A stretch of 64,000 nucleotides of DNA from Candidatus Dadabacteria bacterium (GTDB lineage Bacteria; Desulfobacterota_D; UBA1144; Nemesobacterales; CSP1-2), in the NCBI GenBank assembly GCA_040289575.1, contig PSLL01000006.1, positions 24,583 to 88,582 of the forward strand, written 5' to 3'. Positions within the stretch are counted from its first letter, which is position 1; each line of letters opens with the position of its first letter. The notes beneath the pieces were generated by a model, which worked only from the letters and a program-made list of their open reading frames with translations, was not told the DNA's origin and made no database searches. The position numbers and the translations under genes were made by a program. Below are positions 1-64,000 of this stretch, piece after piece.

Positions 1-823
1 AGTTGTTAATCAAGCATTCAATCTCGGGGAAAAGACAGTGCTGGATTTATCAGCCGCAGAGGCAGCCTTAGATCAGGCCCGACTCTCAGTGCTAACCCTG
101 GAGCAGGAACAGGAGCACGAGCGATTGGCACTAAATCAGACGCTGGGTCTCCCACCGGATTATATAGTCCCGATTCAAAGGGACATCGTTTTTTCCAACT
201 GGCAGGCTCTTCCATCCGTGATAGACATTATGAACACAGTTGCAGAGCACCGTCTCGATCTTCTTGCACTCAAGATGGGATATGAAAGCCAAGAGGCAAA
301 TCTCAGGACAGCAATACTCTCACAGTTCCCTAAAATAAATATCGGTTTTCACCATTCACGCGACACAACAAATGTTGTAACCACAGGCTTTGGTATCACT
401 TTAGATCTCCCATTTTTCGACCGCAACCAGGGTCAAATCGCCATTGAGCGGGCAACGCGCAAACAACTCTTTGATGAGTATATAGCCCGTCTATTTGAGG
501 CACAATCAGAGGTTGCGCGTATAGTGTCAGATATAGAATCCGCCCAACAACAACTCGGCGCAATTGAGAAGTCCCTGCCGGCATTAGAACGCCTAGTTCA
601 GACCTACCATATGGCCGTAGAGGGAAATAATGCTGATATCCTGAGTTATTATGAGGCAAGAAATACCCTGCTCTCTAAGCAGATCGATGCCCTTAGATTG
701 AAACGCGATCTAACTGATCTTGGTATCACCCTTGAGATCGCCGCAGGGCAATACTTCCCTGGCTATGATCTTTCCCGATCCCCTTCTCCTGAGCGAATAG
801 ATAGAAAGGAAATAACAAAATGA
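1..823 (+). CDS. Outer membrane efflux protein (TolC/CzcC-like OMF), C-terminal part; the gene starts upstream of the window.
   Basis: The frame is open from position 2 with no stop before the listed ATG at 38. Coiled-coil-rich OMF-like sequence (LDLSAAEAALDQARLSV…). Stop overlaps the next gene start (ATGA at 820-823). Confidence 0.75.
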   Translation, partial: VVNQAFNLGEKTVLDLSAAEAALDQARLSVLTLEQEQEHERLALNQTLGLPPDYIVPIQRDIVFSNWQALPSVIDIMNTVAEHRLDLLALKMGYESQEANLRTAILSQFPKINIGFHHSRDTTNVVTTGFGITLDLPFFDRNQGQIAIERATRKQLFDEYIARLFEAQSEVARIVSDIESAQQQLGAIEKSLPALERLVQTYHMAVEGNNADILSYYEARNTLLSKQIDALRLKRDLTDLGITLEIAAGQYFPGYDLSRSPSPERIDRKEITK

Positions 824-1944
824 AACGAGCGAAATGGAGAACCGTCCTCGTCTTAGTCATTAGCGTTATGGTGATAGTTGTGTATATATGCTTTTTTCAC
901 ATTAGTACAAAGGTTTCAATAAAGAACAATACCAATCTCGGGGCCCAAACAACTGAAAGCCACGGGGTTTATGAACCAGTAGCTACTGTACGGGCAGTTC
1001 CAGTCAAAAAAGTGGCCATCACAGAAAGCATTACTGCTTATGGAACGGTCATCCCAGCACCCGGGGGAATAGAGGTTATGTCTCTGCCGTTTGAAAGCCG
1101 TATCCGCCGCATCCTTGTCAGTAGTGGGCAGCGGGTCTCTAGAGGAGATGTTCTTCTCGAAATAGAACCGAGTCCTGATACACGTCTTCAAATAGAAGAG
1201 GCAAGCAATAATGCCGAATCGGCAAAACAAGCACTCAAACACGTACAGCAGCGGTTTGATATCAAATTGGCTACCAACCAGGAACTGCTGCAGGCAAAGC
1301 AGGCATTCCAGGAAGCATGGATACGCCTTGAAAGCCTTAAAAAGAGGGGCATTGGACAGAAGCGCCAAATCCAGTCAACTGTCGAAGGTGTTGTCAATAA
1401 GGTAGCCGTCCAAGAGGGCTCTATTGTGTCAGCCGGTGGCACGCTCCTAGAAATCCTTTCCCAAAATCGTGCTGAAGTCCGACTGGGAATTGAGCCGGAA
1501 GATGTAAAATACCTACAAGTAGATCAAACAGTTTCACTGTCTTCTGTCAACACGCCCAAATCCCGTTCTGTCATGGGTCGAATTCGCGCAATTTCGCAAT
1601 CAATCAATCCAGCCACACGTCTTATTGATGTCTTTGTTAATCTACCGGCATCCGCTAATAACCAATTCCTCCTAAATGAATATGTCAAAGGACAAATAGA
1701 GATTGCATCAAAGGTAGGGTTTATAGTTCCCCGTAATGCAGTATTGCCGGAAAACAGTGGTCATTACGTTCTATTTACTGTCAAAGACGGCCGTGCAAAA
1801 AAGCACACTGTACAAATGGGTTTAGAAGATGGAAAAGAAGTCGAGGTAATAGACAGCGGCCTTCAGCCTGGCGACCTCGTAGTAACCCTTGGCAATTATG
1901 AATTAAAGGACGGCATGGCAGTCAAATTAGAGGTCTCTCAATGA
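820..1944 (+). CDS. RND efflux periplasmic adaptor (membrane fusion protein, HlyD/AcrA/CzcB family)
   Basis: N-terminal TM helix, biotinyl/lipoyl-like hairpin region and beta-barrel MFP architecture. Start and stop both overlap neighbouring genes. Confidence 0.85.
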   Translation: MKRAKWRTVLVLVISVMVIVVYICFFHISTKVSIKNNTNLGAQTTESHGVYEPVATVRAVPVKKVAITESITAYGTVIPAPGGIEVMSLPFESRIRRILVSSGQRVSRGDVLLEIEPSPDTRLQIEEASNNAESAKQALKHVQQRFDIKLATNQELLQAKQAFQEAWIRLESLKKRGIGQKRQIQSTVEGVVNKVAVQEGSIVSAGGTLLEILSQNRAEVRLGIEPEDVKYLQVDQTVSLSSVNTPKSRSVMGRIRAISQSINPATRLIDVFVNLPASANNQFLLNEYVKGQIEIASKVGFIVPRNAVLPENSGHYVLFTVKDGRAKKHTVQMGLEDGKEVEVIDSGLQPGDLVVTLGNYELKDGMAVKLEVSQ

Positions 1945-4900
1945 AATTTACTAACTGGATATATGTCCATCGTCGTTCGATCCTTTTCTTAATGGCGGTA
2001 CTGACCTTAGGTGGGCTGGCAAGCACTCTCAAACTCCCCGTAGCCCTCTTCCCCTACGTAGATTTCCCCCGTGTAGTAGTGAGCCTCGATGCCGGAGATC
2101 GTCCGGCAGAGCGCATGGTCTTTGAGGTGACCAGGCCGATTGAGGAGGCAGTGCGAGCTGTCCCCGGCGTGCGCAGTGTGCGTTCTACTACGAGTAGGGG
2201 AAGTGCCGATATATCCATTGATTTCGACTGGGGTGAAGACATGGTAGCAGCCATGTTACAGATAGAGTCTGCAATCAACCAGGTAATGCGGGGTTTACCA
2301 CAGGGAACCACATTCAATGTGAGGCGCAGCGACCCTACGGTCTTCCCGGTGCTGGCATATAGCCTAACCTCTGACACACACTCATTAGTTGAGTTGCGTG
2401 ATATTGCGCTATATCAATTGCGGCCATTGCTTTCAACTGTAAAAGGGGTAGCTAAGGTCGGAGTTTTAGGCGGCAATCAGGAAGAATATCGGGTAACCGT
2501 AGACCCGGCACGGCTAGATTCCTTCAGTCTGTCAATAGACGATGTGGCAAAGGCCCTTTCCGCCGCCAATGTTATTACCGCGGTAGGTCGTATGGAAGAC
2601 CACTATAAGCTCTACCTAGTCATATCGGATACCCAACTGCGTAACCTAGAGCAGATTCGCGAAACTATAATACATTCGGGAGAAAACGGTGTAGTGAGAT
2701 TAGATGATGTCGCTACTGTCAGCCCGGGGACAGTACCCCAGTTTACACGCGTCACCGCCGATGGCCACGATGCTGTGATCTTTCAAGTATACCAGCAACT
2801 AAACGGCAATACCGTGCAGATAGCGAATAATATAAAGAATAAGCTCAATGAATTTCGCAACCAGTTACCACTGGACATAAATATCGCCAACTGGTATGAC
2901 CAGAGTGAATTGATCATCTCCTCTGCTACCAGCGTACGCGATGCCATACTTATAGGTATTGTGCTTGCGACATTAATCCTATGGCTATTCCTGCGCAACC
3001 TAAAGGTTACACTAATTGTCATAATCTCTGTGCCTAGCGTACTGGCAGCTGCCATCTTAATGCTCTACGTGTTACACATGAGCTTCAATATCATGACTCT
3101 TGGCGGCATGGCAGCAGCCGTGGGACTTATCATTGATGATACTATAGTCATTGTAGAACACATTATTCGTAGGATACGTGGGGGTACCAATGATTACAGA
3201 GATGGGATTATGAGTGCTGCCCGAGAGTTTACTAAGCCTCTTGCTGGTTCATCCGCCTCTACTATTATCATTTTTGCACCCCTGGCATTCCTCTCCGGGG
3301 TAACCGGAGCTTTTTTCAAATCGCTCTCTCTTACTATGGCCACTAGCCTCATTACCTCCTTCCTCATTGCCTGGCTGGCCACACCGCTTCTTGCGAATTA
3401 CCTACTTAATCAGAAGGATGCCAATCAAAAAGAGGGCGGTACGCTGACAGAGCAAGTACACAAGGCCTATGAGGCTATTATGCGCCGTATACTGGAACAT
3501 CAATGGCTAGTGCTATTGGTTGTAGCACCATTGATTATTGTAGGTTGGCTGGGCTACAGGCAAGTTGGCTCCGGTTTTATACCGGCGATAGATGAGGGAG
3601 GCTTCGTCCTCGACTACCGGACGGCACCGGGAACCTCCCTCACAGAGACGGATCGTCTGCTGCGGCGTGTAGAGACAATTCTCCAAACAATCCCAGAGGT
3701 AAACACATATTCCCGACGTACAGGTCTGGCACTAGGGGGGTTTCTTACCGAAGCTAATGAAGGCGATTTCTTCGTACGTCTCAAGCCGTTTCCACGTCGA
3801 GGTATAGAGTCTGTCATGGATGATGTGCGTACACAGATAGAACGCTCGATTCCAGGATTAGATATTGAATTAGCCCAGCTAATGGAAGACCTCATCGGTG
3901 ATCTCACAGGTGTGCCCCAACCAATTGAGATCAAACTCTATTCTGACGATGGCGAACTACTGCGTAGGCTAGGGCCGCAGGTGGCTGAAGCTATAGAGAA
4001 AATCCCAGGTGTGGTGGATGTGCGCAGCAGCATTATTCTCGCTGGCGATGCTCTGGATATTAAGGTAGAAAGGGTAAAAGCAGCGATAGAGGGAGTGGAC
4101 CCTGAATCAGTCACTCACATGATTTCCGACTACTTAAGCGGTGTGGTCACCACACAGGTGCAGCGTGGCCCAAAGATGATAGGGGTACGGGTGTGGATAC
4201 CGGGCGATACACGCTCTATGGAGCGTGATCTAGAGAACCTGCGCCTGCGTGCCCCGGATAGCCACCTATTTCCTCTCAAGCGCATAGCAACTATTACTAC
4301 AATCACCGGTCAGCCACAGATAACGCGTGATGACCTCAAACAAATGGTCGCTGTTACAGGTCGCATCAGCGGGCGGGATATAGGTACAGTAGTCAGAGAT
4401 GTCAAAAACGTATTAAACCATCCTGGACTGGTGCCCAAGGGGGTGTACTACAGCCTAGGTGGGCTTTATGCACAGCAACAGATCGCATTCGCTGGACTTA
4501 CCACCGTCTTTGTTGCAGCAATAGTTCTCGTTTTCTCACTCGTGCTTTTTCTCTATGAAAGCTTCCGTGCAACATTTGCTATCATTGCTACTACACTAAT
4601 AGCCCTATCGGCAGTTTCTATCGGTCTATGGTTAACCGGCATGGAGATTAATATATTCTCCATTATGGGTATGACCATGCTTGTAGGCATTGTAACGGAG
4701 GTAGCTATCTTCTATTTTTCCGAATACAACGATTTGCCTAAAGACCTAGATAGAAATACCGCATTAATAATGGCGGGAAAGAACCGTATGCGCCCTATAG
4801 CAATGACAACACTTGCTGCCATTCTGACCCTTATGCCACTAGCTTTAAAGATTGAGCCGGGCTCCGCCATACAACAGCCATTGGCGATCGCCATTATTTC

Positions 4901-4973
4901 TGGGCTGGTCGTGCAATTACCGCTTGTATTAATTCTATTGCCGGTTTTTCTTGCCATTCTAAGACCCAGTTGA
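1941..4973 (+). CDS. RND efflux transporter permease (AcrB/CzcA superfamily, 1010 aa)
   Basis: 12-TM RND architecture with two large periplasmic loops. Conserved TM4 motif GLIIDDTIVIVEH. Gene order OMF-MFP-RND matches czcCBA-type operons. Confidence 0.9.
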   Translation: MKFTNWIYVHRRSILFLMAVLTLGGLASTLKLPVALFPYVDFPRVVVSLDAGDRPAERMVFEVTRPIEEAVRAVPGVRSVRSTTSRGSADISIDFDWGEDMVAAMLQIESAINQVMRGLPQGTTFNVRRSDPTVFPVLAYSLTSDTHSLVELRDIALYQLRPLLSTVKGVAKVGVLGGNQEEYRVTVDPARLDSFSLSIDDVAKALSAANVITAVGRMEDHYKLYLVISDTQLRNLEQIRETIIHSGENGVVRLDDVATVSPGTVPQFTRVTADGHDAVIFQVYQQLNGNTVQIANNIKNKLNEFRNQLPLDINIANWYDQSELIISSATSVRDAILIGIVLATLILWLFLRNLKVTLIVIISVPSVLAAAILMLYVLHMSFNIMTLGGMAAAVGLIIDDTIVIVEHIIRRIRGGTNDYRDGIMSAAREFTKPLAGSSASTIIIFAPLAFLSGVTGAFFKSLSLTMATSLITSFLIAWLATPLLANYLLNQKDANQKEGGTLTEQVHKAYEAIMRRILEHQWLVLLVVAPLIIVGWLGYRQVGSGFIPAIDEGGFVLDYRTAPGTSLTETDRLLRRVETILQTIPEVNTYSRRTGLALGGFLTEANEGDFFVRLKPFPRRGIESVMDDVRTQIERSIPGLDIELAQLMEDLIGDLTGVPQPIEIKLYSDDGELLRRLGPQVAEAIEKIPGVVDVRSSIILAGDALDIKVERVKAAIEGVDPESVTHMISDYLSGVVTTQVQRGPKMIGVRVWIPGDTRSMERDLENLRLRAPDSHLFPLKRIATITTITGQPQITRDDLKQMVAVTGRISGRDIGTVVRDVKNVLNHPGLVPKGVYYSLGGLYAQQQIAFAGLTTVFVAAIVLVFSLVLFLYESFRATFAIIATTLIALSAVSIGLWLTGMEINIFSIMGMTMLVGIVTEVAIFYFSEYNDLPKDLDRNTALIMAGKNRMRPIAMTTLAAILTLMPLALKIEPGSAIQQPLAIAIISGLVVQLPLVLILLPVFLAILRPS

Positions 4974-5156
4974 TGTATAGAATTTCAAACTTACATCAAC
5001 TACCTATTTCTCGCCGTCCCAAGCCATAAAATTACAAATTTGTAATCTTCCTGTTATGTTCCTGTATTTGTCACCTGTGTAGTGTTTATACCTTAAAATG
5101 ATAAGGGATCAAATCACAAGAGTTGGAGCCAGGCTCCGAAAATGGGGTGAAATAAC

Positions 5157-5930
5157 ATGAAGGCAATTATACTTGCTGCAGGTCGGGACATTACACTATA
5201 TCCGTATACCAGGTACATACCTACGTGCCTCCTCAATATTGGCGGCAAGACCATACTAGAGCATCAGATCAACTGTACAAGAAACTGTAGGATTAATGAG
5301 ATGATAATAGTAGTCGGATTCGGACTCGAGAAGGTAGAGAACTTCTTAAGAAATTACGGCGGCTCAGGAATGAAAATAAAAACTCTCCATAATCCATTCT
5401 ATCAAAATACAAGCAGTCTCATTTCTCTGTGGATAGCAAGAGGAGAGATGAACGAAGACACAGCAGTTATAGATGGAGATAATCTATTTGAGATTGAGGT
5501 ACTTAAGCGGACCCTCAGGGTGAGAGATGAGAAGACATGTCTTTGTGTAAAGAGGGAACCTATATATCAGAGGGAGAATACAAATGTATTAATCATAAGA
5601 GGCAGGGTGGTAAGGATTGGCGAAAATCTAACCACCCCTTCAGCCAAATCAGTAGGGATAAGTGTCCACAGAGGCACAGACGTAGAGCTACTTAAGAGAG
5701 CAGTAGAGGAGGAGATACGCACAGAGGGTGCAGAGAAAAGGCGTTATACTTCTGCAATACAGAGACTCATTGGGAGAGGACACAGTGTAAAATCCGTTGA
5801 CATAGGGGAGCTATTTTGGATGGATGTAAACTATCCGAGTGACCTCTCTAAGGCCAGATTTAATTCAGCTGAGTTTATAAGAAGGCCCCAACGAGAAAGA
5901 GTCCTTAGGGTTGTAGAGACGGGTTTGTAA
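5157..5930 (+). CDS. Sugar-phosphate nucleotidyltransferase-like protein (NTP_transferase fold) with a degenerate G-x-G-T-R signature
   Basis: N-terminus MKAIILAAGRDITLYPYTRYIPTCLLNIGGKTILEHQI resembles the LAAGxGTRLxPLT…PK.Ll nucleotide-binding loop of sugar nucleotidyltransferases, but with GTR replaced by DIT. Lies in a low-GC segment directly upstream of two GT4 genes. Confidence 0.5.
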   Translation: MKAIILAAGRDITLYPYTRYIPTCLLNIGGKTILEHQINCTRNCRINEMIIVVGFGLEKVENFLRNYGGSGMKIKTLHNPFYQNTSSLISLWIARGEMNEDTAVIDGDNLFEIEVLKRTLRVRDEKTCLCVKREPIYQRENTNVLIIRGRVVRIGENLTTPSAKSVGISVHRGTDVELLKRAVEEEIRTEGAEKRRYTSAIQRLIGRGHSVKSVDIGELFWMDVNYPSDLSKARFNSAEFIRRPQRERVLRVVETGL

Positions 5931-6208
5931 ATATAATAAACCATGAAATACTTATAGCAATTGGCATGGATATAGATATCGAGAAGTTAAATTCATAGGA
6001 TTATCCTATCACGGAGCCTACACCTAGCTCAGTGAACGTATTCTCCACAACGGCGGGTTCCCTAATTATGCCAGATTAAACGATTGAATTGACATAAAAG
6101 AGTATCTATATTAATTAGAAATTTATTATTATGGGCTAAATATAATTTTTTAAAATCCGATCTCGGTGGAAGGTCGACAAATACAATGGAAAATCGGAGA
6201 AATTACAG

Positions 6209-7342
6209 GTGAGGATTGCATACATAGCAAGCCCTAAGTTATTCTCGCGCGGGGCAAGTTCAATCGAAGTAATGCGCACGGCCGAGGCTATGGCAGAACT
6301 CGGCTACGACGTTGAGCTTATTGTTCCCTACAACGGAAAAGAAGATGAGATATACGAATACTACGGAATAAACAGAGTTTTTAAATTGAAATTTATTCCC
6401 TCTGCACCGGGCGTTTCTATGAGGCATATTCTACACGGACTTCAAAGTGCCTTCTACACGGCATCGAAGAGAGGACGGTTCGACATCGCATTTTCAAGAA
6501 ATATATTCTATGCTTTTCTTTCAACCAGATTTTTAAAAATCCCTACAATCTATGATGCTCACCACCCCATTGCAAACACAGCGGCACGTATAATATTCGA
6601 CTTCTTTAAAGAGTCTAAATTTCTTCTTAAATTTGTTGTAATCTCTAAAGGAATCGGAGACATATGCCTCAAATTCGGGCTTCCGGAAGGGAAGCTCGCC
6701 GTCGTGCCTAATGGCGTTGACATAGAGAGATTCAATCAAAAATTATCACCTAAAGAGGCACGAAGCAGAGTCGGTCTTCCTCAAGAGAGAAAAATCATAT
6801 CGCATATAGGAAACATATATCCCGGAAGAGGAATAGAGCTTCTAATAGAGGCCGCACAGGAATTTAAAGATTTGCTCTTTCTCATGGTAGGCGGAGAAGA
6901 TAGAGACATTGAGCGTTATAAAAAATTGGCTAAAAAAACAGGCGTAGACAACGTCATCTTCACGGGATTTATACCACCCAGCATCATTTCTCTTTATTTT
7001 TTCTCTACAGATTTTCTCATACTGCCTTATACATTGAAGATGACCTCTAAGTTCAGACGCATAGAGACCGATTTTGCCTCTTTACTTAAGCTCCCAGAAT
7101 ATATGGCGTCAGGGCGTCCGATTATTTCAACACGCATTCCGGCGGTTTCTGAATTTCTAAGAGATGAAGAAAATGCCATTATCATTGACCCAGACAGCAC
7201 TTTGGCAATTATAGGAGGTATAAAGAGGGCTTTGTCTAATAAGATCCTCTGTGAGAAAATCGCTAAACAGGCAGCCATTGATGCAAAGAAATACACACTC
7301 GAAGAAAGGGCAAAGAGGATACTCGATGATGTCCAAATTTAA
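6209..7342 (+). CDS. Glycosyltransferase family 4 (GT-B, Glycos_transf_1)
   Basis: C-terminal EX7E-type motif region (EYMASGRPIISTRIPAVSEFLRDEENAIIID) with a GT4 N-terminal domain. Confidence 0.8.
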   Translation: MRIAYIASPKLFSRGASSIEVMRTAEAMAELGYDVELIVPYNGKEDEIYEYYGINRVFKLKFIPSAPGVSMRHILHGLQSAFYTASKRGRFDIAFSRNIFYAFLSTRFLKIPTIYDAHHPIANTAARIIFDFFKESKFLLKFVVISKGIGDICLKFGLPEGKLAVVPNGVDIERFNQKLSPKEARSRVGLPQERKIISHIGNIYPGRGIELLIEAAQEFKDLLFLMVGGEDRDIERYKKLAKKTGVDNVIFTGFIPPSIISLYFFSTDFLILPYTLKMTSKFRRIETDFASLLKLPEYMASGRPIISTRIPAVSEFLRDEENAIIIDPDSTLAIIGGIKRALSNKILCEKIAKQAAIDAKKYTLEERAKRILDDVQI

Positions 7343-7402
7343 AAGATTTAAAACTACCTTCCATGAGTCCTGCGTGCTCTGGAACCAATGGTACTTTAGA
7401 TA

Positions 7403-8527
7403 ATGAAAGTCGTATACATAGCAAACTCTCGGATTCCTTCTCAATATGCAAATAGTATACAGGTGATGAAGATGTGTGAGGCAATCGCCAAGCTTGGACA
7501 CGAAGTCTCTCTTTTTATACGAGACGAAAAAGAGGATTACAAAGGCGATATATTTGGATTTTACGGCTTAGAAAGGGTTTTTGAAATCAAAAGAACGCCG
7601 TTTAAAGGAAAATTACTCCACGCTATATTCTCTTTAATCTGCACCAAACTCAAGACGGTAGGGCTGTGTTATACTAGAAGCGCTTATGCGGCATATCTCG
7701 CATCTAGATTCTGCATACCAACTGTCTTTGAAGTCCACCGCCCATTCTCTTCCAGATTCGGAAAGGCAATTGCCCCATTGCTTCTTAATTCACCTTATTT
7801 AAAGATAGTATCCATCTCAAATTCACTCACGGAATTCTACATCGAGAAATACAGAATAAAATCACGAGAGAAAATAATTACAAAACATGATGGAGTGGAT
7901 TTAAATATGTTTTCCCCGCCTCTAATAAAGGAGGAGGCAAGAAGGAAAATGAATCTCCCACAGGATAAAAGGATAATATGCTACTGCGGTCATCTCTACA
8001 GAGGAAGGGGAATCGAATCTCTAATTTCAATTTCCGGAAAGCTTCCAAGCAACGTGCTTATTCTCATCATTGGCGGTACGGGCAAAGACTTAGAAAGGCA
8101 CAAAAACACCGCATCCCAGATGAACTCAACAAATCTATATTTTACCGGATTCGTTCCCTTAAGCATTGTCCCGAGATACCTGGCGGCATCCGATGTCTTG
8201 GTAATACCCTATACAAATAGAGTCGAAGATAACACAGGATGTATAATAAGCAATTTTATGAGTCCGATGAAGATGTTCGAATATATGGCTTCGGGAAGAC
8301 CGATCGTCGCATCAAACCTGGGTGTCATAAGGGAGATACTCAAAGACAAGGAAAGTGCACTCCTATTTGAACCGGCAGATGAAAATGGTTTTATAGATGC
8401 GATAAAAGCTGTCTTGGAAGATAAAGAATTGGCCCAAAGAATCGCAAGGAATGCCCAGGATGAGGTCAAAAAATACACGTGGTCTGAGAGAGCTAAGTCA
8501 ATTCTCTCTTTTTCATCGGAGTTGTAA
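7403..8527 (+). CDS. Glycosyltransferase family 4 (paralog of the preceding gene)
   Basis: Same architecture and motif (FEYMASGRPIVASNLGVIREILKDKESALLFEPADENGF). Arranged in tandem with 6209..7342. Confidence 0.8.
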   Translation: MKVVYIANSRIPSQYANSIQVMKMCEAIAKLGHEVSLFIRDEKEDYKGDIFGFYGLERVFEIKRTPFKGKLLHAIFSLICTKLKTVGLCYTRSAYAAYLASRFCIPTVFEVHRPFSSRFGKAIAPLLLNSPYLKIVSISNSLTEFYIEKYRIKSREKIITKHDGVDLNMFSPPLIKEEARRKMNLPQDKRIICYCGHLYRGRGIESLISISGKLPSNVLILIIGGTGKDLERHKNTASQMNSTNLYFTGFVPLSIVPRYLAASDVLVIPYTNRVEDNTGCIISNFMSPMKMFEYMASGRPIVASNLGVIREILKDKESALLFEPADENGFIDAIKAVLEDKELAQRIARNAQDEVKKYTWSERAKSILSFSSEL

Positions 8528-8553
8528 GCTGACCTCCGATTTAATCGGAGGCA

Positions 8554-9264
8554 TTACCCACCCAGATAAGCCCTCTTTACCCGCCCATCAAAGAGCAGCT
8601 GTTTACCCTCGCCCTCAAGAACTATCTCTCCTGTCTCTAAAACGTATGCATAATCAGCCATCTCAAGAGCGGCTCTTGCGTTCTGTTCAATCAGGAGAAT
8701 GGTTGTACCGTTATTATGGATCTCGCGGATTTTATCAAACAGCACTCTAGTAATCCTTGGAGAGAGTCCAAGGGATGGTTCATCTAACATAAGGAGCTTT
8801 GGTCTCCCCATTAGAGCACGTCCCAGAGCGAGCATCTGCTGTTCACCGCCGGAAAGCGTGCCGCCGAGCTGAGTTAATTTCTCCATGAGACGGGGAAAAA
8901 GAGAAAACACGTAATTCGAGCTTCTGTCAAACTCATCCGATGAATTTAGAGCAAAACCGCCCATAATCAGGTTTTCTTTGACTGTGAGATTTGGAAATAT
9001 CTTTCTCCCTTCAGGCACCATGATTATTCCCATATTTGCTATCTCGTATGCGGGTCTTCTGGATATATTCTTTTCCTCAAAGAGAATGTGTCCGCTCTTA
9101 GGGTGAATAAGTCCCGAGATTGCACGGAGAGTCGTTGTCTTTCCTGCACCATTTGCGCCTATGAGAGTCACAATCTTTCTCTCTGGAACACTAAACGATA
9201 CTCCCTTTAATGCGTGAATCCCCCCGTAGAAAACATTTAAACCCTCAATTCTGAGCAATCTCAT
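8554..9264 (-). CDS. ABC transporter ATP-binding protein, LivF/BraG-like
   Basis: Walker A GANGAGKTT, ABC signature LSGGEQQ, ~236 aa branched-chain amino acid / urea ABC ATPase type. Confidence 0.8.
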   Translation of the reverse strand: MRLLRIEGLNVFYGGIHALKGVSFSVPERKIVTLIGANGAGKTTTLRAISGLIHPKSGHILFEEKNISRRPAYEIANMGIIMVPEGRKIFPNLTVKENLIMGGFALNSSDEFDRSSNYVFSLFPRLMEKLTQLGGTLSGGEQQMLALGRALMGRPKLLMLDEPSLGLSPRITRVLFDKIREIHNNGTTILLIEQNARAALEMADYAYVLETGEIVLEGEGKQLLFDGRVKRAYLGG

Positions 9265-9329
9265 TTCTCCGTACAGATGGGAATCGGGATTAAACTAATC
9301 CCCAATGCCTAATCGCCAACTCCCAATTC

Positions 9330-10100
9330 CTACGTTGTCTCCCCAAGATACGCCTCAATTACCCTTGGATTACTTCTTATATCCTCGGGGCATCCCTCTG
9401 CAATCCTCTCTCCGTAATCGAGCACGGTGATTTTATCGCATATCCCCATAACCACATGCATATCATGCTCAATGAGAAGCACGGTTAAGTCGAATTCATT
9501 CCTGATACCTTTAATGAAATCCATAAGCCCGTCCTTTTCACTTGGATTCATACCGGCGGCAGGCTCATCGAGGAGAAGAAGCTTGGGACGAGTAGCAATG
9601 GCACGGGCAATCTCCAATCTCCTCTGAAGCCCATATGGAAGGGATAGAGCCTTTTCATTTGAAAGATGTAAAAGACTAGTCTTCTCTAAGAGCGCAATGG
9701 CATTGTTATATATTTCTCTCTCCCTATTTTTGTATCCGGGAAGGCGCAGTACAGCCTGCCAAAACAAGAATGGATTAAACCTCAAATGAAACCCGATCAT
9801 TACGTTTTCCAAGACGCTCAGGTCTCTGAAGAGCTTTATATTTTGAAATGTCCTTGCAATTCCAAGGGACGTAATCCTGTGCGGCTCGAGTCTTGTAACC
9901 TCTTTTTGGAGGAATGATATAGTTCCGGCTACGGGCTTTACAAATCCGGAGATTGCATTAAATACCGTAGTTTTTCCCGCGCCGTTTGGGCCTATCATCC
10001 CTCTGATTGTTCCAGACTCAACATCCATACTAAAATCAGACACAGCCTTGAGCGCATGAAAACGGACTGTCAGATTTTCAATCCTGAGTATGTTTCCCAC
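9330..10100 (-). CDS. ABC transporter ATP-binding protein, LivG/BraF-like
   Basis: Walker A GPNGAGKTT. ~256 aa LivG-type ATPase immediately upstream of the LivF-like gene. Confidence 0.8.
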   Translation of the reverse strand: MGNILRIENLTVRFHALKAVSDFSMDVESGTIRGMIGPNGAGKTTVFNAISGFVKPVAGTISFLQKEVTRLEPHRITSLGIARTFQNIKLFRDLSVLENVMIGFHLRFNPFLFWQAVLRLPGYKNREREIYNNAIALLEKTSLLHLSNEKALSLPYGLQRRLEIARAIATRPKLLLLDEPAAGMNPSEKDGLMDFIKGIRNEFDLTVLLIEHDMHVVMGICDKITVLDYGERIAEGCPEDIRSNPRVIEAYLGETT

Positions 10101-10153
10101 TTTTTATATATCTGCCTTTTTCAAACATGAAATACATTTCAATCTATTATAAT

Positions 10154-11083
10154 TCATCCCTCATCATCAGGTACAGACGAATCATTTCTCCGATTTATAT
10201 TAACCGCAAATGGCTTGCTCCGCTCGCCGAAATAAATGCTTACATGCGGGAATGGAATTTCAATTCCCTTCTGATCAAATGTATTTTTAATTCTCCTTCT
10301 CAATTCCCTCCCTACATCCCACTGCTTGAGCGGCTGCGTCTTTATCATACACTTGATTATAACCTCAGAGCTGCCGAAGTTATCAACCCCCAGTATCTCA
10401 AGAGGCTCCAATATTGAAGGACGGAACTTTTCGTCTTTATATAGCTCTTCCCCTATCTCCTTTAACACCTGCATAACCTCATCCACATTCTCTTTATATG
10501 CCACACCGACATCAATAACATATCGCGACCAGCCCCTTGTCATATTCGACAGCGTATTTATCGTACCGTTTGGAAAGATGTGAACAGTACCCTGAAGGTC
10601 TCTTAGCACAATGGTTCTCAGATTGATTTCTTCCACAAGCCCTCCCGTTCCATTGACTACAGCAACGTCTCCTACGCGAACCTGATTCTCCATAATTATA
10701 AAGAAGCCGCTTATAATATCCCTTACGAGATTTTGTGCCCCAAATCCAATGGCAAGCCCCACTATGCCGGCACCAGCTATTATTGGCGCAATATCTATCC
10801 CGACTTCTCTAAGAACCATCATAAAGGCCAATACAAAGACGGTTACAAAAGCCGCCTTTCTCAATATGTTGCCAAGCGTCTTTACCCTTTTTTGAGTTTC
10901 CAAATTGGCAAAAAAATCTCCCGTATCTTTCATAATGACCTTCTCCGTCCTTTCAATTAGAACGGAAATCAGCTTTAGGAGCACATAAGCCCCTATGATT
11001 ATCACAACAATACGAATACCGGAGGTCCTAAGCCAGTCAATAATATTGTCAACATAAGCCGGATTAAATACCCTGGATATCAT
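10154..11083 (-). CDS. Mechanosensitive ion channel, MscS family
   Basis: Three N-terminal TM helices followed by the conserved MscS beta-domain (GAQNLVRDIISGFFIIMENQVRVGDVAVV…). Confidence 0.8.
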   Translation of the reverse strand: MISRVFNPAYVDNIIDWLRTSGIRIVVIIIGAYVLLKLISVLIERTEKVIMKDTGDFFANLETQKRVKTLGNILRKAAFVTVFVLAFMMVLREVGIDIAPIIAGAGIVGLAIGFGAQNLVRDIISGFFIIMENQVRVGDVAVVNGTGGLVEEINLRTIVLRDLQGTVHIFPNGTINTLSNMTRGWSRYVIDVGVAYKENVDEVMQVLKEIGEELYKDEKFRPSILEPLEILGVDNFGSSEVIIKCMIKTQPLKQWDVGRELRRRIKNTFDQKGIEIPFPHVSIYFGERSKPFAVNINRRNDSSVPDDEG

Positions 11084-11339
11084 GGTATTATGCTACCTCC
11101 TTTCCAAATATATTTGTAGAAATAAAATAGCCACCCTAAATTCTAGGTACCGAGGATTCGTGCGGAGATTCTACAAAATTTTAATATTTAACCTTCCCGA
11201 CAGACAAAAATTAAGTCGGATAAAACACGAGGAATTGTTACAATGATAAATGATTCACCAAGGCGGATCAAACATAACTCTGCACTTAGCGGCCTCTATT
11301 TTTGACTCCATATCTCCCATTATGTAAACTCCACTCATA

Positions 11340-13148
11340 ATGGGAAAGATTAGGATTCTTCCCGAAAATATCGTGTCTAAAATCGCAGCGGGAGAGATTG
11401 TAGAAAAGCCAGCTTCTGTTGTGAAAGAACTCGTTGAAAATTCTCTCGACGCCCAAAGCACACACATACATATAGAACTGAGGGGCGGCGGAAAAAGGTT
11501 CATAAGTGTTTTAGATAACGGCGAAGGGATGACAATGGACGACGCCCTCCTCTCTCTTGAGCGTCACGCTACAAGCAAAATAAGAGGCGCGGAGGACCTC
11601 TTTTCTATAAAAACGCTTGGATTTCGGGGAGAGGCGCTTCCGAGTATCGCAGGGATCTCCAGGTTAAAGCTCACAACAAAAACAAAGGATGCGCTTTCGG
11701 GCACAAGGATTTCCATTGAGGGCGGAGTCATAAAAAGCGTTGAAGAAATCGGCTGTCCTTCCGGAACAGCAGTTGAGGTAAGAGACCTTTTCTACAATAC
11801 GCCGCCGAGACTTAAATTCATGAAAACTAAAGAAACAGAACTCTCAAATATCCTTGACATTATTCAAAGGGAGGCTCTCCCCCGGCCGGATGTAGGATTT
11901 GAAGTCACACATGAAGGGAAAACACTGCTTCACCTCAGACAAAGAAAAGCACTGGAAGAAACGCTACCCGAGATCTTCCCCGATACAGAACTTTTTGAGA
12001 TAAAATCAGAATCCGAGGGGATTAAAATACACGGCTTTGTAGGCGGTCCCGAAGATACGAGGACTACAACGCAAAAGCTATTCACGTATGTAAATCGCCG
12101 AGCTGTAAAGGACAAGTTTCTCATCCGAATGCTCATTGACTCTTATGGAAGACTCATAGAAAGAGGTAGATTTCCGCAAGGAATTCTCCTCATAGATATT
12201 CCGCCTGAAGAGATTGATGTGAACGTCCATCCTACAAAGAATGAGGTCAGGTTTAAAAGGTCTGGAGTTGTGGGTAGCTTAATAAAAGTCGCGATATCAG
12301 ATATGTTAAACAATGCCCCCTGGATAAAGGACTACCGCGCAAGGGTTAAGAACGCGGTTCAGGGATTTTTTGAAAAAGGCAGGGCTTTTGAGGAAACCTA
12401 CCAAAACGCCCAGATACCGCCGACAACCTCATACAGAGAGACTCCTCAAGGAGAGGATATAGTTTTAAAAACCCCCGACGCAGAACCAATACAGGTAAAT
12501 AATATAAAACCATCTCCTCTATCCCCAATTCAAACACCACACTACGAACTCTTTAGGCAGGAGGGATTTTTCTCCAATCTGAATATAATCGGACAACTGG
12601 GTGAACTCTACATAATCTGCGCATCGGGAAGGGGGATGATTCTTATTGACCAACATGCAGCGCACGAGAGGATCAACTACGAAAAGTTAAAAAACGCCTA
12701 TCTAAAAAGAGAATTTGAAACCCAGGAGCTTCTCTTCCCACTTTCGATTGAGCTATCCTCCGACGAGACCCAAATCCTAGAAGAGCACAAGGAAGAAATA
12801 GAATCTCTGGGAATAAAAATTGAAGGGTTTGGGAAAGGCTCTTTTCTTATAAGGTCAGTCCCCGCACTTCTTAAAAATAGCGACGTAGAAAAGCTCTTAA
12901 AAGAAATGGTTGGAGAGATTGCCACACTGGGAAAAGAAGAGGGTCTGACCGAGCACATAGATCACATAATTGCAACTATGGCATGCCACAGTTCAGTTCT
13001 CGCAAGCCATGAACTAAATCCAGAGAAGATGAAATCCCTTCTGCAGGAACTCGACTGCACCGAATTTCCACATGCCTGCCCGCACGGAAGACCTGTGGCA
13101 AGGGAACTCACGTTTGAAGAGCTTGGGAGGATGTTTAAGAGATCCTAA
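11340..13148 (+). CDS. mutL: DNA mismatch repair protein MutL
   Basis: GHKL ATPase N-terminus (ILPENIVSKIAAGEIVEKPASVVKELVENSLDA) and MutL C-terminal dimerisation domain. Confidence 0.95.
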   Translation: MGKIRILPENIVSKIAAGEIVEKPASVVKELVENSLDAQSTHIHIELRGGGKRFISVLDNGEGMTMDDALLSLERHATSKIRGAEDLFSIKTLGFRGEALPSIAGISRLKLTTKTKDALSGTRISIEGGVIKSVEEIGCPSGTAVEVRDLFYNTPPRLKFMKTKETELSNILDIIQREALPRPDVGFEVTHEGKTLLHLRQRKALEETLPEIFPDTELFEIKSESEGIKIHGFVGGPEDTRTTTQKLFTYVNRRAVKDKFLIRMLIDSYGRLIERGRFPQGILLIDIPPEEIDVNVHPTKNEVRFKRSGVVGSLIKVAISDMLNNAPWIKDYRARVKNAVQGFFEKGRAFEETYQNAQIPPTTSYRETPQGEDIVLKTPDAEPIQVNNIKPSPLSPIQTPHYELFRQEGFFSNLNIIGQLGELYIICASGRGMILIDQHAAHERINYEKLKNAYLKREFETQELLFPLSIELSSDETQILEEHKEEIESLGIKIEGFGKGSFLIRSVPALLKNSDVEKLLKEMVGEIATLGKEEGLTEHIDHIIATMACHSSVLASHELNPEKMKSLLQELDCTEFPHACPHGRPVARELTFEELGRMFKRS

Positions 13149-13302
13149 GTAAACTCCGCCATCCCTTTATCAGAACAAAGAACGCATAGAGAACTTATTT
13201 AAAATTCTCTCTCCGTCCATCTGCGAACCCATTGGCTAAATCGGTATGGGATACACGACATTACTTGATTTATCTCATTGCCTCAGCCATAATTTCAAAT
13301 AA

Positions 13303-13491
13303 ATGCAGGTTAAATGCCCGAGATGCGGGAAGTTAGTCAAATGGGAAGGAAATAAGTGGAAGCCATTTTGTTCAGAAAGATGTAAACTGATAGATCTAGG
13401 CGCTTGGGTGGGGGAGGAGTACAAAATCCCTGAAGAGCCCGTCTCAGAAGAGAATCAAAAACAAATAAACGGCAGAAACGAAGAGGAATGA
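13303..13491 (+). CDS. yacG: DNA gyrase inhibitor YacG (zinc-ribbon protein)
   Basis: 62 aa with a C-x2-C…C-x3-C motif and YacG-like sequence (VKCPRCGK…[16 protein letters not shown]). Confidence 0.75.
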
Positions 13492-13549
13492 AAGCGATAT
13501 GAATAACAATCATATCTATGAACTAAGTATATTAAGGAGGCACAGATAA

Positions 13550-14122
13550 ATGGCAGTTACCGATACCAGCCGCTTTTATAAGGGACTAAAGATTGAATTT
13601 GAAGGAGAAATCTGGGAGGTTATTGAATACCATCACTCAAAGATCGCCCAGCGAAGCCCCGTAGTAAAGACCAAGCTCAGAAACATCATTACTGGTTCTG
13701 TTCAAGAGAGAAACTTCCGCTCAGGTGAGACATTCGATCTTCCCGATGTTGAAAGAAAAAAGATGCAGTTCCTTTACAAAGACGAAATCGGATACCACTT
13801 TATGGATTCTGAGACTTATGAGCAATACGGATTTAACGAGAATCAGGTCGGAGAGGCAGTAAGGTTTCTCAAAGAGCAGGAAGAGGTAACCATTCTTTTT
13901 TACAAAGGCAAAACGATAGGCGTCGAACTCCCAATAACTGTAGAGCTTGAGGTAATCGAAACCGAACCCGGCGTAAGGGGAGATACCGTCACCGGTGGGA
14001 GCAAACCCGCAAAGCTTGAGACGGGAGCAACGATCTCCGTACCCCTCTTTATTGACACCGGGGATAGAATAAAGGTTGATACAAGAACGGGAACTTACAT
14101 AGAGAGAATAAAGAAGAGATAG
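13550..14122 (+). CDS. efp: Elongation factor P
   Basis: Full-length EF-P similarity, including the C-terminal GDTVTGGSKPAKLETGATISVPLFI…KVDTRTGTY. Confidence 0.95.
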   Translation: MAVTDTSRFYKGLKIEFEGEIWEVIEYHHSKIAQRSPVVKTKLRNIITGSVQERNFRSGETFDLPDVERKKMQFLYKDEIGYHFMDSETYEQYGFNENQVGEAVRFLKEQEEVTILFYKGKTIGVELPITVELEVIETEPGVRGDTVTGGSKPAKLETGATISVPLFIDTGDRIKVDTRTGTYIERIKKR

Positions 14123-14150
14123 CTCTATAGAGATAGATGCCGTGCTACCG

Positions 14151-14480
14151 CTAATTTCCGCCCAATTCGGCATTCCAATCAACGGTTTCCTCGGCGTGGA
14201 GTTTATCCATAGGGAAATTAATAGGGAATGCGAAGTTTGGAAATGGCTGCCAGATGCCGCTATCTATTATCCTTGCCCCCGTGCTCCTAAACACCCTAAG
14301 GAGAATCAGGATGAAATCATTTGAGCTAATATCGGCCTGTCCGAAGAGCATTCCATTGGGCATTTTGCCCCAATTAACAAGTTGCCTCAGTTCATCCAAA
14401 TGAGTCTTTAGGAATTCACTAACGACATTTTCAAACTCCTTTAAAAGTTCCTCTTTTGCCATATTGCCCCTCCTCTTCAA
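14151..14480 (-). CDS. Hypothetical protein (109 aa; likely start at the MAKEEL methionine)
   Basis: ORF only; no family recognised. Convergent with efp. Confidence 0.3.
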   Translation of the reverse strand: MKRRGNMAKEELLKEFENVVSEFLKTHLDELRQLVNWGKMPNGMLFGQADISSNDFILILLRVFRSTGARIIDSGIWQPFPNFAFPINFPMDKLHAEETVDWNAELGGN

Positions 14481-14603
14481 CTTCAGTTCAGAGTATATTG
14501 TCCTTCGTATAAAGGCAAATGTGAGACTCTACGTGTATATCGAATTATACTCCATATCGGGAAAGATATTTAAATTGAGAAAAAAATATTATAGAATAGA
14601 GCC

Positions 14604-15152
14604 ATGACCGAAAAGATTTTTTTATTAACGCTTGCATCTCTTTTTTGCTTCGCCTTTCTGAATGGCAAGGGTGCCAAATGCAGCGAACCAATATCCTTGT
14701 CGCTTACAAGTACGATATTTAAGAATGGAGAAAAAATACCTAGAAAATACACTTGCGACGGCAAAGACATATCGCCCCCACTTTCCTGGAGCGGAGTCCC
14801 AAATGGAACGAAGAGTTATGCAATCATATTGGAAGACCCGGATGCCCCGGGAGGAACGTTTACACACTGGGTTCTCTATGACCTGCCTGTAGCCATAACA
14901 GGCCTTCCCGAAGGAGCGGGGAAAAAAGGAGGCTCTAATAAAGGCTCAAAGCAAGGGGTAAACGACTTTGGGCGAATCGGATACAGTGGACCGTGTCTGC
15001 CCCGGGGGACACACAGGTACATATTCAGGCTTTATGCCCTCGATGTTGCAGGCTTGAACTTAAAAGAAAGGGCTACGAAAGAAGAGGTTTTAAAGGCCGC
15101 TAAGGGTCATGTGATTTCCGAAGCAGAGCTCGTCGGAACATATAGTAGATAA
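14604..15152 (+). CDS. YbhB/YbcL-family phosphatidylethanolamine-binding protein (PEBP) with signal peptide
   Basis: PEBP motifs (YAIILEDPDAPGGTFTHWVLYDLP…GYSGPCLPRGTHRYIFRLYALD). Confidence 0.8.
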   Translation: MTEKIFLLTLASLFCFAFLNGKGAKCSEPISLSLTSTIFKNGEKIPRKYTCDGKDISPPLSWSGVPNGTKSYAIILEDPDAPGGTFTHWVLYDLPVAITGLPEGAGKKGGSNKGSKQGVNDFGRIGYSGPCLPRGTHRYIFRLYALDVAGLNLKERATKEEVLKAAKGHVISEAELVGTYSR

Positions 15153-15154
15153 AG

Positions 15155-15466
15155 ATGGAAGATAAGCCAAGAGGAAGAAAAAGACCTACGCTTGCACTTA
15201 TACTCTCAGCTATATTCCCCGGATTCGGACAAATCTATAATAATCAAATACCCAAGGGAATAATTCTTATATCACTAAATATGGTTATTAACCTTTTATT
15301 GGTCAAGCCCATTGAAAAGCTAACCGCCTCCGGAGGTTCAATACCGGATAACCCGACACTTTTGATCCTAGCCGCATACATGATAGTAGAATTGGTATTA
15401 TGGGTCTACGCTATGATAGACGCTAAAAGAACCGCGGAGAAGATAAACAAATCAGAAGTTACTTAG
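15155..15466 (+). CDS. Small two-TM membrane protein, hypothetical
   Basis: Two hydrophobic helices. Starts 3 nt after the PEBP gene stop, which suggests an operon. Confidence 0.4.
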   Translation: MEDKPRGRKRPTLALILSAIFPGFGQIYNNQIPKGIILISLNMVINLLLVKPIEKLTASGGSIPDNPTLLILAAYMIVELVLWVYAMIDAKRTAEKINKSEVT

Positions 15467-15473
15467 AGAAGCC

Positions 15474-16088
15474 TCAATTAATGATCTCATCAGGTCTGAC
15501 AAACTCAAATCCCAAATCAGAAAGAGACTCGATTACACCGGGAAGAGCCTTAACTACCTCCATGCGCTCCGCATTTTCCCTTATCTCATCCCCATCGTGG
15601 AGTACGATAATAGAGCCGTCCTTTACAGACCTTTTCACTCTCCATATAATCCTTTCAGCCGTCGTGCTCCTTTTCCAATCATATGCCACCACATCAAAGG
15701 GAACGATTTTGAATCCGAGCCTTTTTAGCCTCTTTAGGAAAAACGGGCTTGCTAAACCATGGGGAGGTCTAAAAAACCTACTGTCTTTTCCCAGAATGTC
15801 AGTGATTATTTCCTGAGTCCTTAGAGTCTCGCCGAAGGCAAGCCCACTAAGGGTTAAAAAGAGGGAATGAGAGAAGGTATGATTCCCCACTATGTGGCCC
15901 CCTTCATCTATCCGCCTCACAAGGTGTGGATACTTCCGGGCATTAGCACCGCAGACAAAAAAGGCAGACTTTACCTCATAGCGCCTTAGGATTTCTAAAA
16001 CTCTGGGGGTTATTTCCGGATTCGGACCGTCGTCAAAACTGAGAGCAACCCTTTTAGGCTTCATAATAAAAGGATTTATATTCTTCAC
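15474..16088 (-). CDS. Polysaccharide deacetylase (NodB/CE4 family)
   Basis: NodB motifs (ALSFDDGPNPEITPRVLEIL…HIVGNHTFSH). Confidence 0.85.
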   Translation of the reverse strand: MKNINPFIMKPKRVALSFDDGPNPEITPRVLEILRRYEVKSAFFVCGANARKYPHLVRRIDEGGHIVGNHTFSHSLFLTLSGLAFGETLRTQEIITDILGKDSRFFRPPHGLASPFFLKRLKRLGFKIVPFDVVAYDWKRSTTAERIIWRVKRSVKDGSIIVLHDGDEIRENAERMEVVKALPGVIESLSDLGFEFVRPDEIIN

Positions 16089-17631
16089 CGCTCGATGACC
16101 TCGGAAGTTTCTTGATTTTCAGCTTTTCAATTAGGTCCTTACCCTTTATAGATATAGTCTTTTCAAGCACCACCGCTCTTTCCTTAATCGGCTTTACCCT
16201 TGCCTCCACCATCGGATTCTTAAAAGGAAATACTATGACAAAAAGCGAGAGACAAAAGGCGAACCACAAGAGCCAGTATCTATCGGAGATGAACTTCTCT
16301 TCTCTAATCGGATGGAGCCTTGCGAACTTCTCAGGTTTTTTGAGAAATATCCTGGCCAAGCCATTAGGAAAATACTGAACCATAGCAATGAAAAGCCCTT
16401 TTCCATAGCGCCGCCCGGAGGTCTCAACACGAAATCCCATGTCAAGCCTAACCTTGCCAACGCTCCTGAGACGCTGAGATAGATCGGCATCTTCACTGAG
16501 TTTGAGTTTTGTGTTAAACCCCCCTATCTTAAGGAAAGCCTCTTTTCTCACTGCTAGATTAGCCCCAGAAAGCGTCCATCCGCCTGAGAAGATACGGTCA
16601 AATATCCAAGGAATAAAAATCAGATAGCGCACGGCAAACCGGGCTAAAAATGGACCATTGTAGAGGGAATGAAATCCTCCAAAAGCCACAAGCTCCGGAT
16701 CGTTGTTGAATTCCCCTAAGATCTTTGAAAGCCAGTTGGGAGGCACTACAGTATCGGCATCCGTAGTGGCAATAATAGGAGCCTTAGCAGCCATAAATCC
16801 GGCCTGCCGACTATAACCTACACCCTCTTTAGGTTCAAACACCACCCTTGCCCCAAAACGCTCTGCTATTTGTCCAGTCTGATCCCGAGAGTTATTGTCA
16901 ACAACGATCAGTTCAAAATCTTTAAAATCTTGATTCATCAGACTAATGAGCGTTCTCTCTATGAATCTTTCTTCATTGAAAGCCGGAATGACAACGGATA
17001 TCTGGGGATTCTCAGGATTCTTATGAAATGCACACACGCCGTTTATCAGTACGGTCCCTAATTTGGAGGATTTGTTTATACCCCTCTTTTTTCTTTTGAG
17101 AAGGAGGCGAAATCTCTCAAGGGAAAAATATCCAACGAATCCTCCGAGCGTCCAAAACAGCGGATCCATGATTCCGTCGTGTATTATCTGGGACCGACTT
17201 ACGTTGTGGTGAAGGTAATGGTCAGCAAAATCTCCTATCTCTTTAATACATCCTATGGCGAGCGCAGCAGTCCATGTATCAAACGCATATCCGACTATGG
17301 TCCCAAGCAGAAAATGCACGCCTTCATCATTCGAGTTTATCTTCTTTTCCGTAACTATCCTCTCCTCATCAGAGGAAAATCCAAGGGATTTATAGATCTC
17401 AAAATTATCAAATAGATTCGTCCTAAGTGTTAAAAAAACCAGAATTAGAATCAATGCGGAAATAAAAAGCTCATCCTTTAATATCCGACCCCTCATTGTG
17501 GCCAGCGTCTTAATTAATTTCCGAAGAATATATCTTTTTCCTCCAAACACACCTTCTCTTGTCAGAAACACTACCGTAATAAGAACCGAGACAAATAATA
17601 GGCCTAAGATATCCATGCGCTTATTATACAA
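16054..17631 (-). CDS. Membrane-embedded glycosyltransferase family 2 (N-terminal multi-TM domain, central GT-A domain, C-terminal TM)
   Basis: GT2 signature (ISVVIPAFNEERFIERTLISLMNQDFKDFELIVVDNNSRDQT). Overlaps the downstream CE4 deacetylase by 35 nt. Confidence 0.75.
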   Translation of the reverse strand: MYNKRMDILGLLFVSVLITVVFLTREGVFGGKRYILRKLIKTLATMRGRILKDELFISALILILVFLTLRTNLFDNFEIYKSLGFSSDEERIVTEKKINSNDEGVHFLLGTIVGYAFDTWTAALAIGCIKEIGDFADHYLHHNVSRSQIIHDGIMDPLFWTLGGFVGYFSLERFRLLLKRKKRGINKSSKLGTVLINGVCAFHKNPENPQISVVIPAFNEERFIERTLISLMNQDFKDFELIVVDNNSRDQTGQIAERFGARVVFEPKEGVGYSRQAGFMAAKAPIIATTDADTVVPPNWLSKILGEFNNDPELVAFGGFHSLYNGPFLARFAVRYLIFIPWIFDRIFSGGWTLSGANLAVRKEAFLKIGGFNTKLKLSEDADLSQRLRSVGKVRLDMGFRVETSGRRYGKGLFIAMVQYFPNGLARIFLKKPEKFARLHPIREEKFISDRYWLLWFAFCLSLFVIVFPFKNPMVEARVKPIKERAVVLEKTISIKGKDLIEKLKIKKLPRSSSGEEYKSFYYEA

Positions 17632-17842
17632 TTATATAGCCCTTAATCAAGAAAAATTTTAACCTAAATTTGCCACAAGGCCGGACTGTCTATTGCCAGG
17701 TGAAAAGAAGTCTAAGCGCCTTTGTAATTAGCCATTCTTGTGGGATAATAGAATCCATCTATAATAAGCAAGAATGGCTAAATCGGTGCGGCATAAAATT
17801 CATATCTCAGCTTTCTGATTTGCAAAAGCCAAGGAGGAATTT

Positions 17843-18499
17843 ATGGAATTAACTACGGAATTCATAAGGATTTTTATACACCTCGATAAGTATCTGAGTA
17901 CGGTCATAGAGAACTATGGAGTCTGGACTAATTTAATCCTTTTTATCATCATCTTTTGTGAAACCGGCCTTGTAGTGACCCCCTTTCTCCCCGGAGACTC
18001 CCTACTCTTTGCCGCGGGCACTTTCGCATCTGTCGGATCGCTTGAGTTCAGATGGCTGCTCATACTCCTTACCATAGCAGCCGTGTTGGGAGATACCGTA
18101 AATTATTCCATAGGACACCTTGTGGGTCCAAGGATTTTCTATAAGGAAGAGGTTCGCTTCTTGAATAAAAAATATTTAGAGCGCGCACACGAGTTCTATG
18201 AAAAGCACGGTGGGAAGGCGGTTATTTTGGCAAGGTTCATCCCTATCATTCGCACATTTGTGCCATTTGTAGCGGGTATTGCGAATATGAGGTATTTGCG
18301 TTTTCTCAGTTACAACATAATAGGGGGCATTATCTGGGTTTTCTTTCTTGTCTCTGCCGGTTACTTTTTCGGTAATATTCCGATTGTCAAACAGAATTTC
18401 ACGCTAGTCATATACTTAATTATTTTCATATCAATCCTGCCCGGCATAATTGAATTCTTGCGCAGCCGTCAGCATTCTGCACAACGGTTACGGTTATAG
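17843..18499 (+). CDS. DedA/VTT-family membrane protein
   Basis: DedA core (FLPGDSLLFAAGTFA…KAVILARFIPIIRTFVPFVAGIANMRYLRFLSYNIIGG). Confidence 0.85.
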   Translation: MELTTEFIRIFIHLDKYLSTVIENYGVWTNLILFIIIFCETGLVVTPFLPGDSLLFAAGTFASVGSLEFRWLLILLTIAAVLGDTVNYSIGHLVGPRIFYKEEVRFLNKKYLERAHEFYEKHGGKAVILARFIPIIRTFVPFVAGIANMRYLRFLSYNIIGGIIWVFFLVSAGYFFGNIPIVKQNFTLVIYLIIFISILPGIIEFLRSRQHSAQRLRL

Positions 18500-18562
18500 A
18501 TATTTGTAGTAGCATGGGTTGATGCGCCGTTATAAAACACATACAGCCTATTCGGAAGAGAT

Positions 18563-19231
18563 TCATTGGGAACTGTATTCAATCGCAAATTCAAACTCCG
18601 GGAAAAGCTTCGGGAGTTTCATAAGATTAAAAGTAAAAAGGCCTACAGCCAATCTATCAAACCAAGATGATAGGGGCCATCCAAAGTGGATTACAAACCT
18701 CTTTTCCGGAAGGTCGGCTCTGAGCGTATAGAGAATTGCGAGAATAGAATGATAAACCCCCTGAGCTTTAAATATAGGGAACCTGAAATAGTTTTCATCC
18801 AACTTGGGCGGTATCCCCTGCCTCGGAGAGAAAAAGGTTATGAAAAAAGCATCCTTTCTCAGCTCGTCTTTCTTCTCGCCAGGCCTTTTAAAGTATATGT
18901 GGATTGTGTTTTCATTGCACTCAGCAATCCTCGCAATAAGTTCCATAGGGAAATCCGTCCTTTCTATCTCTTTAATCTCAGGTGCCCTCTTCCTCGCAAC
19001 TTGCGTCCCGGCTATGAGGAAGAAAACCACCGAAATCGCCCATAGACCAGTTCCATATGGTTTATGAAAGGCAAGATAAATAAAGCACGCAAGGAAAACT
19101 AAAAAGATAAAGAGCGTCCCAATACGAGATGTAGAATATTCTCTTATCTCCTGAGTCCCTTTAAAGAAGCGATATATTAAAAGGCTTCCCATGTTTATAC
19201 AGAAGCTGGCAAGAAGCCCTATTGCATACAT
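18563..19231 (-). CDS. Hypothetical membrane protein (N-terminal TM helices plus ~130 aa soluble C-terminal domain)
   Basis: ORF and hydrophobicity only; no family recognised. Confidence 0.35.
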   Translation of the reverse strand: MYAIGLLASFCINMGSLLIYRFFKGTQEIREYSTSRIGTLFIFLVFLACFIYLAFHKPYGTGLWAISVVFFLIAGTQVARKRAPEIKEIERTDFPMELIARIAECNENTIHIYFKRPGEKKDELRKDAFFITFFSPRQGIPPKLDENYFRFPIFKAQGVYHSILAILYTLRADLPEKRFVIHFGWPLSSWFDRLAVGLFTFNLMKLPKLFPEFEFAIEYSSQ

Positions 19232-19342
19232 CTCAGCAAGGATTGCCTGAGCGCCACCTGTGACAATAAGGATTATCGAGTAGAAGATCGCGCTAAGCAG
19301 ATGAATCCTATAGAGCGACCCCTGAGAATTTGTCTTTATGAG

Positions 19343-20392
19343 CTAAATAAACCCGTAGCGATGAGCCACACGTTCAAGCAGCTCGCTCGATGCGACGAAT
19401 GCAGTATTTACAGCCATCATAAGGGTTATACTCGCCAAAAAGCCAACTGCCAAGCTAAAGGCTGGACTACCTACAACTCCTGCATAATGCGTAATGAGGT
19501 CTTCTTCATGAGCATGAAAATCAATCGGAGATGAAAGAACGAGTGTCGAAACAAGAGGAGTAATAACCCCAACGGTGAGTGCAAGAAATATATAAGCCTT
19601 CCCAATATCGCGCCAACTCTTTACAAGTCCAGCTGTCTGTATAACAGATTCAACCCCTGAATAAGCCAAAACGGAGCTCCCTACTCCTACGGTAACAGCG
19701 TATATCGCATGAAAGATATTATGCTCGGTAAGGTCTCTATATACATCATTAAAACTCCCTTTTATTACCCCTATGCTTTCTGACGTAAGATTAAAAAAAC
19801 CAAGAGTAATAAGGTTGAGCACGATAAAGATGGCTCCTACGAATATAGAGAAAGTGAATCTCGCATTCTCCTTTATTCCGATGATATTGAGTCCAGCAAT
19901 AAACCAGATTATAGCAAACGGAAGAACAGCCCTCACAAATGGAGAGAGCGATAAGAATGTTGTTCCGTTTGCTGCGGCGCTCACAGATGAGATACAGGCC
20001 GTAAGTATGTAGTCAACCATAATAGAGGCAACGGCAATAAATGAGACTGTAGGACCTAGCACAAGGTATGAGAACGAGTAAACGCCTCCGCCTTTTATCC
20101 CATTTTTCTCGAGAATTTCTGCAATCTCAGTCATTCGAGTCGTCAAGTACCGAATGAGAACAGCAGTAAAAATAAGAAAAAATATCGCCTTATTTCCTAT
20201 GAATCTATGCGCTTCACTCGGGGCATAGAATATGGATGTAAATTCATCCATAAATGTGATGATACCAACGGAGAGCCAGGTAAGCCACCATCTGCCCCCT
20301 CTGAGGTACGAAAGGAGATTACGCACCCGAAGGAGTCTGATAAATAGAATCAGTAGAAGGAGATTAAGCCCTAAGAGGACAAGTTCTTTCAT
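19343..20392 (-). CDS. APC-superfamily-like amino acid/polyamine permease (349 aa, possibly C-terminally short)
   Basis: Multi-TM protein with a GGGVYSFSYLV-type motif typical of APC transporters. Confidence 0.55.
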   Translation of the reverse strand: MKELVLLGLNLLLLILFIRLLRVRNLLSYLRGGRWWLTWLSVGIITFMDEFTSIFYAPSEAHRFIGNKAIFFLIFTAVLIRYLTTRMTEIAEILEKNGIKGGGVYSFSYLVLGPTVSFIAVASIMVDYILTACISSVSAAANGTTFLSLSPFVRAVLPFAIIWFIAGLNIIGIKENARFTFSIFVGAIFIVLNLITLGFFNLTSESIGVIKGSFNDVYRDLTEHNIFHAIYAVTVGVGSSVLAYSGVESVIQTAGLVKSWRDIGKAYIFLALTVGVITPLVSTLVLSSPIDFHAHEEDLITHYAGVVGSPAFSLAVGFLASITLMMAVNTAFVASSELLERVAHRYGFI

Positions 20393-21277
20393 AAGGGGTT
20401 CTATCTGTAAAGCAGAGGAGTCTTATGATCCTGATGTCGGAAATCAAAGAATCAAAAAAGCTATATTTCATCTTCTCTCCCGACGCCTGCGGGGTTAGCT
20501 GACGGGCTCGGGTCTGGAGAATAACCCTACATTTATCATGATTCGCCCCAAAATCCTGGGTTCCCCGCTTTCCCACTTTCCGGGAAATTCGGCGAAGACT
20601 TAGGGCATCTAGTTTAATTCATTTAATCCCTTCGGTCAATCTCTTTATTAGAATCCGGCGGAATTGGCGTCATATTAAGAGGATTCATATTAAAAATTTG
20701 GGTACATTGCAATGTCAATAAGAGCCTTCTTAGAAAGTCACATAAGTAATTGCCTTAAAAAATCTACTACTTTCCTTGCAATGGACTCATTTCTCACCAC
20801 AACCACTATTATCTTGAGCGCAAGAACTAGGAGTAGGCACATAACTATTAAGCTCAAAACATCTATAAGCTCATCCCTCATTATACACCCCCCCTAGGGC
20901 ACAAACGTCAGTGCAGTCCTCTATTGCTTAGATGGTAAAAAGGGTTCAATTACTTGGGGTTCTATCTATATCTTCCCGTTTTCTTCTCCGCCTCGTATAG
21001 AGATCGCCCAAATTTTCATACCCTTTTTACAATAACCCGGTCGCCAACTTGCATCCTTTTGATCCTATTACCTATCGCTTCAACCTTGAAGACCCAAGAC
21101 AATGAAGAAAGCTATTATTCTTTTCATTATTTTCTTACCTCTTTTCCCGGAGAATCAAATAGATTTGGGAATTCCCCGATGTCATTTTGAAGGAGGAAGA
21201 GACTATTCAGGGAACCCCTCATGGAGCGAAATAAATACTCGTCTAAAGCCGTATCACATATCCAACCGACCCGGAAT

Positions 21278-21883
21278 CTAGTAAAGTCCCATTTGATATT
21301 TCTTGTTTCCATCCGGTACGTAATGGCCTAGGGCTAAAAATAAACCGAGCAAAAGCGGCTCTATTTGATCCCTGAAGTCTATAATGTCCTGAATATAGCT
21401 CCTCGGGCTATTTTGCCACGCAAAGAATCTGCTGAACACGGCCTTGAGTTTTATCTTTGATTCGCGTGAATTAAAATCCCAGTTGAAATACCCTCCGAGC
21501 GGAAAGAAGATTTTCATGAAAAAGAGTTGCTTTATTACATGTTGTTTCCCTACATGATCCAAATCAAACCATCCTGTTCTAACCCAGCTATACCCATTGC
21601 CAAATGCCTCAGCCAATCCGCCTACAAGCCCAAGCCTCTCCGCAGCGGCTGACACAAGGGCGGAGAACACATAACCGGCTTCTGGTGTGAAGTATCCATA
21701 GGTCTGAAATTTATTCTCCATACGAATGAGATTCTCAACCAGAGGCGAGCCTTTAATCTCAGTAAGCCTGTTATTTATGGGATTTTCAGAATCAAATTCC
21801 CCTATATCACCACACACCTCAAGTGAAGACCTGATATTTCCCCATTCCCTTTTTGCTATTTGAAATGGTCTTATTATTTCCAT
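21278..21883 (-). CDS. Hypothetical protein (201 aa)
   Basis: ORF only. Confidence 0.3.
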   Translation of the reverse strand: MEIIRPFQIAKREWGNIRSSLEVCGDIGEFDSENPINNRLTEIKGSPLVENLIRMENKFQTYGYFTPEAGYVFSALVSAAAERLGLVGGLAEAFGNGYSWVRTGWFDLDHVGKQHVIKQLFFMKIFFPLGGYFNWDFNSRESKIKLKAVFSRFFAWQNSPRSYIQDIIDFRDQIEPLLLGLFLALGHYVPDGNKKYQMGLY

Positions 21884-22025
21884 AATCTTTACCTCTTTAA
21901 TTAATTCCAGCCAATCTCCCTAAGTCGGCTCCAATCAATTAACTCAACAGCTAATCGGCAATAAAAAGGGTATTTTTAAAACGACAAATTACGGATAATT
22001 AGAAATCGTGTAAGCTGAAATAAGT

Positions 22026-22436
22026 TTAAGAATATAAAGGAGGAGACCTTAAAGAAGATGATACAAAAAATTCAATGTGGGGAGAATGCCTTACTCCATC
22101 AAAGATGGTCAACAGGTATGAATTAAGGGAACAAACCAAAGACCTAAAATTTCGCGATGAGAGTTGCTTAAAAGATTTTTTGGGATCCTTTACCGTGGAA
22201 TTATCTTCAAAAATAACGTATTTCTTTTGAATCAAACCATATAAAGGGTGCACACGATGAATGGATGCACTCGAAGTAAAAAGCCAGTGGCTCTCTTGTC
22301 CTTTATAGTGGAAAACTAGCCCTAAAGTTCCCACTAAAGCAAACACAATTAAAATGCATAAATATCCCCCGGCGTTATCCAACCAGATAAGAGTGTTATA
22401 TTTGGAAATTATATGCTTAAGGTCTTTAGCCTCCAC
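22026..22436 (-). CDS. Hypothetical single-TM protein (136 aa)
   Basis: ORF only; AT-rich. Confidence 0.2.
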   Translation of the reverse strand: MEAKDLKHIISKYNTLIWLDNAGGYLCILIVFALVGTLGLVFHYKGQESHWLFTSSASIHRVHPLYGLIQKKYVIFEDNSTVKDPKKSFKQLSSRNFRSLVCSLNSYLLTIFDGVRHSPHIEFFVSSSLRSPPLYS

Positions 22437-22568
22437 ACCTCAACTCCGCGCAAGCTTTAATAAATTATAAATCACAAACTAAGCACATATATTAATTTAT
22501 GTTAAAACAATAAAGTATTTTACTTAAATGTCAAGGGATAATTTTTATCTCAGGATAGTTTTATTAGT

Positions 22569-23887
22569 TTAGTTCTCAGGCGGGACAGTTAATTCAGCCG
22601 CCCTCTGAATCCCCTCCGCCACCTCTGGAATAATGCCCATCTTTACATAAATCGGGCGCACTACCTTCCTCAGTGCCGGAAGCTTCTTTGTAAACAGAAT
22701 CGAGCCCAAGATACAAAAGACCCCACCAATAATTAGGGTATTAGGGGCGCCTATTTTACTCGCCAGTCCCCCCGCCAATAGGCTGCCAAAGGGTGCCATG
22801 CCAATAAGCGCCATCGTATAGAAGCTCATTAGGCGTCCGCGCTTATCCTCATCTACAATAGTCTGCAAAATAGTGTTGCTCGATGCCATCTGTACCATCA
22901 TCCCGAAACCGACTATCAACACAAGCAGCATAGAAAGCCAAAAGACATGGGACAATGAAAATCCGATAAGTCCAATCCCAAATACGGCTGAAGTGAGTGC
23001 GATTATCTTTCCCAATCCGCGAACGGTTTCCCGCGATGCGAGGTAAATTGAGCCCGACAATGCCCCCACGCCCGATGCAGCCATTAAAAAGCCCAGTGTG
23101 TGAGGCCCTCCATGAAGAACGTCTGATGCAAAAATAGGCATCAGTACCATGTAAGGCATTCCCATTAGACTGACTAAAGCTAGCAAAAGCAAGATAGCCC
23201 TTGTAGGCGCAAAACCGAGGGCATAACTAAATCCCTCTTTTAATCCCTCTATTATATCTGTACCCTGTGGCTCTATCCCTCTGGGTGTAACTCTCATAGC
23301 CAATAGGGATGCAATAACTGCAATGTAACTTATACCGTCAATAAGAAAGCATATCCCCTCACCGGCAGCGGCTATTAGTATTCCAGCTATGGAAGGCCCA
23401 AGCAGTCTACCATAGACGAATTTAGGGCAATGGCATTTCCTAAATCCTCTTTATTCTCTACCATCTCTATTACAAACGACTGACGCCCAGGCATATCAAA
23501 GGCATTAACCAATCCCTGTAATATGCTTAATGCAATGATATGCCAAACGGTGATAATGCCACTCATAGTGAGAACCGCTAAAGCAAATGACTGTACCATT
23601 GAGAGCACCTGTGTAATAACCAAGATTCTATGCCGATTCCACCTATCAACTAAAACACCCGCAATGGGGGTCAAAAGAAACGTGGGGATTTGCCCGGCGA
23701 ATCCAACCATGCCCAGTAGGAAAGCCGAGCCGGTCAGCCGATAAACCAGCCAGCTCGTTGCGGTTCGAGTTATCCATGTGCCAATTAGTGAAACAGTTTG
23801 GCCGCCGAAGAAGAGACGATAATTCCTAGAACGGAGTGCGCGAAAGATCAGATTTAGTCTCGTTAAATTGGGTTTATCGGATTTCAT
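22569..23887 (-). pseudogene. MFS transporter (EntS/MFS_1-like) split by a frameshift into N-terminal (23387..23887) and C-terminal (22569..23303) halves
   Basis: Two adjacent minus-strand ORFs in different frames (coordinates mod 3 differ) encode the first six and last six TM helices of a ~410-aa MFS protein. The junction lies around 23304-23390. Confidence 0.65.
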
Positions 23888-23927
23888 CCTTAATTATAGC
23901 GTATGACATTTATGTAAATGGAAATTA

Positions 23928-23970
23928 CGCAGACCGACAAAAACAACGGGGACGACTTGCCGGTCGCCCC
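23928..23970 (-). terminator. Rho-independent terminator downstream of the RND operon
   Basis: Minus-strand hairpin GGGGCGACC-GGCAA-GTCGTCCCC followed by GTTGTTTTTGTC, about 34 nt after the true RND stop at 24004. Confidence 0.55.
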
Positions 23971-24003
23971 TACAATCAATTGAAGGAACAATTTCGGATA
24001 AAA

Positions 24004-27000
24004 CTAACGGGAAGCGTATCTTTCCCTTGTCCTTCCGTTTAAACGAGACAACAAACGGGAGAGTGACAGACTCCCGACCCTTTTCTGGAATGCATCCATA
24101 TATGTGTAAAAAACAGGGGTAAGATAAAGGGTAATTAGCTGTGAAAAGAGGAGACCTCCCACTACAGCAAGACCCAGTGGACGACGTCCTTCTCCTCCCG
24201 CGCCGAATCCGATTGCAATGGGCAAGGCCCGCCATTGTCGTCATCATAATGGGGCGAAAACGTATAACGCAACCTTGGTATATTGCCTCCAATGTACTTT
24301 TGCCTTCTTTCCTCTCAGCTTCCAGAGCAAAGTCAATCTGCATAATGGCATTCTTCTTGACAATCCCTATAAGCATAATAAGACCCACAAAGCCATAAAG
24401 ATTCAGTTCAACATGAAAAACGAGAAGGGTAAGTAGCGCCCCAAAAACCGCAGAAGGAAGCCCAGATAGTATGGTCAGCGGATGAATAAAGCTCTCGTAA
24501 AGGATACCCAACACCATATAAATGACCAGTATGGCAAAGAGGAGAAGAAGCCCCAGACCCTTCAGCGATGATTGAAATGCCTGAGCCGTACCCTGAAAAC
24601 TAGTATTAATGGTATTGGGCAATGTCTCCCGCGCGAGATTGTTGACCTTTGCTACAGCTTCACCCAGAGAAACCCCCGGTTTTAGATTGAATGAAATCGT
24701 AACAGCGGGAAACTGACCGAGGTGGTTAATTGTTAGAGGCCCCACGTTCTCATTCAATGTCGCCACGGCATCTAATGGAACTAGGTGGTTATCCGATGAC
24801 CTTATATATAACCTAGACAGGGTATCCGGGTCCATCTGGTATTGGGGTTCCAACTCCATAATGACCTTATATTGGTTGGTAGGGGCGTATATAGTTGAGA
24901 CCCAGCGGTCTCCATAGGCGCTAAAGAGCGCGTCCTCAATCTGCTCCGCAGTAACCCCGTAGGTTGAGGCCTTATCCCTATGAATTACAACATTTACCTG
25001 GGGATTTTTAATCTGAAGGTCGCTTGTGACATCCTGCAACTCAGGCAGAGCACGCATCTTGGCTTCCAGAATCGGGACATAATGGTAAAGCTCGTCTGTA
25101 TCCGGACCCTGTAATGTAAATTGGTAGAGGCTCTTTGTCAGTTGACCCCCAACCCGAATCACAGGGGGGTTTTGCATGAATACATTTATACCGGGAACCT
25201 TAGACAGCTTCGGACGCAATTCCTCAATCACCTGCTCTACACTTTTGTGACGCTCTGAGCGTGGTATTAAATGGAAAAACATGACGCCCTGATTCGAACT
25301 GGTAGCAATACTGGATGTGCCGACACTTGAATAGAATTCCACTACATTTGGATCCTTTTGAACAATATCGGCCACAGCTTGCTGAAGCCTGACCATCTTG
25401 TCGAAAGAGGTTCCTTGGGGTGCTTCGGTAATGGCGAAAATCACACTCCGATCCTCATCCGGAATAAACCCCTTGGGGGTCATACCAAATAGGTACCATG
25501 TAATTACAAGTATAATTCCAGAGACCACGAGTGTAGCCAGACGGTGCCTTAGGACACGCTTGAGGCTCCACTCATAGCCTTTAAGCATACGATCGAAGAA
25601 ACGCTCCGTGACATTATAAAAACGGCCGCGCTCTCCCTCTGACGGTGGGCGAAGGAAACGGCTGCAAAGCATAGGTGTGAGGCTCAGTGAAACAAAACCA
25701 GAGATTAAAATAGACACACATATTGTTACTGCAAATTCACGGAATAATCTCCCGACAACGCCTCCCATAAAAAGCACTGGAATAAATACCGCGGCAAGCG
25801 AAAGCGTCATAGAGAGAATTGTAAAACTGATCTCTCTAGACCCATCGAGTGCCGCCTGAAACGGCTTTTTCCCCATCTCCATGTGGCGGACAATATTCTC
25901 AAGCATGACAATGGCATCGTCTACCACAAATCCTATTGCAAGGATCAAAGCCATCAGTGAAAAATTATCCATACTGTATCCCATCAGATATATCACCGCG
26001 AATGTACCCATGACGGATAATGGCAAAGCCAGGCTTGGAATCACAGTGGCAGAGATGTTGCGTAGGAAAAGAAATATCACTGCAACAACCAAGATAAGAG
26101 TCAGAACCATTGTGAATTTGACATCATTAATCGAATTAAGGATGAATTGAGAGCGGTCATAGAGGATATGCAATTCAACCGAGGGCGGAATATAGGGTTT
26201 CAGTGTAGAGAGGAGTTCTTTGACAGAATTTGCCACCTCAACCGTATTGGTTCCCGGCTGACGTTGAATCGCAATAACTATTGCCCTCTGACTCCCCTCT
26301 TTATTTACATACCAGGCAGCCGCCTTGTCTGTCTCAACGCTGTCAATGACCTGCCCCAATTCTTCAAGGCGCACAGGAGAACCGTTACGGTATGTAACTA
26401 TAATTGGGCGATATGAGGCGGCTTTATAGAGTTGTCCGGTAGCCAGAATGGTAAACTCCCTGTCTGTTCCATAAAGGGTTCCAGTTGGCAAGTTCACGTT
26501 TGCACTATTTAGCGCCTGCTCTACTTCATTTATTCCTATTCCCTTGCTAGCGAGTATATTTGGATCAAGCTGGACTCGGACTGCGTATTTCTGAGGCCCG
26601 AAAATCTGGACCTGTGCCACATTCTTAACCATAGATATACGCTCCCCTATTACGGTCTCCGCATAGTCATCCACCTGCCAGAGAGGAAGTGTCCGCGAGC
26701 TTATAGCAATATACAGAATAGGTTGGTCAGCAGGATTTACCTTTCGGTACGTAGGAGGCTGGGGCATATTCTGGGGAAGAAATGGCGTTGCCTGAACGAT
26801 TGCCGTCTGCACATCCTGAGCGGCGGCATCGATGTTACGGCTGAGATCAAACTGGAGTGTAATCTGAGTGGAACCTAAGGCGTTAGTAGAGGTCATGGAA
26901 CTGAGACCGGCAATAGTGGAAAACTGCCTCTCAAGAGGCGTAGCGACAGAAGAAGCCATTGTTTCGGGGCTTGCACCGGGGAGGCTTGCCGTTACAAGGA

Positions 27001-27139
27001 GTGTAGGAAAATCAACATTTGGAAGATCGCTCACAGGCAGGAGCTTATACCCCATGATTCCAAAAAGGAGGATCCCCAACGTAAGAAGGGTTGTCATAAC
27101 AAATCGGCGGATAAAGATCTCTGATAAATTCATAGACAC
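24004..27139 (-). CDS. RND multidrug efflux permease (AcrB/MexB HAE1-like) with an apparent frameshift ~75 codons before the natural C-terminus
   Basis: The long ORF 23894..27139 is a full AcrB-like protein until ~24230, where its sequence turns into nonsense (…MTTMAGLAHCNRIRRGRRR…). The genuine conserved C-terminus (PIAIGFGAGGEGRRPLGLAVVGGLLFSQLITLYLTPVFY) is encoded in another frame at 24004..24225. Confidence 0.8.
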
Positions 27140-27411
27140 ATTCCTTCAATAAATTGATCTTAAATTCTATATAAACCCGAATGCCTCTGGTGCATTTCAT
27201 ATTAAAGTTGCATAGTAGAAAGGTTATGACCTTAATTAGCGATTCAAATTGGGCTTATGTGTAGTGGCAGTTTCACATCTACCCTCTATTATAGCGCGCA
27301 AATACAGGATTCGCTCTAAGCATATTTATCCAGTTAAATTTTCAGAAGCTATCGGTTCTTAACTCTACGACCTTTCCCGGGCCTTAAACCCTCTAAAAAT
27401 CCCTCTACAGT

Positions 27412-28650
27412 TTAGTATCGTATCTCTGATGATCCAGAACCATCATCCTGAGCCTTTTGAGTTCCACCTTCCGTTGCCCCACCTTTGATCTCCACTTTAA
27501 CTCCCGGGGCAAGCCTAAGCTGGCCCTCGGTTACCACCCTTTCCCCCGGCTGAAGCCCATTTGCAATGACGACCTCCCGACCAAGGTCATTCCCTAGAAT
27601 GATAGGGCGAGACTCAACTGTAAGGTCGGGCTTAACAACAAAGACATAATTACCTTGCTGTCCTGTTTGGACCGCGGTAGATGGAACCACTACTGCATTT
27701 GGTTGTCTAGTTAAAGTCAACACCACATTGACAAACTGGCCTGGCCAAAGGGCCTCGTTTTCATTGGGGAAAAGCCCCTTGAGAAGTATAGTTCCTGTAT
27801 TGGTATCTACCTGATTATTTACAAATGTCAGTTCTCCGACGGCCGGATGCTCTCTGTCGCTAGGAATGATCGCCTCGACTTTTAACCTCTCCTCAGCCAT
27901 ATATCTCCTTATCCTTGGCAACTCCTGCTCTGGAACAGAGAAATCCACATATATCGGCTTAATCTGGTTGATAACCGCCAGAACCGTGTCGTTATCCTTG
28001 ACCATATTGCCCTGATTAACCATGAGTTTTCCGATTCGCCCATCTATAGGGGAATAAATATAGCAGTACCCGAGTTGAACCTTAGCATTCTCTACAGCAG
28101 CCTCATCCGCTTTAACCGTTGCTCTCATGGCTTCAAAATTCGTACGATTCTGGTCATAGTCCTGTTGAGAAACTATACCCCTCTTGAATAAGTCTGTATA
28201 ACGACGGGCGTCTGCTTCGGCCTTTTTCATCTGAGCTATGTCTTTTGCCAAGTTGGCCTCAGTCTGGCTGAGGGCCGCTTTAAATGGACGGGGGTCAATC
28301 AAAAATATAAGCTCGCCCTTTTTTACCTCCTGACCCTCTTTAAAGTTGACCTCTACTAGCTGGCCTACAACCCGGGATTTAACCGATACAGTGGAATAGG
28401 CCTCCACGCTACCGATAGCGTGTATTTGCACGGGAATGTCCTTTTGAACTACCGTAGCGACTGTCACCGGTACAGCCTCGTTCATTCCGGCTTGACCCGG
28501 TTTCCCAGAGGGCCGATCGTGTCTACTAGAGCAAGACAAAAATAAAAATGATACAGCCATAAATAAACCGACACCCAAATGGAGAATCAAAGGACGCGAT
28601 AAAGGGCACCGTATTCCTCGATCAATGATGAATTTCCCTGCTCCTATCAT
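27412..28650 (-). CDS. RND efflux periplasmic adaptor (AcrA/MexA-like MFP, lipoprotein)
   Basis: Lipobox-like LSCSS, with coiled-coil hairpin and beta-barrel MFP domains. Immediately upstream of the RND gene. Confidence 0.85.
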   Translation of the reverse strand: MIGAGKFIIDRGIRCPLSRPLILHLGVGLFMAVSFLFLSCSSRHDRPSGKPGQAGMNEAVPVTVATVVQKDIPVQIHAIGSVEAYSTVSVKSRVVGQLVEVNFKEGQEVKKGELIFLIDPRPFKAALSQTEANLAKDIAQMKKAEADARRYTDLFKRGIVSQQDYDQNRTNFEAMRATVKADEAAVENAKVQLGYCYIYSPIDGRIGKLMVNQGNMVKDNDTVLAVINQIKPIYVDFSVPEQELPRIRRYMAEERLKVEAIIPSDREHPAVGELTFVNNQVDTNTGTILLKGLFPNENEALWPGQFVNVVLTLTRQPNAVVVPSTAVQTGQQGNYVFVVKPDLTVESRPIILGNDLGREVVIANGLQPGERVVTEGQLRLAPGVKVEIKGGATEGGTQKAQDDGSGSSEIRY

Positions 28651-28670
28651 GATATAGCGACTCTTTAGCT

Positions 28671-29279
28671 CTAATTTTTTATCCCTTCGAGAAAGATCTT
28701 TACAAAAGTCTCAACTACATCCTCCTTTTTGATCCTCTTCTTTTTCTTTTCACCGAAGAGTTCTTTGACGATTATATAATTTGTCAACATTCCCATAAAT
28801 GCCCGCGCTGCAAGAAAGGGATTTATATTCTTAAAAGCCCCGTCCGATATTCGCTCTTCAATATAGTCGGAAAGGACCGTCCTTAGATGCTGAACGTATG
28901 TATCAAAGAACATATCCGACAATTCGTGCCCCTCAAGCGCACTGAAATGGAGCAATCTCAAAAAGCTCGGGTCCTTCTCCACACATTCAAACATCCTTAT
29001 GCCAAGTGACCTAAAGATCAGCGAATCGTCTTTGGTTTCTTTAAACGTCTCAAGCGGCAATTCAATCTTCGGGTCTTCTTGAATCTTTTTCTCAATAATC
29101 GCACCGTAGAGGTCTCTTTTCGTAGAAAAGTATCGGAATATCAGAGCCTCGTTCACACCCGCTTTCTCCGCAATCTCTTTTGTAGTAGTGCCGTTGAATC
29201 CCTTTTCGGCAAAAAGCCCAATTGCGGCCTCCAGTATTTTATCCCGTGTCTTACTGACCCTTACCTGCTCAATTGACAT
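28671..29279 (-). CDS. TetR/AcrR-family transcriptional regulator
   Basis: N-terminal HTH (DKILEAAIGLFAEKGFNGTTTKEIAEKAGVNEALIFRYFSTKRDLY). The ATG at 29277-29279 is more likely the start than the upstream TTG listed at 29288. Confidence 0.85.
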   Translation of the reverse strand: MSIEQVRVSKTRDKILEAAIGLFAEKGFNGTTTKEIAEKAGVNEALIFRYFSTKRDLYGAIIEKKIQEDPKIELPLETFKETKDDSLIFRSLGIRMFECVEKDPSFLRLLHFSALEGHELSDMFFDTYVQHLRTVLSDYIEERISDGAFKNINPFLAARAFMGMLTNYIIVKELFGEKKKKRIKKEDVVETFVKIFLEGIKN

Positions 29280-29302
29280 TCTCAACAATCTCTGTAATAT
29301 AT

Positions 29303-29316
29303 TAAGTAATTACTTA
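29303..29316. promoter_or_regulatory. Perfect 14-bp palindrome TAAGTAATTACTTA in the tetR/OMF divergent intergenic region; candidate TetR operator
   Basis: Self-complementary sequence read directly, ~24 bp upstream of the tetR ATG and within the 250-bp divergent promoter region. Confidence 0.4.
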
Positions 29317-29530
29317 CTTACTTTACCACACTCTATCTAGGATGTCAAAAAAGGAAAGATATATAAGGAGGACATTCAATGTGAGAGACATCTGATATGC
29401 AGATAAAGAAAGACCGACCCCGGATATGGTAGATTGCTTAGATTTATATATAAAGGTTAAATATCAATAACCGAAAGACTAATAGGCCCCGGTTTTTCTA
29501 ATAAATTTATCTCTAACAGAGGATAGACAG

Positions 29531-31045
29531 ATGAACGGAATCATATTTCTAGTATTTCTTTCCCTAGTAGGAGCCGACCAAACCCTCAATCTCTCCCTTC
29601 ACGACGCAATTAGAATAGCCCTAGAAAACAACAGAAATATACAGATACAGAGAAAAAGCGTAGAAATATCACAGGGAAATATACTGACCCAAAAGGGCAT
29701 ATTTGATCCGCTCTTAAATCTCAGTTCGTCCTTTACAGATTCTAAGACCCCCACGACAAGCGCTTTTGTCTCAAGCGGTGCCATCGATAGCAAGGAATTT
29801 ACCGCTGGAAGCAGTATAACAGGAAACCTTCCGACGGGTACGTTCTATAACATCCTTAATTTTTCCCTGACACGAACAACGACAAACAACCCAATTGTGT
29901 CTTTAAGCCCAAGCTGGGTTACAAATCTAGGCTTTGGCGTCGGTCAGAATCTCCTTAAGAACTTCGGGCTTGATGTGAACTTAACCCCTATAATTGTAGC
30001 GAAAAAGTCGAGTGAGGTTTCGGAGAAACAGCTTGAGCAAACAATCTCCGATACCCTTCTAAGTGTTGAAACGGCATATTGGAATGCAGTGGCTGCAAAA
30101 AAGAATCTCGAGGTTGCAAGGGCTGAGCTTGAGGTTTCAAAAACCCTCCGGAGTCAAAACGAGATTCAGGTAGAGGTAGGAACGCTTGCTCCCGTTGCTG
30201 TTACTCAGGCCAAGGCGCAGGTTGCATCAGACGAGGTAAATCTAATTACGGCTGAGAACAACCTTAAAGCCGCCGAGGATAGCCTCAAGAACATACTCAC
30301 AATCCCCCTTACAGAGGAGATTGCCCTAACCGATGAGCCGACAACCGTTTTTAAATCATTTAATGAAGGCGATGTGCTTAAAGAAGCATTAGAAAAAAGA
30401 CCTGAGATAGCACAGGCAAAGCTCAATATAGAAAGCAATGAAATACAAAAGAAGTTTGCTTCAAATCAGAGGCTTCCCAACCTATCCGTTCAGGGTATAG
30501 TGACACTTCAAGGTCTAGGCGGCAGTGAAAATCCGAATATTCTAGTATTTGGGGGAGGAAAACCACCCTCAATCCCGGAGCAATTCAATGAACCTATAGA
30601 TGCTTTTACAAATCTGTTCGAAGGGAGATTCCCGGTGTGGGAGGTTTTAGGGGTTTTTAGCTTTCCCCTTTTTAACCGAACCGCCAGAGGGAATTATGTA
30701 CAAGCCTCTGCAAGCCTCGATAGAAGTATTATTACACTTAAGCAGACTGAAGAAAGCGTTGCGCTTGATGTAAGGAATGCCATTAGACAGGTTCAAAATA
30801 GCTTGAGGAGTATAGAATCGGCAAAGGTCGCGGTTCAGCTTAATGAAGAGCTACTGAGGCAGCAAAATGAGAGACTTAAGGTAGGTGTCGGGACAACACT
30901 GGATGTGATACAAGCCCAAAGAGATCTTGTAAATGCAAAAACCCAAGAAATACAGGCTATTGTCAATTATAATATTGCCCTTGCACAGGTCGAACATGCA
31001 AGGGGAACAATTCTACAAGCGAGGGGCGTTCAGATAAAGGAGTAG
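29531..31045 (+). CDS. TolC-family outer membrane efflux protein (OMF), divergent from the tetR-MFP-RND operon
   Basis: Signal peptide and two OEP repeats (…RSIESAKVAVQLNEELLRQQNERLKVGVGTTLDVIQAQRDLVNAK…). Confidence 0.85.
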   Translation: MNGIIFLVFLSLVGADQTLNLSLHDAIRIALENNRNIQIQRKSVEISQGNILTQKGIFDPLLNLSSSFTDSKTPTTSAFVSSGAIDSKEFTAGSSITGNLPTGTFYNILNFSLTRTTTNNPIVSLSPSWVTNLGFGVGQNLLKNFGLDVNLTPIIVAKKSSEVSEKQLEQTISDTLLSVETAYWNAVAAKKNLEVARAELEVSKTLRSQNEIQVEVGTLAPVAVTQAKAQVASDEVNLITAENNLKAAEDSLKNILTIPLTEEIALTDEPTTVFKSFNEGDVLKEALEKRPEIAQAKLNIESNEIQKKFASNQRLPNLSVQGIVTLQGLGGSENPNILVFGGGKPPSIPEQFNEPIDAFTNLFEGRFPVWEVLGVFSFPLFNRTARGNYVQASASLDRSIITLKQTEESVALDVRNAIRQVQNSLRSIESAKVAVQLNEELLRQQNERLKVGVGTTLDVIQAQRDLVNAKTQEIQAIVNYNIALAQVEHARGTILQARGVQIKE

Positions 31046-31051
31046 TGCCAA

Positions 31052-31400
31052 ATGAGCGAACGCCCTTGTCCTCTAATTGATTTTAAACACGTCTCTGTTA
31101 GTCGTGGAAACAGAACCGTTCTACACGATATAAGTCTCAAGATTTAAACAGGCAAGCACGTCGCCATCTTAGGACCAAACGGCTGCGGCAAAACCACGTT
31201 GATTAAAACCATTATGCGTGAGTGTTACCCAATAGTAAAGGACGGCTCATCTCTAACCATCCTAGGTCAGGAGCAGTGGAATATATTTGAGCTAAGATCA
31301 ACGCTGGGTATTGGGTCTAATGACCTGATGATTGACTACATCGGTGAATTCAGCGGGAGGGAGGTCGTTATTAAAGAAGCTTGCGTAATATATGTCGAAA
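31052..31400 (+). pseudogene. Remnant of an ABC transporter ATP-binding protein (ModF-half-like): in-frame TAA 31 codons in, then truncated after ~115 codons
   Basis: ATG at 31052, then …DISLKI-TAA(31145-31147)-TGKHVAILGPNGCGKTTLIKT… (Walker A) continues in the same frame. Homology ends near 31385, before the AT-rich leader of the SDR gene. Confidence 0.6.
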
Positions 31401-31457
31401 TCAGTTTAAGTCATACTGTCTATTTTGAAAATAAATATAATAAGGAGGTAGAAATTA

Positions 31458-32219
31458 ATGAGACTCAATGGAAAGACAGCTATAATTACTGGAGGAGGAG
31501 AGGGTATTGGTAGGGCCACTGCCCTTCTTTTCTGTAAAGAAGGGGCAAAGGTTGGAATTACAGGAAGAAACAAAGAAAAACTCGACAAGGTTGTAAGGGA
31601 GGCTAAGGGAAATGGCGAGATCGTTGCCTTTCCGGGAGATGTATCTAAAGAAGAGGATGTGAAGAGAACGGTAGATGAATTTATTAAGAGGTTTAATAAG
31701 ATTGATATACTGTTTAATAATGCCGGTGTCCTTGAGGTTGGAACCGTAGTTACAACCTCCGTTGAGGCATGGGATAAGATAATAGACATTAATGTAAAAG
31801 GCACTTTTCTTATGAGTAAGTATGTAATTCCCCACATGATAAAGAATGGAGGTGGCTCCATAATCAATAACTCCTCGGTTCTTGGATTCATTGGCTCTCC
31901 AAACTGCGTTGCATATAACACAACAAAAGGAGCGATAATGCAGTTTACAAGGAGCCTCGCCCTAGACCACGCAAAGCAGGGAATTCGTGTAAATACGATC
32001 TGCCCTGGATTTATAAAGACGAAGATGAATGAGGACTTCATTGGCAATCCCCCGGATGCACAGGAAAAGCTAGACCAGATAGCCGCACAGATTGTCCCTA
32101 TGGGCTATAGAGGAGAGCCTGACGATATAGCATATGCCCTCGTTTATCTGTCAAGCGATGAGGCTAAGTATGTTACAGGCGCCCACGTCGTAGTAGATGG
32201 CGGTTGGACGGCCTATTAA
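31458..32219 (+). CDS. SDR-family oxidoreductase (FabG-like short-chain dehydrogenase)
   Basis: TGGGEGIGRA cofactor motif, NNAG, and the catalytic YNTTK. Confidence 0.9.
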   Translation: MRLNGKTAIITGGGEGIGRATALLFCKEGAKVGITGRNKEKLDKVVREAKGNGEIVAFPGDVSKEEDVKRTVDEFIKRFNKIDILFNNAGVLEVGTVVTTSVEAWDKIIDINVKGTFLMSKYVIPHMIKNGGGSIINNSSVLGFIGSPNCVAYNTTKGAIMQFTRSLALDHAKQGIRVNTICPGFIKTKMNEDFIGNPPDAQEKLDQIAAQIVPMGYRGEPDDIAYALVYLSSDEAKYVTGAHVVVDGGWTAY

Positions 32220-32229
32220 AAAGATATTA

Positions 32230-32251
32230 GGGGCGACCAATCGGTCGCCCC
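32230..32251. terminator. Stem-loop GGGGCGACC-AATC-GGTCGCCCC immediately after the SDR gene stop
   Basis: Perfect 9-bp inverted repeat. No strong U-tract on the + strand. Shares the GGTCGCCCCTAC motif with the 23928..23970 terminator. Confidence 0.4.
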
Positions 32252-32441
32252 TACCCGAAATTAAAACATTTCCCCTCATTATGTGGTGAGTTATTGGTTT
32301 AACCCCCGGCTAATTCATAGAGGGTGTCCCTACCCTTTTGACTCATTGTAGACCAGATTGGAAATAAGTAGTATGCAAGGGTAATCTAAAATGATTATCG
32401 TGGATTTGATAGGTTGATCAAATTCAAGGGGTTTTATTGAA

Positions 32442-33344
32442 ATGGCATTAAACATCGCCTTACTGGTCTTCTTGGTTGTAACATGGGGATACTCATGGGT
32501 TTTGATGAAAATCGGATTGGGATTCATGGGTCCCTTTACGCTTGCAACGTGGCGATGTGCGGTCGGAAGTTTAGTTATGTTTCCGCTTCTCAAAGGGATT
32601 CCCTGGCCAAAGAGGGAAAAATGGCCGTATTATGTCGTGGTGGGACTCACTCAAACAACAGGGATGTTTGGGCTTATGCTCCACGGAATGAAGTTTGTCA
32701 CAGCGGGAAAGACATCGGTTCTTCTCTACACTATGCCTATGTGGACGAGCCTTGTTGCCCATTTCTATCTCAAGGAAAAGCTCAGTGCCACACGGTGGTT
32801 CGGGGTTATAAGCGGCGGTATAGGAATCCTCTGCATTCTCGGATGGGATACTCTAGTAAACCAGAGTGCCCAGATTCTATTTGGAGAGTTCCTGGTTATC
32901 ACGGGAGCGGTTTCATGGGCTATTGCAAATATAATAATCAAAAAACAATTGCCCAACGAGAACGCATATATGGTAAACGGCATGCAGATGCCTATAGGAA
33001 CTTTGGGTCTTGCACTCCTGGCGCTCCCAGTTGAGGGGCTATGGCACATCAAATGGACCTGGGTATCCATTGGTGTCATCCTATTTACAGGTGTAATTGC
33101 CTCTACAATAAACTTTACAATCTGGTTTTATCTTCTAAAAAAGCTAGATACACATACCGCCACCTCCGCAACAATGCTTGTACCTGTGTTTGGGCTTCTG
33201 TTTGATTGGATACAATTGGGCAAGACACTAGATACAGGCGTTATCATTGGCGGTGTATTCATATTAGCAGGAATCTATCAGGTGTCTAAACGCCAAAAAT
33301 CGGATAAAGAGTATGGCAGACGTAAGGAAGCGGCTTCTCAATAA
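32442..33344 (+). CDS. EamA/DMT-family transporter
   Basis: ~10 TM helices in two EamA repeats. Confidence 0.75.
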   Translation: MALNIALLVFLVVTWGYSWVLMKIGLGFMGPFTLATWRCAVGSLVMFPLLKGIPWPKREKWPYYVVVGLTQTTGMFGLMLHGMKFVTAGKTSVLLYTMPMWTSLVAHFYLKEKLSATRWFGVISGGIGILCILGWDTLVNQSAQILFGEFLVITGAVSWAIANIIIKKQLPNENAYMVNGMQMPIGTLGLALLALPVEGLWHIKWTWVSIGVILFTGVIASTINFTIWFYLLKKLDTHTATSATMLVPVFGLLFDWIQLGKTLDTGVIIGGVFILAGIYQVSKRQKSDKEYGRRKEAASQ

Positions 33345-34131
33345 CATAGAAGGCGAGTTTTTTGTAGACTCGGCATGCATCAATTGCGATACATGCCGCC
33401 AGATTGCCCCCGAAACATTTGAAGATGCAGGGGATTACTCGTTTGTCTATTCTCAGCCCAAGACCAAAGGGGAAAGACGGAAGGCGATGAGGGCGCTTCT
33501 GTCATATCCCACAGGCTCAATAGGAACACTGCATAAGAATAATGCCAGGGAAGTCATGGAAGATTTTCCTCTCCATATAGGGGACGAGGTGTATTACTGC
33601 GGATTCAATTCTCCAAAGTCTTATGGCGGAAACTCATATTTCGTACGTCACACCGAAGGGAATTGGTTCATAGACTCGCCGAAATACATAGGTCATTTGG
33701 TAAAGAGGCTCAATGAGGTAGGCAGAATTAAGTACATATTTCTAACACACAGGGATAATGTGGCAGATGCAAAGAAATATGCCGAAGAATTCGGAAGCCC
33801 AAGAATCATACACCGGGCTGAGCTATCGGCTCAGCCAGACGCAGAGATAATAATTGACGGTAATGAGCCAGTGCAAATTTCCCCCGATTTTCTGGTCATA
33901 CCTACGCCCGGACATACCCGCGGCCACTGTGTGCTGCTCTATAAAAACCGTTTCCTGTTCACAGGCGATCACTTATGGTGGAGTAGAGACGATAAGCAAC
34001 TTTCCGCATCCGAAGATGTGTGCTGGTATTCATGGCCTGAGCAGATAAGGTCGATAGAGAGGCTTCGGGACTTCACATTTGAATGGGTGCTTCCGGGTCA
34101 CGGTCAGAGGGTGAAACTCCCCTTCAATTAG
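33313..34131 (+). CDS. MBL-fold metallo-hydrolase with an N-terminal ferredoxin-like cysteine cluster
   Basis: N-terminus FFVDSACINCDTCRQIAPE (ferredoxin-type Cys motif). Downstream metallo-beta-lactamase motifs (LTHRDNVADA, PTPGHTRGH, GDHLW). Confidence 0.65.
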   Translation: MADVRKRLLNNIEGEFFVDSACINCDTCRQIAPETFEDAGDYSFVYSQPKTKGERRKAMRALLSYPTGSIGTLHKNNAREVMEDFPLHIGDEVYYCGFNSPKSYGGNSYFVRHTEGNWFIDSPKYIGHLVKRLNEVGRIKYIFLTHRDNVADAKKYAEEFGSPRIIHRAELSAQPDAEIIIDGNEPVQISPDFLVIPTPGHTRGHCVLLYKNRFLFTGDHLWWSRDDKQLSASEDVCWYSWPEQIRSIERLRDFTFEWVLPGHGQRVKLPFN

Positions 34132-34188
34132 ATGCGGAAAGAACTGACAATACTGATTAAAAGAAGTAAAGGGTGAGGAGTTAGGAAA

Positions 34189-34533
34189 TCAATCTTGAGG
34201 AAATCGCTGAGAGCGTATAAGACCGGAGAGCATTTTATCAATCTTTATAGTATCAATATCTTTCCAAGTTTTTCCCTCAATATATTTCAACCGCTTTGCT
34301 AAATCTATCTGAGTATCCAATTCACTAAGGGAACCCTAAGATATGTTAAGGAAATTGATGAATTCTTTTTTGGTATTTCTTGCGGCTCCTTCTGCAATAT
34401 TGCTCGGTATACTAATTGCTGCTCTACGAATTTGGTCAACTAAAGAAAATTTCTCTTCTTTAGGAAATTTATCAGTTAACTTATAAACCTCAGTTACTAA
34501 ATCCATTGACAACATCGTCCTTTTACTCCTCAT
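34189..34533 (-). pseudogene. Four-helix-bundle protein (TIGR02436 family, '23S rRNA intervening sequence protein'-like) interrupted by an in-frame TAG
   Basis: The N-terminal 65 codons (…KFPKEEKFSLVDQIRRAAISIPSNIAEGAAR…) end at a TAG at 34336-34338. The same frame continues GSLSELDTQIDLAKRLKYIEGKTWKDI… to 34189, giving the expected ~115-aa family length. Confidence 0.6.
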
Positions 34534-34563
34534 CCCTTACTTCTTACCTTTCACCCTTTGAAA

Positions 34564-36120
34564 TCAATGCCTAAAATGTCTTACTCCCGTAAATATCATC
34601 GCGATTCCATACTCGTCTGCGGCGGCTATGATCTCTTTGTCTCTTACTGAGCCGCCCGGCTGAACTATGGCGGTAATCCCCGCCCTTGCCGCCTCGTCAA
34701 TCCCATCGCGGAATGGAAAAAAGGCGTCGGATGCAAGCACAGTTCCCTTTATAGGAAGCCTAGCTTTCATGACTGCGATTTTAACAGAATCCACACGGCT
34801 CATCTGCCCAGCTCCGATCCCAACCGTCTGCCCCTCACGTGCAAACACGATGGCGTTTGACTTTACGTGCTTGCACACCTTCCATGCGAATTTAAGTACC
34901 CGGATTTCTTCATCCGTAGGCTCGCGTTTTGTCACAACCTTAAAATTCGTAAAATCCTCATCGGCTCTCAGGTCTCTATCCTGAATGAGAGCACCGCCTG
35001 TTATCTTTTTTAAATCAATCCCGCTTTTTGGTTTGATAAGAGGGAGGGTCTTCATAACCCTCAGATTCTGCTTGGTCGAGAGCAAATCGAGTGCCTTTTG
35101 TGTGTATCCCGGCGCAATTACAACCTCAAGAAACATACCGGCAATCTCCGCGGCTGCATTTTCATCAACTTCGGTGTTAAAGGCAACGATTCCTCCAAAT
35201 GCACTTTCAGGGTCGCACTCCCTTGCCTTGAGAAAAGCCTGAAGGGAATTCTCGGCGGTTGCGACTCCACAGGGGTTGTTGTGCTTCACTATAACACAGG
35301 CAGTTTCCGAAAACTCTTTTACCGCTTCGAGTGCAGCGTCTGTATCATAAATATTATTGAGTGAAAGCTCCTTTCCCTGGATTTGAACCGCATTTGAAAC
35401 ACACGGCTCTTCTATACCCGGCTGAATATAAAATGCCCCTTCTTGGTGTGGGTTTTCACCATATCTGAGCTTCATCCGCTTTTCAAAGTAAAGCGACAAA
35501 TTCGCAGGGAATTTAGTCCTCTTACCGTCTTCAATTGAATTTAAGAAATTAGATATTGCGCCGTCATATCGCGATACATAAGAGAAGGCCTTGAGGGCAA
35601 GACGAAGATTGGTTTCAACCGATACCGAGCCCTTATTCATTCTTAGCTCGTCTATTACGGCTCTATAATCATTAGGAGAAACCAAGGGGGTTACATATTT
35701 ATAATTCTTCGCCGCCGCGCGGATGAGTGTGGGGCCCCCAATATCAATATTTTCAATCGCCTCGCTCAGAACTACCTCTTCGCTTTTAACTACATCCTCA
35801 AACGGATAGAAATTCACCACTACCATGTCTATGGGTTCAATTCCATGTTGCTCCATGTCTCTGATATGGGTCTCATCATCCCGCACGGCGAGAATGCCCG
35901 CGTGGATTTTAGGATGGAGTGTTTTTACTCTGCCCCCTATGAGTTCTGAGAACCCGACATAATCTGAAATCTCTATTACCTCAATACCCGCGTCCCTTAG
36001 CAGCTTCGCCGTGCCTCCAGTAGAGAGTATTTCAATATCGAAATCCTTAAGTTCCTTTGCGAACTTACTTATCCCCTCTTTTTTCCACAAGCTTATAAGT
36101 GCCCTTTTTACCCTTCCCAT
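34564..36120 (-). CDS. purH: Bifunctional AICAR transformylase / IMP cyclohydrolase PurH
   Basis: Full-length PurH similarity (MGS-like N-terminal domain plus AICARFT domain). Confidence 0.95.
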   Translation of the reverse strand: MGRVKRALISLWKKEGISKFAKELKDFDIEILSTGGTAKLLRDAGIEVIEISDYVGFSELIGGRVKTLHPKIHAGILAVRDDETHIRDMEQHGIEPIDMVVVNFYPFEDVVKSEEVVLSEAIENIDIGGPTLIRAAAKNYKYVTPLVSPNDYRAVIDELRMNKGSVSVETNLRLALKAFSYVSRYDGAISNFLNSIEDGKRTKFPANLSLYFEKRMKLRYGENPHQEGAFYIQPGIEEPCVSNAVQIQGKELSLNNIYDTDAALEAVKEFSETACVIVKHNNPCGVATAENSLQAFLKARECDPESAFGGIVAFNTEVDENAAAEIAGMFLEVVIAPGYTQKALDLLSTKQNLRVMKTLPLIKPKSGIDLKKITGGALIQDRDLRADEDFTNFKVVTKREPTDEEIRVLKFAWKVCKHVKSNAIVFAREGQTVGIGAGQMSRVDSVKIAVMKARLPIKGTVLASDAFFPFRDGIDEAARAGITAIVQPGGSVRDKEIIAAADEYGIAMIFTGVRHFRH

Positions 36121-36446
36121 CTCTTATAACCGCTCCTTTGACTTTTACACATTTATAAATCAAATGCAATAATTCTAACTGGATATTTGTAATAATCTAG
36201 GCGACTACCCACACATAACATTCTCCAGAGGATATTTTATGTATGATAAATATCGAATCGGCAAGATGAAAATTAACACGGCTTTTGAGAAATTGTCAAC
36301 TCTTGCATATAATATTTTAAGTTTATTTAGGCTAGCCGAATAGTCTCGGATAATTGTCGTTTTTGCTTCCCATAACGACAGATAACTAGGATTATCTCGG
36401 TAACACCTATAGTAGGAACATAGTATTAACTTTTAAGGAGTGGTAT

Positions 36447-37421
36447 ATGAAAAATCAGAGGGCGATAAACTTAAAGGTTGGAATATTCGTCTTAATCTCG
36501 CTTTTTATATTCGCGGTTTTTATCTTTGCCCTTGGCAGTGAGAGCAGTCTTTTCAAAAAAACCTACACGGTTCAAACATCATTTACAAATGTAGCCGGGC
36601 TTTCCGAAGGAGCCTCGGTCAGGCTTTCGGGATTGCGAATCGGAAGCGTTAAACAAATCAAATTCCCTGAAAACCCCAATAACAACTTCATAATAGTAAC
36701 TATGGAGATAAACCAAGAAGGCATAAGAAGAATAGGCTCCGACTCAGTGGCAACAATTAGAACCGAAGGACTCCTCGGCGATAAGTACATAGAGATTTTA
36801 AAAGGAACAACCCCATTGCCTGAGAAGATTCCCGAGGTGGTAAGTATTAAGAGTTACACACCTCCAGAGATTGAAAAACTCCTTGGGCAATCCGAAGAGC
36901 TAGTAAATAACATAACAAGCATATCTCAGAACCTAGATGAGCTCGTGAAGGCCTTCAGCACAGAGGAAAACGTTCAGAATATATCAAAGACGATTGCGTC
37001 ACTAAGGAGAACCCTGGAGGGCAGTGAAAAAACCCTTGCCAAGGTTGACACAGCCGTCTCCACGCTAAATGCACTGCTCGTGGAGGTCAAAACGGGAAAC
37101 GGGGTTCTTAACGCCCTAGTCTATGATAAAAATCTAAGAGCAAAGCTAGACCAAGCAATCGCAAACATAAATTCAGCTGCTCAGGAAATTGGAGGCGATA
37201 ACGGAATGGCCATCGAGCTAAAAAAGACCCTATCAAACTTTAGAGAAATATCAGAAAAGCTGAACGGTGGAGAAGGGACACTCGGCGCGCTAATAAATGA
37301 CCCTGCGCTCTACGACCAGGTAAAGGGACTTGTAGGGGAATCGCAGAGAAGTAAGTTTGTGCGTACAGCAATCAGATACTTGATTAACAACAAAAACAAA
37401 GAATCTAACCAGAAGAGGTAG
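36447..37421 (+). CDS. MlaD/MCE-family protein (N-terminal TM anchor, MCE domain, C-terminal coiled-coil)
   Basis: MCE-domain sequence (TYTVQTSFTNVAGLSEGASVRLSGLRIGSVKQIKF). No mlaE/mlaF neighbours in the window. Confidence 0.8.
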   Translation: MKNQRAINLKVGIFVLISLFIFAVFIFALGSESSLFKKTYTVQTSFTNVAGLSEGASVRLSGLRIGSVKQIKFPENPNNNFIIVTMEINQEGIRRIGSDSVATIRTEGLLGDKYIEILKGTTPLPEKIPEVVSIKSYTPPEIEKLLGQSEELVNNITSISQNLDELVKAFSTEENVQNISKTIASLRRTLEGSEKTLAKVDTAVSTLNALLVEVKTGNGVLNALVYDKNLRAKLDQAIANINSAAQEIGGDNGMAIELKKTLSNFREISEKLNGGEGTLGALINDPALYDQVKGLVGESQRSKFVRTAIRYLINNKNKESNQKR

Positions 37422-37424
37422 AAA

Positions 37425-37500
37425 TGGAGCGGGCGACGGGATTCGAACCCGCGACCCCAAGCTTGGGAAGCTTGTACTCTACCAACTGAGTTACGCCCGC
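37425..37500 (-). tRNA. tRNA-Gly(CCC): tRNA-Gly (anticodon CCC)
   Basis: The minus-strand 76-nt sequence GCGGGCGTAACTCAGTTGGTAGAGTACAAGCTTCCCAAGCTTGGGGTCGCGGGTTCGAATCCCGTCGCCCGCTCCA folds as a canonical cloverleaf with a CTTCCCAAG anticodon loop and an encoded CCA. Confidence 0.9.
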
Positions 37501-37599
37501 TCTAAAGAAGAAATTTATTATAGCACAAGATAAAAGTCAATAATTGCCCACAACCAATTAACTTATACCTCTTGACCATATTAAGATATAATACACTGC

Positions 37600-38502
37600 G
37601 TGACAAAGCATCGTAAGACCGGACACCTTATTACAGAAAAGGTTAATCCTCGAACGAGTAATATTGATGAACTCCCTACTCTTCGTATTATCGAGTTGAT
37701 TTCTGAAGAGGATAAGAGGGTCGCAGATGCCGTCGCCGAGCAGAAGGAGAATATAGCTAAGGCCGTTGATTTAATTGTTGACAGGCTCTCACGAGGCGGA
37801 CGTTTGTTTTTTATAGGAGCGGGAACAAGTGGGCGCTTGGGTGTCATGGAAGCGGCTGAATGTCCGCCGACATTTGGGACAAAACCGAGTTTAATCATAG
37901 GGATTATTGCCGGGGGTAAAAAAGCACTGTGGCACTCAATAGAGGGAGCAGAAGATTCCAGAACCGAATCACAAATGGCACTAAGTATGATGGGATTAAA
38001 CAAAAGCGATATAGTCATTGGAATTGCTGCAAGCGCGACAACTCCATTTGTTGAAGGTGCATTATCTTATGCAAAAAAAAGGCATGCGGCGCGGGTTCTT
38101 ATTACATGCAACCCAGTTAATTCGCTCCTTTCGAATGTTACTATTTCCCTGCTTGTAGGCCCCGAAGTTATATTAGGCTCTACAAGGATGAAGGCGGGAA
38201 CTGCAACAAAAATGGTTCTGAATATGTTGACCACAGCCGCAATGATTCGACTCGGCAAAACCTATGGAAATCTCATGGTTGAGGTAAGACCGCATTCAGA
38301 AAAGCTAAGAGATAGAGCAAGGCGGATCGTTGTACAAATCTTAGGCATCAATCAAAAAGAAGCACAGAGATTGCTCAATAAATCCAATTGGGATGTAAAG
38401 GCCGCCGTGGTTATGAGAAGGAAGAAAATGAGTTACAAAAAGGCAAAAGAGCTTCTAGAAAAGCACAGCGGATTTTTGCGCGCCGTGCTGGAATCTGAGT
38501 AA
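37600..38502 (+). CDS. murQ: N-acetylmuramic acid 6-phosphate etherase MurQ (SIS domain)
   Basis: MurQ signature (GRLFFIGAGTSGRLGVMEAAECPPTFG). Confidence 0.9.
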   Translation: MTKHRKTGHLITEKVNPRTSNIDELPTLRIIELISEEDKRVADAVAEQKENIAKAVDLIVDRLSRGGRLFFIGAGTSGRLGVMEAAECPPTFGTKPSLIIGIIAGGKKALWHSIEGAEDSRTESQMALSMMGLNKSDIVIGIAASATTPFVEGALSYAKKRHAARVLITCNPVNSLLSNVTISLLVGPEVILGSTRMKAGTATKMVLNMLTTAAMIRLGKTYGNLMVEVRPHSEKLRDRARRIVVQILGINQKEAQRLLNKSNWDVKAAVVMRRKKMSYKKAKELLEKHSGFLRAVLESE

Positions 38503-38545
38503 ATTGAGGAGGGGGTTCGAAACCCGTCGCTTCTAAATAAACGAA

Positions 38546-39730
38546 ATGAACCAACTAAACTCAATCTTTAATAAACAAGAAAAACTGGTGGTGGGTCTAA
38601 TGTCGGGCACGTCTATGGACGGGATTGACGCCGCCTTGGTAAGGATTAAAGGGCACGGATTGGAAACTAAAATTGATCTGATTGAGTTTATTTGCCTGCC
38701 ATATCAATCCCCTCTTCTTCAGAGCTTAGAAGAGGCAACCCTAAAAGGCTCAACACGCCAAATCTCAGAAATTAACTTTCTCGTAGGCAGGGCATTTGCA
38801 GATGCAGCTTTAGCCGTAATTAGAAAAGCCGGAATGCAGGCTGCAGACATTGACTTAATAGGCTCTCACGGTCAGACCGTTTTTCACAACCCCCCCTCTT
38901 CAAAAATTGGCGTCCCCTCTACACTTCAGATTGGAGAGTTGGACGTCATTGCTGAGCATACGGGAATAACCACAATCGGCGACTTTAGAACCCGCGATGT
39001 AGCCGCAGGGGGTGAAGGTGCACCTCTTGTTCCTTATGCGGATTACATTCTATTCTGCAAATCCGGGAAAGCCCGTATCGCTCAAAACATTGGCGGTATT
39101 GCAAACGCCACAGTAGTTGCCGAGTGTATAGATGATGTAATTGCGTTTGATACAGGGCCGGGGAATATGCTCATGGACAACGTACTGAGATTGGTTACGA
39201 ATGGGAAAGAAAAATATGACATTGATGGAAAGCATGCTTCAGGAGGCTCGGTTAATAAAGGTCTACTCGAGAAGCTTCTATATCATCCATTCTTCATTCA
39301 GCCACCTCCAAAATCCACAGGGGCAGGGGTTTTCGGAAAGGAAATGGCGCATGAGATTTATACACTGTCTAAAGAGAAAGGGATTTCACTGAGTGATTTG
39401 ATGAGGACACTCTTAGAGCTCACAGTTGAATCTATTGCCCTTTCTTACGAGCGATTTATCTTCCCCAAAAGGAAAATTGAAGAAGTAATCCTGAGCGGCG
39501 GGGGCGCTAAAAACCCAGTCCTGGTAGAAGGATTAAAAAAGAGATTGAATCAATTGGAATTTTCTAATTCGGATAACTACGGAATTCCGGCGGATGCGAA
39601 AGAGGCCATAGCCTTTGCCATATTAGCAAATGAGCTTATATCAGGTAATTTTACGAATCTTCCATCCGCTACGGGAGCAAAAAGGCACGTGCCTTTGGGG
39701 AAGATTGTTCTAGGCGAGGGGAATCTGTAG
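38546..39730 (+). CDS. anmK: Anhydro-N-acetylmuramic acid kinase AnmK
   Basis: N-terminal LVVGLMSGTSMDGIDAALV motif. Full-length AnmK-like. Confidence 0.9.
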   Translation: MNQLNSIFNKQEKLVVGLMSGTSMDGIDAALVRIKGHGLETKIDLIEFICLPYQSPLLQSLEEATLKGSTRQISEINFLVGRAFADAALAVIRKAGMQAADIDLIGSHGQTVFHNPPSSKIGVPSTLQIGELDVIAEHTGITTIGDFRTRDVAAGGEGAPLVPYADYILFCKSGKARIAQNIGGIANATVVAECIDDVIAFDTGPGNMLMDNVLRLVTNGKEKYDIDGKHASGGSVNKGLLEKLLYHPFFIQPPPKSTGAGVFGKEMAHEIYTLSKEKGISLSDLMRTLLELTVESIALSYERFIFPKRKIEEVILSGGGAKNPVLVEGLKKRLNQLEFSNSDNYGIPADAKEAIAFAILANELISGNFTNLPSATGAKRHVPLGKIVLGEGNL

Positions 39731-39781
39731 AAATTTATATAGGGGCAATTCATGAATTGCCCCTACTGAATCTAAACCCAA

Positions 39782-41305
39782 ATGGATAATCCCAACCCAA
39801 ATGAACTCACTATACCGCAAAAAATCGGTCAAATTGTCATGCCCAGGCTGAATTTCAATAACCCGGATGCCTTGCCTTATGCAAAAGATATTGTTCAAAA
39901 ATTTCATGTTGGAGGCTTTATTATTTTTGGCGGCGATCGCAAACAGGTAAAGAGAGCAACAGAGGAGCTTCAATCAATTTCCCTAACCCCTCTCTTTTTC
40001 TCATGCGATGCCGAGCGCGGCGCGGGTCAGATAATGTCTGGAGCAACTCGGTTTCCCTTTACAATGTCGCTTGGAGCAACAGGAGACGAGGAACTTGTCT
40101 ATAGACAAGCCAGATTCATTGCAGAGGAGTTAAAAGAATGCGGATTAAATCTAGTCTTTGCGCCGGTTATGGATGTAAATACAAATCCGGAAAATCCGAT
40201 TATAAATATTCGCTCTTATGGAGATGATCCCTCCCTTGTATCGCGCCTTGGAACCGCTTTTATCAAAGGTTGTCAAGACAGAGGCGTGTTGGCTTGTGCT
40301 AAACATTTCCCAGGGCACGGAAGGGTTGCTATTGATTCTCATGTAACTCTGCCCCAACTAGCCCAAAGCCGGGAAAACCTCTATACGTGCGATATAATCC
40401 CATTTAAAAGGGCAATCGAAGGCGGAGTTGCCTCTATTATGGTAGCACATATCGCCGTACCCAAGATTGACCCTAAAGGAGTCCCGGCAACGATTTCGAG
40501 AGAAATCATCCAAGGTCTCCTTATTAATGATCTGGGATTTAAAGGTTTAGTCATAACAGACTCTTTCTATATGGGTGCTATAGCCAATTTAGGCACGGAG
40601 GAAGATATGGCACGCCTTTCTATCCTTTCAGGATGTGACATTATTCTCGATCCAAAAGAACCCGTAAGGACTATGAAAAGACTAAGCGAAATGGTTAAAT
40701 CGAGAGAACTTTCGGAGTCGCTTTTAGACAGCACTGTGGAAAAGATAGTTGCAACAAAAAGACAATGGTTAAGTAATCAGCCTCTTAAAAATCCATTTGA
40801 TGAAACATATGGTCGGGCTCTACTCACTGAGATTGCACACCGCTCTGTCTGCCTTTTAAAAGGTGGGAGACTGAAATCCAAAAATGTAACGGTTTATATC
40901 CTTGATGTAACCCAGGCTGAGGAAGATGTCTCAGAGTCATTCGTTGATCACCTATCTGAATCCGGAATAGGCATTGAGAAAAGGTCCTTTACCCTCTCAG
41001 AGACATTTTTACCTCAAAGCGAGAACAATGACAGAACAATAATTTGTCTCGTCTACACATCTGTTGCCGCATGGAAAGGGCACACAGAATTATCCGAATC
41101 GTTCAAGGAGCTGTTAAGGCAGGTAAACAAGCTGAAATGTGAGAGGGTTTTAATCTCGTTTGGATCTCCCTACATAGTTCGGGATTTTGAAAACTTTGAT
41201 ACGATTCTCTGTGCCTTTGACCGCCTGGATGCTTGCCAATGTGCAGTGGCCGATGTCCTTTTAGGAAGAGGCGAGGCTCAAGGAAAATTGCCGGTGAGGC
41301 TGTAG
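39782..41305 (+). CDS. nagZ: Glycoside hydrolase family 3 beta-N-acetylhexosaminidase (NagZ-like) with a C-terminal extension
   Basis: GH3 motifs (KHFPGHG…D); 507 aa. Confidence 0.8.
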   Translation: MDNPNPNELTIPQKIGQIVMPRLNFNNPDALPYAKDIVQKFHVGGFIIFGGDRKQVKRATEELQSISLTPLFFSCDAERGAGQIMSGATRFPFTMSLGATGDEELVYRQARFIAEELKECGLNLVFAPVMDVNTNPENPIINIRSYGDDPSLVSRLGTAFIKGCQDRGVLACAKHFPGHGRVAIDSHVTLPQLAQSRENLYTCDIIPFKRAIEGGVASIMVAHIAVPKIDPKGVPATISREIIQGLLINDLGFKGLVITDSFYMGAIANLGTEEDMARLSILSGCDIILDPKEPVRTMKRLSEMVKSRELSESLLDSTVEKIVATKRQWLSNQPLKNPFDETYGRALLTEIAHRSVCLLKGGRLKSKNVTVYILDVTQAEEDVSESFVDHLSESGIGIEKRSFTLSETFLPQSENNDRTIICLVYTSVAAWKGHTELSESFKELLRQVNKLKCERVLISFGSPYIVRDFENFDTILCAFDRLDACQCAVADVLLGRGEAQGKLPVRL

Positions 41306-41435
41306 TTAAAGCTTTATATATGTGGAATATTGAAATTTTTGATTAGAATATACTATTTCGCATTGCCAAAAATATTATTTTGTTCTTTAATATCAGACCA
41401 AATAATTATTATTAAATCTCCAGGAGGAATAAACT

Positions 41436-41975
41436 ATGAGAGTCCTTCCGTTAACATTAGGTTTGATACTCGGTCTTGTGGGAGTAACTTATGCTCAATC
41501 GGCTGCAAAAATCGGTTATGTGGATATTCAGCGTGTGATAAGTGAATCCAAAGCCGGTATAGCCGCCAGCGCCGCTCTTCAGGAAGACCTTAAGAAAAAG
41601 GAAGATATAATAAACCAGGAAGCTAAACAGATTATCCAAATGAGAAATAATTTTATGAGCAAAAATTCCGTTATGAGCAAAGAAGCACAAGAGCAAGAAG
41701 CCGATCAAATAGAAAACATGGAGAAGGAACTCCATAGAAAACGTGAGGATTTTCGAGATGCTTTAGCAGAGCAGGAATCGAACCTCAAAGAGAAAATACT
41801 AAGTGATGTGGTGAGAATAGTAAACGAAATAGGGAATTCCGAGGGATATAGTTTAATAGTTGAAAAAAGCGAAGCGGGTGTTCTATATGGGAGCAAAAGT
41901 GCCGACATTACAGATGAAGTCATACGCGCCTATGATAAAAAATACGAAGAAAAGAAAGGCGTCTCAAAAAGGTAG
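41436..41975 (+). CDS. OmpH/Skp-family periplasmic chaperone
   Basis: Signal peptide plus a coiled-coil OmpH domain (GYVDIQRVISESKAG…). Confidence 0.8.
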   Translation: MRVLPLTLGLILGLVGVTYAQSAAKIGYVDIQRVISESKAGIAASAALQEDLKKKEDIINQEAKQIIQMRNNFMSKNSVMSKEAQEQEADQIENMEKELHRKREDFRDALAEQESNLKEKILSDVVRIVNEIGNSEGYSLIVEKSEAGVLYGSKSADITDEVIRAYDKKYEEKKGVSKR

Positions 41976-42152
41976 TCGGCACCTTATTTTTTATCATTAT
42001 TACCCGATCCCTGTCCTTTCCTTCAGCCGTGATTTGCCCGTTTATAATCCCTTACAAACACTAATCAGACGGATTTGGTATGACTTATCCGAAATAACAA
42101 AACAAATTATGGATTTCTCTGCGCTGAGCTATAAAATATAAGATCCAATATA

Positions 42153-43910
42153 ATGCCCAAATCCATTCAATCCATCCTATCCGCCCTGAGCCTTATTGAT
42201 TGGCTGATTGTTATTGCTTATCTACTTCTGTCACTCGGAATCGGCATATATTTTACAAGGCGGGCAAGCAGGAGTATGTCCGAATATTTCGTTTCTGGAA
42301 GAAACCTATCATGGTGGATTATTGGAACATCAATGGTTGCAACAACGTTTTCAGCCGATACGCCGCTTGTCGTCACCGGGTGGGTTCGAACGGATGGAAT
42401 CTGGGAAAACTGGTTCTGGTGGAATTATCTCTTCAGCCATGTCTTTATCATATTCGTTTTCTCAAGGCTCTGGCGACGTGCGGAGGTGATTACGGATAAT
42501 GAGCTTATAGAGCTCAGATACAGCGGAAAGCCCGCAGCGTTTCTTAGAGGATTTAAGGCGCTTTACTTTGCAACCATTTTTAACTTCATCGTAATGGGCT
42601 GGGTAATAAGCGCGATGGCAAAAATCCTAAGGGTGTTCTTCGGGTTTGAAACGACCTTTGCCGTCATTATATGCATATCAATTGCATTCATATACACAAC
42701 CATGTCTGGGCTTTGGGGTGTAGCATTTACCGATTTCTTCCAGTATTTTGTCGCCCTTTTTGGAACGACTGCGCTTGCAATAATTGTAATAAACTCACCC
42801 GCCGTCGGGGGTTTCTCCGGTTTCCAAGAAAAATTGGGCGGGCTTGGGAGCCACCTTTCATTCTTTATGACTCCATCCGGTGGAAGGCCCGTGAGCGATG
42901 GTTTCTGGTCTTCCAGTTTTTTTATTTTTCTCGTTTATATATCGGTCATATGGTGGTCTTCACACAATTCAGACGGTGGAGGCTACTTCATCCAAAGGAT
43001 GTGTTCTGCAAAAAACGAGCGCCATGCTATACTGGGAATGGCATGGTTCTCGCTTAACCAATACGTAATACGCCTTTGGCCCTGGGTTTTAGTGGCCGTT
43101 TTCTCTTTGATTGTTTACCCAACCGCTAAGAAGGCCGGGGGTGATGAGGAAGCCATGTATGTCATAGTTATTCGTGATTTCCTGGGGCCCGGGCTCAAGG
43201 GTCTGCTATTTGTGTCCTTCCTTGCCGCATTCATGTCCACAATAACAACACAACTCAACTGGGGAGCCTCTTACTTGATGAACGACGTTTATAAAAGGTT
43301 TATTAATAAGAATGGAACAGAGGGTCATTATATCCTTGTTTCGAGAATATGCACATTGATACTGACTATTCTTGCGGGGTATTTTGCCTTCCATATAGAG
43401 AACATTGGGAAGGCATGGATCTTTCTCTGGGCAATGAGCGCGGGAATCGGTCTTGTCCTCATACTCAGGTGGTTCTGGTGGCGTATAAACGCATGGTCTG
43501 AAATCTCAGCCCTGGGTGCTTCTCTAATCACAATCCTGTTTTTAACACTGTACGCAGATTTCAAGGGCATATCGCTTGAGCTTAAGCACCAAATTATAGT
43601 TGTTCCCGTCTCAATCCTATCATGGCTGATTATTACCTATTTGACTAAACCCGAACCGGAGGAGACACTTCTCAATTTCTATAGAAAGATCCGTCCCTGG
43701 GGATGGTGGAGCCCTATCTCAAAAATAATTCCGGAGATAAAGCGTCCCCCGTTTATGCCTGTAATCATCAACTGGCTTCTCGGAATCAGTTTCATATTCT
43801 TTGCTATGATTGGTATTGGAAAGCTCCTCCTCGGCGCCCCTACCATTGGAGCAATTATGGTCTTAATTTCTATCTGCTCCGGGGTTTTGGTCTATATGAA
43901 TGTGAGGTAG
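42153..43910 (+). CDS. Sodium:solute symporter family (SSF) transporter
   Basis: SSF N-terminal signature (YFTRRASRSMSEYFVSGRNLSWWIIGTSMVATTFSADT). Confidence 0.85.
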   Translation: MPKSIQSILSALSLIDWLIVIAYLLLSLGIGIYFTRRASRSMSEYFVSGRNLSWWIIGTSMVATTFSADTPLVVTGWVRTDGIWENWFWWNYLFSHVFIIFVFSRLWRRAEVITDNELIELRYSGKPAAFLRGFKALYFATIFNFIVMGWVISAMAKILRVFFGFETTFAVIICISIAFIYTTMSGLWGVAFTDFFQYFVALFGTTALAIIVINSPAVGGFSGFQEKLGGLGSHLSFFMTPSGGRPVSDGFWSSSFFIFLVYISVIWWSSHNSDGGGYFIQRMCSAKNERHAILGMAWFSLNQYVIRLWPWVLVAVFSLIVYPTAKKAGGDEEAMYVIVIRDFLGPGLKGLLFVSFLAAFMSTITTQLNWGASYLMNDVYKRFINKNGTEGHYILVSRICTLILTILAGYFAFHIENIGKAWIFLWAMSAGIGLVLILRWFWWRINAWSEISALGASLITILFLTLYADFKGISLELKHQIIVVPVSILSWLIITYLTKPEPEETLLNFYRKIRPWGWWSPISKIIPEIKRPPFMPVIINWLLGISFIFFAMIGIGKLLLGAPTIGAIMVLISICSGVLVYMNVR

Positions 43911-44074
43911 AAACAACATAAGGGTGACAAAATAAAGGAAACTCTATATATTAAAACACACAGAAAATCTAATACTTGTAATTGCTTATACTGAAATTCC
44001 TTCTGTATGAGGAATTATCCTATTTGATTCGCGAATTTGAAATTAGAAGAATAATTTGTTAGAATTAGCAGAGG

Positions 44075-45946
44075 TTGAATAATAAACGGGAGAACTACAA
44101 TATGGGTAAGAAAACAGAGAAATTAGAGAAGGTTACGGTGAAATTCGCGGGAGATTCGGGAGACGGGGTACAGGTCTTGGGGGATCAGTTCGGCAACGCC
44201 ACCGCCGTCGTCGGCAATGACTTTGCAACCCTGCCCGATTATCCGGCAGAGATAAGGGCGCCGCAGGGAACGACTTATGGCGTCTCATCGTATCAGATTC
44301 AATTTGCCGCCTATGACATATATACCCCCGGCGATATTCCAGATGTTCTTGTTGCTTTCAATCCGGCGGCATTGAAGGTTAACCTGACATCCCTTAAGCC
44401 CGGAGGTTTAATAATAGTAAATGAAGACGAATTTACCGAACAGAATCTCAGAAAAGCCGGGTTTACATCAAACCCCTTGGAAGACGATTCTTTAAGCTCA
44501 TTCCGCATCTATAAGGCTCCTATTACAAAGCTCACAATTGAATCCCTAAAAGACGAACCGATCGGGCACAAGGATAAAGAGAGATGCAGAAACTTTCTTG
44601 CCCTTGGGATGATGTGCTGGCTGTTTTCACGCCCGCTTGATCCGGTTATAAACTTCCTTCAAAAGAGATTTGCCAACAAGGCCCAGATCTTTGAAGCAAA
44701 TCTAAAAGCACTCAAGGCCGGATATAACGTGTGCGACACCATGGAGATATTTCCGATCCATTACCAGCTTCTGCCCGCAAAGCTGGAGCCCGGAAAATAC
44801 AGGAATATAAACGGAGCTCTCGCAACCGCCTACGGGCTTGTAGTCGCCGCGCATAAGTCAGGCTTGCAACTCATATATTCGGGATACCCTATAACGCCCG
44901 CAAGCGAGGCTTTGCACAACCTCGCCGCCTTAAAACAATACGGTGCGATAACCATTCAGGCAGAGGATGAAATAAGCGCCATAACCATTGCACTAGGTGC
45001 AACCTATTCGGGAGCCCTAGGCGTGACGGGAACAAGCGGTCCCGGACTTGCTCTAAAGAGTGAGGCACTTAACCTTGCGGTCATGACAGAGCTTCCGCTT
45101 ATAGTATTCGATTTTCAAAGGTCTGGGCCTTCAACAGGAATGCCGACAAAAACCGAGCAGACAGACCTGCTCTTTGCGCTTTTTGGAAGGCCTGCCGAAT
45201 CGCCGGTTATAGTACTTGCTCCTCTGTCCCCAGCCGATTGCTTCTGGACATCCATTGAAGCCGTAAGGCTCGCTACAAAGTATATGACGCCCGTTATAGT
45301 TCTTTCCGAGCAGTTCCTTGTACATTCATCCGAGCCTTGGAAGCTCCCCGATTTAAACCAGATCCCACCAATAGAGGTAAAATTTAGAACCGATCCAAAT
45401 GGTTTTCACCCATATATCCGCGACGAAAAAACCCTTGCAAGACCCTGGGTAAAACTCGGAACAAGAGGGCTTGAACACACCCTGGGGGGGCTTGAAAAGA
45501 GCAATATCTTTGGAACAATATCATACGACCCTGAAAACCATGACCTTATGAACAAACTGAGGGCGCAAAAGCTCCAAAGGGTGGCCCAGGATATACCTGA
45601 TGCCCAGGCTGTGGGCCCTTCTGATGCGGATGTAGTTGTTGTGGGATGGGGAGGCACATATGGACACATAAAGGCGGCTGTAGAATCGGCAAATCAGGAT
45701 GGAATGAAGGTATCAATGATACAGCTAAGGCACCTCAATCCCCTTCCCAAGAATCTCGGTGATCTATTGCGGAGATTCAAAAAGGTTCTTGTCCCTGAAC
45801 TGAACCTGGGGCAACTCTCATATATAATACGTGCCAAATACCTTATTGACGCTACAGGATACAATAGAATTACGGGAAAGCCGTTTACTGTATCCGAGCT
45901 TTTAAACTTTATTAAAGATGAGTATGAAAGTTTAAGAATGCATTAA
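44075..45946 (+). CDS. korA: 2-oxoacid:ferredoxin oxidoreductase, alpha subunit with a fused N-terminal gamma-like domain (KorA)
   Basis: POR gamma-type N-terminus (VKFAGDSGDGVQVLGDQFGNA) followed by alpha-subunit domains. Confidence 0.85.
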   Translation: MNNKRENYNMGKKTEKLEKVTVKFAGDSGDGVQVLGDQFGNATAVVGNDFATLPDYPAEIRAPQGTTYGVSSYQIQFAAYDIYTPGDIPDVLVAFNPAALKVNLTSLKPGGLIIVNEDEFTEQNLRKAGFTSNPLEDDSLSSFRIYKAPITKLTIESLKDEPIGHKDKERCRNFLALGMMCWLFSRPLDPVINFLQKRFANKAQIFEANLKALKAGYNVCDTMEIFPIHYQLLPAKLEPGKYRNINGALATAYGLVVAAHKSGLQLIYSGYPITPASEALHNLAALKQYGAITIQAEDEISAITIALGATYSGALGVTGTSGPGLALKSEALNLAVMTELPLIVFDFQRSGPSTGMPTKTEQTDLLFALFGRPAESPVIVLAPLSPADCFWTSIEAVRLATKYMTPVIVLSEQFLVHSSEPWKLPDLNQIPPIEVKFRTDPNGFHPYIRDEKTLARPWVKLGTRGLEHTLGGLEKSNIFGTISYDPENHDLMNKLRAQKLQRVAQDIPDAQAVGPSDADVVVVGWGGTYGHIKAAVESANQDGMKVSMIQLRHLNPLPKNLGDLLRRFKKVLVPELNLGQLSYIIRAKYLIDATGYNRITGKPFTVSELLNFIKDEYESLRMH

Positions 45947-45967
45947 AACTAGAGGGGGAAAAGACGA

Positions 45968-46981
45968 ATGAGTGTAACAGAGCAAGAGGTAAAATATAAA
46001 TGGACTGATTTTAAATCCGATCAGGATGTAAGATGGTGTCCCGGCTGTGATGACTATGCAATACTCAAGGCATTCCAGATGGCACTTGCCGAAATCGGCA
46101 TCCCCAGAGAAAAACATGTCGTGGTATCGGGGATCGGCTGTTCTTCAAGACTCCCCTATTACATGAGCACATACGGATTTCATGGAATACACGGAAGACC
46201 GATACCCATTGCAACGGGTGTGAAGGTGGCAAATCCCGATCTCTCGGTGTGGGTTATAACTGGAGACGGGGACGCTCTATCTATAGGTGGTAACCACCTT
46301 ATACACGTTATGAGAAGGAATGTTGATATAAAGATATTGCTCTTTGATAATAGGATATACGGTCTTACAAAGGGTCAATACTCTCCCACAAGCAATAAGG
46401 GAATGATAAACAGGTCTGCCCCCATGGGAACTGTGGAAGAGGCCGTAGAACCAGTTGCCCTTGCGCTTGCCTCAGGAGCGAGTTTTGTAGCGAGGACGGA
46501 TGCCGCATATTTAAGGCACCTTGTGCAGCTCATTGTAGAGGCACACAAGCACAAAGGAACGGCCTTCTTACACATATATCAAAACTGCTATGTATATAAC
46601 GATGGTGTATTTGATGATTTCACGGCAAAAGAGATAAGGGATGATAGAAACATTATAGTCGAGCACGGTAAACCCCTTATATATGGCAAAAAAAGAGACA
46701 AGGGCTTAAGATTCAAAGGAACTAAATTTGAGATAGTAGAGTTTGAGCCGGGAAATCCGCCCGAGGATATTACGATTTACGATGAGACAAACCTTGCGTT
46801 TGCCTTTGCACTTTCAAAGCTCTACTGGCCCGAATACCCAGTGCCTATGGGAGTGCTAAGAAGGGTTGAGCAACCAAGCTTTGAAGAACTCATCTACGGA
46901 CAGGTAGAAAGAGCAAAACAGAAATTCTCAACAGACCTAAATAAACTCATATACTCAGGCGATGTTTGGGAAGTAAAATGA
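45968..46981 (+). CDS. korB: 2-oxoacid:ferredoxin oxidoreductase, beta subunit (TPP-binding, KorB)
   Basis: CPGCDDYAIL… and GIGCSS…GDGDALSIGGNHLIH TPP motif. Confidence 0.9.
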   Translation: MSVTEQEVKYKWTDFKSDQDVRWCPGCDDYAILKAFQMALAEIGIPREKHVVVSGIGCSSRLPYYMSTYGFHGIHGRPIPIATGVKVANPDLSVWVITGDGDALSIGGNHLIHVMRRNVDIKILLFDNRIYGLTKGQYSPTSNKGMINRSAPMGTVEEAVEPVALALASGASFVARTDAAYLRHLVQLIVEAHKHKGTAFLHIYQNCYVYNDGVFDDFTAKEIRDDRNIIVEHGKPLIYGKKRDKGLRFKGTKFEIVEFEPGNPPEDITIYDETNLAFAFALSKLYWPEYPVPMGVLRRVEQPSFEELIYGQVERAKQKFSTDLNKLIYSGDVWEVK

Positions 46982-46993
46982 GATATTGAATCG

Positions 46994-47017
46994 TAGGGGG
47001 CAAATGGCCGCCCCCTA
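46994..47017 (+). terminator. Stem-loop TAGGGGGC-AAATGGCC-GCCCCCTA after korB
   Basis: 8-bp perfect inverted repeat 13 nt after the korB stop. The downstream U-tract is weak. Confidence 0.35.
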
Positions 47018-47130
47018 CAATGTGTCTGCCCCCCGATTAAGTTATTTAGAACCATAAAGTAGAGTATATCCATTATAGATAGGACATTTCCATAGAGAAA
47101 TGGTATAATTTTTCTTGAGGAAGATTCCGA

Positions 47131-47718
47131 ATGGCGATAAAGGTAAAGGTCATACAACCGCCAAAGTTGAGTCTTATCGAGAGACTCTATATCCCTGAGA
47201 TACTCAAGGGTCTAAAAACAACCCTTATGCACCTCCTCCGGTTTCAACCCATAACCGTACAGTATCCAGAAGAGGTAAAACAACTCCCTCCGAGATACAG
47301 GGGGCTTCATATCCTTCCCGCAGATGATGAAGGAGAGATAAGATGCGTCGCATGTAAGCTCTGCGAGGTTGCATGTCCAACTCAGGCAATATCAATTGTA
47401 TCTGAGCCTGCAGATGAATACGGGATTGAAAGAAGACCAAAGGTTTATAATATAGACTTCATGAGATGCGTTTTTTGCGGATTCTGCGTTGAGGCTTGCC
47501 CGTGTGATGCCTTGAGAATGGGGATGAAATACGAACTTGCATCATACAGTAGAGCCGGTCTTATCCATACAAAAGAGGTCTTCTTTGACCCAAACGTAAG
47601 GAGTAGAGCGCCAAGGGACAATGCAAATTTTCTATATGAAAGGGAAAAGGGCGATATCTTAGATAAACCCGAAGAGATTGAATATGTAAAAAAGCTCTCA
47701 GGAACTTATACCCCCTGA
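47131..47718 (+). CDS. NuoI-like 2x[4Fe-4S] ferredoxin (NADH-quinone oxidoreductase subunit I homolog), stand-alone
   Basis: NuoI N-terminal region (…LKTTLMHLLRFQPITVQYPEEVKQLPPRYRG) and two CxxCxxCxxxCP motifs. Confidence 0.8.
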   Translation: MAIKVKVIQPPKLSLIERLYIPEILKGLKTTLMHLLRFQPITVQYPEEVKQLPPRYRGLHILPADDEGEIRCVACKLCEVACPTQAISIVSEPADEYGIERRPKVYNIDFMRCVFCGFCVEACPCDALRMGMKYELASYSRAGLIHTKEVFFDPNVRSRAPRDNANFLYEREKGDILDKPEEIEYVKKLSGTYTP

Positions 47719-47750
47719 AGACAATTAACTCCTGATAAAGACAAAAGGTT

Positions 47751-48782
47751 ATGAAAGCAGTAGTAGTCTACGAACACGGTGGAATTGACAAGTTAAAATA
47801 CGATGAGGTACCAGACCCAGAGGTTCGTGTAAATGATGTCCTCGTACAAGTAAAAGCCTGTGGGATAAATCACCTCGATATCTGGGTGAGGAAAGGGCTT
47901 CCCCACCTCAAACTCAAGTACCCTCATATCCTCGGTTCAGATGTGTCGGGGGTTGTGACAAAGGTAGGAGAAGACGTCCGTGGAATTGAGGTAGGCACAC
48001 CTGTTTTAATATCGCCGGGAATAACGTGCGGAAGATGTGTCCACTGCTTAAGCGGTCGAGATAACCTCTGCAGAGAGTATGCGATCCTGGGTGAGAACTG
48101 TCTTGGCGGATGTGCAGAATACATATCAGTTCCAAAGGAAAACATCCTTCCCATGCCAAAGAACATCTCCTTTGAGGAAGGAGCCTGTATTCCTCTTGTT
48201 TTTCTTACCGCCTGGCATATGCTGGTATCTCGCGCGGGGATTAAAATGGGAGAAACTGTTCTGATTCACGCGGCAGGGAGTGGTGTTGGAAGCGCAGCCA
48301 TACAGATTGCAAAGCTCTTTGGAGCAACTGTAATTACCACCGCCGGAACAGATGAAAAGCTAGAGAAAGCAAAAACCATCCTCGGTGGCGATTATGGAAT
48401 CAATTACAGCAACCACGATTTCTTTGTCGAGGTAAGAAGGATTACGGGGAAAAGAGGCGTAGACATCATTGTAGATCACACGGGAGAGATAAACTGGGAA
48501 AGAAACATTCTTGCGCTCGCAACGGGCGGAAGAATAGTTGTCTGCGGCTCCACATCCGGATATGATGGGAAAACAGATATAAGACACGTATTCTTCAGAA
48601 GGCTCTCGATTCTGGGCTCCACTATGGGAAGCAAGGGGAATCTGTTTGAGGTCATAAAGCACATTGAATCAGGCAAACTCAAACCCGTGCTTTACAAAGT
48701 TCTCCCTATGTCTCGGGCTGCCGAGGGACATAGACTTATAGAGGATAGAGAGGTGTTTGGAAAGGTAGTGCTAGTCCCATAG
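47751..48782 (+). CDS. Zinc-dependent alcohol dehydrogenase / MDR-family oxidoreductase
   Basis: GroES-like N-terminal domain, structural-zinc Cys cluster (CGRCVHCLSGRDNLC), Rossmann AAGSGVGSAAIQ. Confidence 0.85.
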   Translation: MKAVVVYEHGGIDKLKYDEVPDPEVRVNDVLVQVKACGINHLDIWVRKGLPHLKLKYPHILGSDVSGVVTKVGEDVRGIEVGTPVLISPGITCGRCVHCLSGRDNLCREYAILGENCLGGCAEYISVPKENILPMPKNISFEEGACIPLVFLTAWHMLVSRAGIKMGETVLIHAAGSGVGSAAIQIAKLFGATVITTAGTDEKLEKAKTILGGDYGINYSNHDFFVEVRRITGKRGVDIIVDHTGEINWERNILALATGGRIVVCGSTSGYDGKTDIRHVFFRRLSILGSTMGSKGNLFEVIKHIESGKLKPVLYKVLPMSRAAEGHRLIEDREVFGKVVLVP

Positions 48783-48787
48783 TCAAG

Positions 48788-50417
48788 TTAGTAGACAACC
48801 TTAAATATATCCATATCCTTAATTACCCAATTATCAACCGGTCTACTCTTAAAAGACATTATCAAAATGAAGTGTTTAGACCATTCATTATTATAAACCT
48901 CATACAAGTAAGAACGCCTTTTTATATTCTCTGTGTCCAACATCAAGTAACTGATTTGCATTTTTTTAAAATCTTGAATCGCACCCTCTAAGTTATTATA
49001 AATACCGGGTCTAAAGGTAGCCACACCCAATTGCTTGGATGATAAATTTAATAGATTTTTACTACCGATTTTGGAGTCTGTAAGGATCATTTCAATCAAA
49101 TCGCCGCCCTCAACAATCGCTATGTTCCCGTGCAGGTTGCTTGCCGCCCAGATTGCCCAACTATCCCGAACCTTAGGAGTCGCAATGCTTGTACCATTCG
49201 CAATACTCAGATGAATACTCAGTGGGATACGCACAAAAAGTAATAGAATAAATAGCAAAACTAAAATATTATTTCTATTGCCCTCTCTGAGAAGATCAAT
49301 CAAGAATTTCGATGAAATAACAAAAGTAAAGGGTAGCAGTACGTACAAATATCTTGGATTGCCATAAACCTCAAATACAGGGATAAAACCTGCAACGAAA
49401 ACAAAGAAAAGAATAAAAATTAGATCGAATCTTGAAAACCTCTCTAAAATAAGATACTTAATGCCGCCAAGGAAAAATAAGGCCAACCAAACCTCCCCCA
49501 GTAGTAATATAGAATTGATTCGCTACTTTGAACAAACCGTGATAGATAAATTTTCTAAAATAGTCATCAATCTTATGTGTTCTTAAGTAATTAATAAAAG
49601 ATGGGTTAAGGGTACCTTTCAGCGATGCTTGTGTATTGAAGTCTGCAAAGTATTGTGAATTCTTGCCAAAATCAAAAGCGGATCCATATGACTTATATCT
49701 CATATACAGGTCGGGCAGTGACACTAAAAAGAACAGAAATGGCACTAACAGTAGAAATGACCGGCTTAAGTTTGCCTTCTTATACCACAGTAACCACACT
49801 AGATACAGAAGGACAACACCCAGCATAAATATGCCATTGGGCCTCACATAATTTGAAAAACCAGCCAAGATGGTGGCAATGACAATTCTGTGCGATTTGT
49901 TTGCGGAATCCGCCAAATAATACACCGTTGATATAACCAATAAGATAAAGAGCGGTTCACTGTATCCCGAGTATTCCAAGCCGCCTGTACGTATCAATAT
50001 TGGAGAGAGTGCAAAGGCAAAAACAGCAACTATAGAAGATTTTTTATCAGTTAATTTATTAGCAAGGCCAGAAAAAGGGAAAATAGATAAACCCATAATC
50101 AAAATAGACAAAACTCTTGAAAGAATCATTCCATCAAAAATTGATCGGATACCGAATACCTTGAGAAAGGCGGCTAGCACTATTGACCAGCCAATTGAAT
50201 GGCTGTGCATAGGAATCCAATTTCCCTGTGCTATTTCAAAACCCTTTATTAGATAATAATACGCATCTTCCCGCAACACATCATTAAACGGTGTAGAAAA
50301 GGTCATTAATGTGACCATTAAGAGAAAACAAGAGGTTGTAAACCATATATATTTCGAGTATAAGTAGGGAAATGCAATATCTAATTTATTGTTTATATAG
50401 TTAATAGCATCTATCAC
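48788..50417 (-). pseudogene. GT39/GT83-like (ArnT/PMT_2-type) polyprenyl-phosphate-sugar-dependent membrane glycosyltransferase, split by a frameshift near 49460-49490
   Basis: The N-terminal 319-aa ORF carries the PMT_2/ArnT first-loop motif (REDAYYY…). A 232-aa ORF in another frame continues the multi-TM protein. The ORFs overlap at 49458..49486 next to a CCCCC run. Confidence 0.6.
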
Positions 50418-50511
50418 GATTTAACCTTTTATGCACTATGTGAAAGCGTACACCAGCCATTAAATTTTTATGGCAATATGAGACTACCATCCGACAATTT
50501 TTTAATAGTCT

Positions 50512-51543
50512 TCATTTCCTCCCTTTAACCGTACCACTACTCTTCTTTTTTGATATGAGAAAACCCCAGAAGAAGCCTATTTTATTGGAGATTTCAAATA
50601 AGAACATAAAAGGGAGATATAGTAAGAACTCTCCTACCGAACTAGACTGTCGTGCTCTCCAAAAAGCACTGAGTAATGTACCCGACTTTCCCATAATTCC
50701 CCATAGTATCAACCGAAACGAGCCTACAGAACCGTTCGAGTACTTCTTGTGATAACTCCAACCGTTGCGGCCAGTATCAAAGCACTTACTAACTGTATCA
50801 AGAACGCTCCTTCGACCGTACCGATGCCTGATCCGATGGTAGGGATAATAGTAAACCGGTATGCCTTCGGCACGTAGGCGCCTAGTCATGTCTGTATCCT
50901 CTGCTCTAAGTAGCGATTCATCGAAAAGCCCTACCTTCTGGAAGACTTCCCTCTTGAACGCAGCCCCTCCCGCTGCCTCTAGGTCGTGTTGTGTTGTTAT
51001 TTTTTCTTCTATAACCGACAGCCTTCGCCATCTTCTCTTCAATTTTTCTAACCAGTGTTCATCTAAAATTTCTTCACAAGATAGGCGCCTTCTAACACTA
51101 ACATCAAAGTAGAAATGGCTAACCCTGCTAAAGAAATCTTCCTCGGCTGCAATGATCTTGAATCGCACCACCATTGCACGGGGATTCTCCTGAAAAAACC
51201 TAATTATGGTTTCGGCATAATCAGGAGCCATTATGTAATCGTCAGCCACAATTGCAATTATGCCCCCGGAAGCATTGACAATGCCCGTGTTTCTCGTCGC
51301 CGGGATTCCCTTATGAGTTTGCCGACAGTACTTCAATCCCGGGTGACTCAGTGATATGCTCTCCATCATGCCCTCTGTACCATCTGTTGATCCATCATCT
51401 ACAACTATTATCTCTAGATTTTCCCTCGGTACAGTCTGAGAAAATAATGAATCCAAGCAACCACGGAGCATATCTTTGCGATTATAGGTCAAGACGATAA
51501 TGGATAGCACTCCAGGTTTTCCTCTGGTCATATTCAAATCCAC
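50512..51543 (-). CDS. Glycosyltransferase family 2 with a C-terminal hydrophobic segment (DPM1/GtrB-like polyprenyl-phosphate glycosyltransferase candidate)
   Basis: GT2 N-terminus (LSIIVLTYNRKDMLRGCLDSLFSQTV…EIIVVDDGSTDGT). Confidence 0.75.
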   Translation of the reverse strand: MDLNMTRGKPGVLSIIVLTYNRKDMLRGCLDSLFSQTVPRENLEIIVVDDGSTDGTEGMMESISLSHPGLKYCRQTHKGIPATRNTGIVNASGGIIAIVADDYIMAPDYAETIIRFFQENPRAMVVRFKIIAAEEDFFSRVSHFYFDVSVRRRLSCEEILDEHWLEKLKRRWRRLSVIEEKITTQHDLEAAGGAAFKREVFQKVGLFDESLLRAEDTDMTRRLRAEGIPVYYYPYHRIRHRYGRRSVLDTVSKCFDTGRNGWSYHKKYSNGSVGSFRLILWGIMGKSGTLLSAFWRARQSSSVGEFLLYLPFMFLFEISNKIGFFWGFLISKKKSSGTVKGRK

Positions 51544-51615
51544 GGTTTACACCTACCCCTTGAAATTAGCTTATCAATCATATCTAGAGGTGCATCAAAG
51601 AATAAGACGGTACGA

Positions 51616-52479
51616 TTAAAGGAGATTTCTCATCTTTATCATATCTCTCAGTTTCCAGTATTTCATGCTCAATCGCCAACTGAATCCGAGCAATATCGCC
51701 AAGAAATGAGAGTGCTGCCTTATATCAACTTTGTGCTTTTTCTCGTCCGCAATAATAAATTCCTCACCGTATTTCCTTCTTATGTAATACTCACCCTTGG
51801 TATACCAAACCCTCTGTTTTATTAAACCCACCAGCGAATCTCTACAATCCAGATAGGCGATAATATCGTCTGATTTATACAAATCGATTCCATTTTCCTG
51901 CAAACGGAGATAAAGGTCATAGTCCTCTCTCGATGGGAGTGATTCATCGAATAGCGGATTTATCATCCTTAAGAGTGTTCTCTTAATTGAAAAATTGCCC
52001 GACGACAGTCTGTTTACTCGATAGAGCCTACTGTCTTTCTTATTAAAAACTGCATCGTAGTTATAGAACCAGAAGTTGGAGTAGAAATCGTCCCTTAGCC
52101 TCTTAAGGTTCCCATTGAGCACCATTACCTCGGGATGCTCTTTGTGGACTCGAATTGTCTCAAGAATATAGTTTCGTTCGACTATGCAATCATCATCCAG
52201 GAATATTATAATGTCGCCGGTGCTTTGACTTAGGCCGTAGTTTCTTGCAAAGCTTGGACCTCTATTTCTATCTAACGAGTAGAGTCTGAGAAAAGAATAT
52301 TTTTTATCCAATAGATAGTTCATTTGTTTATCTGCCACACAATCACTATGGTCGTCTACAATGAGTACTTCTAAATTTATTTCTAATCCGTGTTCCCTGA
52401 TCTGTGGAATCAAGGAATTTAATAGATTGGCTAGCTTATTAAATCTGTTATACGTGGGAATAATGATTGAAACCTTCAT
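51616..52479 (-). CDS. Glycosyltransferase family 2
   Basis: GT2 N-terminus (VSIIIPTYNRFNKLANLL…LIVDDHSDC…FLDDDC). Confidence 0.8.
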   Translation of the reverse strand: MKVSIIIPTYNRFNKLANLLNSLIPQIREHGLEINLEVLIVDDHSDCVADKQMNYLLDKKYSFLRLYSLDRNRGPSFARNYGLSQSTGDIIIFLDDDCIVERNYILETIRVHKEHPEVMVLNGNLKRLRDDFYSNFWFYNYDAVFNKKDSRLYRVNRLSSGNFSIKRTLLRMINPLFDESLPSREDYDLYLRLQENGIDLYKSDDIIAYLDCRDSLVGLIKQRVWYTKGEYYIRRKYGEEFIIADEKKHKVDIRQHSHFLAILLGFSWRLSMKYWKLRDMIKMRNLL

Positions 52480-54272
52480 GGTCTTGTTATCTTAACAATC
52501 GCTTCCTCGGGCAGTGCATAAATCCATGTAAGCCCCCGGCGCAAAAGGAATGGGCGTCCAAATAGGTCGTGGAATTGGATCGGATCACTACCGTGAATTC
52601 TGTACCAGGTTGCCCCCTCTGATCTGGGGCCACACCAAATCTGGGCTGGGCCCTCTCCATATGTATCAATTCGCAGCCGTCCCTGAATGTCGCCGGGGAT
52701 GTTGGTCACACGTACCCAAATTAGAACCAGGTTGGCAATCAAGAGATTGGGATCACCCGTTGCATCCTCACCCACCGGCGTATTGAGAACCGTCCGTCGG
52801 AATCCCCCGGCCAAACCGTCCCACTCGAATCGTTCTGGATAGGGAGCACGGGGACGCGAATGGACCTCAATCCGTACTCGCGCCGTTCCCTCGTCATCCC
52901 GAATTGCCTCATCTCGGAAAATAGTAGAGAGTCCCGGACAGTAATGCGCAATTAGATTAATACCTGCTGCTGTTGATTGCTCTAGACCTATAGGGGAAAT
53001 TATGGTCAGTTTATCCAATTGCCCAAAGATACGCTCGGGAACAATAAAGATATTATGCGGAGGAGTCCGCCCGTCTTCTGTCGCAAGAATCTGTGCATTC
53101 TGAAGAACCTCAGGCTCACCAGATGCACCTATATGATAACGGTATTCAATATCAATCACGCGCTCCAGATGCTCGAGAAGAGTCCGTGATTCGGGGCTTC
53201 CACCGCAGTGGACATAGAAAGGCTGATAGGCTCCGGCCCACTCGATAAAATATGGCCGGGCGCTCCGTACCGGTCCCACTCTGTCACTGAAAATCCGGGT
53301 GAAGACAGGCATAAGACGCGTCAATCCACCTTCAACTGGAGCCTCGATGATAAGGGATGCACCAGCCAATCCCAGCTGTGGATGTGAACGGCTAGAGTTG
53401 TCAACCATCACCGCAGGCAAGCCGCACCAGAGGTCAATTCTATTTTTATCACCATCAGATGCATTGCTTCTTACTACCATTGGAAAAGACGCCACGCGAG
53501 TTTCAGGAAGTATCCAGTCAAATGCGGCACTGAAGGCATAAGTCTCAGGCAGTCGGCGATCGGCAAGCCGGTGATATTCCATAAGTAACAGATACAATGG
53601 CCTGTATAAGAATCGTGACCTCAGCACCAGTCGGCATAAGAGCAGATAGAGACTCAAGATTCGGGATCGATGTCCCAGTTCATTATTGAACATCCACAGC
53701 GCCGTCACCGGCTGAAGGAGGCTGCTCTTGTTGACTGTAATCGTCTCGTTCTCAACGAATCCCTCATGCTGAAGGAGGAATTTCGTGTACCGGAGCGAGC
53801 GAAGACCATAATATCCCACGGCGTCTATGTGATGACGAGTATATTCTTCTGGAAAGCACTTTGCCCAACGAATAATGGGTTTCGATGAATCCAGGTCTAC
53901 AAAGAAAATCAAACGCCCGCCCGGACGAAGCACACGTTTAATCTCGCGCAATGCGGCGACGAATTGCCTCTCAGTTAGGTGCTCGAACATCCAAATACTC
54001 ACCACCGCATCCACTGAACGATCTGATAAAGGCAGCCGCTCGACCTGTGAACGAATGACCCGATTGTATATTGATGCGGCGCTCTGAAGCGCCCCGGCGC
54101 CATAATCCACTCCCGTTACACGTCCAAATTCTGTCAGAAATTCCCAGCCGCCACCGCAACCCAAGTCAACGATCTCTAATGGATAACGACCAAGCCGTGC
54201 CAGCATCGGTCGCAAAAGATGGGTATGCCCCAGTGGATATTCCGCCGGAGCAACCACCCCAACGGTCCCCAA
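52476..54272 (-). CDS. Class I SAM-dependent methyltransferase fused to a ~400-aa C-terminal domain of unknown function (possibly DUF3048-like); GC-rich compositional outlier
   Basis: Motif I VDLGCGGGW and post-I LRPGGRLIFFVDL. The C-terminal domain contains GGLTRLMPVFT…GPVRSARPYFIEWAGAY. Local GC is visibly higher (~55%) than the flanks (~35-40%). Confidence 0.7.
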   Translation of the reverse strand: MGTVGVVAPAEYPLGHTHLLRPMLARLGRYPLEIVDLGCGGGWEFLTEFGRVTGVDYGAGALQSAASIYNRVIRSQVERLPLSDRSVDAVVSIWMFEHLTERQFVAALREIKRVLRPGGRLIFFVDLDSSKPIIRWAKCFPEEYTRHHIDAVGYYGLRSLRYTKFLLQHEGFVENETITVNKSSLLQPVTALWMFNNELGHRSRILSLYLLLCRLVLRSRFLYRPLYLLLMEYHRLADRRLPETYAFSAAFDWILPETRVASFPMVVRSNASDGDKNRIDLWCGLPAVMVDNSSRSHPQLGLAGASLIIEAPVEGGLTRLMPVFTRIFSDRVGPVRSARPYFIEWAGAYQPFYVHCGGSPESRTLLEHLERVIDIEYRYHIGASGEPEVLQNAQILATEDGRTPPHNIFIVPERIFGQLDKLTIISPIGLEQSTAAGINLIAHYCPGLSTIFRDEAIRDDEGTARVRIEVHSRPRAPYPERFEWDGLAGGFRRTVLNTPVGEDATGDPNLLIANLVLIWVRVTNIPGDIQGRLRIDTYGEGPAQIWCGPRSEGATWYRIHGSDPIQFHDLFGRPFLLRRGLTWIYALPEEAIVKITRP

Positions 54273-54502
54273 CCACGCTGCTCTCGGTACGACGTTGTCC
54301 AGCGGCTATCATGCGGAATATCACCCTCGACGAATCTGGCAATACCGTCTTCCACCAGCCAGGGACCGTGACCCGCTGTGCACACTAAAGTTCCCCGACC
54401 GTTTTTTACATCACACTGAAGGGCAATGTGACAATCGGGGCAGATCAGATCATCGGATCGGAAGGACATAAGGTTGTGAACCCTATCATATAGAACATTC
54501 AT
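54176..54502 (-). CDS. Trm112-like zinc-ribbon ORF overlapping the annotated start of the methyltransferase (possibly its frameshifted N-terminal domain)
   Basis: LICPDCHIALQ…LVCTAGHGPWLVEDGIARFVEG matches the Trm112/YcaR CPxC…C…(aromatic)x[IV]xDGI[PA]x[FLM][LV] pattern. The 3' half of the ORF overlaps the MTase ORF in another frame. Confidence 0.45.
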   Translation of the reverse strand: MNVLYDRVHNLMSFRSDDLICPDCHIALQCDVKNGRGTLVCTAGHGPWLVEDGIARFVEGDIPHDSRWTTSYREQRGWGPLGWLLRRNIHWGIPIFCDRCWHGLVVIH

Positions 54503-54511
54503 AAAATATTC

Positions 54512-55426
54512 TCATGAATCTCTATGTCGAATCTCTAAATTCGGCATCCCCCAGCACTCATACCCCATATCATGAGCCATCATACCTAAACCCTCTGTTT
54601 CTATCTCTCCAATATAAATTCCTTTCAAAATATGTAGGATCTCTCTTCGTGCTTCTAGTATATTTCCTTTTCTTATTCCTCTTAGAGCACTTAGTACCGC
54701 TCTCCTTATTATGGCTCTTTTTGGTTCAAGGTAATGGTTTCCCCTTATAAGTGGATTTTTTCTACCATACAAGAACGGAGGGAAAATCAACCCGTCTCTA
54801 TGAATATCCGCTTTTATTAAAAGCATGGTCCCACCCACAGCATGTAATTTTACTAGATCACTCTCATTTCTTAGGTCATGCATGTGTAATTTCCCTTTAT
54901 CCCTCCAGGCATTCAGATCGAAGCTCATACAGCCGTATTGCGTTAAGCAATACGGCTGTATGATGTCTTTTCCGGTTGCTAAAAGTTTTTCTATAATATC
55001 AGGAGGATACTCAATGACATCAACATCTATCCACAGGACCCAATCCTCATCATCAAGTGCATGAAAAAGGAGATGGTTTCGACTCCTTGCAAGTATAGTT
55101 CTTCTCTCTATTTGGATGTGTCCGGCCCATCGGGGTGTGCCCGGCGGTATATGAAACCCAAAATCCCTTTTCCACAGCCTAGCAGACCGGAACTCTTTTC
55201 TTAGCCCCGAAAGTGATTTTTCCAATTCAAGATAGGTGTTGTCTACGCTATCGCCTTCCAAGAATCCGAGGGAGATCAAGTTATGTGGGTAGGTTAATTT
55301 ATAGAGGGACTGAAAATAGGTTTCTAAAAACGCTTCGGCATCTTTAACCGGAGTTAATATAAGAACCTTGTCCCTATATTCCATAGCCACCCACCCTCCT
55401 CTATTTTCATGATAGGAAGTAATCAA
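54512..55426 (-). CDS. GT62-like glycosyltransferase (Anp1/Mnn9/Van1 family alpha-1,6-mannosyltransferase homolog)
   Basis: Several blocks match the fungal mannan-polymerase family: KVLILTPVKDAE…LTYPHNLISLGFL; DWVLWIDVDVIEYPPDII; HAVGGTMLLIKADIHRDGLIFPPF; ETEGLGMMAHDMGYECWGMPN. Confidence 0.65.
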   Translation of the reverse strand: MITSYHENRGGWVAMEYRDKVLILTPVKDAEAFLETYFQSLYKLTYPHNLISLGFLEGDSVDNTYLELEKSLSGLRKEFRSARLWKRDFGFHIPPGTPRWAGHIQIERRTILARSRNHLLFHALDDEDWVLWIDVDVIEYPPDIIEKLLATGKDIIQPYCLTQYGCMSFDLNAWRDKGKLHMHDLRNESDLVKLHAVGGTMLLIKADIHRDGLIFPPFLYGRKNPLIRGNHYLEPKRAIIRRAVLSALRGIRKGNILEARREILHILKGIYIGEIETEGLGMMAHDMGYECWGMPNLEIRHRDS

Positions 55427-55640
55427 CCGGAATTGATATAACTAGCTCTTTCATAAATATCAGTATTATATTGTGTAGTCTCATATCGATACCATTGATT
55501 GAGTATTGTTTCAAGCTTCCGGTAGAATCTGCTTTACCACATTCGACCAAGCTCGATCAATTAATATAAGTTTGGGTACTTTCTTGGTTAGATCATTCAT
55601 TATTTCCTGTTTGGTGCTCTTCCTTGCAATAAAGGTCAAA

Positions 55641-57030
55641 TTAAAATATCGGCTTGCTGATCTCCTCTGGGAATAAGCCTGGACTGGATTTGTTTGTATG
55701 ATCTCCTAATATGTATATGTAATCGTTGTTTTTAGTGTGTTCCTTTATCCATAGACCTAGCTGTTTATATCGCCCATATTCATCGTCGACACCTTTAATA
55801 TTTATACTATAAAACCTGTAAAGGGTTTGGTATGGTGCCCACAATATTGCTATTATGACTATAGTCTGGACGATGTATCTTCGCCTCTCTGTTTCTCCAA
55901 TTAAGTTAGCTTGAAATAACACATTGATTGCTATTCCAGAGGCGAGCGCTATCGACGGTAGAATTTGTTTGAATTGATGTCCCAAATAATATCCAGATGC
56001 ATTTACACCTAGAAAATCCAAGCCGATCCAGAAAACAATGCCTCCAAATGGTATCTTATTATCTATTATCCTTTTTTCTGGACAATAAATAGTAAGATCA
56101 ATGGATAGAATAAAACTATTTTAGAATGTCCCCAAGCATCAATAAACTTCCCAATCCTTATTTTATAATCGGCACTGCCCCCTTCCTTCTGCATTAAAAT
56201 TAACCATGCATCCTTGAAGTAATCAATCATAGTAACGCCACTTGCCAAAAGAGGAATTAAACTGAGACACATAGGAAACACAACAGCTGCGAATAAGAGA
56301 AATGAATCTCTAAAAGTACTTTTATAGGTTAAGGAACGTTTATCACCTAAGCCTAATAAAAATGCAAATAGTGCAATAGCACTAAGTATTGCAGTTTGCT
56401 TAAAAGCAATTGCGATTCCCATAAAGAATCCAGCAATTAAGGTGTCTCTAATATATAATAAAAGGCTTCTTGCTTCCTGGGCCTTTAAAAGAAATAAGAA
56501 AGCGAGAGTTGAAAATAAAACCATGAATGATTCAGTCTGTGCGGTATATGCTCCATCCATCAGCCTTCAAATCATGCTGAAGCCAAAGAGAATCATAGTG
56601 AGGACACCAACTAAATGATTGCATAATTTTCGTCCAATTATATAAAGTAAAATTGAAGTCGTAACAATAGATAAGCTAGCCAGAATTCTCGGAAACCAAA
56701 TATTTAGATCGAATAGAAGATTGGAAATGACAAATACTATATAGATGCCCGGAGTCTTATTCTCAATGGCTCCGATGTATAGAGGAATCCCATACTTAAT
56801 CCATAGAAAAGCAATATAATTCCACATCCCCTCGTCATTGCCCATGTATTCACTGAAAGATGCAATTAGAAGCAGGGAAAAATAATTATTGCTACTATAA
56901 TAGGACTGGTCACAACCCTATAAAGACTATTATATAAACCCATCTTATTCATACTTTTCGGTCTCAAAAAATAATCTCTTGTCAAGACCAATTCTTTCTC
57001 CAAATGACTATTTACATGGAAAGAAAGCAT
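55641..57030 (-). pseudogene. Second GT39/GT83-like (ArnT/PMT_2-type) membrane glycosyltransferase, broken by two frameshifts and an in-frame TGA
   Basis: Consecutive minus-strand pieces: 56863..57030 (first TM helix), 56567..56845 (DEGMWNY…ENKTPGIY loop motif), 56066..56560 and 55641..56021. A TGA at 56567-56569 separates two pieces in the same frame. Confidence 0.6.
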
Positions 57031-57131
57031 TATTCACCTCTATCTATAGCCGTATCCGTTCCCTGAATAGCCACCTAAGGTTCTATGTATGTAATCACAA
57101 CTAGATGAGAATAGGCTAAATTATAAAGTAA

Positions 57132-57935
57132 CTACTCGTAATCCTTAGACAGATAGTGCGAAACCACTTTGCGGGTTTCGTCATTGATCACAATCCTTCC
57201 TTTACTTAAAAGAATCGCTCTATCACAGAGGTTCTCAATTGCTTTCATATCATGGCTTACAAAAAGCACCGTTCGTCCTTCAGATGCTACGTCCTTCATC
57301 TTATTGAGGCACTTCTCCTTAAATGCCCCGTCTCCTACCGCTAAGACCTCATCCAACAGCATAATCTCTGGCTCCAGGTGTGTGGCAATGGCAAAAGCAA
57401 GGCGCACATTCATACCGCTTGAGTAGTGCTTAATTGGCGTATCTAAAAAATCCTCTACTTCTGAGAATGCCACAATTGCATCGAATTTGCGGTTGACCTC
57501 TGCCCTTCTCATCCCCAAGATTGTGCCACCGAGGTATATATTCTCCCTTCCTGTCAGTTCGGGATGGAAGCCGGTACCAACCTCAAGCATCGAACCCATC
57601 TTACCATAGATTTCAGCATAGCCCTCCGTTGGCTTTGTAATCCGAGAAAGAATCTTAAGAAGAACCGATTTACCGGCGCCGTTAGAGCCGATTATGCCCA
57701 CCACCTCGCCACATTTAACCTCAAAGGAAACATTCCTTAATGCCCAAACGTATTTGTCATCTTCTGATCGCCGTCTGCTGTGATTATTCGTTCCATAACG
57801 AATGGCAGAGGAAAAACGACGAAATGGTGCGCGCATGACGTCCTCTAAGAATTCGCGCATGGCGTTGGTCGCTCTCGGCCGATCTATAAGAAAGCGCTTG
57901 CTAATACCTATAGCCCGAATTGCGAGGTTACTCAT
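57132..57935 (-). CDS. wzt: Polysaccharide/O-antigen ABC exporter ATP-binding protein (Wzt/TagH/KpsT type, no C-terminal carbohydrate-binding domain)
   Basis: Walker A GSNGAGKS, ABC signature YSSGMNVRLAFA, and the typical N-terminal region of glycan-export ATPases. 267 aa. Confidence 0.85.
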   Translation of the reverse strand: MSNLAIRAIGISKRFLIDRPRATNAMREFLEDVMRAPFRRFSSAIRYGTNNHSRRRSEDDKYVWALRNVSFEVKCGEVVGIIGSNGAGKSVLLKILSRITKPTEGYAEIYGKMGSMLEVGTGFHPELTGRENIYLGGTILGMRRAEVNRKFDAIVAFSEVEDFLDTPIKHYSSGMNVRLAFAIATHLEPEIMLLDEVLAVGDGAFKEKCLNKMKDVASEGRTVLFVSHDMKAIENLCDRAILLSKGRIVINDETRKVVSHYLSKDYE

Positions 57936-57938
57936 CTC

Positions 57939-58796
57939 TTACACCACATCGGCAAAGGCATCTTCTTTATATCTGAAGAAGTATAATCCCCCTACAAGTA
58001 GTGCGATTACCACTATAATTGAAAAAGTAAGTAGCATAGTTGGAGGATGTGTCTTTCCTAAAAGCGCCCATCTGAAACCCTCGACTACACCAGCCATTGG
58101 ATTAAGGCCGTAAATCGCCCGCCATCGTTCCGGCACCAGGCTACTCGGATAGGCAATAGGGGTTGCAAAGAGCCATATTTGAGTCAGAAATGGCAGAGTA
58201 AATCCCACATCCCGATACCTGACATTCAAAGCAGCCAACCACAACCCAATCCCCAAAGCCGTTGCTACTGCTAGTATGATAAAAAGAGGCAGCGCCCACA
58301 AAGCCATTGTTGGAACAATCCCATAAAACAACATCATTCCAATCAGCATGACAAACGTTATTGCGAAATCCAAAAACCCAGTTATCACAGTAGTCATTGG
58401 AATTATAAGCCTTGGGAAATAAACCCTAGTAATCACAGCCCTATTATTTACCACGCTGTTGCTTGACTGGGTCAATACATTGACGAAATATGTCCATGGC
58501 ACAAGCGCACTGTATGCAAATATAGGGTAAGAAATCCCTTCGGAAGGCACCCTTGCCAGTTTGCCAAAGAATACGCTTAACACCACCATGGCGATAAAAG
58601 GCTGGATGACAGCCCATGATGCACCAACTATAGTCTGTTTGTATCGCACCTTAATATCACGCCACGCAAATAAGTAGAGCAAATCCCGGTACTCCCATAA
58701 CTCACGGAGGTTGAGCAAAATCCCCCTACTCGTAGGTCGAATTATAGTCGTTGGGCAATCAGATGAATCTACACCTATGAATTTGATCCCTTTCAT
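57939..58796 (-). CDS. wzm: ABC-2 type polysaccharide export permease (Wzm)
   Basis: Six TM helices with the Wzm N-terminal motif (YRDLLYLFAWRDIKVRYKQTIVGASWAVIQP). The start is placed at the internal ATG 58794-58796, which has an AAAGGA RBS 5 nt upstream. The longer ORF (to 58928) would overlap the upstream GT2 by 124 nt. Confidence 0.8.
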   Translation of the reverse strand: MKGIKFIGVDSSDCPTTIIRPTSRGILLNLRELWEYRDLLYLFAWRDIKVRYKQTIVGASWAVIQPFIAMVVLSVFFGKLARVPSEGISYPIFAYSALVPWTYFVNVLTQSSNSVVNNRAVITRVYFPRLIIPMTTVITGFLDFAITFVMLIGMMLFYGIVPTMALWALPLFIILAVATALGIGLWLAALNVRYRDVGFTLPFLTQIWLFATPIAYPSSLVPERWRAIYGLNPMAGVVEGFRWALLGKTHPPTMLLTFSIIVVIALLVGGLYFFRYKEDAFADVV

Positions 58797-58804
58797 TGTT
58801 CCTT

Positions 58805-59488
58805 TCACAGTTGCCATTGCACAAATAGGGATTTCAGCCAACGCTTTATTCGGATCCGGTTTGCCATTTGCAAGCCGAGTGCATGACGGAGCGGTTCTGA
58901 CAGATCCAACAATAATTGATACCTCCATGACCTTCGGCTTTTATAAAAATATATAAACTCATCAATAAAATGCTCTCTCTGTAAAGCCCCGTCCCAACAG
59001 ATTCTCATAGCCCAGTCAATATCCTCAGAATAGCTTATATCCTCAAATTTATAACGGAGTGCAATTTCGCGTTTCATCGGGTTAAGATGATACGGCGGTC
59101 TGAAGTATACCCCTCCCCTTGAGAAATACTCTCTGTATCGTAGTGAATGTATGAAAATGCGCGGTTTTTTTCCACCAAAGGTAATTATGCCCTTGATCCC
59201 GATACAATCAATATCCAGATTCTCTCTTATCACACTACAAATGAGAGGAATGTAATTGTTGCTAACATCATCGTCGTCATCAATGAAAGCGACGAATCTC
59301 CCCCTTGCCCTCTCTATAAGCCTATTTCTCTTGAATCCAAGTGAGTATTCCCTGTTGTCTAAGAGATACAAAATCTCTACTTCATCGGCAAGGGAATTAC
59401 CGGTTATTTGATTACTCAGTTTTTCATATAGTCTATGAAATTGTTCCTTTCTGCTATCGAGAGTCGGTATGAGAATACTGAATAGCAT
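58805..59488 (-). CDS. Small glycosyltransferase family 2 (227 aa)
   Basis: GT2 N-terminus (FSILIPTLDSRKEQFHRL…FIDDDDDVSNNY). Confidence 0.7.
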   Translation of the reverse strand: MLFSILIPTLDSRKEQFHRLYEKLSNQITGNSLADEVEILYLLDNREYSLGFKRNRLIERARGRFVAFIDDDDDVSNNYIPLICSVIRENLDIDCIGIKGIITFGGKKPRIFIHSLRYREYFSRGGVYFRPPYHLNPMKREIALRYKFEDISYSEDIDWAMRICWDGALQREHFIDEFIYFYKSRRSWRYQLLLDLSEPLRHALGLQMANRIRIKRWLKSLFVQWQL

Positions 59489-59498
59489 TTATAAAGTC

Positions 59499-60353
59499 TC
59501 AGTTATGATTATCTTTATTTGCACTTACTGGTATTTCCAGCCAGTGTGAAAGGTCGCGCCTCAGGATGTCCTGAGTCTGTAATATATCCTCCCGGTAATA
59601 TTCAATCAGCCACTCACGCACCTCAGTCTGAAGCTCCGGTTTTCTTAGATTGCTTTGCCTAAGTCCCCCTAGAATCACGTCCCAGACCTTTAGTCGAAGT
59701 TTTAGTCGAGTCTTCTCAGATAAGAACGGTCTCAATATATCCGAGATAAAATTCGGCTGAGTTAGAAAGGTGTTAAGCTTCACATTTATTGGATAACCGG
59801 AGACATTATGTCTGGCTGGGGCCTTGATCACAAGTTTCCCATCCAAATCAAGGAATTGAACTATACTCTTGATTAATTCCCTTGGATTCCGCTGCAAATC
59901 CTCAAAGAGGAAAACCCCAATCTGCTCATGGCAAAAAAGAGACAAATATCGCGCAATCTGTTCAGCGTAAAGCCCCATTCTTCGATAAAACCAGAACGGA
60001 GACCAACCATTACGCATCCTTTCTTCCTCCGCATTGATCGCTTCTCTAAAATCATCGAGATTTTCATACTCCAAAAGTCTGTGATGGAGAAAGTGAGAGT
60101 ATGCCCTGTCTATTGGATTGCGCAGGATAGCTATGATTTTGACATCCGGTATATAGTGCTTAATTCGATAAGGGGCTTTTGGGCTATAAAGGTAAAGAGG
60201 AGAAGCTTCTCCAATAGCCTTCTCATCCCGAACCCCGGAAAAGAGAGAACAATAGGTTTTAATGTCTCGTATCCCTTGGTTATCTTTAGGTCCCCGAAAC
60301 GGTTCGCTTTCCCCTTCGACCGCAAAGAATAGTGGCTCCTTTATAGAACTCAT
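59499..60353 (-). CDS. Sulfotransferase-family protein lacking the N-terminal 5'-phosphosulfate-binding loop (probably truncated)
   Basis: 3'-phosphate-binding motif RNPIDRAYSHF and the IKEPLFF region typical of PAPS sulfotransferases. No K-x-G-T-T loop is encoded. The ATG overlaps the TGA of the upstream GT4 fragment (ATGA). Confidence 0.6.
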   Translation of the reverse strand: MSSIKEPLFFAVEGESEPFRGPKDNQGIRDIKTYCSLFSGVRDEKAIGEASPLYLYSPKAPYRIKHYIPDVKIIAILRNPIDRAYSHFLHHRLLEYENLDDFREAINAEEERMRNGWSPFWFYRRMGLYAEQIARYLSLFCHEQIGVFLFEDLQRNPRELIKSIVQFLDLDGKLVIKAPARHNVSGYPINVKLNTFLTQPNFISDILRPFLSEKTRLKLRLKVWDVILGGLRQSNLRKPELQTEVREWLIEYYREDILQTQDILRRDLSHWLEIPVSANKDNHN

Positions 60354-61108
60354 GAAAATCTGCGGGTTCCGATTACGTGTAAATGAATATCCTCACCATG
60401 CAACCTCACTTCCGACAATATATCTATTATATTTTCTAATCTCTTCTCACCAGAAATCCTCCCAATGCATACAAAACCATTCTCTCTCTCCTGCCAGGGC
60501 ACATCTGGGAAGAGACCGGGAACTGGAGGATATACAGTTGTCGTCTCAATTCCATAAGATTCTCTGCACTTGATTCCGGTCCAGTCCGAATTTACCAGGG
60601 TGAGGTTCTCTTTCATTCTTTCAAACGAATAACCCGAAATCGCCATCCATGGCCGGTACTGACCACGCACTATACCCCATAGGCATTGATACCAAGGAAG
60701 ATCAACGAACTGCTGGCATATAGGCTCGAATCGAGGAAACCAGGGGTAGTGAACATATTGGATTCCCCTGCAGCCGAGGTCAGCCTCCCCGTTGGCGGTG
60801 ATAATAACATCGTAATCGCCATTCATCTTCTTGCACAGGCGCATGAGAAAGGCAAACTTTTGTGCGCTGTGGGGGTCGGGGTCAAGCTCTATTAAACCGC
60901 GTATGAGCCGGGGAGTATAATAGACCTTGAAATCAGATGAGCTGAGAGATGTTCCAAAGAACCGGTTGATCGCGGCAACACTAACGGGTGCCCAAGTCAG
61001 AACAGAAACCGAGTTTTCTCGTTTCAGAGCTTCAATCATCCATACTGCCACAGCATTTCCACCGCCCAGTGGCTCAAGGCTGGGCTGCACAAGTAAGACC
61101 TTTTTCAT
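60350..61108 (-). pseudogene. N-terminal two-thirds of a GT4 glycosyltransferase (paralog of 62150..63331) lacking the C-terminal catalytic half
   Basis: ~60% identical over 250 aa to the N-terminal domain of the 393-aa GT4 at 62150..63331 (…NLTLVNSDWTG…TTVYPP.P..FPDVPW.ERENGFVCIGR…HLH.IGT). It then terminates where the full copy continues for ~140 aa. Confidence 0.65.
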
Positions 61109-61129
61109 CGAGGACGTCTATGAAATCGG

Positions 61130-62146
61130 CTACAGACTTATGCCAGGCAATTTTAAATTCTCACATTCCGCTTCAACTGTTGGAGCAGATATACTGCCAT
61201 CTCCTGCGGAACGCAGCATATTCAAACTATCCTGTAAATTGTACTCCCACTTATCCAATAGATGATTCATGATTTTTGGGTTGTCGGCTAACTCTCTGAT
61301 GGAGCGTCTTGGCACACCGCCCGTAGGAGATATACCCAGCGGAAGGTCCTGCCATATTACTCCATCAAAATAAGCCTGCATATTTCGCCAAAATAATTCA
61401 TGGGATTGACTTGCTAGAGCCATGTCAAAGACATTTTTAGCATACATATACTCCTTATTCCACATATATGACAGGTTATTTCTCCTATATAAATCCGCCC
61501 TTGACTCCAGCTTCTTAAGGTAGTTCACAGGAAAAATCGCCCGATACCTGTAGAACGGCTGGGGTAAGTAGTAGGTGTGCTCTCCCTTCGCGTACAGCAA
61601 ATAATCCCTTAGTTTACGGGAGCGAAACACAAAACGCTTGAGGTCGTAACCGACATCATAGGCATCGCCTTTTGAGATTATATATTCCTTGTTTTTAAAT
61701 AGCCTCCTCCTAAAATCCACAATCCAGAGTAGTCTACTCCCCATTATGTTATAGAACGGCAATCTGAACATCTCCACGTCTGGGTAAAGAACGGGTAGGT
61801 TTCTGATCTCTTCTAGGGAGGATTCATGTATTATCTCGTTTGCCTGAACATAAAGACAGTAACTGCCAGTACATCTCTGTTTTAAAAGATTGGTCATCGT
61901 CGCAAGGATTTCACCCCTCTCCGTTTTGCCCCTCCATTCGTCTCTGAAGAGTCTGACCTTGCCGGGGAACCTTCTCTCTAAAATTTGCAAGGCTTTCCAT
62001 GTCTTATCCGATGAATAGCCTTCGGATATAAGGAACTCGTCACAAATAGGCAGAGCGGCTGTTATAGCCTCTATAAACGGGTATCCCTGCGATACGACGT
62101 TTTTCAATATCATAAAGCCCGATATGGTCACTTTTTCTACAGGCAT
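61130..62146 (-). CDS. Putative GT-A-fold glycosyltransferase, uncharacterised (338 aa)
   Basis: N-terminus ISGFMILKNVVSQGYPFIEAITAALPICDEFLISEGYSSDKT resembles uncharacterised GT2-like proteins of glycan loci. The call is weak. Confidence 0.35.
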   Translation of the reverse strand: MPVEKVTISGFMILKNVVSQGYPFIEAITAALPICDEFLISEGYSSDKTWKALQILERRFPGKVRLFRDEWRGKTERGEILATMTNLLKQRCTGSYCLYVQANEIIHESSLEEIRNLPVLYPDVEMFRLPFYNIMGSRLLWIVDFRRRLFKNKEYIISKGDAYDVGYDLKRFVFRSRKLRDYLLYAKGEHTYYLPQPFYRYRAIFPVNYLKKLESRADLYRRNNLSYMWNKEYMYAKNVFDMALASQSHELFWRNMQAYFDGVIWQDLPLGISPTGGVPRRSIRELADNPKIMNHLLDKWEYNLQDSLNMLRSAGDGSISAPTVEAECENLKLPGISL

Positions 62147-62149
62147 GGT

Positions 62150-63331
62150 TTACACCCATCGAGTCTTCTGGAATTGTCTTACGATTTCCTGAATATCACT
62201 CATAAATTTCTCTGTCGAGAACAGCTCTTTTCTTGATCTCAAGTAGTCAATCAATGACATTTGCTCATCTGGATTCTCTATCACGCGTACAATCTTCTCG
62301 TTTGCTTCCTCTTCAGTCCTATAAACCAGACGTTCATCCCCTCCTACAATCTCCAACTGCCCGCCGCTGTTATGAACAAAGGCTATACAACCCGCTTTGA
62401 TCATCTCTCCCACCGCAATCCCGAAATGTTCCTCTATGTTTGCGTGAATTCCGTACCTGTGCCTGGAAATCAGATTTATAAGCTTCTCTCTCGATAAGTT
62501 TTCGTGTAAGAGAACCCAAGGAGAATTTTCTCTTACAACTCTTATAAGTCTTGAATAATATTCGCTTTCACCTATGAATGGGCTAGGGGTTCCTATGATA
62601 TGTAAATGGAGATCGGGGATTCTCGCCCTGACCTTTGCAAGAATCTCTATTATCGTCTCAAATCTCTTCCCAGGGCAGAATCTCCCAATACAGACAAACC
62701 CGTTTTCCCTCTCATTCCAGGGAACATCAGGAAATTTGTCAGGAATCGGGGGATAAACTGTTGTAGCATCAATCCCGTAACGTTCCTTAACTTTATTTCC
62801 CGTCCAATCCGAGTTAACGAGGGTAAGATTATCTTTCATCCGATTGTATGAAAAACCTGAAATCAGCATCCAGGGCCTATAACTGCCTTTCAATGCTTCC
62901 CAAAACTTTCGATGATGAGGCAAATCAATATCGGGTTGAATCTTTCCGTATAAATAAGGATAGTGAAAATACTGTATTCCCCGACATCCGAAGTCTATTT
63001 CATTCTCGGTGGAGATTACTACATCATATTTGCCATTCAACCTCTTGCATAAGCGCATCAGGTAGCTCTGCCTCTGAATACTTGCGGGATCGGGGTCTAG
63101 GTTTATAATGCCACGCAAAACGGGGTTAATATGATGCACAGTAAGCTCTGAACTCTTAAGTGAAGTGCCGTAGAAGCGGTTTATCTCCTCGAAATTAGGA
63201 GATTTCCAGGTTAGTAATGAGACTGAATACTCCTTCTTCAACGCCTCAATCATCCAGGCCGCAACCGTGTTTGCGCCCCCAGGGGGTTCAAGAGTGGTTT
63301 GAACAAATAAGACTTTTTTCATAGATGACAT
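62150..63331 (-). CDS. Glycosyltransferase family 4 (full-length copy)
   Basis: GT-B N-terminal domain plus a C-terminal Glycos_transf_1 domain (…EHFGIAVGEMIKAGCIAFVHNSGGQLEIV…). Confidence 0.8.
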   Translation of the reverse strand: MSSMKKVLFVQTTLEPPGGANTVAAWMIEALKKEYSVSLLTWKSPNFEEINRFYGTSLKSSELTVHHINPVLRGIINLDPDPASIQRQSYLMRLCKRLNGKYDVVISTENEIDFGCRGIQYFHYPYLYGKIQPDIDLPHHRKFWEALKGSYRPWMLISGFSYNRMKDNLTLVNSDWTGNKVKERYGIDATTVYPPIPDKFPDVPWNERENGFVCIGRFCPGKRFETIIEILAKVRARIPDLHLHIIGTPSPFIGESEYYSRLIRVVRENSPWVLLHENLSREKLINLISRHRYGIHANIEEHFGIAVGEMIKAGCIAFVHNSGGQLEIVGGDERLVYRTEEEANEKIVRVIENPDEQMSLIDYLRSRKELFSTEKFMSDIQEIVRQFQKTRWV

Positions 63332-63354
63332 TCAATAATTCTACAAACTATTAG

Positions 63355-64000
63355 CTACATGACACGTTCATTCTTTCTCTCCCAGTTAATGTACTTAAAC
63401 TTGTTAAAATACGTGTTGAATACATCGGCAAAATCGCCATGTAATATTCTGTCAGCCACATACTTAAACTGATGGATCAATCTTTTTGAACGATATGCAG
63501 GTATCAAAATATCCGTCTTTTCTTTATTGTCGGATGCGAATAATTTTATCTTTTCAACTATATAAGGGAAAAGCTGATAACGGTACAATACGAGATTTCT
63601 GGCCTCCTCTAAAGCCGAAATACGCTTTTCCTAGTCATCCCGATCTATAATCTCCCTTATCTTTTTCAAACTAGCCTCTGGTTGATCTACATCAATTCGT
63701 ATAAAAGACTCTTTGGGAAAATACTCCTCTAGATTCGTACAACCATAGTATATGGGAACCGTCCGGGTAAGAAAGCAATCCGCTACTTTTTCTGTCCAGT
63801 AATCAGGACCGCTACTGTTCTCAACCGCAAGCGAGTATTTATACGGAGCCAGTCCGTCCCACTTGTCCTTGACACATCTGATTCCTCTTCCGAATACGTC
63901 TATATTGAACCTGGCATTTTGCCTGAGGAAATCCAAGAGTGCCATCTTTTTCCTATGCCCCGGAAGAAACGTCAGTTTGCTTGTAACCCAAGATATAGCC
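63355..64000 (-). pseudogene. GT10 (alpha-1,3/4-fucosyltransferase-like) gene, C-terminal part, with an in-frame TAG at 63631-63633; the N-terminus lies beyond the window end
   Basis: GT10 signature YKYSLAVENSSGPDYWTEKVADCFLTRTVPIYYG. The frame is open upstream of the listed Met to position 64000. A TAG separates two ORFs that are in the same frame (…IREIIDRDD*EKRISALEEARNLVLYRYQLFPYIVEK…). Confidence 0.6.

Follow-up and report, generated by a model that had tools for sequence, protein, structure and literature searches.

About 13 of the roughly 55-60 genes in the window, the 64-kb stretch of DNA analyzed here, are disrupted, and four are disrupted in sister strains. The lesions fall into two classes. 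Four broken genes are shared by every assembly compared and are true pseudogenes of the whole species, old and not errors. Nine further disruptive events are private to the lineage of the MAG that contains the window, since nearly identical populations from two other volcanoes in Antarctica keep the affected genes intact. We consider it probable that these private lesions reflect genuine, recent gene decay in a founder population that is isolated. Free-living bacteria usually carry disruptions in a few per cent of their genes, and the density in the window is well above this. The original prediction had called the density high for 64 kb.

Results

The window belongs to the NCBI MAG 'Candidatus Dadabacteria bacterium' (locus tags C4291_, proteins MER34460xx) and lies on a 127,415-bp contig, whose length of 127 kb was counted as an argument against very low coverage. 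The MAG most likely originates from Tramway Ridge, Mt Erebus. A Dadabacteria MAG from Herbold et al. 2024, ERB_12, has a GC content of 44.2%. The habitat is geothermal or fumarole soil and the organism is free-living. The window is essentially identical to the 'ERB' contigs of JGI metagenome 3300003453, which probably derive from the same reads as the MAG and so would provide no independent check. Positions 1340-20530 and 21563-64000 are covered at ~99.9% identity by four independent assemblies, two from Mt Melbourne (Illumina and HiFi), one from Mt Rittmann (HiFi) and one from a further run. SRR13254584 and SRR29089225 are Illumina-derived and SRR29483436 is a PacBio HiFi assembly. An outgroup species served to polarize some differences, among them the 10- and 11-bp deletions described below. 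A scan of genome contigs did not recover the species. Divergence between the window and its sisters is ~0.04%, and disruptive events are about as many as synonymous changes. Comparison with sister strains, which had been named beforehand as a check, is what separates the species-wide lesions from those private to the MAG.

The first class comprises a four-helix-bundle gene, a GT10 gene, a GT39-like gene and a remnant of an ABC ATPase. The four-helix-bundle gene (34189..34533, minus strand) encodes a member of PF05635, the 23S rRNA IVS protein family, and carries an in-frame TAG at 34336-34338 in all assemblies. The PF05635 match crosses this codon, covering profile positions 9-104 of 106, and the TAG aligns with an Arg of PDB 2GSC. 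The GT10 fucosyltransferase-family gene (63355..64000, minus strand, its 5' end beyond the window) has a TAG at 63631-63633, again in all assemblies, where seven of seven intact aligned homologues have Trp. Intact homologues of 342 aa align end to end with its read-through product, at 100% coverage. The ABC ATPase remnant (31052..31513, plus strand) matches only positions 1-45 of the 137 in the ABC_tran profile. The truncation is common to all assemblies, and the outgroup lacks the gene.

The second of two GT39-like genes (GT39-like #2; 55432..56937, minus strand), a PMT_2 protein with homologues of 505-508 aa, is an old pseudogene with several lesions. All assemblies share a Trp-to-TGA change at 56567-56569, inside the PMT_2 domain, and frameshifts near 56880, 55690 and 55525. 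The gene aligns with a 508-aa homologue in five collinear tblastn segments. SRR13254584 and SRR29089225 both reproduce the TAG of the four-helix gene and the truncated ABC gene, while the GT10 TAG, together with the TGA and three frameshifts of GT39-like #2, recurs in SRR13254584 and SRR29483436. Because the shared lesions are identical in independent assemblies and across sequencing technologies, they are real, and the consensus errors raised as an explanation in the original prediction are excluded for them.

The second class consists of two nonsense changes, deletions of 10, 11 and 33 bp with microhomology, a larger deletion of 2.4 kb and three single-base indels, all within transport or surface-glycan genes. 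At each site the intact state is found in one to three independent assemblies and, for the 10- and 11-bp deletions, in the outgroup too. Homology to intact full-length proteins runs past both sides of the lesions, the mark of a pseudogene, and the MFS, RND, permease, GT39-like #1 and methyltransferase genes are single intact open reading frames in sister strains. Apart from the window itself, the private lesions were seen only in the JGI 'ERB' contigs.

Among the transport genes, a KimA-like AA_permease_2 gene (18563..20392, minus strand; 609 aa in a sister) has a private TGG (Trp) to TAG change at 19343-19345. The MFS_3 transporter (22569..23887, minus strand; 442 aa in sisters) is frameshifted by a private 10-bp deletion after 23408, where the sister sequence on the plus strand reads GGCACCGTTT and the outgroup retains the 10 nt. 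The neighboring RND efflux pump (23894..27139, minus strand; 1046 aa in sisters) is frameshifted by a private 11-bp deletion after 24229, flanked by GGCC microhomology; these 11 nt are likewise retained in the outgroup. The ABC remnant has acquired a private TAA at 31145-31147, just upstream of the Walker A motif, where sisters have CAA.

The remaining private events lie in the surface-glycan cluster. GT39-like #1 (48788..50417, minus strand), a GT-C-like membrane protein with a weak PMT_2 match and 509 or 542 aa in sisters, is frameshifted by a private extra T at 49508 (GTAA[T]ATAG). This site is outside any homopolymer and so also outside the 49480 CCCCC run to which the original prediction had pointed. 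A gene combining a Zn-ribbon, a SAM-methyltransferase and DUF3048 (52476..54502, minus strand) has a private frameshift, GGGG to GGG at 54220, a private 33-bp in-frame deletion at ~53408 that removes 11 residues (VDEENRGRRPV), and three non-synonymous and no synonymous changes, all private. Sisters encode one protein here (686 aa in SRR13254584; 675 aa from a later called start in SRR29483436), so the proposal that this is a single gene was right, although its Trm112 label found no Pfam match in the protein. The Melbourne HiFi contig L007 has a one-base deletion of its own in this gene. GT39-like #2 adds a private T7-to-T6 change at 56071.

The largest private event is a 2,439-bp deletion with its junction at 60364/60365 (region 59499..61108, minus strand), by which parts or all of four genes are lost. 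It cuts a GT1 gene from 378 to 252 aa, takes out one sulfotransferase and one Glyco_trans_1_2 gene, and strips 31 N-terminal residues, including the GxxRSGTT motif, from a second sulfotransferase.

Translation located all four in-frame stops of the original prediction (31145, 34336, 56567 and 63631), and every site it listed as frameshifted is disrupted. Its description of these as recent point events in each case did not hold: the MFS and RND lesions are deletions of 10-11 bp and not single-base changes, and GT39-like #2 is old, with four frameshifts and not two. To that list we add the permease TAG, the 33- and 2,439-bp deletions and the two further frameshifts of GT39-like #2.

Nearly all change falls on the window's branch. 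Of the 25 substitutions, 21 run from G/C to A/T on the window's side, as do all eight synonymous differences, although the outgroup assigns one of these, at 26906, to the sister branch. Sequence errors or damaged DNA would leave a similar pattern. Overall, 14 non-synonymous or nonsense changes stand against eight synonymous ones, near the unselected expectation. The changes are unevenly placed. In the glycan cluster at 50-64 kb the ratio of synonymous to non-synonymous changes is 1:9, against 7:5 over the first 38 kb (Fisher p = 0.03), and the housekeeping genes at 38651-49507, 10.9 kb in all, hold no differences whatever (P ~0.003). Density in already-dead genes is four times the average (p ~0.02). 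Transport and glycan genes, 62% of the compared sequence, contain nine of nine disruptive events (p ~0.014). These signals are modest overall (p 0.003-0.03) and are underpinned by gene classes (transport/glycan versus other) assigned by the analyst. The non-uniform placement, the enrichment in dead genes, the glycan skew and the clustering of a frameshift, an 11-residue loss and three non-synonymous changes in the methyltransferase gene argue for real mutation filtered by selection and not for uniform error.

Discussion

The shared pseudogenes are real, and the question is how the private lesions arose. The main alternative is that they are artefacts of MAG construction and that cells on Erebus carry intact genes. 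We regard this as a serious but distinctly less likely account. Several routes are possible: consensus errors from 454/Newbler or from mixed coverage, rare variants or damaged molecules, or assembly paths through strain bubbles. The private differences all sit on the MAG branch, and their spectrum of G/C-to-A/T and G-to-T changes also fits deamination and oxidation damage. The near-neutral ratio of non-synonymous to synonymous changes overall is consistent with artefact as well, whereas the uneven distribution, with its empty housekeeping interval and its concentration in the glycan cluster and in genes already dead, is not what uniform error would give.

The indels divide in a similar way. 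Two of them, G4 to G3 and T7 to T6, look like 454-type homopolymer under-calls, and 454-Ti was used at the site along with Illumina. However, 1,132 of 1,134 homopolymer runs of at least 4 nt match the sisters, and five of seven indels lie outside homopolymers. Homopolymer consensus error was accordingly rejected as a general cause, long-read error of this type included, but not for those two sites (54220 and 56071). Four of the seven indels are the deletions of 10, 11, 33 and 2,439 bp, with 1-7 bp of microhomology, which to our knowledge are unlike platform or assembler errors.

Other assemblies bear on the same question. The JGI and NCBI versions conflict at three of 25 substitution sites (28766, 33729 and 59949, two of them G-to-T), where the JGI assembly from the same locality lacks the change, and JGI contig ends coincide with the variable sites 33729 and 53407. 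None of the Logan assemblies built from Illumina runs at Erebus contains the lesion-bearing genes. An ENA contig of 2.5x coverage shows another two private deletions, 21 and 41 bp long, a hint that small deletions may be single-read variants or artefacts. Conversely, the window allele of one private substitution, at 63235, also occurs in an independent, low-coverage SPAdes assembly (ENA ERZ1673967), and a contig of 127 kb implies depth enough for a consensus of majority alleles. We infer that the private lesions exist in real cells, as the majority alleles.

If the lesions are real, they might also have accumulated through a raised mutation rate, in a hypermutator or by heat and oxidative damage at 65 °C. 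The branches are strongly unequal, synonymous sites included, and both the substitution spectrum and the homopolymer slippage agree with such a cause. Yet MutL (11340-13148), the only repair gene inside the window, is undamaged and encodes exactly the protein found in the sister, and the sister sites are geothermal as well. A founder clone compared with the consensus of the population it came from would show unequal branches even at a constant rate. We therefore think a raised rate improbable.

It is least probable of all, and in our view very much so, that the lesions are functional, through stop reassignment, selenocysteine or pyrrolysine insertion, programmed frameshifting or phase-variable switching of the glycan. 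Several lesions are in surface-glycan genes, two are in short homopolymers, and TAG accounts for three of the five in-frame stops. Those five span all three stop codons, however, and align to Trp three times, to Gln and to an Arg-type position, while the private stops correspond to ordinary sense codons in the sisters. Terminators of confident genes are TAA 17, TAG 15 and TGA 14. Recoding was rejected, as every stop codon is in common use as a terminator and no consistent amino acid emerges. Phase variation, one of the explanations offered at the outset, fares no better. The tracts are just G4 and T7, far below the repeats of contingency loci, the T7 tract is in an already-dead gene that bears four more lesions, and the losses of 10, 11, 33 and 2,439 bp are irreversible. 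A phase-variable contingency locus was rejected in the absence of any long repeat tract beyond G4/G3 and T7/T6.

Known systems resemble the window in part. Salmonella Typhi, Yersinia pestis, Shigella and Mycobacterium leprae are the textbook clonal lineages in which, after a recent bottleneck, unitary pseudogenes arose through nonsense changes, frameshifts and deletions. The window shares with them many inactivating lesions at very low divergence, a focus on surface polysaccharide and transport, a G/C-to-A/T bias and genes with multiple lesions. Unlike these pathogens, its organism is a free-living thermophile of fumarole soil with no host restriction, and no IS elements, whose expansion would go with reductive genome evolution, were seen in the 64 kb or the fetched loci. 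The suggestion of a host-restricted lifestyle is unsupported, given this origin in geothermal soil. Phase-variable glycosyltransferases with simple-sequence repeats are familiar from Haemophilus, Neisseria, Campylobacter and Helicobacter (futA/futB). Here too frameshifts hit surface-glycan genes, including ArnT/PMT-like ones, and a GT10 fucosyltransferase-family gene is disrupted. In contrast to those loci, the window has no long repeat tracts, the GT10 Trp-to-TAG change is fixed at every sampled site, and the other lesions are either deletions that cannot be reversed or changes within tracts of at most 7 nt.

The window also resembles false pseudogenes produced by consensus error in MAGs and drafts, through homopolymer indels of 454 or long-read data or through mixed strains: it is from a MAG of a 454-Ti and Illumina project, with two homopolymer under-calls and private changes on the MAG branch. 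It differs from them in that only 2 of 1,134 runs deviate, most indels are microhomology deletions or non-homopolymer changes, and changes track gene function. Four of its pseudogenes recur in independent assemblies, GT10 and GT39-like #2 in both HiFi and Illumina data. What we describe is ordinary gene decay, or partly an assembly fault, and involves no new mechanism.

We propose a model where decay took place in two steps. The four-helix protein, GT10, GT39-like #2 and the ABC ATPase remnant are old pseudogenes, fixed throughout the species. A later burst, confined to the population of the MAG, would then have struck the RND/MFS efflux pair and the KimA-like permease, and most of all the surface-glycan cluster. 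Spontaneous G/C-to-A/T substitution, replication slippage and microhomology-mediated deletion may have supplied the lesions. Relaxed selection on the surface glycan, as originally suggested, fits the single synonymous change against nine non-synonymous ones at 50-64 kb, the multi-lesion genes and the 2.4-kb deletion; it or a founder effect is the cause we infer. The mutations may have gone unpurged because the genes are dispensable at this site and because, in a population descended from a small founder group, drift would outweigh weak selection.

Sister assemblies and the origin of the window

Every lesion listed in the original prediction, four in-frame stops and five frameshifts, is present on three-frame translation around each reported site, and comparison with sister strains splits them into lesions shared by all assemblies and lesions private to this MAG. 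The sister assemblies derive from four sequencing runs, are ~99.9% identical to the window and span 1340-20530 and 21563-64000. They are SRR13254584 (Mt Melbourne soil, Illumina; PMC7953305), SRR29483437 (Mt Melbourne, PacBio HiFi; PMC11413225), SRR29483436 (Mt Rittmann, PacBio HiFi; PMC11413225) and SRR29089225, and they mutually agree at essentially every position differing from the window. A scan of metagenome contigs with the MFS fragment gave no additional Erebus contig and returned an outgroup from a related species, JGI contig Ga0070737_10005372 (L095), which is syntenic with 22092-33364 at 78-87% nucleotide identity. The same species was not found by a PurH scan of genome contigs, where the best among the matches listed had 72% identity; the closest species-level relatives by PurH among the matches listed are Dadabacteria and Thermodesulfobacteriota MAGs at ~70% identity. 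The stretch 20530-21563 is without a fetched sister contig, one stopping at 20530 and another beginning at 21563. It carries ORFs without a Pfam match (21278-21883; nearby 22026-22436) and may be variable or difficult to assemble. The sole tRNA gene in the window is tRNA-Gly(CCC) (37425-37500, minus strand).

By exact-sequence look-up, the window proteins in NCBI belong to the MAG Candidatus Dadabacteria bacterium (MER34460xx, locus tags C4291_), on a contig of 127,415 bp. The window very likely originates from Mt Erebus. Tramway Ridge on that volcano was sequenced with 454-Ti reads, assembled with Newbler, and Illumina HiSeq assemblies, and its genomes include the medium-quality Candidatus Dadabacteria bacterium ERB_12 with a GC content of 44.2% (Herbold et al. 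2024, PMC11657696); the GC of the window, 42-46%, agrees. Contigs labeled ‘ERB_’ in JGI metagenome 3300003453 tile 27051-63465 except 53408-54155 and differ from the window at 3 bases. Because they abut piecewise along the window and are otherwise identical to it, they are probably a second assembly of the same reads and hence not an independent confirmation. Exact-protein look-up of window-specific fragments (MFS N-terminal, the 252-aa truncated GT1, the 99-aa ABC and the 108-aa methyltransferase N-terminal) returned JGI 3300003453 or nothing; none of these queries led to an independent assembly from Erebus that carries the lesions.

Shared lesions are pseudogenes of the species

Four broken genes are common to all strains. 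In the four-helix-bundle gene, a TAG lies at 34336-34338 on the minus strand. The PF05635 match (E = 2.5e-35) crosses it, taking in profile positions 9-104 of 106, and the stop aligns with the Arg of ‘...IARGSLSELDTQ’ in PDB 2GSC. The GT10 gene is interrupted by TAG at 63631-63633. Its intact homologues have a length of exactly 342 aa, match it at 70-84% identity and align along 100% of the read-through product. As all seven aligned intact homologues have Trp at this position, the change was TGG to TAG, and the lesion must be young, since the 91 codons past the stop are still well conserved. In the same gene (63355-64000) CFLTWTVP has become CFLTRTVP, with Arg where seven of seven aligned intact homologues have Trp, in the Melbourne and Rittmann strains likewise; judged from the alignment, this appears to be a second sign of lost constraint. 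Just past the window’s 3′ end, at 7216-7659 of a sister contig (L009), a 147-aa ORF adjoins GT10 with Stealth_CR2 as its sole match. Since Stealth proteins run to roughly double that length, the ORF may be another truncated glycan-cluster gene.

GT39-like #2, one of two genes so labeled, is an old, repeatedly hit pseudogene. Its TGA (56567-56569) lies within the PMT_2 domain and replaces the Trp of ‘...LSV(T/S)W(K/R)FM(D/N)GTYTAQTE’. Aligned with homologues of 505-508 aa, the gene breaks into five collinear pieces, in frames -2, -1, -3, -1 and -2, so that the TGA and frameshifting reported earlier stand but the two shift sites were too few: there are four, three of them (about 56880, 55690 and 55525) common to all strains. 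The ABC ATPase is a remnant in every strain, retaining ABC_tran profile positions 1-45 of 137. This 392-bp remnant is missing from the related species represented by L095, where the OEP and SDR genes directly abut (L095 2406-2408 versus window 31045-31437).

None of these shared lesions is a sequencing error. For GT10 and GT39-like #2, they are seen again on the other volcanoes in both an Illumina-derived and a PacBio HiFi assembly. Two further assemblies, including at least one from Illumina data, reproduce the four-helix stop and the ABC truncation. Stop-codon reassignment, selenocysteine and pyrrolysine were considered and rejected: genes in the window terminate with TAA (17), TAG (15) and TGA (14), and the in-frame stops align to differing residues. 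With all three codons acting as ordinary terminators, an altered genetic code is no explanation. For annotation, four genes in the window are pseudogenes of the species, and about nine others are disrupted in this MAG alone; annotators should neither ‘repair’ such genes without saying so nor list them as separate hypothetical proteins.

Private lesions and substitutions

The window-private lesions begin with a nonsense change, TGG to TAG at 19343-19345, in an AA_permease_2 gene intact at 609 aa in the sister. A c-di-AMP (ydaO/kimA-type) riboswitch directly upstream (20468-20604, minus strand, 98 bits) fits a KimA-like K+ importer. Ten bp are missing after 23408 in the MFS gene (442 aa in the sister), and 11 bp are missing after 24229, between GGCC repeats, in the RND gene (1046 aa in the sister). 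Both deletions are derived in the window, as the outgroup retains the 10 and 11 nt. In the already dead ABC remnant, CAA in the sister has become TAA (31145-31147), breaking ‘...HDISLKI*TGKHVAILGPNGCGKTTL’ immediately ahead of the Walker A motif. GT39-like #1, whose GT39 label has a weak precomputed PMT_2 match as its sole basis, carries one extra T at 49508 (sister 509 or 542 aa as called); the shift exists, but falls outside the CCCCC run at 49480 in which it had been placed. In already dead GT39-like #2, T7 has become T6 at 56071.

The gene encoding a Zn-ribbon, SAM-methyltransferase and DUF3048 is hit twice, by GGGG to GGG at 54220 and by the in-frame loss, at about 53408, of 33 bp (11 residues) that the sister retains. 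In SRR13254584 it is one gene of 686 aa, in agreement with the single-gene reading. The Trm112 label for its N-terminus is without Pfam support. One Mt Melbourne HiFi contig (L007, SRR29483437) is one C short at 52804 relative to the window and the other sisters, with its methyltransferase call shortened to 587 aa; this is either a private variant or a fault of that assembly. The largest event, 2,439 bp missing at 60364/60365, affects four genes intact in the sister: a GT1 gene is truncated, a sulfotransferase and a Glyco_trans_1_2 gene are lost, and a second sulfotransferase is beheaded. In the MFS, RND, GT39-like #1, methyltransferase and GT39-like #2 genes, homology carries on in another frame.

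Between the window and its sisters there are 25 substitutions. At 21 of them the sisters have G/C where the window has A/T, and four are the reverse (binomial p = 0.0009 versus an even split). Those in coding sequence comprise 8 synonymous, 12 non-synonymous and 2 nonsense changes. By comparison with the outgroup, the window has the derived base at 24407, 28766 and 31793 and the sisters have it at 26906, with 24263 ambiguous. Together, direction and polarity place nearly all change on the window’s branch.

Decay or artefact

Are the private lesions real? The evidence is indirect, and we lean towards real, lineage-specific decay over the less likely alternative that they are artefacts of the MAG. 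Artefact is favored by the one-sided branch, by a spectrum that DNA damage could yield as well, and by an overall non-synonymous/synonymous ratio near neutral. Other findings favor real mutation shaped by selection. The ratio of synonymous to non-synonymous changes is 7:5 in 1-38 kb but falls to 1:9 for the glycan cluster (Fisher p = 0.03). A single gene, the methyltransferase, combines a frameshift with the loss of 11 residues and three non-synonymous changes, and has no synonymous ones. All nine disruptive events fall in transport or glycan genes, together 62% of the bases compared (p about 0.014); two of them hit genes already dead. Change density in dead genes is ~4x average (p about 0.02). 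A stretch of 10.9 kb of housekeeping genes at 38651-49507 (AnmK, GH3, OmpH, SSF, PFOR, ferredoxin and ADH) shows zero differences (P about 0.003).

Two homopolymer under-calls, in a project with 454 data, also favor artefact. The general homopolymer or long-read error raised in the original prediction fares poorly, however, as only 2 of 1,134 homopolymer runs differ from the sisters and 1,132 are the same. The deletions of 10, 11, 33 and 2,439 bp, which carry 1-7 bp of microhomology, are of the kind that slippage or microhomology typically leaves and not platform errors, and a 127-kb contig implies depth sufficient for a majority-allele consensus. On the artefact side, the JGI version agrees with the sisters at three sites (28766, 33729 and 59949). 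Its contigs L004, L001, L008, L093 and L011 end at 27051, 33729-33742, 53407, 54156 and 57109-57111, so that two ends fall at variable sites, 33729 and 53407 (the 33-bp indel), which hints that both sites are polymorphic within the Erebus sample. An independent low-coverage contig (L094; ENA ERZ1673967 NODE_3609, SPAdes, 2.5x coverage), corresponding to window 62062-64000, shares the window allele at 63235 and TAG at 63631. It also lacks 21 bp of GT10 and 41 bp of the GT1 gene (window 62278-62318), two additional private deletions which may be extra decay variants or single-read-level artefacts. A mutator or damage-driven variant is improbable; mutL (11340-13148, plus strand) is intact, its protein identical to a sister strain’s, which argues weakly against a mutator.

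The original interpretation is thus supported in part. Relaxed selection on a surface glycan fits the data. Phase variation does not, as tracts are at most 7 nt and the deletions are irreversible. The lesions are neither recoding nor a general homopolymer-error problem, and they represent no new kind of system. The pattern resembles the first stage of pseudogene build-up in clonal lineages that have passed through a recent bottleneck. The textbook cases are host-restricted pathogens; this organism is a free-living thermophile of geothermal soil, for which the suggested host-restricted lifestyle is a poor fit.

A proposed founder lineage on Mt Erebus

We tentatively propose a model where the Mt Erebus population is a recent single-clone offshoot of the Melbourne/Rittmann population that, at ~0.04% divergence, has fixed about one inactivating lesion per 7 kb, taking apart its surface-glycan cluster, an efflux system and a K+ importer under c-di-AMP control. 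If one migrant cell founded a population, that population would inherit the private, mostly slightly harmful, A/T-biased variants of its founder, and the consensus of a large source population would remain near the ancestral sequence; this contrast could explain the one-sided branch. Single-clone colonization has likewise been assumed for Erebus (Herbold et al. 2024, PMC11657696).

Should the private lesions prove to be artefacts, they would offer a useful caution on counting pseudogenes in MAGs. If they are real, 99.9% identical populations of one thermophile live on three Antarctic volcanoes, and one of the three lacks surface-glycan, efflux and K+-uptake genes. That would give a clean natural case in which to study founder effects and the loss of genes among free-living microbes in isolation, and it would bear on the debate over dispersal and endemism at these sites (Herbold et al. 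2024, PMC11657696; Noell et al. 2025). If the single-clone offshoot reading is true, this would be free-living, drift-driven genome erosion following island-like colonization, directly measurable since a near-ancestral source genome remains at hand.

Follow-up and report, generated by a model that had tools for sequence, protein, structure and literature searches.

Klebsiella pneumoniae O2a galactan-type loci combine adjacent Wzm and Wzt genes with soluble cytoplasmic glycosyltransferases (GTs) at a fixed, variable chromosomal site; their Wzt is short and free of a carbohydrate-binding module (CBM), and Wzx and Wzy are absent. In the polymannan systems of E. coli O8/O9a and Klebsiella O3/O5 (WbdA/B/C, WbdD, Wzm, Wzt-CBM), a mannose polymer made by GT4-type enzymes leaves by ABC export and a methyltransferase (MTase) gene lies nearby. 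Geobacillus and Paenibacillus S-layer loci join Wzm/Wzt to an O-oligosaccharyltransferase and a methylated chain end, and their membrane transferase, WsaB, is of the Wzy_C type and not GT-C. In yeast M-Pol I/II (Mnn9, Van1, Anp1; CAZy GT62), residues R209/R210, D236-x-D238, T365 and H389 of Mnn9 are needed for activity. Three-component systems that decorate glycans in the periplasm, such as the Gtr, GacI/J/L and GT136 systems, consist of a polyprenyl-P-sugar synthase, a flippase and a GT-C enzyme (PMC11127046), and described terminator systems use a coiled-coil ruler protein together with a Wzt that has a C-terminal CBM (PMC11231755).

We analyzed a 64,000-nucleotide stretch of a Candidatus Dadabacteria contig (the window), in which glycan genes occupy positions 48788 to 64000. 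With a probability of roughly two in three, this region belongs to a variable surface-polysaccharide locus, mosaic and partly decayed, of a diderm Dadabacteria, with a core cassette that exports a glycan via Wzm/Wzt. Diderm markers among the window genes are OEP, MlaD and OmpH. The locus shares with the Klebsiella O2a type all of the features named above (no Wzx- or Wzy-type Pfam match occurs in locus ORFs of at least 90 aa), and differs from it in having GT62, GT10-family and sulfotransferase genes and in that no priming enzyme (WecA/WbaP type) or WaaL-type ligase was found in the locus or the scanned window ORFs. Because neither these nor genes for GDP-mannose, GDP-fucose or PAPS synthesis were seen in the same ORFs, the carrier, donors and final acceptor are unproven; we infer these, as well as the product and the expression of the genes.

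Gene content, extent and base composition

The features of the region, all on the minus strand, are as follows.

48788..50417, minus: GT-C-fold membrane glycosyltransferase, 542 aa in its intact form (model; borderline Pfam PMT_2, 25.9 against a cut-off of 26.1)
50512..51543, minus: GT2, 339-343 aa, intact, member of the MTase-DUF3048 module (Pfam Glycos_transf_2, E=2e-29)
51616..52479, minus: GT2, 287 aa, intact (Pfam, E=4e-24)
52476..54502, minus: Zn-ribbon-like N-terminus fused to a class I SAM methyltransferase and to DUF3048, 686 aa in its intact form (Pfam)
54512..55384, minus: soluble GT62 (Anp1/Mnn9-family) glycosyltransferase, 290 aa, intact (Pfam PF03452)
55641..57030, minus: PMT_2/ArnT-like GT-C pseudogene, broken into fragments of 54, 92, 164 and 126 aa (Pfam PMT_2, 36 and 21 bits, in pieces at 55641-56845)
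57132..57935, minus: Wzt, ABC-transporter nucleotide-binding subunit, 267 aa (Pfam ABC_tran)
57939..58808, minus: Wzm, ABC-2 permease, 289 aa (Pfam ABC2_membrane)
58805..59488, minus: small GT-A/GT2-like transferase, 227 aa, intact (Pfam Glycos_transf_2, 25.8 bits, cut-off 23.3)
59499..60353, minus: sulfotransferase remnant (Pfam Sulfotransfer_1)
60350..61108, minus: GT4 remnant, N-terminal 242 residues of a 378-aa enzyme (protein comparison)
61130..62146, minus: hypothetical protein, 338 aa, intact, no significant family match
62150..63331, minus: GT4 glycosyltransferase, 393 aa, intact (Pfam Glycos_transf_1, E=4e-18)
63355..64000, minus: GT10-family gene, cut by the window edge (Pfam Glyco_transf_10, 49 bits against a cut-off of 23.9, 63631 to edge)

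Pfam searches recovered the inventory of the preliminary description at the positions it had given: Wzm/Wzt, three GT2, GT4, Anp1/GT62, GT10, a sulfotransferase, MTase-DUF3048 and two GT-C-type membrane proteins. Its reading as a Wzm/Wzt-dependent glycan-assembly locus was borne out by gene families and order, and a literature search likewise found no paper describing this gene combination. It had not noticed that about half of the cluster genes are truncated or interrupted in the window strain. Both of its GT4 genes exist, but only one is intact. Both of its ArnT/PMT_2-like proteins are of GT-C type, but with a general PMT_2/GT-C signal in place of the proposed GT39-like one.

The locus does continue past the window end, as had been suspected, reaching about 8 kb beyond it. 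Sibling contigs carry there the remainder of GT10, followed by a Stealth fragment, one GT4 and two GT2 genes, and then a glutamate dehydrogenase gene. The idea of a low-GC island that is clearly more AT-rich than the upstream genes did not hold up: GC content is 42.4% in the island and 44.0% upstream, where individual 15.2-kb windows vary between 42.5 and 44.5%, and the island's tetranucleotide distance is nothing out of the ordinary. Its composition is instead a mosaic of about 35-53% GC per gene (34.5% to 53.5%), the PMT_2 pseudogene standing at 35-37%.

The core cassette and its relatives

The GT62 protein is a genuine homologue of that family. PF03452 matches it at E=2e-53 (181.8 bits, cut-off 28.8), its best sequence match is Mnn9 (3ZF8, E=1e-22), and Mnn9 is also the top fold match of its structure model, which is of moderate confidence (pLDDT 67). 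R94/R95, D120-x-D122, T263 and H287 align, in that order, with the Mnn9 residues needed for activity. A lineage-specific substitution cluster within a conserved motif of the window enzyme might affect activity. Prokaryotic GT62 proteins differ from yeast M-Pol in being soluble, 250-300 aa long, without a type II membrane anchor, presumably cytoplasmic and encoded near an ABC exporter; a hydropathy scan found no transmembrane segment in the window protein, and the locus has no evident Van1-like or Mnn10-like partner. The label "eukaryote-type" given to the GT set fits GT62 but not the rest, and GT62 itself is widespread in prokaryotes, with relatives in at least 216 species, none of them including a characterized member. 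The donor specificities of the GT62, GT4 and GT10 enzymes are predicted from family membership.

The Wzm and Wzt genes adjoin each other. Wzt has Aquifex aeolicus Wzt as its best PDB match (E=2e-66), and the alignment covers only the nucleotide-binding domain; the 267-aa protein has no CBM. NCBIfam Wzm/KpsM-like matches to Wzm fall under the cut-off. Orthologues of the 227-aa GT2 (52-78% identity) adjoin Wzm/Wzt and/or GT62 in 9 loci, and those of the 393-aa GT4 (43-82% identity) adjoin GT62 in 14. By sequence comparison, the intact GT4, GT2-227, Wzm, Wzt and GT62 genes form a cassette that recurs across several other bacterial phyla. In the cultured cyanobacterium Aphanothece hegewaldii a collinear cassette (53-69% identity) adjoins apcE in the order GT2b, GT4, GT10, GT4, GT2-227, (FkbM MTase), Wzm, Wzt, GT62, and incomplete versions are present in Acidobacteriota, KSB1, Abditibacteriota and contigs that bear the label Bathyarchaeia.

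Among related loci, L008, L009 and L012 have flanks that are 88-98% identical (adh, ferredoxin and PFOR in L008 and L009; ferredoxin and a solute symporter in L012), glycan genes that are 73-89% identical, and gene sets unlike one another; in L008 the GT62 gene directly abuts adh. The window region would thus be the downstream two-thirds of a locus of about 22 kb at a fixed site by the adh-ferredoxin-PFOR genes. It combines a horizontally shared cassette (GT4, GT2 of 227 aa, Wzm, Wzt and GT62, plus GT10 and one further GT4 and GT2 outside the window) with an independent module of three genes (MTase-DUF3048 and two GT2) and with lineage-specific GT-C membrane transferases and sulfotransferases. 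In such a locus, soluble cytoplasmic transferases would assemble the glycan at the inner membrane face, attached to a polyprenyl carrier. GT62, by homology to Mnn9, is a probable retaining, metal-dependent mannosyltransferase using GDP-mannose. The finished chain would then be exported by Wzm/Wzt without recognition of a terminal cap, in the Klebsiella O2a-type manner. Sibling strains would go on to sulfate the chain and modify it with the GT10-family enzyme, and a GT-C enzyme would add periplasmic decoration. The window strain appears to have lost these accessory functions to deletion, nonsense codons and frameshifts, with the core cassette and the two GT2 of the MTase module intact.

The methyltransferase module and damaged accessory genes

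The MTase fusion consists of Pfam Methyltransf_11 and the DUF3048 N- and C-terminal domains, the DUF3048 part resembling YerB (PDB 2PSB). The Trm112 domain ascribed to it gives no Pfam match even at E<=1, all that can be recognized being a CxxC...C..H motif. The end of the MTase gene overlaps the start of the 287-aa GT2 gene by 4 bp. The other GT2 (50512..51543) had been called DPM1/GtrB-like, but it gives generic GT2 matches without a specific GtrB, DPM1 or ArnC signal. A Desulfoferrobacter contig carries an MTase-DUF3048 gene (42% identity) beside orthologues of both GT2 (51% and 48%), together with a different, fused ABC exporter. Judging from these neighborhoods, the MTase and the two GT2 are a separate module, inherited independently of Wzm/Wzt and GT62. 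A role for the MTase within the Wzm/Wzt pathway is not supported, since it is co-inherited with the two GT2 and not with Wzm/Wzt or GT62.

Lesions were called against near-identical strains. The MTase gene has a 1-bp deletion at 54223 and lacks 11 conserved codons near 53410, and is unbroken in L001. The 542-aa GT-C gene, uninterrupted in L001/L091, is split into 319 and 232 aa by a 1-bp insertion in a C-run at 49508. The PMT_2 pseudogene sits as an insertion between the Wzt and GT62 genes and has no counterpart at that position in L008, L009 or L013; it carries an in-frame TGA (56564-56566) and a window-specific 1-bp deletion (56077), and its 92/306 split is shared by L005. GT10 is cut to 250 of its 342 codons by an in-frame TAG at 63631-63633, a position at which relatives encode Trp (TGG); the 342-aa L008 and L009 proteins can be aligned through this stop without a change of frame.

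A 2441-bp deletion has its junction at 60363/60364. In L005 the missing segment encodes a GT4 C-terminus, two further enzymes (a sulfotransferase of 290 aa and a GT of 352 aa) and the first part of a second sulfotransferase. Its loss truncates one GT4, costs the window strain one sulfotransferase and one GT, and strips the PAPS loop from the other sulfotransferase. What is left of this sulfotransferase spans residues 32-315 of an enzyme that is 315 aa long when intact (100% identity to the L005 protein); the GAPRSGTT loop, which binds the PAPS 5'-phosphosulfate, is gone.

Alternative readings

It is unlikely that the lesions arose in assembly or sequencing and that the window strain in fact has the complete, functional locus of the Logan contigs. 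MAG assemblies are able to collapse or mis-join sequence. All four single-base indels lie within homopolymer runs of 4-7 nt (three of them T6/7, C4/5 and C5/4), so some could be assembly errors, and the only other assemblies with the window's lesions are JGI contigs, 99.98-100% identical and probably from the same sample and source data. However, the GT10 TAG, the PMT_2 TGA and the Stealth fragment recur in Logan assemblies from other sequencing runs, the 2441-bp deletion shows, at its junction, no repeat able to cause a collapse, and a second, independent homopolymer frameshift affects the MTase gene of strain L003 in a different run. SNPs and lesions are also concentrated in the island, with 11 SNPs and 5 indels over 15.2 kb, against 2 SNPs and no indel in 16.6 kb of adjacent housekeeping DNA of the same contig (P=0.007 and 0.025). 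Somewhat more doubtful is a protein-glycosylation system (S-layer or general O-/N-), in which the 542-aa GT-C protein would act as oligosaccharyltransferase on a Wzm/Wzt-exported glycan. Its best fold matches are the oligosaccharyltransferases AglB and STT3, its C-terminal soluble domain holds an invariant D-x-W-A-x-W motif, and the locus is without a WaaL ligase. The matches of its AF2 model (pLDDT 78), all to GT-C enzymes, nevertheless span the superfamily (AglB/STT3, DPY19, ALG9/12, ArnT, Aft) at similar TM-scores of 0.5-0.6, and it has no WWDxG motif. Its gene, frameshifted in the window, is not an obligatory partner, being missing from L008, Aphanothece and most other cassette loci. Like the Geobacillus/Paenibacillus S-layer loci, the locus combines ABC export, a membrane transferase and methylation; unlike them it belongs to a diderm.

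The preliminary description had proposed a mannose-rich surface glycan, possibly fucosylated, methylated and sulfated, with a WbdD-like chain-terminating MTase as in E. coli O8/O9a. Read as one coherent pathway to an O-antigen with all of these modifications, its chain length set by that MTase, this model is highly improbable. Wzm/Wzt, the GT4 enzymes, the GT62 homologue, GT10, the sulfotransferase and the MTase do form one same-strand block, and an FkbM-type MTase, unlike that of the window, forms part of the cassette in Aphanothece and in four further loci, making methylation of the cassette product plausible in general. Wzt, however, is without the CBM that all described terminated systems have, and the MTase shows no WbdD similarity, kinase domain or extended coiled coil (its longest stretch without Pro or Gly is 35 aa); a WbdD-like terminator was rejected on these grounds. 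The MTase is missing from L008 and L012, which keep Wzm/Wzt and GT62, and elsewhere occurs with its own GT2 and another exporter. As in the polymannan systems, a possible mannose polymer from GT4-type enzymes would leave by ABC export with an MTase gene nearby, but GT62 is present here and a WbdA-type multi-module GT4 polymerase was not found in the locus. The GT10 and sulfotransferase families are present as described, but in the window strain both genes are damaged, as is the MTase; a sulfated, fucosylated and methylated product is unsupported there because the deletion removed the PAPS loop of the only sulfotransferase left, GT10 has a TAG stop, and the MTase gene is frameshifted and short of 11 conserved codons.

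The preferred reading, a mosaic and partly decayed Wzm/Wzt locus, shares a GT-C gene within an ABC-dependent glycan locus with the three-component systems. GT2a/b, at the far locus end outside the window, are GT2 enzymes with two C-terminal transmembrane helices, as in those systems; their assignment as synthases is weak, matches to DPMS (5MLZ, E=4e-9) and ArnC (1e-6) ranking under generic GT2 matches. The locus differs in that no flippase was found in it, each of its two GT-C genes is broken in the window, and the GT-C family is lineage-restricted: the 542-aa protein, with 9 hydrophobic segments in a hydropathy scan, has just 19 homologues in 5.8 billion proteins.

The 338-aa protein (61130..62146) gave only Glyco_tranf_2_4 in Pfam (E=0.003, below the cut-off), nothing in NCBIfam and, in the PDB, no match other than one to a de novo designed protein that is at the level of chance. 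Among 80 related loci, it is full-length elsewhere in L009 only.

Gene content, setting and export route

From 48788 onwards, every open reading frame (ORF) of significant length up to the window edge is on the minus strand, and Pfam searches of these ORFs bore out the gene list of the preliminary description, whose family assignments largely hold.

Genes of the glycan island in the window, with Pfam assignments
49458-50417, minus strand: weak PMT_2 signal
50512-51543, minus strand: GT2
51616-52479, minus strand: GT2
52476-54272 (+54176-54502), minus strand: methyltransferase + DUF3048
54512-55384, minus strand: Anp1/GT62 (PF03452, 181.8 bits against a cut-off of 28.8, E=2e-53)
55641-56845, minus strand: PMT_2 signal
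57132-57935, minus strand: Wzt (ABC_tran)
57939-58808, minus strand: Wzm (ABC2_membrane)
58805-59488, minus strand: GT2
59499-60353, minus strand: sulfotransferase (PF00685 family)
61130-62146, minus strand: 338-aa protein without a significant family match
62150-63331, minus strand: GT4
63631 to window edge, minus strand: GT10 (PF00852)

The Trm112 label once given to part of the methyltransferase fusion has no support in Pfam. When all 20 proteins of the locus were scanned against NCBIfam, none rose above its curated cut-off and only generic GT2, GT4 and ABC matches were returned; PDB sequence searches with the 393-aa GT4, the 227-aa GT2 (GT2-227) and the 338-aa protein gave no informative relative. 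Predicted promoter and terminator sites were fewer than, or no more numerous than, those in shuffled sequence, so operon boundaries could not be drawn.

The island had been described as clearly AT-rich. Its GC content is 42.4% against 44.0% upstream, where the lowest 15.2-kb window reaches 42.5%, and its tetranucleotide distance is ordinary; on these two measures a low-GC genomic island was rejected. Inside the island GC content is heterogeneous, at 33-37% in the GT-C genes and intergenic spacers and 52-53.5% in the methyltransferase-DUF3048 (MTase-DUF3048) gene. The rest of the window holds housekeeping and envelope genes, among them RND efflux pumps with a TolC-like OEP, MutL, PurH, MlaD, AnmK, NagZ, a MurQ-like SIS protein, pyruvate:ferredoxin oxidoreductase (PFOR) and alcohol dehydrogenase (adh), and the envelope genes (TolC-like OEP, MlaD and others) mark the organism as a diderm bacterium. 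A c-di-AMP riboswitch (98 bits, 20468-20604, minus strand) lies upstream of an amino-acid-permease-family gene at 19343-20392. Glycan genes also occur outside the island, with a nucleotidyltransferase and two GT4 genes at 5157-8527 and a gene for a 525-aa GT2 (Glyco_transf_21-like) at 16054-17631.

ABC2_membrane and ABC_tran fall on adjacent genes, as expected of a Wzm/Wzt pair, and Pfam detected no Wzx or Wzy among the locus ORFs of at least 90 aa. The best PDB match of Wzt is the Aquifex Wzt (E=2e-66); alignment of the 267-aa window protein to this 404-aa protein, which has a carbohydrate-binding domain, ends at residue 259 and covers the nucleotide-binding domain only. Hydropathy gave no transmembrane (TM) segments in the GT4, GT2-227, GT62 and GT10 proteins. 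Neither a WecA/WbaP priming transferase, a WaaL ligase nor sugar-nucleotide genes were found in the 22-kb locus or the scanned window ORFs; WecA/WbaP and WaaL genes often sit elsewhere in the genome. Sugar-nucleotide or PAPS synthesis genes near the cassette were likewise absent from the recurrent annotated gene clusters of 80 loci related to the GT62 gene. Group-2 capsule loci (KpsMT) require KpsC, S, E and D-type genes, and this assignment was rejected because the locus has no gene of these types.

We place the locus in the well-known ABC-transporter-dependent class of surface-glycan loci, as a mosaic and partly decayed member; the earlier picture, in which a single coherent pathway makes a capped mannan bearing fucose and sulfate, could not be upheld. 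In the route that we propose, the soluble GT4, GT2-227 and GT62 proteins would build the glycan on a polyprenyl carrier on the cytoplasmic side of the membrane, and Wzm/Wzt would export it without recognition of a cap. In fully equipped strains the chain would be decorated by sulfotransferases, the GT10-family enzyme and, in the periplasm, a GT-C enzyme, after which it would be attached to an acceptor.

The complete locus and the damage to the window copy

Near-identical contigs from other sequencing runs, which represent sibling strains, were retrieved by exact-protein look-up in Logan (L001/L005/L091, L002/L006, L003 and L092); two JGI contigs, L004 and L007, match the window at 99.98-100% identity. 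Beyond the window edge, beside a glutamate dehydrogenase gene, the Logan contigs carry GT2a(349), GT2b(349), GT4(406) and a Stealth fragment (numbers in brackets are lengths in aa). There follow GT10, GT4(393), unknown(338), GT4(378), sulfotransferase(290), GT(352), sulfotransferase(315), GT2(227), Wzm and Wzt, and then PMT_2 pieces, GT62, MTase-DUF3048(686), GT2(287), GT2(339) and GT-C(542), where the locus adjoins adh. Base-by-base comparison with these contigs mapped the following lesions of the window copy.

Lesions of the window copy relative to the Logan contigs
Junction 60363/60364: 2441-bp deletion
56077: 1-bp deletion, PMT_2 gene
54223: 1-bp deletion, splits the MTase fusion
Near 53410: 33-bp in-frame deletion, loss of the conserved VDEENRGRRPV at the start of DUF3048
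49508: 1-bp insertion, splits the 542-aa GT-C gene

The 2441-bp deletion leaves the N-terminal 242 residues of the 378-aa GT4, takes out the 290-aa sulfotransferase and the 352-aa GT, and removes residues 1-31 of the 315-aa sulfotransferase, including the GAPRSGTT 5'-phosphosulfate-binding loop. Further lesions are common to the window and its siblings: at codon 251 of 342, GT10 reads TAG in place of the TGG (Trp) of relatives, the PMT_2 gene is interrupted by an in-frame TGA and an apparent upstream frameshift, and the Stealth gene is a 147-aa fragment. Of a Stealth-family (hexose-1-phosphoryltransferase) protein, this fragment (L005:7216-7659, just past the window edge) retains the CR2 region alone, and homologues of Stealth are found alongside GT62 in two other loci (L010 and L022) as well. 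The genes that remain intact in the window are GT4(393), that of the 338-aa protein, GT2(227), Wzm, Wzt and GT62, together with the GT2 pair that follows the MTase.

Every single-base indel lies within a short homopolymer, and these changes could be sequencing errors. The confinement of the indels to the island argues for real decay under relaxed selection. Against the same Logan contig the island has 11 SNPs and 5 indels in 15.2 kb, whereas the adjacent housekeeping DNA has 2 SNPs and no indels in 16.6 kb (P=0.007 for SNPs, P=0.025 for indels). With half of its accessory genes dead, the window locus should not be used to predict a sulfated, fucosylated, methyl-capped mannan.

The MTase-DUF3048 gene carries independent 1-bp frameshifts in two samples, at window position 54223 and at L001 12611 (= L003 3304), which sit in C- and G-homopolymer runs; the second, in a G5 run, is the sole difference between L003 and L001 over 11.5 kb. 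The two frameshifts could reflect either repeated inactivation of the gene or switching by slippage.

Relatives with a glycan locus at this chromosomal site share flanking genes with the window at 88-98% identity (L008 and L009: adh, ferredoxin and PFOR; L012: ferredoxin and the solute symporter), whereas the glycan genes are only 73-89% identical and gene sets differ. The L008 locus consists of GT10, GT4, GT4, sulfotransferase, GT2-227, Wzm, Wzt and GT62, with GT62 abutting adh, and L012 is without the MTase module. Since GT62 directly follows Wzt in L008, L009 and Aphanothece, the PMT_2 pseudogene of the window is an insertion. By these comparisons the locus behaves as an O-antigen-like hypervariable locus at a fixed site, and for the window genome our result is mostly corrective, in that this is an ordinary hypervariable surface-glycan locus. 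The labels of contigs L008, L009 and L012 assign them to Ignavibacteriales, Spirochaetia and Deltaproteobacteria MAGs, yet the contigs are syntenic with the Dadabacteria window, and they are probably mis-binned or carry outdated labels.

Accessory enzymes and the methyltransferase-DUF3048 module

GT10 matches PF00852 at 49-58 bits against a cut-off of 23.9, but its frame is broken by the TAG in the window strain and siblings alike; the N-terminal GT10 domain was not detected. The window sulfotransferase retains a 3'-PB-like RNPIDRAYS motif (read from the sequence) but has lost its PAPS loop to the deletion, and sibling strains carry intact 315-aa and 290-aa sulfotransferases.

The 542-aa GT-C protein belongs to a family of 19 sequences only and has nine hydrophobic segments, with an invariant D18 in the first loop. 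Its predicted structure (pLDDT 78) matched GT-C enzymes exclusively, down to E=2e-7, including AglB/STT3, DPY19, ALG9/12, ArnT and Aft enzymes, which supports its placement in the GT-C superfamily. The narrower proposal of a GT39-like (or GT83) enzyme is not sustained, as the protein has no PF02366 or MIR match, PMT_2 scores 25.9 on the fragment against a cut-off of 26.1 and gives no match on the intact protein, and Pmt1/2 ranks only 29th among the fold matches. The second PMT_2 gene (55641-57030) scores 36 bits, above the cut-off, but is a pseudogene.

A GtrB/DPM1-like role had been suggested for the GT2 at 50512-51543. Its C-terminal hydrophobic stretches are below the TM threshold and its matches are to generic GT2 proteins, with none to GtrB, DPMS or ArnC, which speaks against this role. 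The best candidates for a polyprenyl-phosphate sugar synthase would instead be GT2a and GT2b outside the window, each of 349 aa with two predicted C-terminal TM helices and weak DPMS/ArnC similarity.

The methyltransferase had been likened to WbdD as a chain terminator. In described systems of this kind the terminator carries a coiled-coil ruler and the C-terminal carbohydrate-binding module of Wzt gates export (PMC11231755). The window Wzt, in contrast, has no such module, and the window MTase domain is followed by a globular YerB-like DUF3048 and not by a coiled coil. The longest run free of Pro and Gly, a crude proxy and not a coiled-coil predictor, is 35 aa in the MTase fusion and at most 70 aa in any locus protein. 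PDB matches of the MTase at E<=1 include generic class I MTases and YerB only, with no WbdD chain. With neither the Wzt module, WbdD similarity nor a coiled-coil signal, a WbdD-like terminator role is not supported.

The MTase-DUF3048 fusion is seldom seen (about 16 clusters among 5.8 billion proteins), and our literature search found no published function for DUF3048. On a Desulfoferrobacter contig the fusion neighbours orthologues, at 51% and 48% identity, of both GT2 proteins that follow it in the window, as well as an ABC exporter of a different, fused type. The fusion and its two GT2 genes are therefore a separate three-gene module, inserted into some Dadabacteria loci. On that contig (L089:10001-15547) they make up a compact unit with the fused ABC_membrane/ABC_tran exporter, next to a giant Big_1/invasin-like protein.

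GT62 and its neighbours across phyla

Membership of the window protein in GT62 is well supported, and the earlier assignment stands. In sequence it is 100% identical to a protein listed by NCBI under a 'Candidatus Dadabacteria bacterium' MAG. Besides its PF03452 score far above the cut-off, the protein has yeast Mnn9 as its best PDB sequence match (E=1e-22) and as its top Foldseek match (3ZF8, E=7e-14, TM 0.57, from a model with a pLDDT of only 67). In 16 members from different phyla, with a mean column identity of 67%, residues R94/R95, D120-V-D122, T263 and H287 are invariant or nearly so and align with Mnn9 R209/R210, D236-x-D238, T365 and H389; Mnn9 D280 and E305 could not be placed in the alignment. 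In Mnn9, R209, Asp236 of the DxD motif and the Mn-binding His389 are required, as are R210 and T365, which line the acceptor pocket (PMC3787745). Unlike yeast Mnn9, the window GT62 has no type II membrane anchor or other hydrophobic segment, its catalytic domain beginning at the start of the protein, and does not share the Golgi-lumenal setting; it is a soluble prokaryotic variant.

Published work treats GT62 as a family of the fungal Golgi (PMC5225481), and a literature search covering bacterial GT62, PF03452 and glycosyltransferases of Dadabacteria turned up no functional study of any prokaryotic enzyme in this family. In contrast with this fungal-Golgi view, a pattern scan of GTDB species representatives found tightly conserved soluble homologues, without exception in glycan loci, in no fewer than 216 prokaryotic species, including members of Cyanobacteria, Acidobacteriota, Alphaproteobacteria, Actinomycetota, Chloroflexota, Bacteroidota, Abditibacteriota, KSB1, Calditrichia and contigs labelled Bathyarchaeia. 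A word index returned 2430 homologues, with several phyla named and 57-84% identity among the best 120 clusters. A representative-library search, whose clusters carry no taxonomy and speak to family size only, gave 1876 clusters at E<=1e-3, many of them with GT62 as the C-terminal domain of long fusion proteins. Fusions of 700-1800 aa with large N-terminal extensions also occur in L035 (6750-9863) and nine other loci.

The cassette of the cultured cyanobacterium Aphanothece hegewaldii CCALA 016 reads GT2b, GT4(406-type), GT10, GT4(393-type), GT2-227, FkbM methyltransferase, Wzm, Wzt and GT62. Its proteins are 53-69% identical to those of the Dadabacteria locus, with which it is collinear, and it adjoins apcE. 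The GT4(393), GT2-227, Wzm, Wzt and GT62 genes that are intact in the window all belong to this cassette, parts of which are present in Solibacteraceae, Blastocatellia, Bryobacterales, Acidisarcina, KSB1, Abditibacteriota, Latescibacterota and Bathyarchaeia-labelled contigs. Such identity of glycan genes across phyla indicates that the cassette spread horizontally. Judged from these comparisons, the unusual element of the locus is this uncharacterised, widely transferred GT62-containing cassette.

All ORFs of the 80 GT62 loci were clustered to find recurrent neighbours.

Recurrent neighbours of GT62 among 80 loci
GT4: 41/80
PF11051 protein (GT71, family of yeast Mnn1/Mnn2/Mnn5): 23/80
Second GT4-like protein: 20/80
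GT10: 17/80
GT2-TPR protein: 15/80
FkbM methyltransferases: 5/80

Two types of neighbourhood emerged, the Wzm/Wzt type of the window and a GT71-GT62-GT4 type in Alphaproteobacteria and Acidobacteriota. Repeated pairing with PF11051, another mannosyltransferase family, lends circumstantial support to mannose chemistry for prokaryotic GT62. In the 23 PF11051 loci (within L025-L086, for example L070:7963-9567) GT62 lies directly beside the PF11051 gene, GT4 and the GT2-TPR protein, so that two 'fungal mannan' families are paired; a conserved protein of ~280-380 aa without a Pfam match is also present, in Alphaproteobacteria, Acidobacteriota and others.

A wider reading, to which we give a probability of roughly one in four, is that stand-alone prokaryotic GT62 and its recurrent partners (GT4, the 227-aa GT2 and Wzm/Wzt in one type; GT71, GT4 and GT10 in the other) form an undescribed, horizontally mobile system for yeast-like, alpha-mannan-based surface polysaccharides in many bacterial phyla, possibly also in Bathyarchaeia, and that this system is related by evolution to the mannan-polymerase toolkit of the fungal Golgi or even gave rise to it. 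That toolkit has so far been regarded as restricted to fungi. As the cassette is present in cultured strains (A. hegewaldii CCALA 016 and Abditibacteriota IAD-21), its product and enzyme activity are directly testable, with relevance to how the mannan machinery of fungi arose and to bacterial polysaccharides.

Within the window GT62 coding sequence, 54925-54963 is perfectly palindromic, its 17-bp arms enclosing a 5-nt loop; the same position in the relatives L008, L009, L012 and L013 holds an imperfect quasi-palindrome only. About 5 substitutions in 39 bp, all perfecting the hairpin, change QPNCVKQYGG to QPYCLTQYGC in a conserved motif. The pattern looks like one template-switch (quasi-palindrome correction) mutation, and the resulting change might impair the enzyme.

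Follow-up and report, generated by a model that had tools for sequence, protein, structure and literature searches.

Likely erosion of a surface-glycan locus by ordinary gene loss in an uncultured Dadabacteria population

Does a pair of interrupted membrane glycosyltransferase genes in an uncultured bacterium mark a switchable glycosylation system or a locus in decay? The two genes, both on the minus strand, lie within 48788..57030 of the window, by which we mean the whole 64,000-nucleotide stretch analysed here, taken from a metagenome-assembled genome (MAG) of 'Candidatus Dadabacteria bacterium'. The first-pass annotation rightly recognized two interrupted GT-C-type genes, and it interpreted them as part of a possibly phase-variable three-component module of lipid-linked sugar synthase, flippase and transferase. 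This interpretation fails against the sister genomes, and the correction is the main value of our analysis.

The evidence is at the assembly level. The proteins MER3446034-49, listed at NCBI as MAG proteins of 'Candidatus Dadabacteria bacterium', are exact matches to the window proteins. The near-identical set comprises six assemblies: the window, L013, and L001, L002, L011 and L012, the last four with at least 99.8% identity to the window across the aligned locus. Three of these four were traced to Antarctic geothermal soils, sequenced by PacBio HiFi (Mt Rittmann and Mt Melbourne) and Illumina (Mt Melbourne) (PMC11413225, PMC7953305). L013 is a separately assembled JGI contig that matches the window at every base (100% identity) along 9.8 kb. 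It probably comes from the same sample and is therefore not an independent biological confirmation of the window haplotype. More distant relatives were also compared (L004, L005 and L006; gene 1 identity 71-83%).

Judging from its gene content, the uncultured Dadabacteria population carries, from 48.8 to 64 kb, a cell-surface glycan locus that depends on an ABC transporter (Wzm/Wzt): genes for a Wzm-type ABC-2 permease and a Wzt-type ATPase stand amid glycosyltransferase genes. The NCBIfam matches of both transporter proteins are all under the equivalog cut-offs. The window locus holds nine glycosyltransferase genes or remnants (GT2 x3, GT4 x2, GT10, a weak GT2_4-like 338-aa gene, a GT62-like gene and the GT-C pair), and it also encodes sulfotransferases and a methyltransferase-DUF3048 protein. 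The features discussed below are:

48788..50417, minus strand: gene 1, 542-codon gene for a predicted GT-C_A-fold glycosyltransferase, frameshifted into two ORFs
50512..51543, minus strand: GT2 glycosyltransferase GT2_343, 343 aa (Pfam PF00535, E 1.9e-29; NCBIfam, PDB profile, AF2, Foldseek, hydropathy)
51616..52479, minus strand: second GT2 glycosyltransferase, 287 aa (Pfam PF00535, E 4e-24; NCBIfam)
52476..54502, minus strand: SAM-methyltransferase-DUF3048 fusion gene, broken in the window haplotype (Pfam)
54512..55426, minus strand: Anp1/Mnn9-like (GT62-type) glycosyltransferase (Pfam Anp1, E 2.3e-53; PDB yeast Mnn9 3ZF8, E 9e-23)
55423..56952, minus strand: gene 2, pseudogene of an ArnT/GT39-type PMT_2 glycosyltransferase (four ORF pieces of 54+92+164+126 aa; stop at 55423-55425)
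57132..57935, minus strand: Wzt, polysaccharide-export ABC transporter ATPase (Pfam ABC_tran PF00005; NCBIfam TagH/Wzt)
57939..58928, minus strand: Wzm, polysaccharide-export ABC transporter permease (Pfam ABC2_membrane PF01061; NCBIfam Wzm/KpsM-like)
58805..59488, minus strand: small GT2-like glycosyltransferase, 227 aa (Pfam PF00535, 25.8 bits)
59499..61108, minus strand: remnants either side of a 2,441-bp deletion (gene calls in L016/L017; BLAST breakpoints)

Compared with its intact alleles, gene 1 has exactly one lesion. The first-pass annotation correctly reported a single frameshift, but attributed it to a C5 run placed at 49487-49491; the plus-strand CCCCC is actually eight nucleotides higher, and the frameshift is outside it:

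49508, minus strand: 1-nt insertion of a coding-strand A (plus-strand T) in TTCTAT[A]TTACTACTG, non-repeat, found by assembly comparison
49495..49499, minus strand: C5 run (coding-strand G5), not the lesion, invariant in 6/6 assemblies

On the coding strand the inserted A stands between T residues, and the G5/C5 run follows 9 nt 3' of it (intact context TTCTAT_TTAC). The insertion changes no repeat number and leaves a 319-aa ORF (49458..50417) and a 232-aa ORF (48788..49486). Across this site, homologues read ...FY(L/S)LLGEVW... The insertion is present in the window and L013 and missing in L001, L002, L011 and L012, where gene 1 is intact, as it is in the relatives L004, L005 and L006. Two scans of JGI metagenome contigs found no further gene 1 alleles. 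Each half of the gene has a dN/dS of 0.18-0.19, which suggests that gene 1 is functional in the lineage and that purifying selection maintains it in sister populations as well as in related species. A fixed pseudogene, which had been named as the outcome that would speak against phase variation, was expected to combine an invariant C-run with a frameshift in all strains; the run is invariant, but four assemblies lack the frameshift.

What does gene 1 encode? According to structural modeling, its N-terminal multi-pass membrane module superposes on solved GT-C_A enzymes, and we assign the predicted protein to a small uncharacterised orphan family of GT-C_A-fold membrane glycosyltransferases. This family gave at least 19 matches at E<=1e-3 in a word-limited search, 17 of them full-length enough to align; it occurs in Dadabacteria-like bacteria and in a small number of other MAGs, one Altiarchaeota MAG included. 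The acidic first-loop motifs noted earlier in both genes are real and conserved. In gene 1 (VLREDAY), D51 is invariant in 17-19 homologues and E50 is not; in gene 2 (NDEGMWNY), D66, E67, W70 and Y72 are invariant in 9 sequences. Family membership suggests a catalytic role for D51. The proposed assignment to Pfam PMT_2 (PF13231; gathering score 26.1 bits) holds for reconstructed gene 2 at 52.9 bits (E 6e-14), its single fragments giving 36.0 and 20.9 bits, whereas the 319-aa fragment of gene 1 scores 25.9 bits and the intact 542-aa protein (P0047) has no PMT_2 match at E<=0.01. A precomputed PF13231 match is present in some gene 1 relatives, and gene 1 appears to be a remote PMT_2 relative, not a clear member. 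To call the two genes paralogous was too strong. BLASTP finds no similarity between them (E 2.8), and they are linked only by profile-profile comparison (hhalign probability 93.8%, E 1.8e-7, 17% identity), which points to GT-C glycosyltransferases that are only remotely related. Set against ArnT and the GT39-GT83 PMT_2 transferases, gene 1 thus differs in its sub-threshold Pfam score and in this low profile-level identity to the gene 2 family, and gene 2 itself is dead.

In full-length architecture, with a transmembrane (TM) module followed by an AglB-like C-terminal globular domain, the modeled gene 1 protein is nearest to the oligosaccharyltransferases STT3, AglB and PglB. The WWDxG motif, which in those enzymes opens the C-terminal periplasmic domain, is absent from the gene 1 alignment by inspection; the stretch conserved beyond the last TM helix reads P414..D418-x-W420-A421-x-W423. 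One could propose, although we consider it decidedly improbable, that gene 1 is the first member of a separate, rare GT-C_A family. Its enzyme would move the Wzm/Wzt-exported glycan, possibly sulfated or methylated, en bloc to an acceptor, either protein or lipid, instead of adding one side-chain sugar, and would be a new type of bacterial oligosaccharyltransferase or ligase without WWDxG. If this were true, the loss of gene 1 together with the sulfotransferase and methyltransferase losses described below would mean that a whole surface glycoconjugate is lost in the window haplotype.

Gene 2 has a different history. From 5' to 3' it carries the following lesions:

56875-56882, minus strand: lesion 1, -1 frameshift in T5C3
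56567-56569, minus strand: lesion 2, TGG->TGA at a conserved W
56072-56077, minus strand: lesion 3, A7->A6, window only
55690-55697, minus strand: lesion 4, 4-nt ACAA duplication
~55516, minus strand: lesion 5, +1 insertion

With five lesions, the earlier count of at least three breaks is therefore right. The reconstruction aligns end to end (99% of its length) with intact 505-508-aa PMT_2 proteins at 57-64% identity. The gene 2 region differs from the sister contigs only at 56071, 56781 and 56961, and 4/5 lesions are identical there, the remaining one, lesion 3, being private to the window haplotype. In L005 there is no gene 2 between Wzt and Anp1. The comparison suggests that gene 2 is an old fixed pseudogene, with four inactivating lesions common to all near-identical assemblies compared.

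The window haplotype has further private lesions. Its methyltransferase-DUF3048 gene, which is intact in L001, L011 and L012 (675-686 aa), carries a C4->C3 frameshift at 54221-54223, an in-frame 33-nt deletion at ~53408-53414 and derived nonsynonymous changes at 52570, 53167 and 53813, polarised with L005 as the outgroup. The HiFi-derived sister contig L002 has a private change of its own, G5->G4 at 52804. The 2,441-bp deletion, with its junction at 60364-60375 and CCG microhomology, removes or truncates four genes. One flank is a sulfotransferase that has lost ~28-31 codons at its 5' end, and with them the GAPRSGTT segment that we take to be the PAPS-binding loop; the other is a GT4 gene cut after ~242 codons (60350..61108). 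One whole sulfotransferase gene and one Glyco_trans_1_2 gene, both present in sister contigs, are taken out. The glycan locus makes up ~23% of the window and holds 5/7 of the indels that separate the window haplotype from the others (binomial P ~0.009). Outside the locus, an MFS transporter gene has lost 10 nt and an RND pump gene 11 nt, each with a shift of frame. The build-up of lesions is therefore not exclusive to the glycan cluster, and it may reflect genome-wide drift or assembly quality.

Could gene 1 nevertheless belong to an intact three-component periplasmic module, with GT2_343 as a GtrB-like synthase, a flippase, and gene 1 as the transferase? Polyprenyl-phosphate sugars are the usual donors for GT-C enzymes of this class, GT2_343 adjoins gene 1 in the window, L003 and the sister contigs, and its modeled C-terminal helices could associate with the membrane. 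Three-component modules do occur alongside ABC-transporter-dependent O antigens, and the locus resembles GtrABC of Shigella and Salmonella and its Klebsiella and Citrobacter variants in having a GT-C gene beside a glycan locus, one that is ABC-transporter-dependent as in Klebsiella and Citrobacter (PMC11127046). Unlike those systems, it has no recognisable polyprenyl-phosphate sugar synthase (a GtrB/DPM1/ArnC-type GT2 with C-terminal TM helices), no flippase gene and no conserved GT-C/GT2 linkage. The GT2 itself exists as annotated, but its description as DPM1/GtrB-like does not hold. Against the PDB, its family profile matches chondroitin synthase with 134 bits over residues 9-225, far better than DPMS (36.7), GtrB (26.3) or ArnC (23.3 bits), which match only the N-terminal ~95 residues. 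The top 50 Foldseek PDB matches of its AF2 model (pLDDT 89.5) include none of the latter three, and no 19-residue window reaches a Kyte-Doolittle value of 1.6 (maximum 1.4), so that a strongly hydrophobic TM pair is missing. Profile and model thus point to a generic glycan-building GT-A enzyme, not one specifically like GtrB, DPM1 or ArnC. The genome may still encode a donor synthase at some other place. The flippase is likewise wanting: no GtrA, SMR or MATE Pfam family was found among the genes called on the sister contigs, which span window ~1.3-64 kb plus a further 8 kb and offer in its stead only Wzm/Wzt and an unlinked EamA gene in the ~32.4-33.3 kb region. The GT-C component is present twice, and both copies are inactivated in the window. 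Finally, the linkage of gene 1 to this GT2 is not conserved among relatives. L005 has an intact gene 1 and a GT2 with two frameshifts, and L006 and L004 have an intact gene 1 with no such GT2 adjoining. We therefore regard an intact module as quite unlikely.

Other explanations concern the break in gene 1. The small indels might be consensus errors, with gene 1 and the methyltransferase-DUF3048 gene really intact, because the source is a MAG, two private indels (the C4/C3 and A7/A6 differences) are homopolymer changes of the type that some platforms produce as errors, and the indel:SNP ratio of the window is unusually high (~7:26). In addition, the private G5->G4 change in HiFi-derived L002 indicates that such differences can be technical. 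The gene 1 insertion, however, is outside homopolymers, and L013, a second assembly, has the same bases over its 9.8 kb of overlap. Base-calling errors do not make 10-, 11-, 33- and 2,441-nt deletions with junction microhomology, and the three derived nonsynonymous substitutions in the broken methyltransferase gene are expected once selection is already relaxed. An artefact is thus unlikely. Surface-glycan modification genes are classic phase-variable loci, and gene 1 could be a contingency gene switched by slipped-strand mispairing at a homopolymer. Both on and off alleles exist among near-identical genomes, and other parts of the locus differ in the length of short homopolymers (A6/A7, C3/C4, G4/G5). 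These varying tracts are only 3-7 nt, however, whereas tracts known to be hypermutable are longer, and one of them lies in a gene dead from four other lesions. The non-repeat lesion, the constant C5/G5 run and the confinement of the off allele to one haplotype that itself has irreversible deletions make phase variation extremely improbable. It might also be argued that gene 1 is split yet functional, its 232-aa C-terminal part re-initiated at TTG 49486 and paired with the 319-aa part. The G5 with the following AGG forms a GGAGG-like motif (coding-strand GGGGGAGG) 5 nt upstream of this TTG, the stop of the upstream ORF is only 26 nt further on, and the break in predicted helix 283-324 would separate the catalytic N-terminal module from the last four predicted TM helices and the periplasmic domain. 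Yet the SD-like sequence merely encodes the conserved LGEVW and is also in intact alleles, the break cuts through a predicted transmembrane helix, gene 1 is not naturally split in any relative, and several other locus genes are lost in the same haplotype. A functional split enzyme is very improbable.

We consider it likely that this is a glycan locus in which gene 2 is long dead and gene 1 was recently lost, by ordinary irreversible mutation and with no switching. In the window haplotype, gene 1 would have been knocked out recently by one base inserted into non-repetitive sequence. The insertion would be one of several private loss-of-function lesions, alongside the 2.44-kb deletion and the frameshift, 33-nt deletion and three amino-acid changes of the methyltransferase-DUF3048 gene. 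As these lesions are clustered in the locus, the haplotype would be shedding part of its glycan-decoration machinery. Intact gene 1 would act at the periplasmic face, where D51 may be used to transfer a sugar from a polyprenyl-phosphate-linked donor to the exported glycan or another envelope acceptor. Such decay resembles that of O-antigen, capsule and other surface-glycan loci in close strains, where frameshifts, nonsense mutations and deletions fall chiefly in glycan genes on a near-identical background. It differs from the decay seen in pathogens in its setting, an uncultured Dadabacteria lineage in apparently isolated geothermal-soil populations.

This locus opens no long-standing question. 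Since at least six of its genes are pseudogenes, remnants or missing, our analysis is useful to annotators of this MAG, and in a small way it draws attention to an unstudied GT-C family and to a bacterial GT62 (Mnn9/Anp1-like) enzyme. Beyond the correction, it would offer a well-documented case in which a surface-glycan locus of an uncultured phylum erodes irreversibly and in a strain-specific way, as seen by setting near-identical Antarctic geothermal-soil populations side by side.

The interval 48788..57030 contains six genes, all on the minus strand, and belongs to an ABC-transporter-dependent surface-glycan locus (Wzm/Wzt):

48788..50417, minus strand: gene 1, a frameshifted GT-C gene
50512..51543, minus strand: GT2 glycosyltransferase, 343 aa (GT2_343)
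51616..52479, minus strand: GT2 glycosyltransferase, 287 aa (GT2_287)
52476..54502, minus strand: SAM-methyltransferase-DUF3048 fusion
54512..55426, minus strand: Anp1/Mnn9-like glycosyltransferase
55423..56952, minus strand: gene 2, an ArnT/GT39-type PMT_2 pseudogene
57132..58928: Wzt and Wzm, downstream of gene 2 in window coordinates
also downstream in window coordinates, with Wzt/Wzm: a small GT2 gene, a sulfotransferase gene, GT4 genes and a GT10 gene

NCBI records MER3446034-49, from a MAG labelled 'Candidatus Dadabacteria bacterium', match window proteins exactly; exact-sequence look-up returned no record for the 319-aa gene 1 ORF or a 393-aa GT4. The Anp1-like product (Pfam Anp1, E 2e-53; PDB 3ZF8, Mnn9, E 9e-23) is homologous to Anp1/Mnn9 (GT62), mannan-polymerase subunits of the fungal Golgi, and an enzyme of this type is unusual for a bacterial glycan locus. 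It has no obvious membrane anchor, and its gene is conserved beside gene 1 or Wzt in the related MAG contigs L005 and L006.

Gene 1 is split by one base into ORFs of 319 and 232 aa. Its reconstruction found 19 homologues, among them the intact protein P0001 (99% identical), and cluster look-up added P0047, an intact 542-aa form. Four contigs at least 99.8% identical to the window across the aligned locus (L001, L002, L011 and L012) carry gene 1 intact, and base-by-base comparison with them leaves a single difference in the gene, an extra base at 49508 (coding-strand context TTCTAT[A]TTACTACTGGGGG). The insertion is derived, because the gene 1 homologues read FY(L/S)LLGEVW unbroken across this site. 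The first-pass annotation had placed the frameshift in a C5 run and proposed that it could be phase-variable. The lesion lies instead at 49508, and the run itself (plus-strand CCCCC, 49495-49499) keeps the same length in all six assemblies compared; phase variation at the proposed site is essentially excluded. A programmed frameshift, or recoding, in gene 1 was rejected, as the sister alleles lack the extra base. Compared with relatives at 71-83% protein identity, each half of gene 1 has a dN/dS of 0.18-0.19; therefore, the gene is functional in this lineage and was knocked out recently.

The intact allele is backed by two chemistries and two sites, since the runs are PacBio HiFi metagenomes of geothermal soil from Mt Rittmann and Mt Melbourne (SRR29483436, SRR29483437; PMC11413225) and an Illumina metagenome from Mt Melbourne soil (SRR13254584; PMC7953305). 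Across window positions 1340..64000, the sister contigs L001, L011, L014, L015 and L016 match the window at 99.83-99.97% identity along stretches of tens of kilobases. Their sources are geothermal soils of Mt Melbourne and Mt Rittmann (Illumina, HiFi) and run SRR29089225, and judged by sequence they represent one near-clonal Dadabacteria lineage shared between sites. A JGI contig, L013 (sample 3300003453), matches the window at 100% identity across 9,839 bp, including the 49508 insertion, and probably comes from the same sample; its name prefix 'ERB_' may point to a Mt Erebus origin. It terminates exactly at the junction of a 33-nt deletion in the methyltransferase-DUF3048 gene, hinting at allele heterogeneity there in its sample. 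Two scans of JGI metagenome contigs, one with a gapped pattern (0 or 1 base at the insertion site, G4-G6) and one with a 30-mer just upstream, found no further gene 1 allele. They also missed L013, so its sample is evidently absent from the scanned collection.

The frameshift falls at residue ~305, within a predicted helix (283-324), and removes the last four predicted TM helices and the periplasmic domain. Gene 1, whose biochemical role we infer, belongs to a rare family in which the first-loop D51 is invariant among aligned homologues. Pfam PMT_2 matched the gene 1 fragment just under threshold (25.9 against 26.1 bits) and gave no match to the intact protein at E<=0.01, whereas reconstructed gene 2 scored 52.9 bits; by this threshold PMT_2 membership is clear for gene 2 only. 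PDB sequence-profile searches with both families returned zero matches; fold comparison was needed. A search of GTDB species representatives did not recover the window's own genome, and the nearest locus there reaches 82% protein identity. The neighbourhoods of three distant gene 1 relatives (L007, L008 and L009) have no partner genes in common. L008, from an Altiarchaeota MAG, carries two copies ~700 bp apart (9905..11542 and 12246..13877), at 31% identity to gene 1 and each with a VLR(K/E)D first-loop motif, so that the family spans bacteria and archaea. In L003, a contig with a 78%-identical relative (10001..11379), gene 1 stops after ~331 codons, directly before an IS200/IS605-type Y1 transposase gene. 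Here, near the contig end, a mobile element has disrupted gene 1 independently.

Gene 2 had been described as broken in at least three places, and five lesions are found, numbered here 5' to 3':

lesion 1, 56875-56882: -1 frameshift in T5C3
lesion 2, 56567-56569: TGG to TGA at a conserved Trp
lesion 3, 56072-56077: A7 to A6, private to the window
lesion 4, 55690-55697: 4-nt ACAA duplication
lesion 5, near 55516: +1 insertion

Rebuilt from five pieces, gene 2 can be aligned over its full length with intact PMT_2 proteins of 505-508 aa, to which it is 57-64% identical. Lesions 1, 2, 4 and 5 are common to the sister contigs, the best intact relative is just 64% identical, and the outgroup L005 has no gene 2 between Wzt and Anp1. 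Gene 2 is an old, fixed pseudogene. Recoding of its TGA was ruled out, the codon being a single G-to-A change at a conserved Trp beside four other lesions. The two GT-C genes had also been called paralogous; BLASTP between them gives E 2.8, ruling out recent paralogy, and hhalign (probability 93.8%, E 1.8e-7, 17% identity) indicates remote homology only.

Over ~62 kb, about 26 substitutions and 7 indels separate the window from the sister haplotype, and the glycan locus carries five of the seven indels:

49508: insertion in gene 1
54221-54223: C4 to C3 frameshift, methyltransferase-DUF3048 gene
~53408-53414: 33-nt in-frame deletion between short repeats, methyltransferase-DUF3048 gene
56072-56077: A7 to A6 in gene 2
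60364-60375 (junction): 2,441-bp deletion relative to L016 and L017, with 3-nt CCG microhomology

The 2,441-bp deletion takes out one whole sulfotransferase gene and one Glyco_trans_1_2 gene, cuts a GT4 gene after ~242 codons (60350..61108) and fuses it to a sulfotransferase remnant (59499..60353) that has lost ~28-31 codons from its start, the GAPRSGTT segment among them. Of the ten substitutions in the glycan locus, nine change an amino acid or lie within the pseudogene. Outgroup polarisation assigns three in the methyltransferase gene, one in gene 2 and one in GT2_343 to the window lineage as derived changes; the three in the methyltransferase-DUF3048 gene (52476..54502), which is intact at 675-686 aa in sister contigs, are nonsynonymous. 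Compared with L015, the window also has two private deletions, 10 nt at 23408 and 11 nt at 24229, both frameshifting. The former divides an MFS transporter gene, 442 aa long in L015, into pieces of 244 and 166 aa, and the latter changes the C-terminal end of the product of an RND (ACR_tran) pump gene; therefore, lesions have built up preferentially in the glycan locus, though not there alone. By assembly comparison, the larger deletions and a second assembly that reproduces the sequence argue that most small indels in the window are real.

Other contigs show apparent lesions of their own. At the equivalent of window 52804, L002 has G4 where all others have G5, frameshifting the methyltransferase-DUF3048 gene; the difference could stem from a homopolymer error in the Mt Melbourne HiFi assembly or represent a further independent lesion. 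In L005 (6469..9908) the methyltransferase-DUF3048 gene is frameshifted, GT2_287 has an internal deletion and GT2_339 carries two frameshifts; in L006 (5392..6266) the Anp1 gene is frameshifted. Gene 1 is intact in both. These broken genes reflect either recurrent locus erosion or MAG assembly noise.

Three-component glycosylation systems (PMC11127046) are defined by a synthase of polyprenyl-phosphate sugars together with a flippase and a GT-C enzyme, and such a periplasmic module had been proposed here, with GT2_343 as a GtrB/DPM1-like synthase. GT2_343 belongs to a large family of GT2s of ~335 aa. Its profile matches chondroitin synthase at 134 bits over residues 9-225, against 36.7 for DPMS, 26.3 for GtrB and 23.3 for ArnC over the N-terminal ~95 residues only. 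Its best NCBIfam matches are chain-building enzymes (EpsD and MftF-type), the hydrophobicity of its C-terminal helices is no more than moderate, and none of GtrB, DPMS and ArnC appears in the top 50 PDB structural matches of its model (pLDDT 89.5). No GtrA, SMR or MATE gene that could supply the flippase occurs in the window or the sister contigs' extended locus. The linkage of gene 1 to this GT2 is not kept either: L005 has an intact gene 1, yet its GT2_343 counterpart carries two frameshifts, and L006 and L004 have gene 1 intact with no GT2_343-like gene adjacent. Because of the GT2 profile and fold, the missing flippase and the persistence of gene 1 without this GT2, the three-component model is unsupported within the window and extended locus, though a donor synthase may be encoded elsewhere in the genome.

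The first-pass outline of two broken GT-C genes therefore stands, but its key detail, the site of the frameshift, does not. On the best-supported reading, the recent inactivation of gene 1 belongs to a haplotype-specific erosion of the Wzm/Wzt glycan locus, with loss in the locus best explained by ordinary, irreversible mutation.

Follow-up and report, generated by a model that had tools for sequence, protein, structure and literature searches.

Two open reading frames (ORFs) overlap out of frame by 97 nt on the minus strand of a 64,000-nucleotide stretch of a Candidatus Dadabacteria contig (hereafter, the window), and the locus raises the question of whether they are two genes or the pieces of one, and of what the intact product might do. 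The initial annotation described both ORFs as they are found here and allowed for either a single zinc-ribbon, methyltransferase (MTase) and DUF3048 gene broken by a 1-nt indel or a pair of translationally coupled partner genes. The features concerned are as follows.

54176..54502, minus strand: 108-aa ORF, ATG start
52476..54272, minus strand: 598-aa ORF, TTG start
54176..54220, minus strand: out-of-frame tail of the 108-aa ORF, IFCDRCWHGLVVIH plus stop, recognised by three-frame translation against the relative P0001; not real protein
54222..54272, minus strand: out-of-frame head of the 598-aa ORF, MGTVGVVAPAEYPLGHT; the linker from ribbon to MTase read in the wrong frame
52476..54502, minus strand: the disrupted gene, 2027 nt (2061 - 1 - 33), a pseudogene of a 686-aa zinc-ribbon, MTase and DUF3048 protein

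Strain L001, which is 99.8-99.9% identical, encodes an intact protein, P0001 (686 aa, 97% identical), that corresponds to the 108-aa ORF as far as NIHWGIP and to the 598-aa frame thereafter. The overlap contains wrong-frame sequence at both ORF ends, 14 codons in the first and 17 in the second, and the split point falls inside a conserved stretch (HWGIP/HLLRPML, the slash marking the split). Wherever a ribbon is present among the aligned relatives (11 of them), it is fused in one frame to the MTase, and every full-length relative is fused. The intact P0001, the DNA alignment and the fused relatives thus bear out the proposal of one gene broken by a 1-nt indel; judged from its sequence, the segment at 52476-54502 (minus strand) is the remains of one gene. 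As a pseudogene it is of an ordinary kind, the enzyme concerned being rare and uncharacterised; the parts of the gene are listed below.

54323..54469, minus strand: Trm112/YcaR (UPF0434)-type zinc ribbon, residues about 12-60, assigned from invariant columns, the ribbon profile and a structure model
53499..54221, minus strand: class I SAM MTase domain with a helical insertion before the last strand
54144-54170, minus strand: motif I, VDLGCGGGW, within the MTase domain
53010..53414, minus strand: DUF3048 N-terminal domain (PF11258), its start lost to a 33-nt deletion
52521..52835, minus strand: DUF3048 C-terminal domain (PF17479), by Pfam

The assignment of the ribbon to the Trm112/YcaR type holds at the level of profiles and not at that of the single ORF. 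Neither alone nor as a conceptual fusion did the 108-aa ORF match a ribbon family in Pfam/NCBIfam, even at E <= 10, and Pfam Trm112p gave weak matches in 3 of 13 relatives (best E 0.0022). A profile built from 16 ribbon sequences, searched against PDB sequences, retrieved 2js4 (E 3.7e-7), 2hf1 (3.1e-6), 2kpi (9.7e-5) and 2pk7 (1.8e-3), UPF0434 entries that we take to be members of PF03966. The UPF0434 proteins align with the profile end to end and have the pattern CPxC...LxC...P.xDGIP in common with it. C21 and C24 (the CPDC motif), C41 and H45 show no variation among 16-17 sequences and are putative metal ligands, and the ribbon was modelled as four beta-strands with pLDDT of 91-93. As in Trm112-MTase complexes (6F5Z), the ribbon is associated with a class I MTase; unlike Trm112/YcaR proteins (PF03966), it is fused in cis rather than being a separate subunit, and its third and fourth ligands form C-x3-H (C41, H45). 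It may be a cis-acting counterpart of a Trm112 activator, or a substrate-recognition element.

The MTase, initially called from motif I, was confirmed by Pfam: Methyltransf_11 (PF08241) matched at E 7.7e-18 and 65 bits against a cut-off of 21.2, and the fold is that of a Rossmann-like MTase. The top-ranked solved MTases in Foldseek (E about 1e-8), also retrieved by phmmer, were AtmM and RebM (PDB 6UV6, 3BUS), which are likewise Methyltransf_11-type class I enzymes and act on a glycosyl moiety; they differ in that identity is only 19-20%, their substrates are natural-product glycosides, and they carry neither a zinc ribbon nor DUF3048. The resemblance to sugar O-methyltransferases is a weak one (15-20% identity), with lipid and small-molecule MTases scoring alike. 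The same order of parts, with an N-terminal zinc-binding domain before a class I MTase, is seen in RlmA(I) (PDB 1P91), for which the Foldseek alignment extends over 345-349 columns, longer than for other MTases. RlmA(I), however, is an rRNA methyltransferase with 15% identity, another gene context and no DUF3048.

A Pfam HMM search also confirmed the suggestion of a DUF3048-like C-terminal domain. In the window ORF both parts scored over their cut-offs (DUF3048 N at E 3.1e-29, DUF3048_C at E 1.3e-7), and both were matched in 13 of 13 relatives. The C-terminal 330 residues have the beta-rich fold of YerB, which was the only fold match of DUF3048. Bacillus subtilis YerB (PDB 2PSB; PF11258 + PF17479) carries an N-terminal export or anchor segment, as do 28 of 31 stand-alone relatives. 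Here, in contrast, the domain follows a cytoplasmic MTase in the same polypeptide, has no such segment, and in the window copy is without RRPVAV. A hydrophobic 19-aa window was found in one of 18 fusion and MTase proteins versus 28 of 31 stand-alone DUF3048 proteins, in the latter at the N terminus; the fusion proteins thus lack the extracytoplasmic signal or anchor typical of the DUF3048/YerB family. The family has no assigned function (PMC13068155), and our literature search for DUF3048/YerB returned passing mentions in which no function was found.

Base-level alignment to L001 revealed five lesions in the window copy, namely a 1-nt deletion, a 33-nt deletion and three non-synonymous changes.

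54221..54223, minus strand: frameshift site at codon 94, CCC here and CCCC in intact relatives (ATA CCC CAT CTT TTG = I P H L L)
53811..53813, minus strand: H231Y (CAT -> TAT), an invariant family position, VGH[YH]GLRS
53413..53414, minus strand: junction of the 33-nt in-frame deletion; VDEENRGRRPV lost, including the invariant R372 and V374 of RRPVAVMxDN
53167, minus strand: P457L, an invariant Pro in the DUF3048 N-terminal domain
52570, minus strand: R656H, in the DUF3048 C-terminal domain

The 1-nt deletion is seen relative to L001, L097, L098 and all fused relatives; because one C was lost from a C4 run, the frame is shifted and two overlapping ORFs appear. The indel that had been suspected at 54230-54340 is real, but it lies 7 nt outside that interval. 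H231, R372, V374 and P457 are invariant in 13 relatives. With the ribbon cut off at codon 94 and the invariant H231 replaced by Y, the window copy is predicted to be incompetent as an MTase. As to the core motifs of DUF3048, GPVRSARPYF is kept, RRPV is deleted and P457L affects an invariant Pro. As far as can be read from these changes, the gene is inactivated in this Candidatus Dadabacteria population. The lesions beyond the frameshift were missed in the initial annotation.

Since the source is a metagenome-assembled genome (MAG) and the frameshift lies in a short homopolymer, the loss of one base could be a consensus error, with the gene intact in the organism. The window contains further small indels that shift frames when it is compared with sister assemblies, and an exact-sequence look-up of the 108-, 598- and 576-aa products in the protein collection found none of them. 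Scanning of metagenome contigs for the frameshift site gave only two unrelated chance matches. However, L100, a JGI contig from a separate assembly, matches the window at 100% identity over 2956 bp that include both the C3 run and an A6 allele (A7 -> A6 contraction) of the neighbouring PMT_2 gene. As the C3 allele recurs there base for base, it is probably a real allele. L100 and a second JGI contig, L095 (both from metagenome 3300003453), are 100% identical and have the C3 allele, P457L, R656H and the neighbouring frameshifts; L095 starts 7 nt from the junction of the 33-nt deletion. Haplotype substitutions recur in L095 and in an ENA contig, L096, which has GT2 alleles in common with the window. 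It is possible that these JGI contigs and the MAG share a source sample, in which case a systematic error in a single read set could underlie both. The same allele also bears a clean 33-nt deletion and two invariant-residue changes. Error of a uniform kind would not be expected to produce the observed clustering of lesions and contrast in substitutions: the glycan cluster is enriched in indels (P = 0.02) and substitutions (P = 0.02), five of 26 events fall in the target gene (P = 0.01), and the ratio of non-synonymous to synonymous substitutions is 9:1 inside the cluster versus 3:6 outside it. We therefore regard an artefact as unlikely. Independent lesions in the same gene are found in L099 (G5 -> G4 at codon 577) and in L002 (larger deletions). 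Disruption is not unique to this locus, since frameshifting deletions of 10 and 11 nt also occur in the window beyond the cluster. The window strain may have lost one methylation step within a wider decay of its surface-glycan cluster.

What that step would be is suggested by the neighbouring genes. The setting proposed initially, a glycan cluster with Wzm/Wzt, was borne out, and a pair of glycosyltransferase genes is adjacent to the target gene.

51616..52479, minus strand: GT2a (287 aa), module partner, Pfam GT2; its start overlaps the stop of the target gene
50512..51543, minus strand: GT2b (339-343 aa), second module partner, Pfam GT2

GT2a orthologs adjoin the MTase in L002, L082/83, L084/85, L087 and L089, and GT2b co-occurs likewise. 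In relatives at 42-68% identity, the identities of the GT2a and GT2b orthologs fall in step with that of the MTase. The pair is present in none of 79 stand-alone DUF3048 loci; one fusion, in L086, has no GT2 genes nearby. The nearest solved relative of GT2a is PglI and those of GT2b are chondroitin and heparosan synthases, and one relative of the ribbon-MTase part, P0124, is fused to a GT4. Exporters vary: L082 has a flippase of the Wzx type, and in L084 and L087 the exporters are of the fused ABC_membrane kind. As read from gene order and identities, the ribbon-MTase, with or without DUF3048, is part of a co-inherited three-gene module with GT2a and GT2b that sits in exporter-variable glycan clusters. 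No signal peptide or membrane segment is present, so the intact enzyme would be cytoplasmic; it may O-methylate a sugar, either in the glycan that GT2a and GT2b build or in a lipid-linked intermediate of that glycan. DUF3048, from which some members of the module are free, could be an optional substrate-binding or positioning module. Taken jointly, the data are best explained by a single inactivated ribbon-MTase-DUF3048 gene whose intact form is a cytoplasmic glycan O-methyltransferase of the MTase and two-GT2 module, and we consider this explanation likely to be correct. A literature search for Dadabacteria and glycosyltransferase returned nothing relevant.

A bolder extension, which we put forward tentatively and think more doubtful than not by a good measure, links two ideas. 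According to the first, the DUF3048/YerB family, with its orphan fold, finds its "Rosetta stone" in the fusion: what the domain recognises would be a glycan, or an intermediate linked to a polyprenyl (pyro)phosphate, and it could do this on either side of the membrane, cytoplasmically in the present case but extracellularly in Firmicutes, Actinobacteria and CPR bacteria. According to the second, the gene and its GT2 partners were knocked out repeatedly and independently in natural Dadabacteria populations (the window haplotype, L099 and L002) because it would have been advantageous to lose or alter a methylated surface glycan, one possible advantage being escape from phage. For the widespread DUF3048/YerB family, whose structure is solved, whose fold is isolated and which has no assigned function, the tie to the GT2 pair offers a first contextual clue, pointing to glycan biosynthesis. 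The different loss-of-function lesions in near-identical environmental strains amount to a small natural experiment on the dispensability of a surface-glycan modification, though one of a familiar kind, since pseudogenes are commonplace and so are glycan clusters that vary.

The gene had been noticed as a GC-rich outlier, which was taken to point to a separate acquisition nested inside the island. Such an acquisition would be a recent horizontal transfer of this gene alone from a GC-richer donor into AT-rich surroundings. Upon computation GC was not uniform: the excess is real, since 52476-54502 has a GC of 0.518 whereas the 2-kb flanks have 0.412 and 0.379 and the whole window averages 0.436, though it is slightly under the claimed ~55%. 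The gene has the highest GC among 52 window ORFs (z = 2.5) as well as the highest GARP and lowest FYMINK fractions, and some relatives reside in genomes of about 70% GC (L086). GC3, on the other hand, is ordinary (0.487, z = 1.0), the excess being located in GC1 (0.613) and GC2 (0.452), and the gene stays at about 0.50-0.52 GC in hosts whose flanks have 0.43-0.51. The GC excess is an effect of amino-acid composition. Since the gene is co-inherited with two GT2 genes, syntenic and diverging in step in relatives down to 42% identity, a nested separate acquisition is not supported, and all relatives with a name belong to Thermodesulfobacteriota, the phylum of Dadabacteria itself. Lone transfer is accordingly improbable.

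Similarly small is the chance that the intact protein is a WbdD-like chain-length terminator that caps the non-reducing end of an O-polysaccharide for Wzm/Wzt, as had also been suggested. End-capping by methylation is a known mechanism (WbdD of E. coli O8/O9a, an ABC-transporter pathway), and the likeness is that a SAM methyltransferase, which might in principle modify the polymer, lies in a cluster with Wzm and Wzt in this clade. The proteins themselves do not agree: no WbdD chain is among the 35 PDB sequence matches (E <= 1) or the top 50-60 fold matches listed, and in place of a coiled-coil ruler or a membrane-anchoring region the C terminus has the YerB fold. Wzt, at 267 aa and with ABC_tran (PF00005) as its only domain, has no carbohydrate-binding, and thus no cap-binding, module. 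The module moreover occurs with exporters other than Wzm/Wzt in L082, L084 and L087.

It is very unlikely that the homopolymer switches glycan methylation on and off, whether by programmed frameshifting or by phase variation. Phase variation is classically found in surface-glycan genes, and three of the lesions in the cluster, in strains that are nearly identical, shortened a homopolymer (C4 -> C3, A7 -> A6 in PMT_2 and G5 -> G4 in L099). Yet classical phase variation is unlikely because the C4 and G5 tracts, only 4-5 nt long, are far shorter than typical contingency tracts; the L002 lesions are larger deletions, and the window allele bears irreversible damage (the 33-nt deletion and the invariant-residue changes). 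Programmed frameshifting was rejected in view of the intact frame in relatives and the additional irreversible lesions, no X XXY YYZ slippery heptamer being seen at the site.

Least probable of all is that a functional 108-aa Trm112-like activator is translationally coupled to a functional 598-aa MTase-DUF3048 protein: trans action of Trm112 proteins on MTases is known (6f5z is among the fold matches) and two relatives, P0014 and P0007, lack the ribbon, but the wrong-frame ORF ends, the split within a conserved motif and the consistently fused ribbon described above speak against it, and the downstream part is damaged too. Annotations should join the two ORFs into a single entry marked as a pseudogene rather than list a Trm112-like protein and a methyltransferase.

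The intact relatives represent a rare three-part architecture tied to the conserved GT2 pair. In a scan of species-representative genome contigs, in which the window's own genome was not among the matches, L002 alone had a full-length fusion; among 1.84 billion representatives, the architecture is confined to few 50%-identity clusters.

Two overlapping ORFs of the target locus were found where the initial annotation had placed them:

52476..54272, minus strand, 598-aa ORF with a TTG start
54176..54502, minus strand, 108-aa ORF, overlapping the 598-aa ORF by 97 nt, out of frame

The 598-aa ORF contains a class I methyltransferase (MTase) domain of the Methyltransf_11 type (Pfam, E 7.7e-18) with motif I VDLGCGGGW, as had been called from the sequence, and the earlier guess that its C-terminal part is DUF3048-like was borne out by Pfam matches to both the N (E 3.1e-29) and C (E 1.3e-7) domains of that family. 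The 108-aa ORF produced no match to Pfam and NCBIfam models even at E <= 10. Two glycosyltransferase genes come next: GT2a (287 aa), whose start and the stop codon of the target gene overlap, and then GT2b (about 340 aa).

A protein search retrieved P0001 (686 aa, 97% identity) along with roughly a dozen relatives that are 668-690 aa long. As far as ...NIHWGIP, P0001 matches the 108-aa ORF exactly; from there it runs on as HLLRPMLARLG... in the frame of the 598-aa ORF. P0001 is encoded on contig L001 (Logan SRR13254584), which shares synteny and 99.8-99.95% identity with the window. Base-by-base comparison revealed CCC in the window at 54221-54223 (codon 94) and CCCC in L001 (ATA CCC CAT CTT TTG); the 108-aa ORF is therefore read in the wrong frame over its last 14 codons, and the 598-aa ORF over its first 17. 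The initial annotation had considered either a single frameshifted gene or separate partner genes. Since the adjoining ORF ends are out of frame and P0001 is one continuous protein spanning both ORFs, the first possibility holds and the second is not supported. Further lesions of the window allele are an in-frame deletion of 33 nt (junction 53413/53414), by which VDEENRGRRPV is lost, and three non-synonymous changes, H231Y, P457L and R656H, all of them transitions. H231 and P457, as well as R372 and V374, are invariant across a 13-sequence family alignment. The lengths agree, as 2061 - 1 - 33 = 2027 nt, the span of the target gene. We conclude that the target gene is a pseudogene of the ordinary kind, the remnant of a rare and uncharacterised enzyme of a glycan module.

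The source of the window is a metagenome-assembled genome of Candidatus Dadabacteria (locus tags C4291_...), and the frameshift could be an artefact rather than a real allele; as a caveat, the window also carries 10-nt and 11-nt frameshifting deletions outside the glycan cluster. Against an artefact stand two contigs of JGI metagenome 3300003453 that are 100% identical to the window. One of them, L100 (2956 bp), includes both the C3 allele and the A6 frameshift of the neighbouring PMT_2 gene; in the other, L095 (7792 bp shown), P457L and R656H are found together with the GT2 substitutions and the +A frameshift of a 542-aa gene. L095 starts 7 nt from the junction of the 33-nt deletion. A break in an assembly graph would be expected there in a sample with both alleles, and this contig end suggests a polymorphic population. 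The GT2 alleles are also shared by the ENA contig L096. The JGI assembly and the MAG are not just one assembly, since L092, a further contig of this metagenome, has two differences from the window. Judged from assembled contigs, the window allele is very probably a real pseudogene allele.

Lesions are concentrated in the cluster. Relative to the intact strain, five of seven indels and 10 of 19 substitutions fall in the 10.9-kb glycan cluster (P = 0.02 for each enrichment), and the target gene alone accounts for 5/26 events (P = 0.01). Substitutions inside the cluster are mostly non-synonymous (9/10); outside, they are mostly synonymous (6/9). Independent lesions of the gene occur elsewhere. 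Over 6.5 kb, contig L099 (SRR29483437) has a single difference from L001, a G5 -> G4 deletion at codon 577 of the target gene (L099 3304 = L001 11729), which leaves a 587-aa truncated product; in L098 (SRR29483436) the gene is intact. In L002 (~85% identical at the DNA level; positions 9989-13467), the fusion gene is split after LEHPERV into 480 + 244 aa, a third lesion site, GT2a is reduced to 132 aa by a 482-bp internal deletion and GT2b is split into 160 + 122 aa. L002 lacks s54, s92 and PMT_2. This contig is labelled 'Spirochaetia', but its OFOR-beta is in the same 90% cluster as the Dadabacteria protein of the window.

Further differences were noted along the window. A PMT_2-family GT-C gene (55641-56560), 306 aa in L001, is split into 164 + 126 aa by A7 -> A6 near 56071-56077, the allele also seen in L100. 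The gene of a 542-aa PMT_2-like membrane protein (48788-50417) is split into 319 + 232 aa by a 1-nt insertion at 49508 (TATTTAC -> TATATTAC), also present in L095. A stretch of 2426 bp present in L001 (1698-4123) is deleted from the window at 60364-60378, where the junction shows CC microhomology; lost with it are two genes, a sulfotransferase and a Glyco_trans_1_2 gene, and parts of two others, a GT1 gene (3' end) and a second sulfotransferase (5' end). The glycan cluster is not the only place with disruptive deletions: in an efflux operon, compared with contigs L090 and L091, an MFS transporter gene is split by a 10-nt deletion (23408) and the C-terminus of an RND pump is shifted by one of 11 nt (24229). 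Compared with the same contigs, C -> T at 31145 creates Q32* in a 153-aa ABC_tran fragment, and L092 carries the window allele. Window-wide, changes from the intact strain to the window (vs L001, L090) are predominantly C -> T and G -> A or T, with no common sequence motif evident at these substitutions.

The structure of an intact relative was predicted confidently by AlphaFold2 (pLDDT 84.6, pTM 0.82). The MTase has a standard class I fold, and among solved relatives Foldseek ranks the sugar O-methyltransferases AtmM and RebM first (identity only 19-20%), many small-molecule and lipid MTases having similar scores. Between the last two MTase strands, the secondary-structure string has a pair of long hydrophobic helices (residues about 281-315); as modelled, they probably form a substrate lid rather than a membrane span. 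In the N-terminal ribbon, C21, C24, C41 and H45 are invariant. A profile of 16 ribbon sequences matched the solved UPF0434/YcaR proteins 2js4 (E 3.7e-7), 2hf1, 2kpi and 2pk7, and the Pfam Trm112p model matched three of 13 relatives weakly. The earlier Trm112/YcaR assignment is thus right at the profile level, while the 108-aa ORF on its own has no HMM match. A literature search returned no function for DUF3048/YerB. The DUF3048 part of the fusion has a group of invariant arginines (R407, R424, R427, R581 and R620). Stand-alone DUF3048 proteins mostly (28/31) have an N-terminal hydrophobic segment, which none of the fusion proteins has.

The fusion is rare. An exhaustive search of 1.84 billion representatives retrieved only 21 matches at E <= 1e-30, and all three parts (ribbon, MTase and DUF3048) occur together in only a few 50%-identity clusters; among GTDB species representatives the fusion is present in L002 only. 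Both ZnR-MTases (zinc ribbon plus MTase, about 305-350 aa) and DUF3048 proteins are widespread in stand-alone form. Databases list the fusion architecture under names as generic as 'DUF3048 domain-containing protein' and 'SAM-dependent methyltransferase', and it is uncharacterised. P0124 (701 aa), a relative of the ZnR-MTase half, has a GT4 glycosyltransferase (Glyco_transf_4 + Glycos_transf_1) as its fusion partner. Dockerin, TPR or PEGA domains occur in other long DUF3048 proteins.

Orthologs of GT2a and GT2b (46-67% identity) adjoin the ZnR-MTase in loci L002, L082/83, L084/85, L087 and L089, their identities declining in step with that of the MTase, and were found at none of 79 stand-alone DUF3048 loci. 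Since L087 keeps the GT2 pair beside an MTase without DUF3048, this domain is an optional add-on. Export machinery varies by locus: Wzm/Wzt in the window, a Wzx-type flippase in L082 and fused ABC exporters (ABC_membrane/ABC_tran) in L084/85 and L087. An AsnB-like amidotransferase lies beside the module in L084/85, L087 and L089 (the 42-52% identity branch). This arrangement suggests a self-contained cassette of about five genes, comprising MTase, GT2a, GT2b, amidotransferase and exporter. GT2a is closest to PglI and TarS/TarP, and GT2b to chondroitin and heparosan synthases. The intact enzyme may work in the cytoplasm and O-methylate the glycan, or a lipid-linked intermediate, that GT2a and GT2b make; the ribbon would be a cis-acting, Trm112-like activator or recognition element, with DUF3048 as an accessory that binds the substrate. 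We give this proposal about an even chance of being right. Directly upstream of the target gene, at 54512-55384, lies a gene for an Anp1-family protein (PF03452, E 2.3e-53), kept in L001 and L002 and absent from more distant module loci. Subunits of the fungal Golgi mannan polymerase are the best-known members of the Anp1 family.

An ancient transfer of the target gene is conceivable. The more specific suggestion of a separate acquisition nested inside the island had been based on its GC content. The excess was confirmed by computation: GC is 0.518 at 52476-54502 versus 0.412 and 0.379 in the 2-kb flanks and 0.436 for the window mean, the highest of 52 window ORFs (z = 2.5). GC3, however, is ordinary (0.487, z = 1.0); the excess sits in GC1 and GC2, in line with a GARP content that is the highest of the window and a FYMINK content that is its lowest. 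In hosts with flanks of 0.43-0.51, the gene keeps a GC of about 0.50-0.52, and its relatives are all named as Thermodesulfobacteriota, of which Dadabacteria are a class. With the co-inheritance of the GT2 genes, this leaves a separate nested acquisition unsupported. The idea of a WbdD-like chain terminator is not supported: no WbdD chains appeared among sequence or fold matches of the target protein, which has no coiled-coil region, the Wzt of the window cluster (267 aa) lacks a carbohydrate-binding domain, and in other lineages the module is not bound to Wzm/Wzt. Methylation of a glycan as such by the target enzyme is plausible.

Elsewhere in the window, a c-di-AMP riboswitch (RF00379, 98 bits) lies at 20468-20604 on the minus strand, upstream of the gene at 19343-20392, and a tRNA at 37428-37500.
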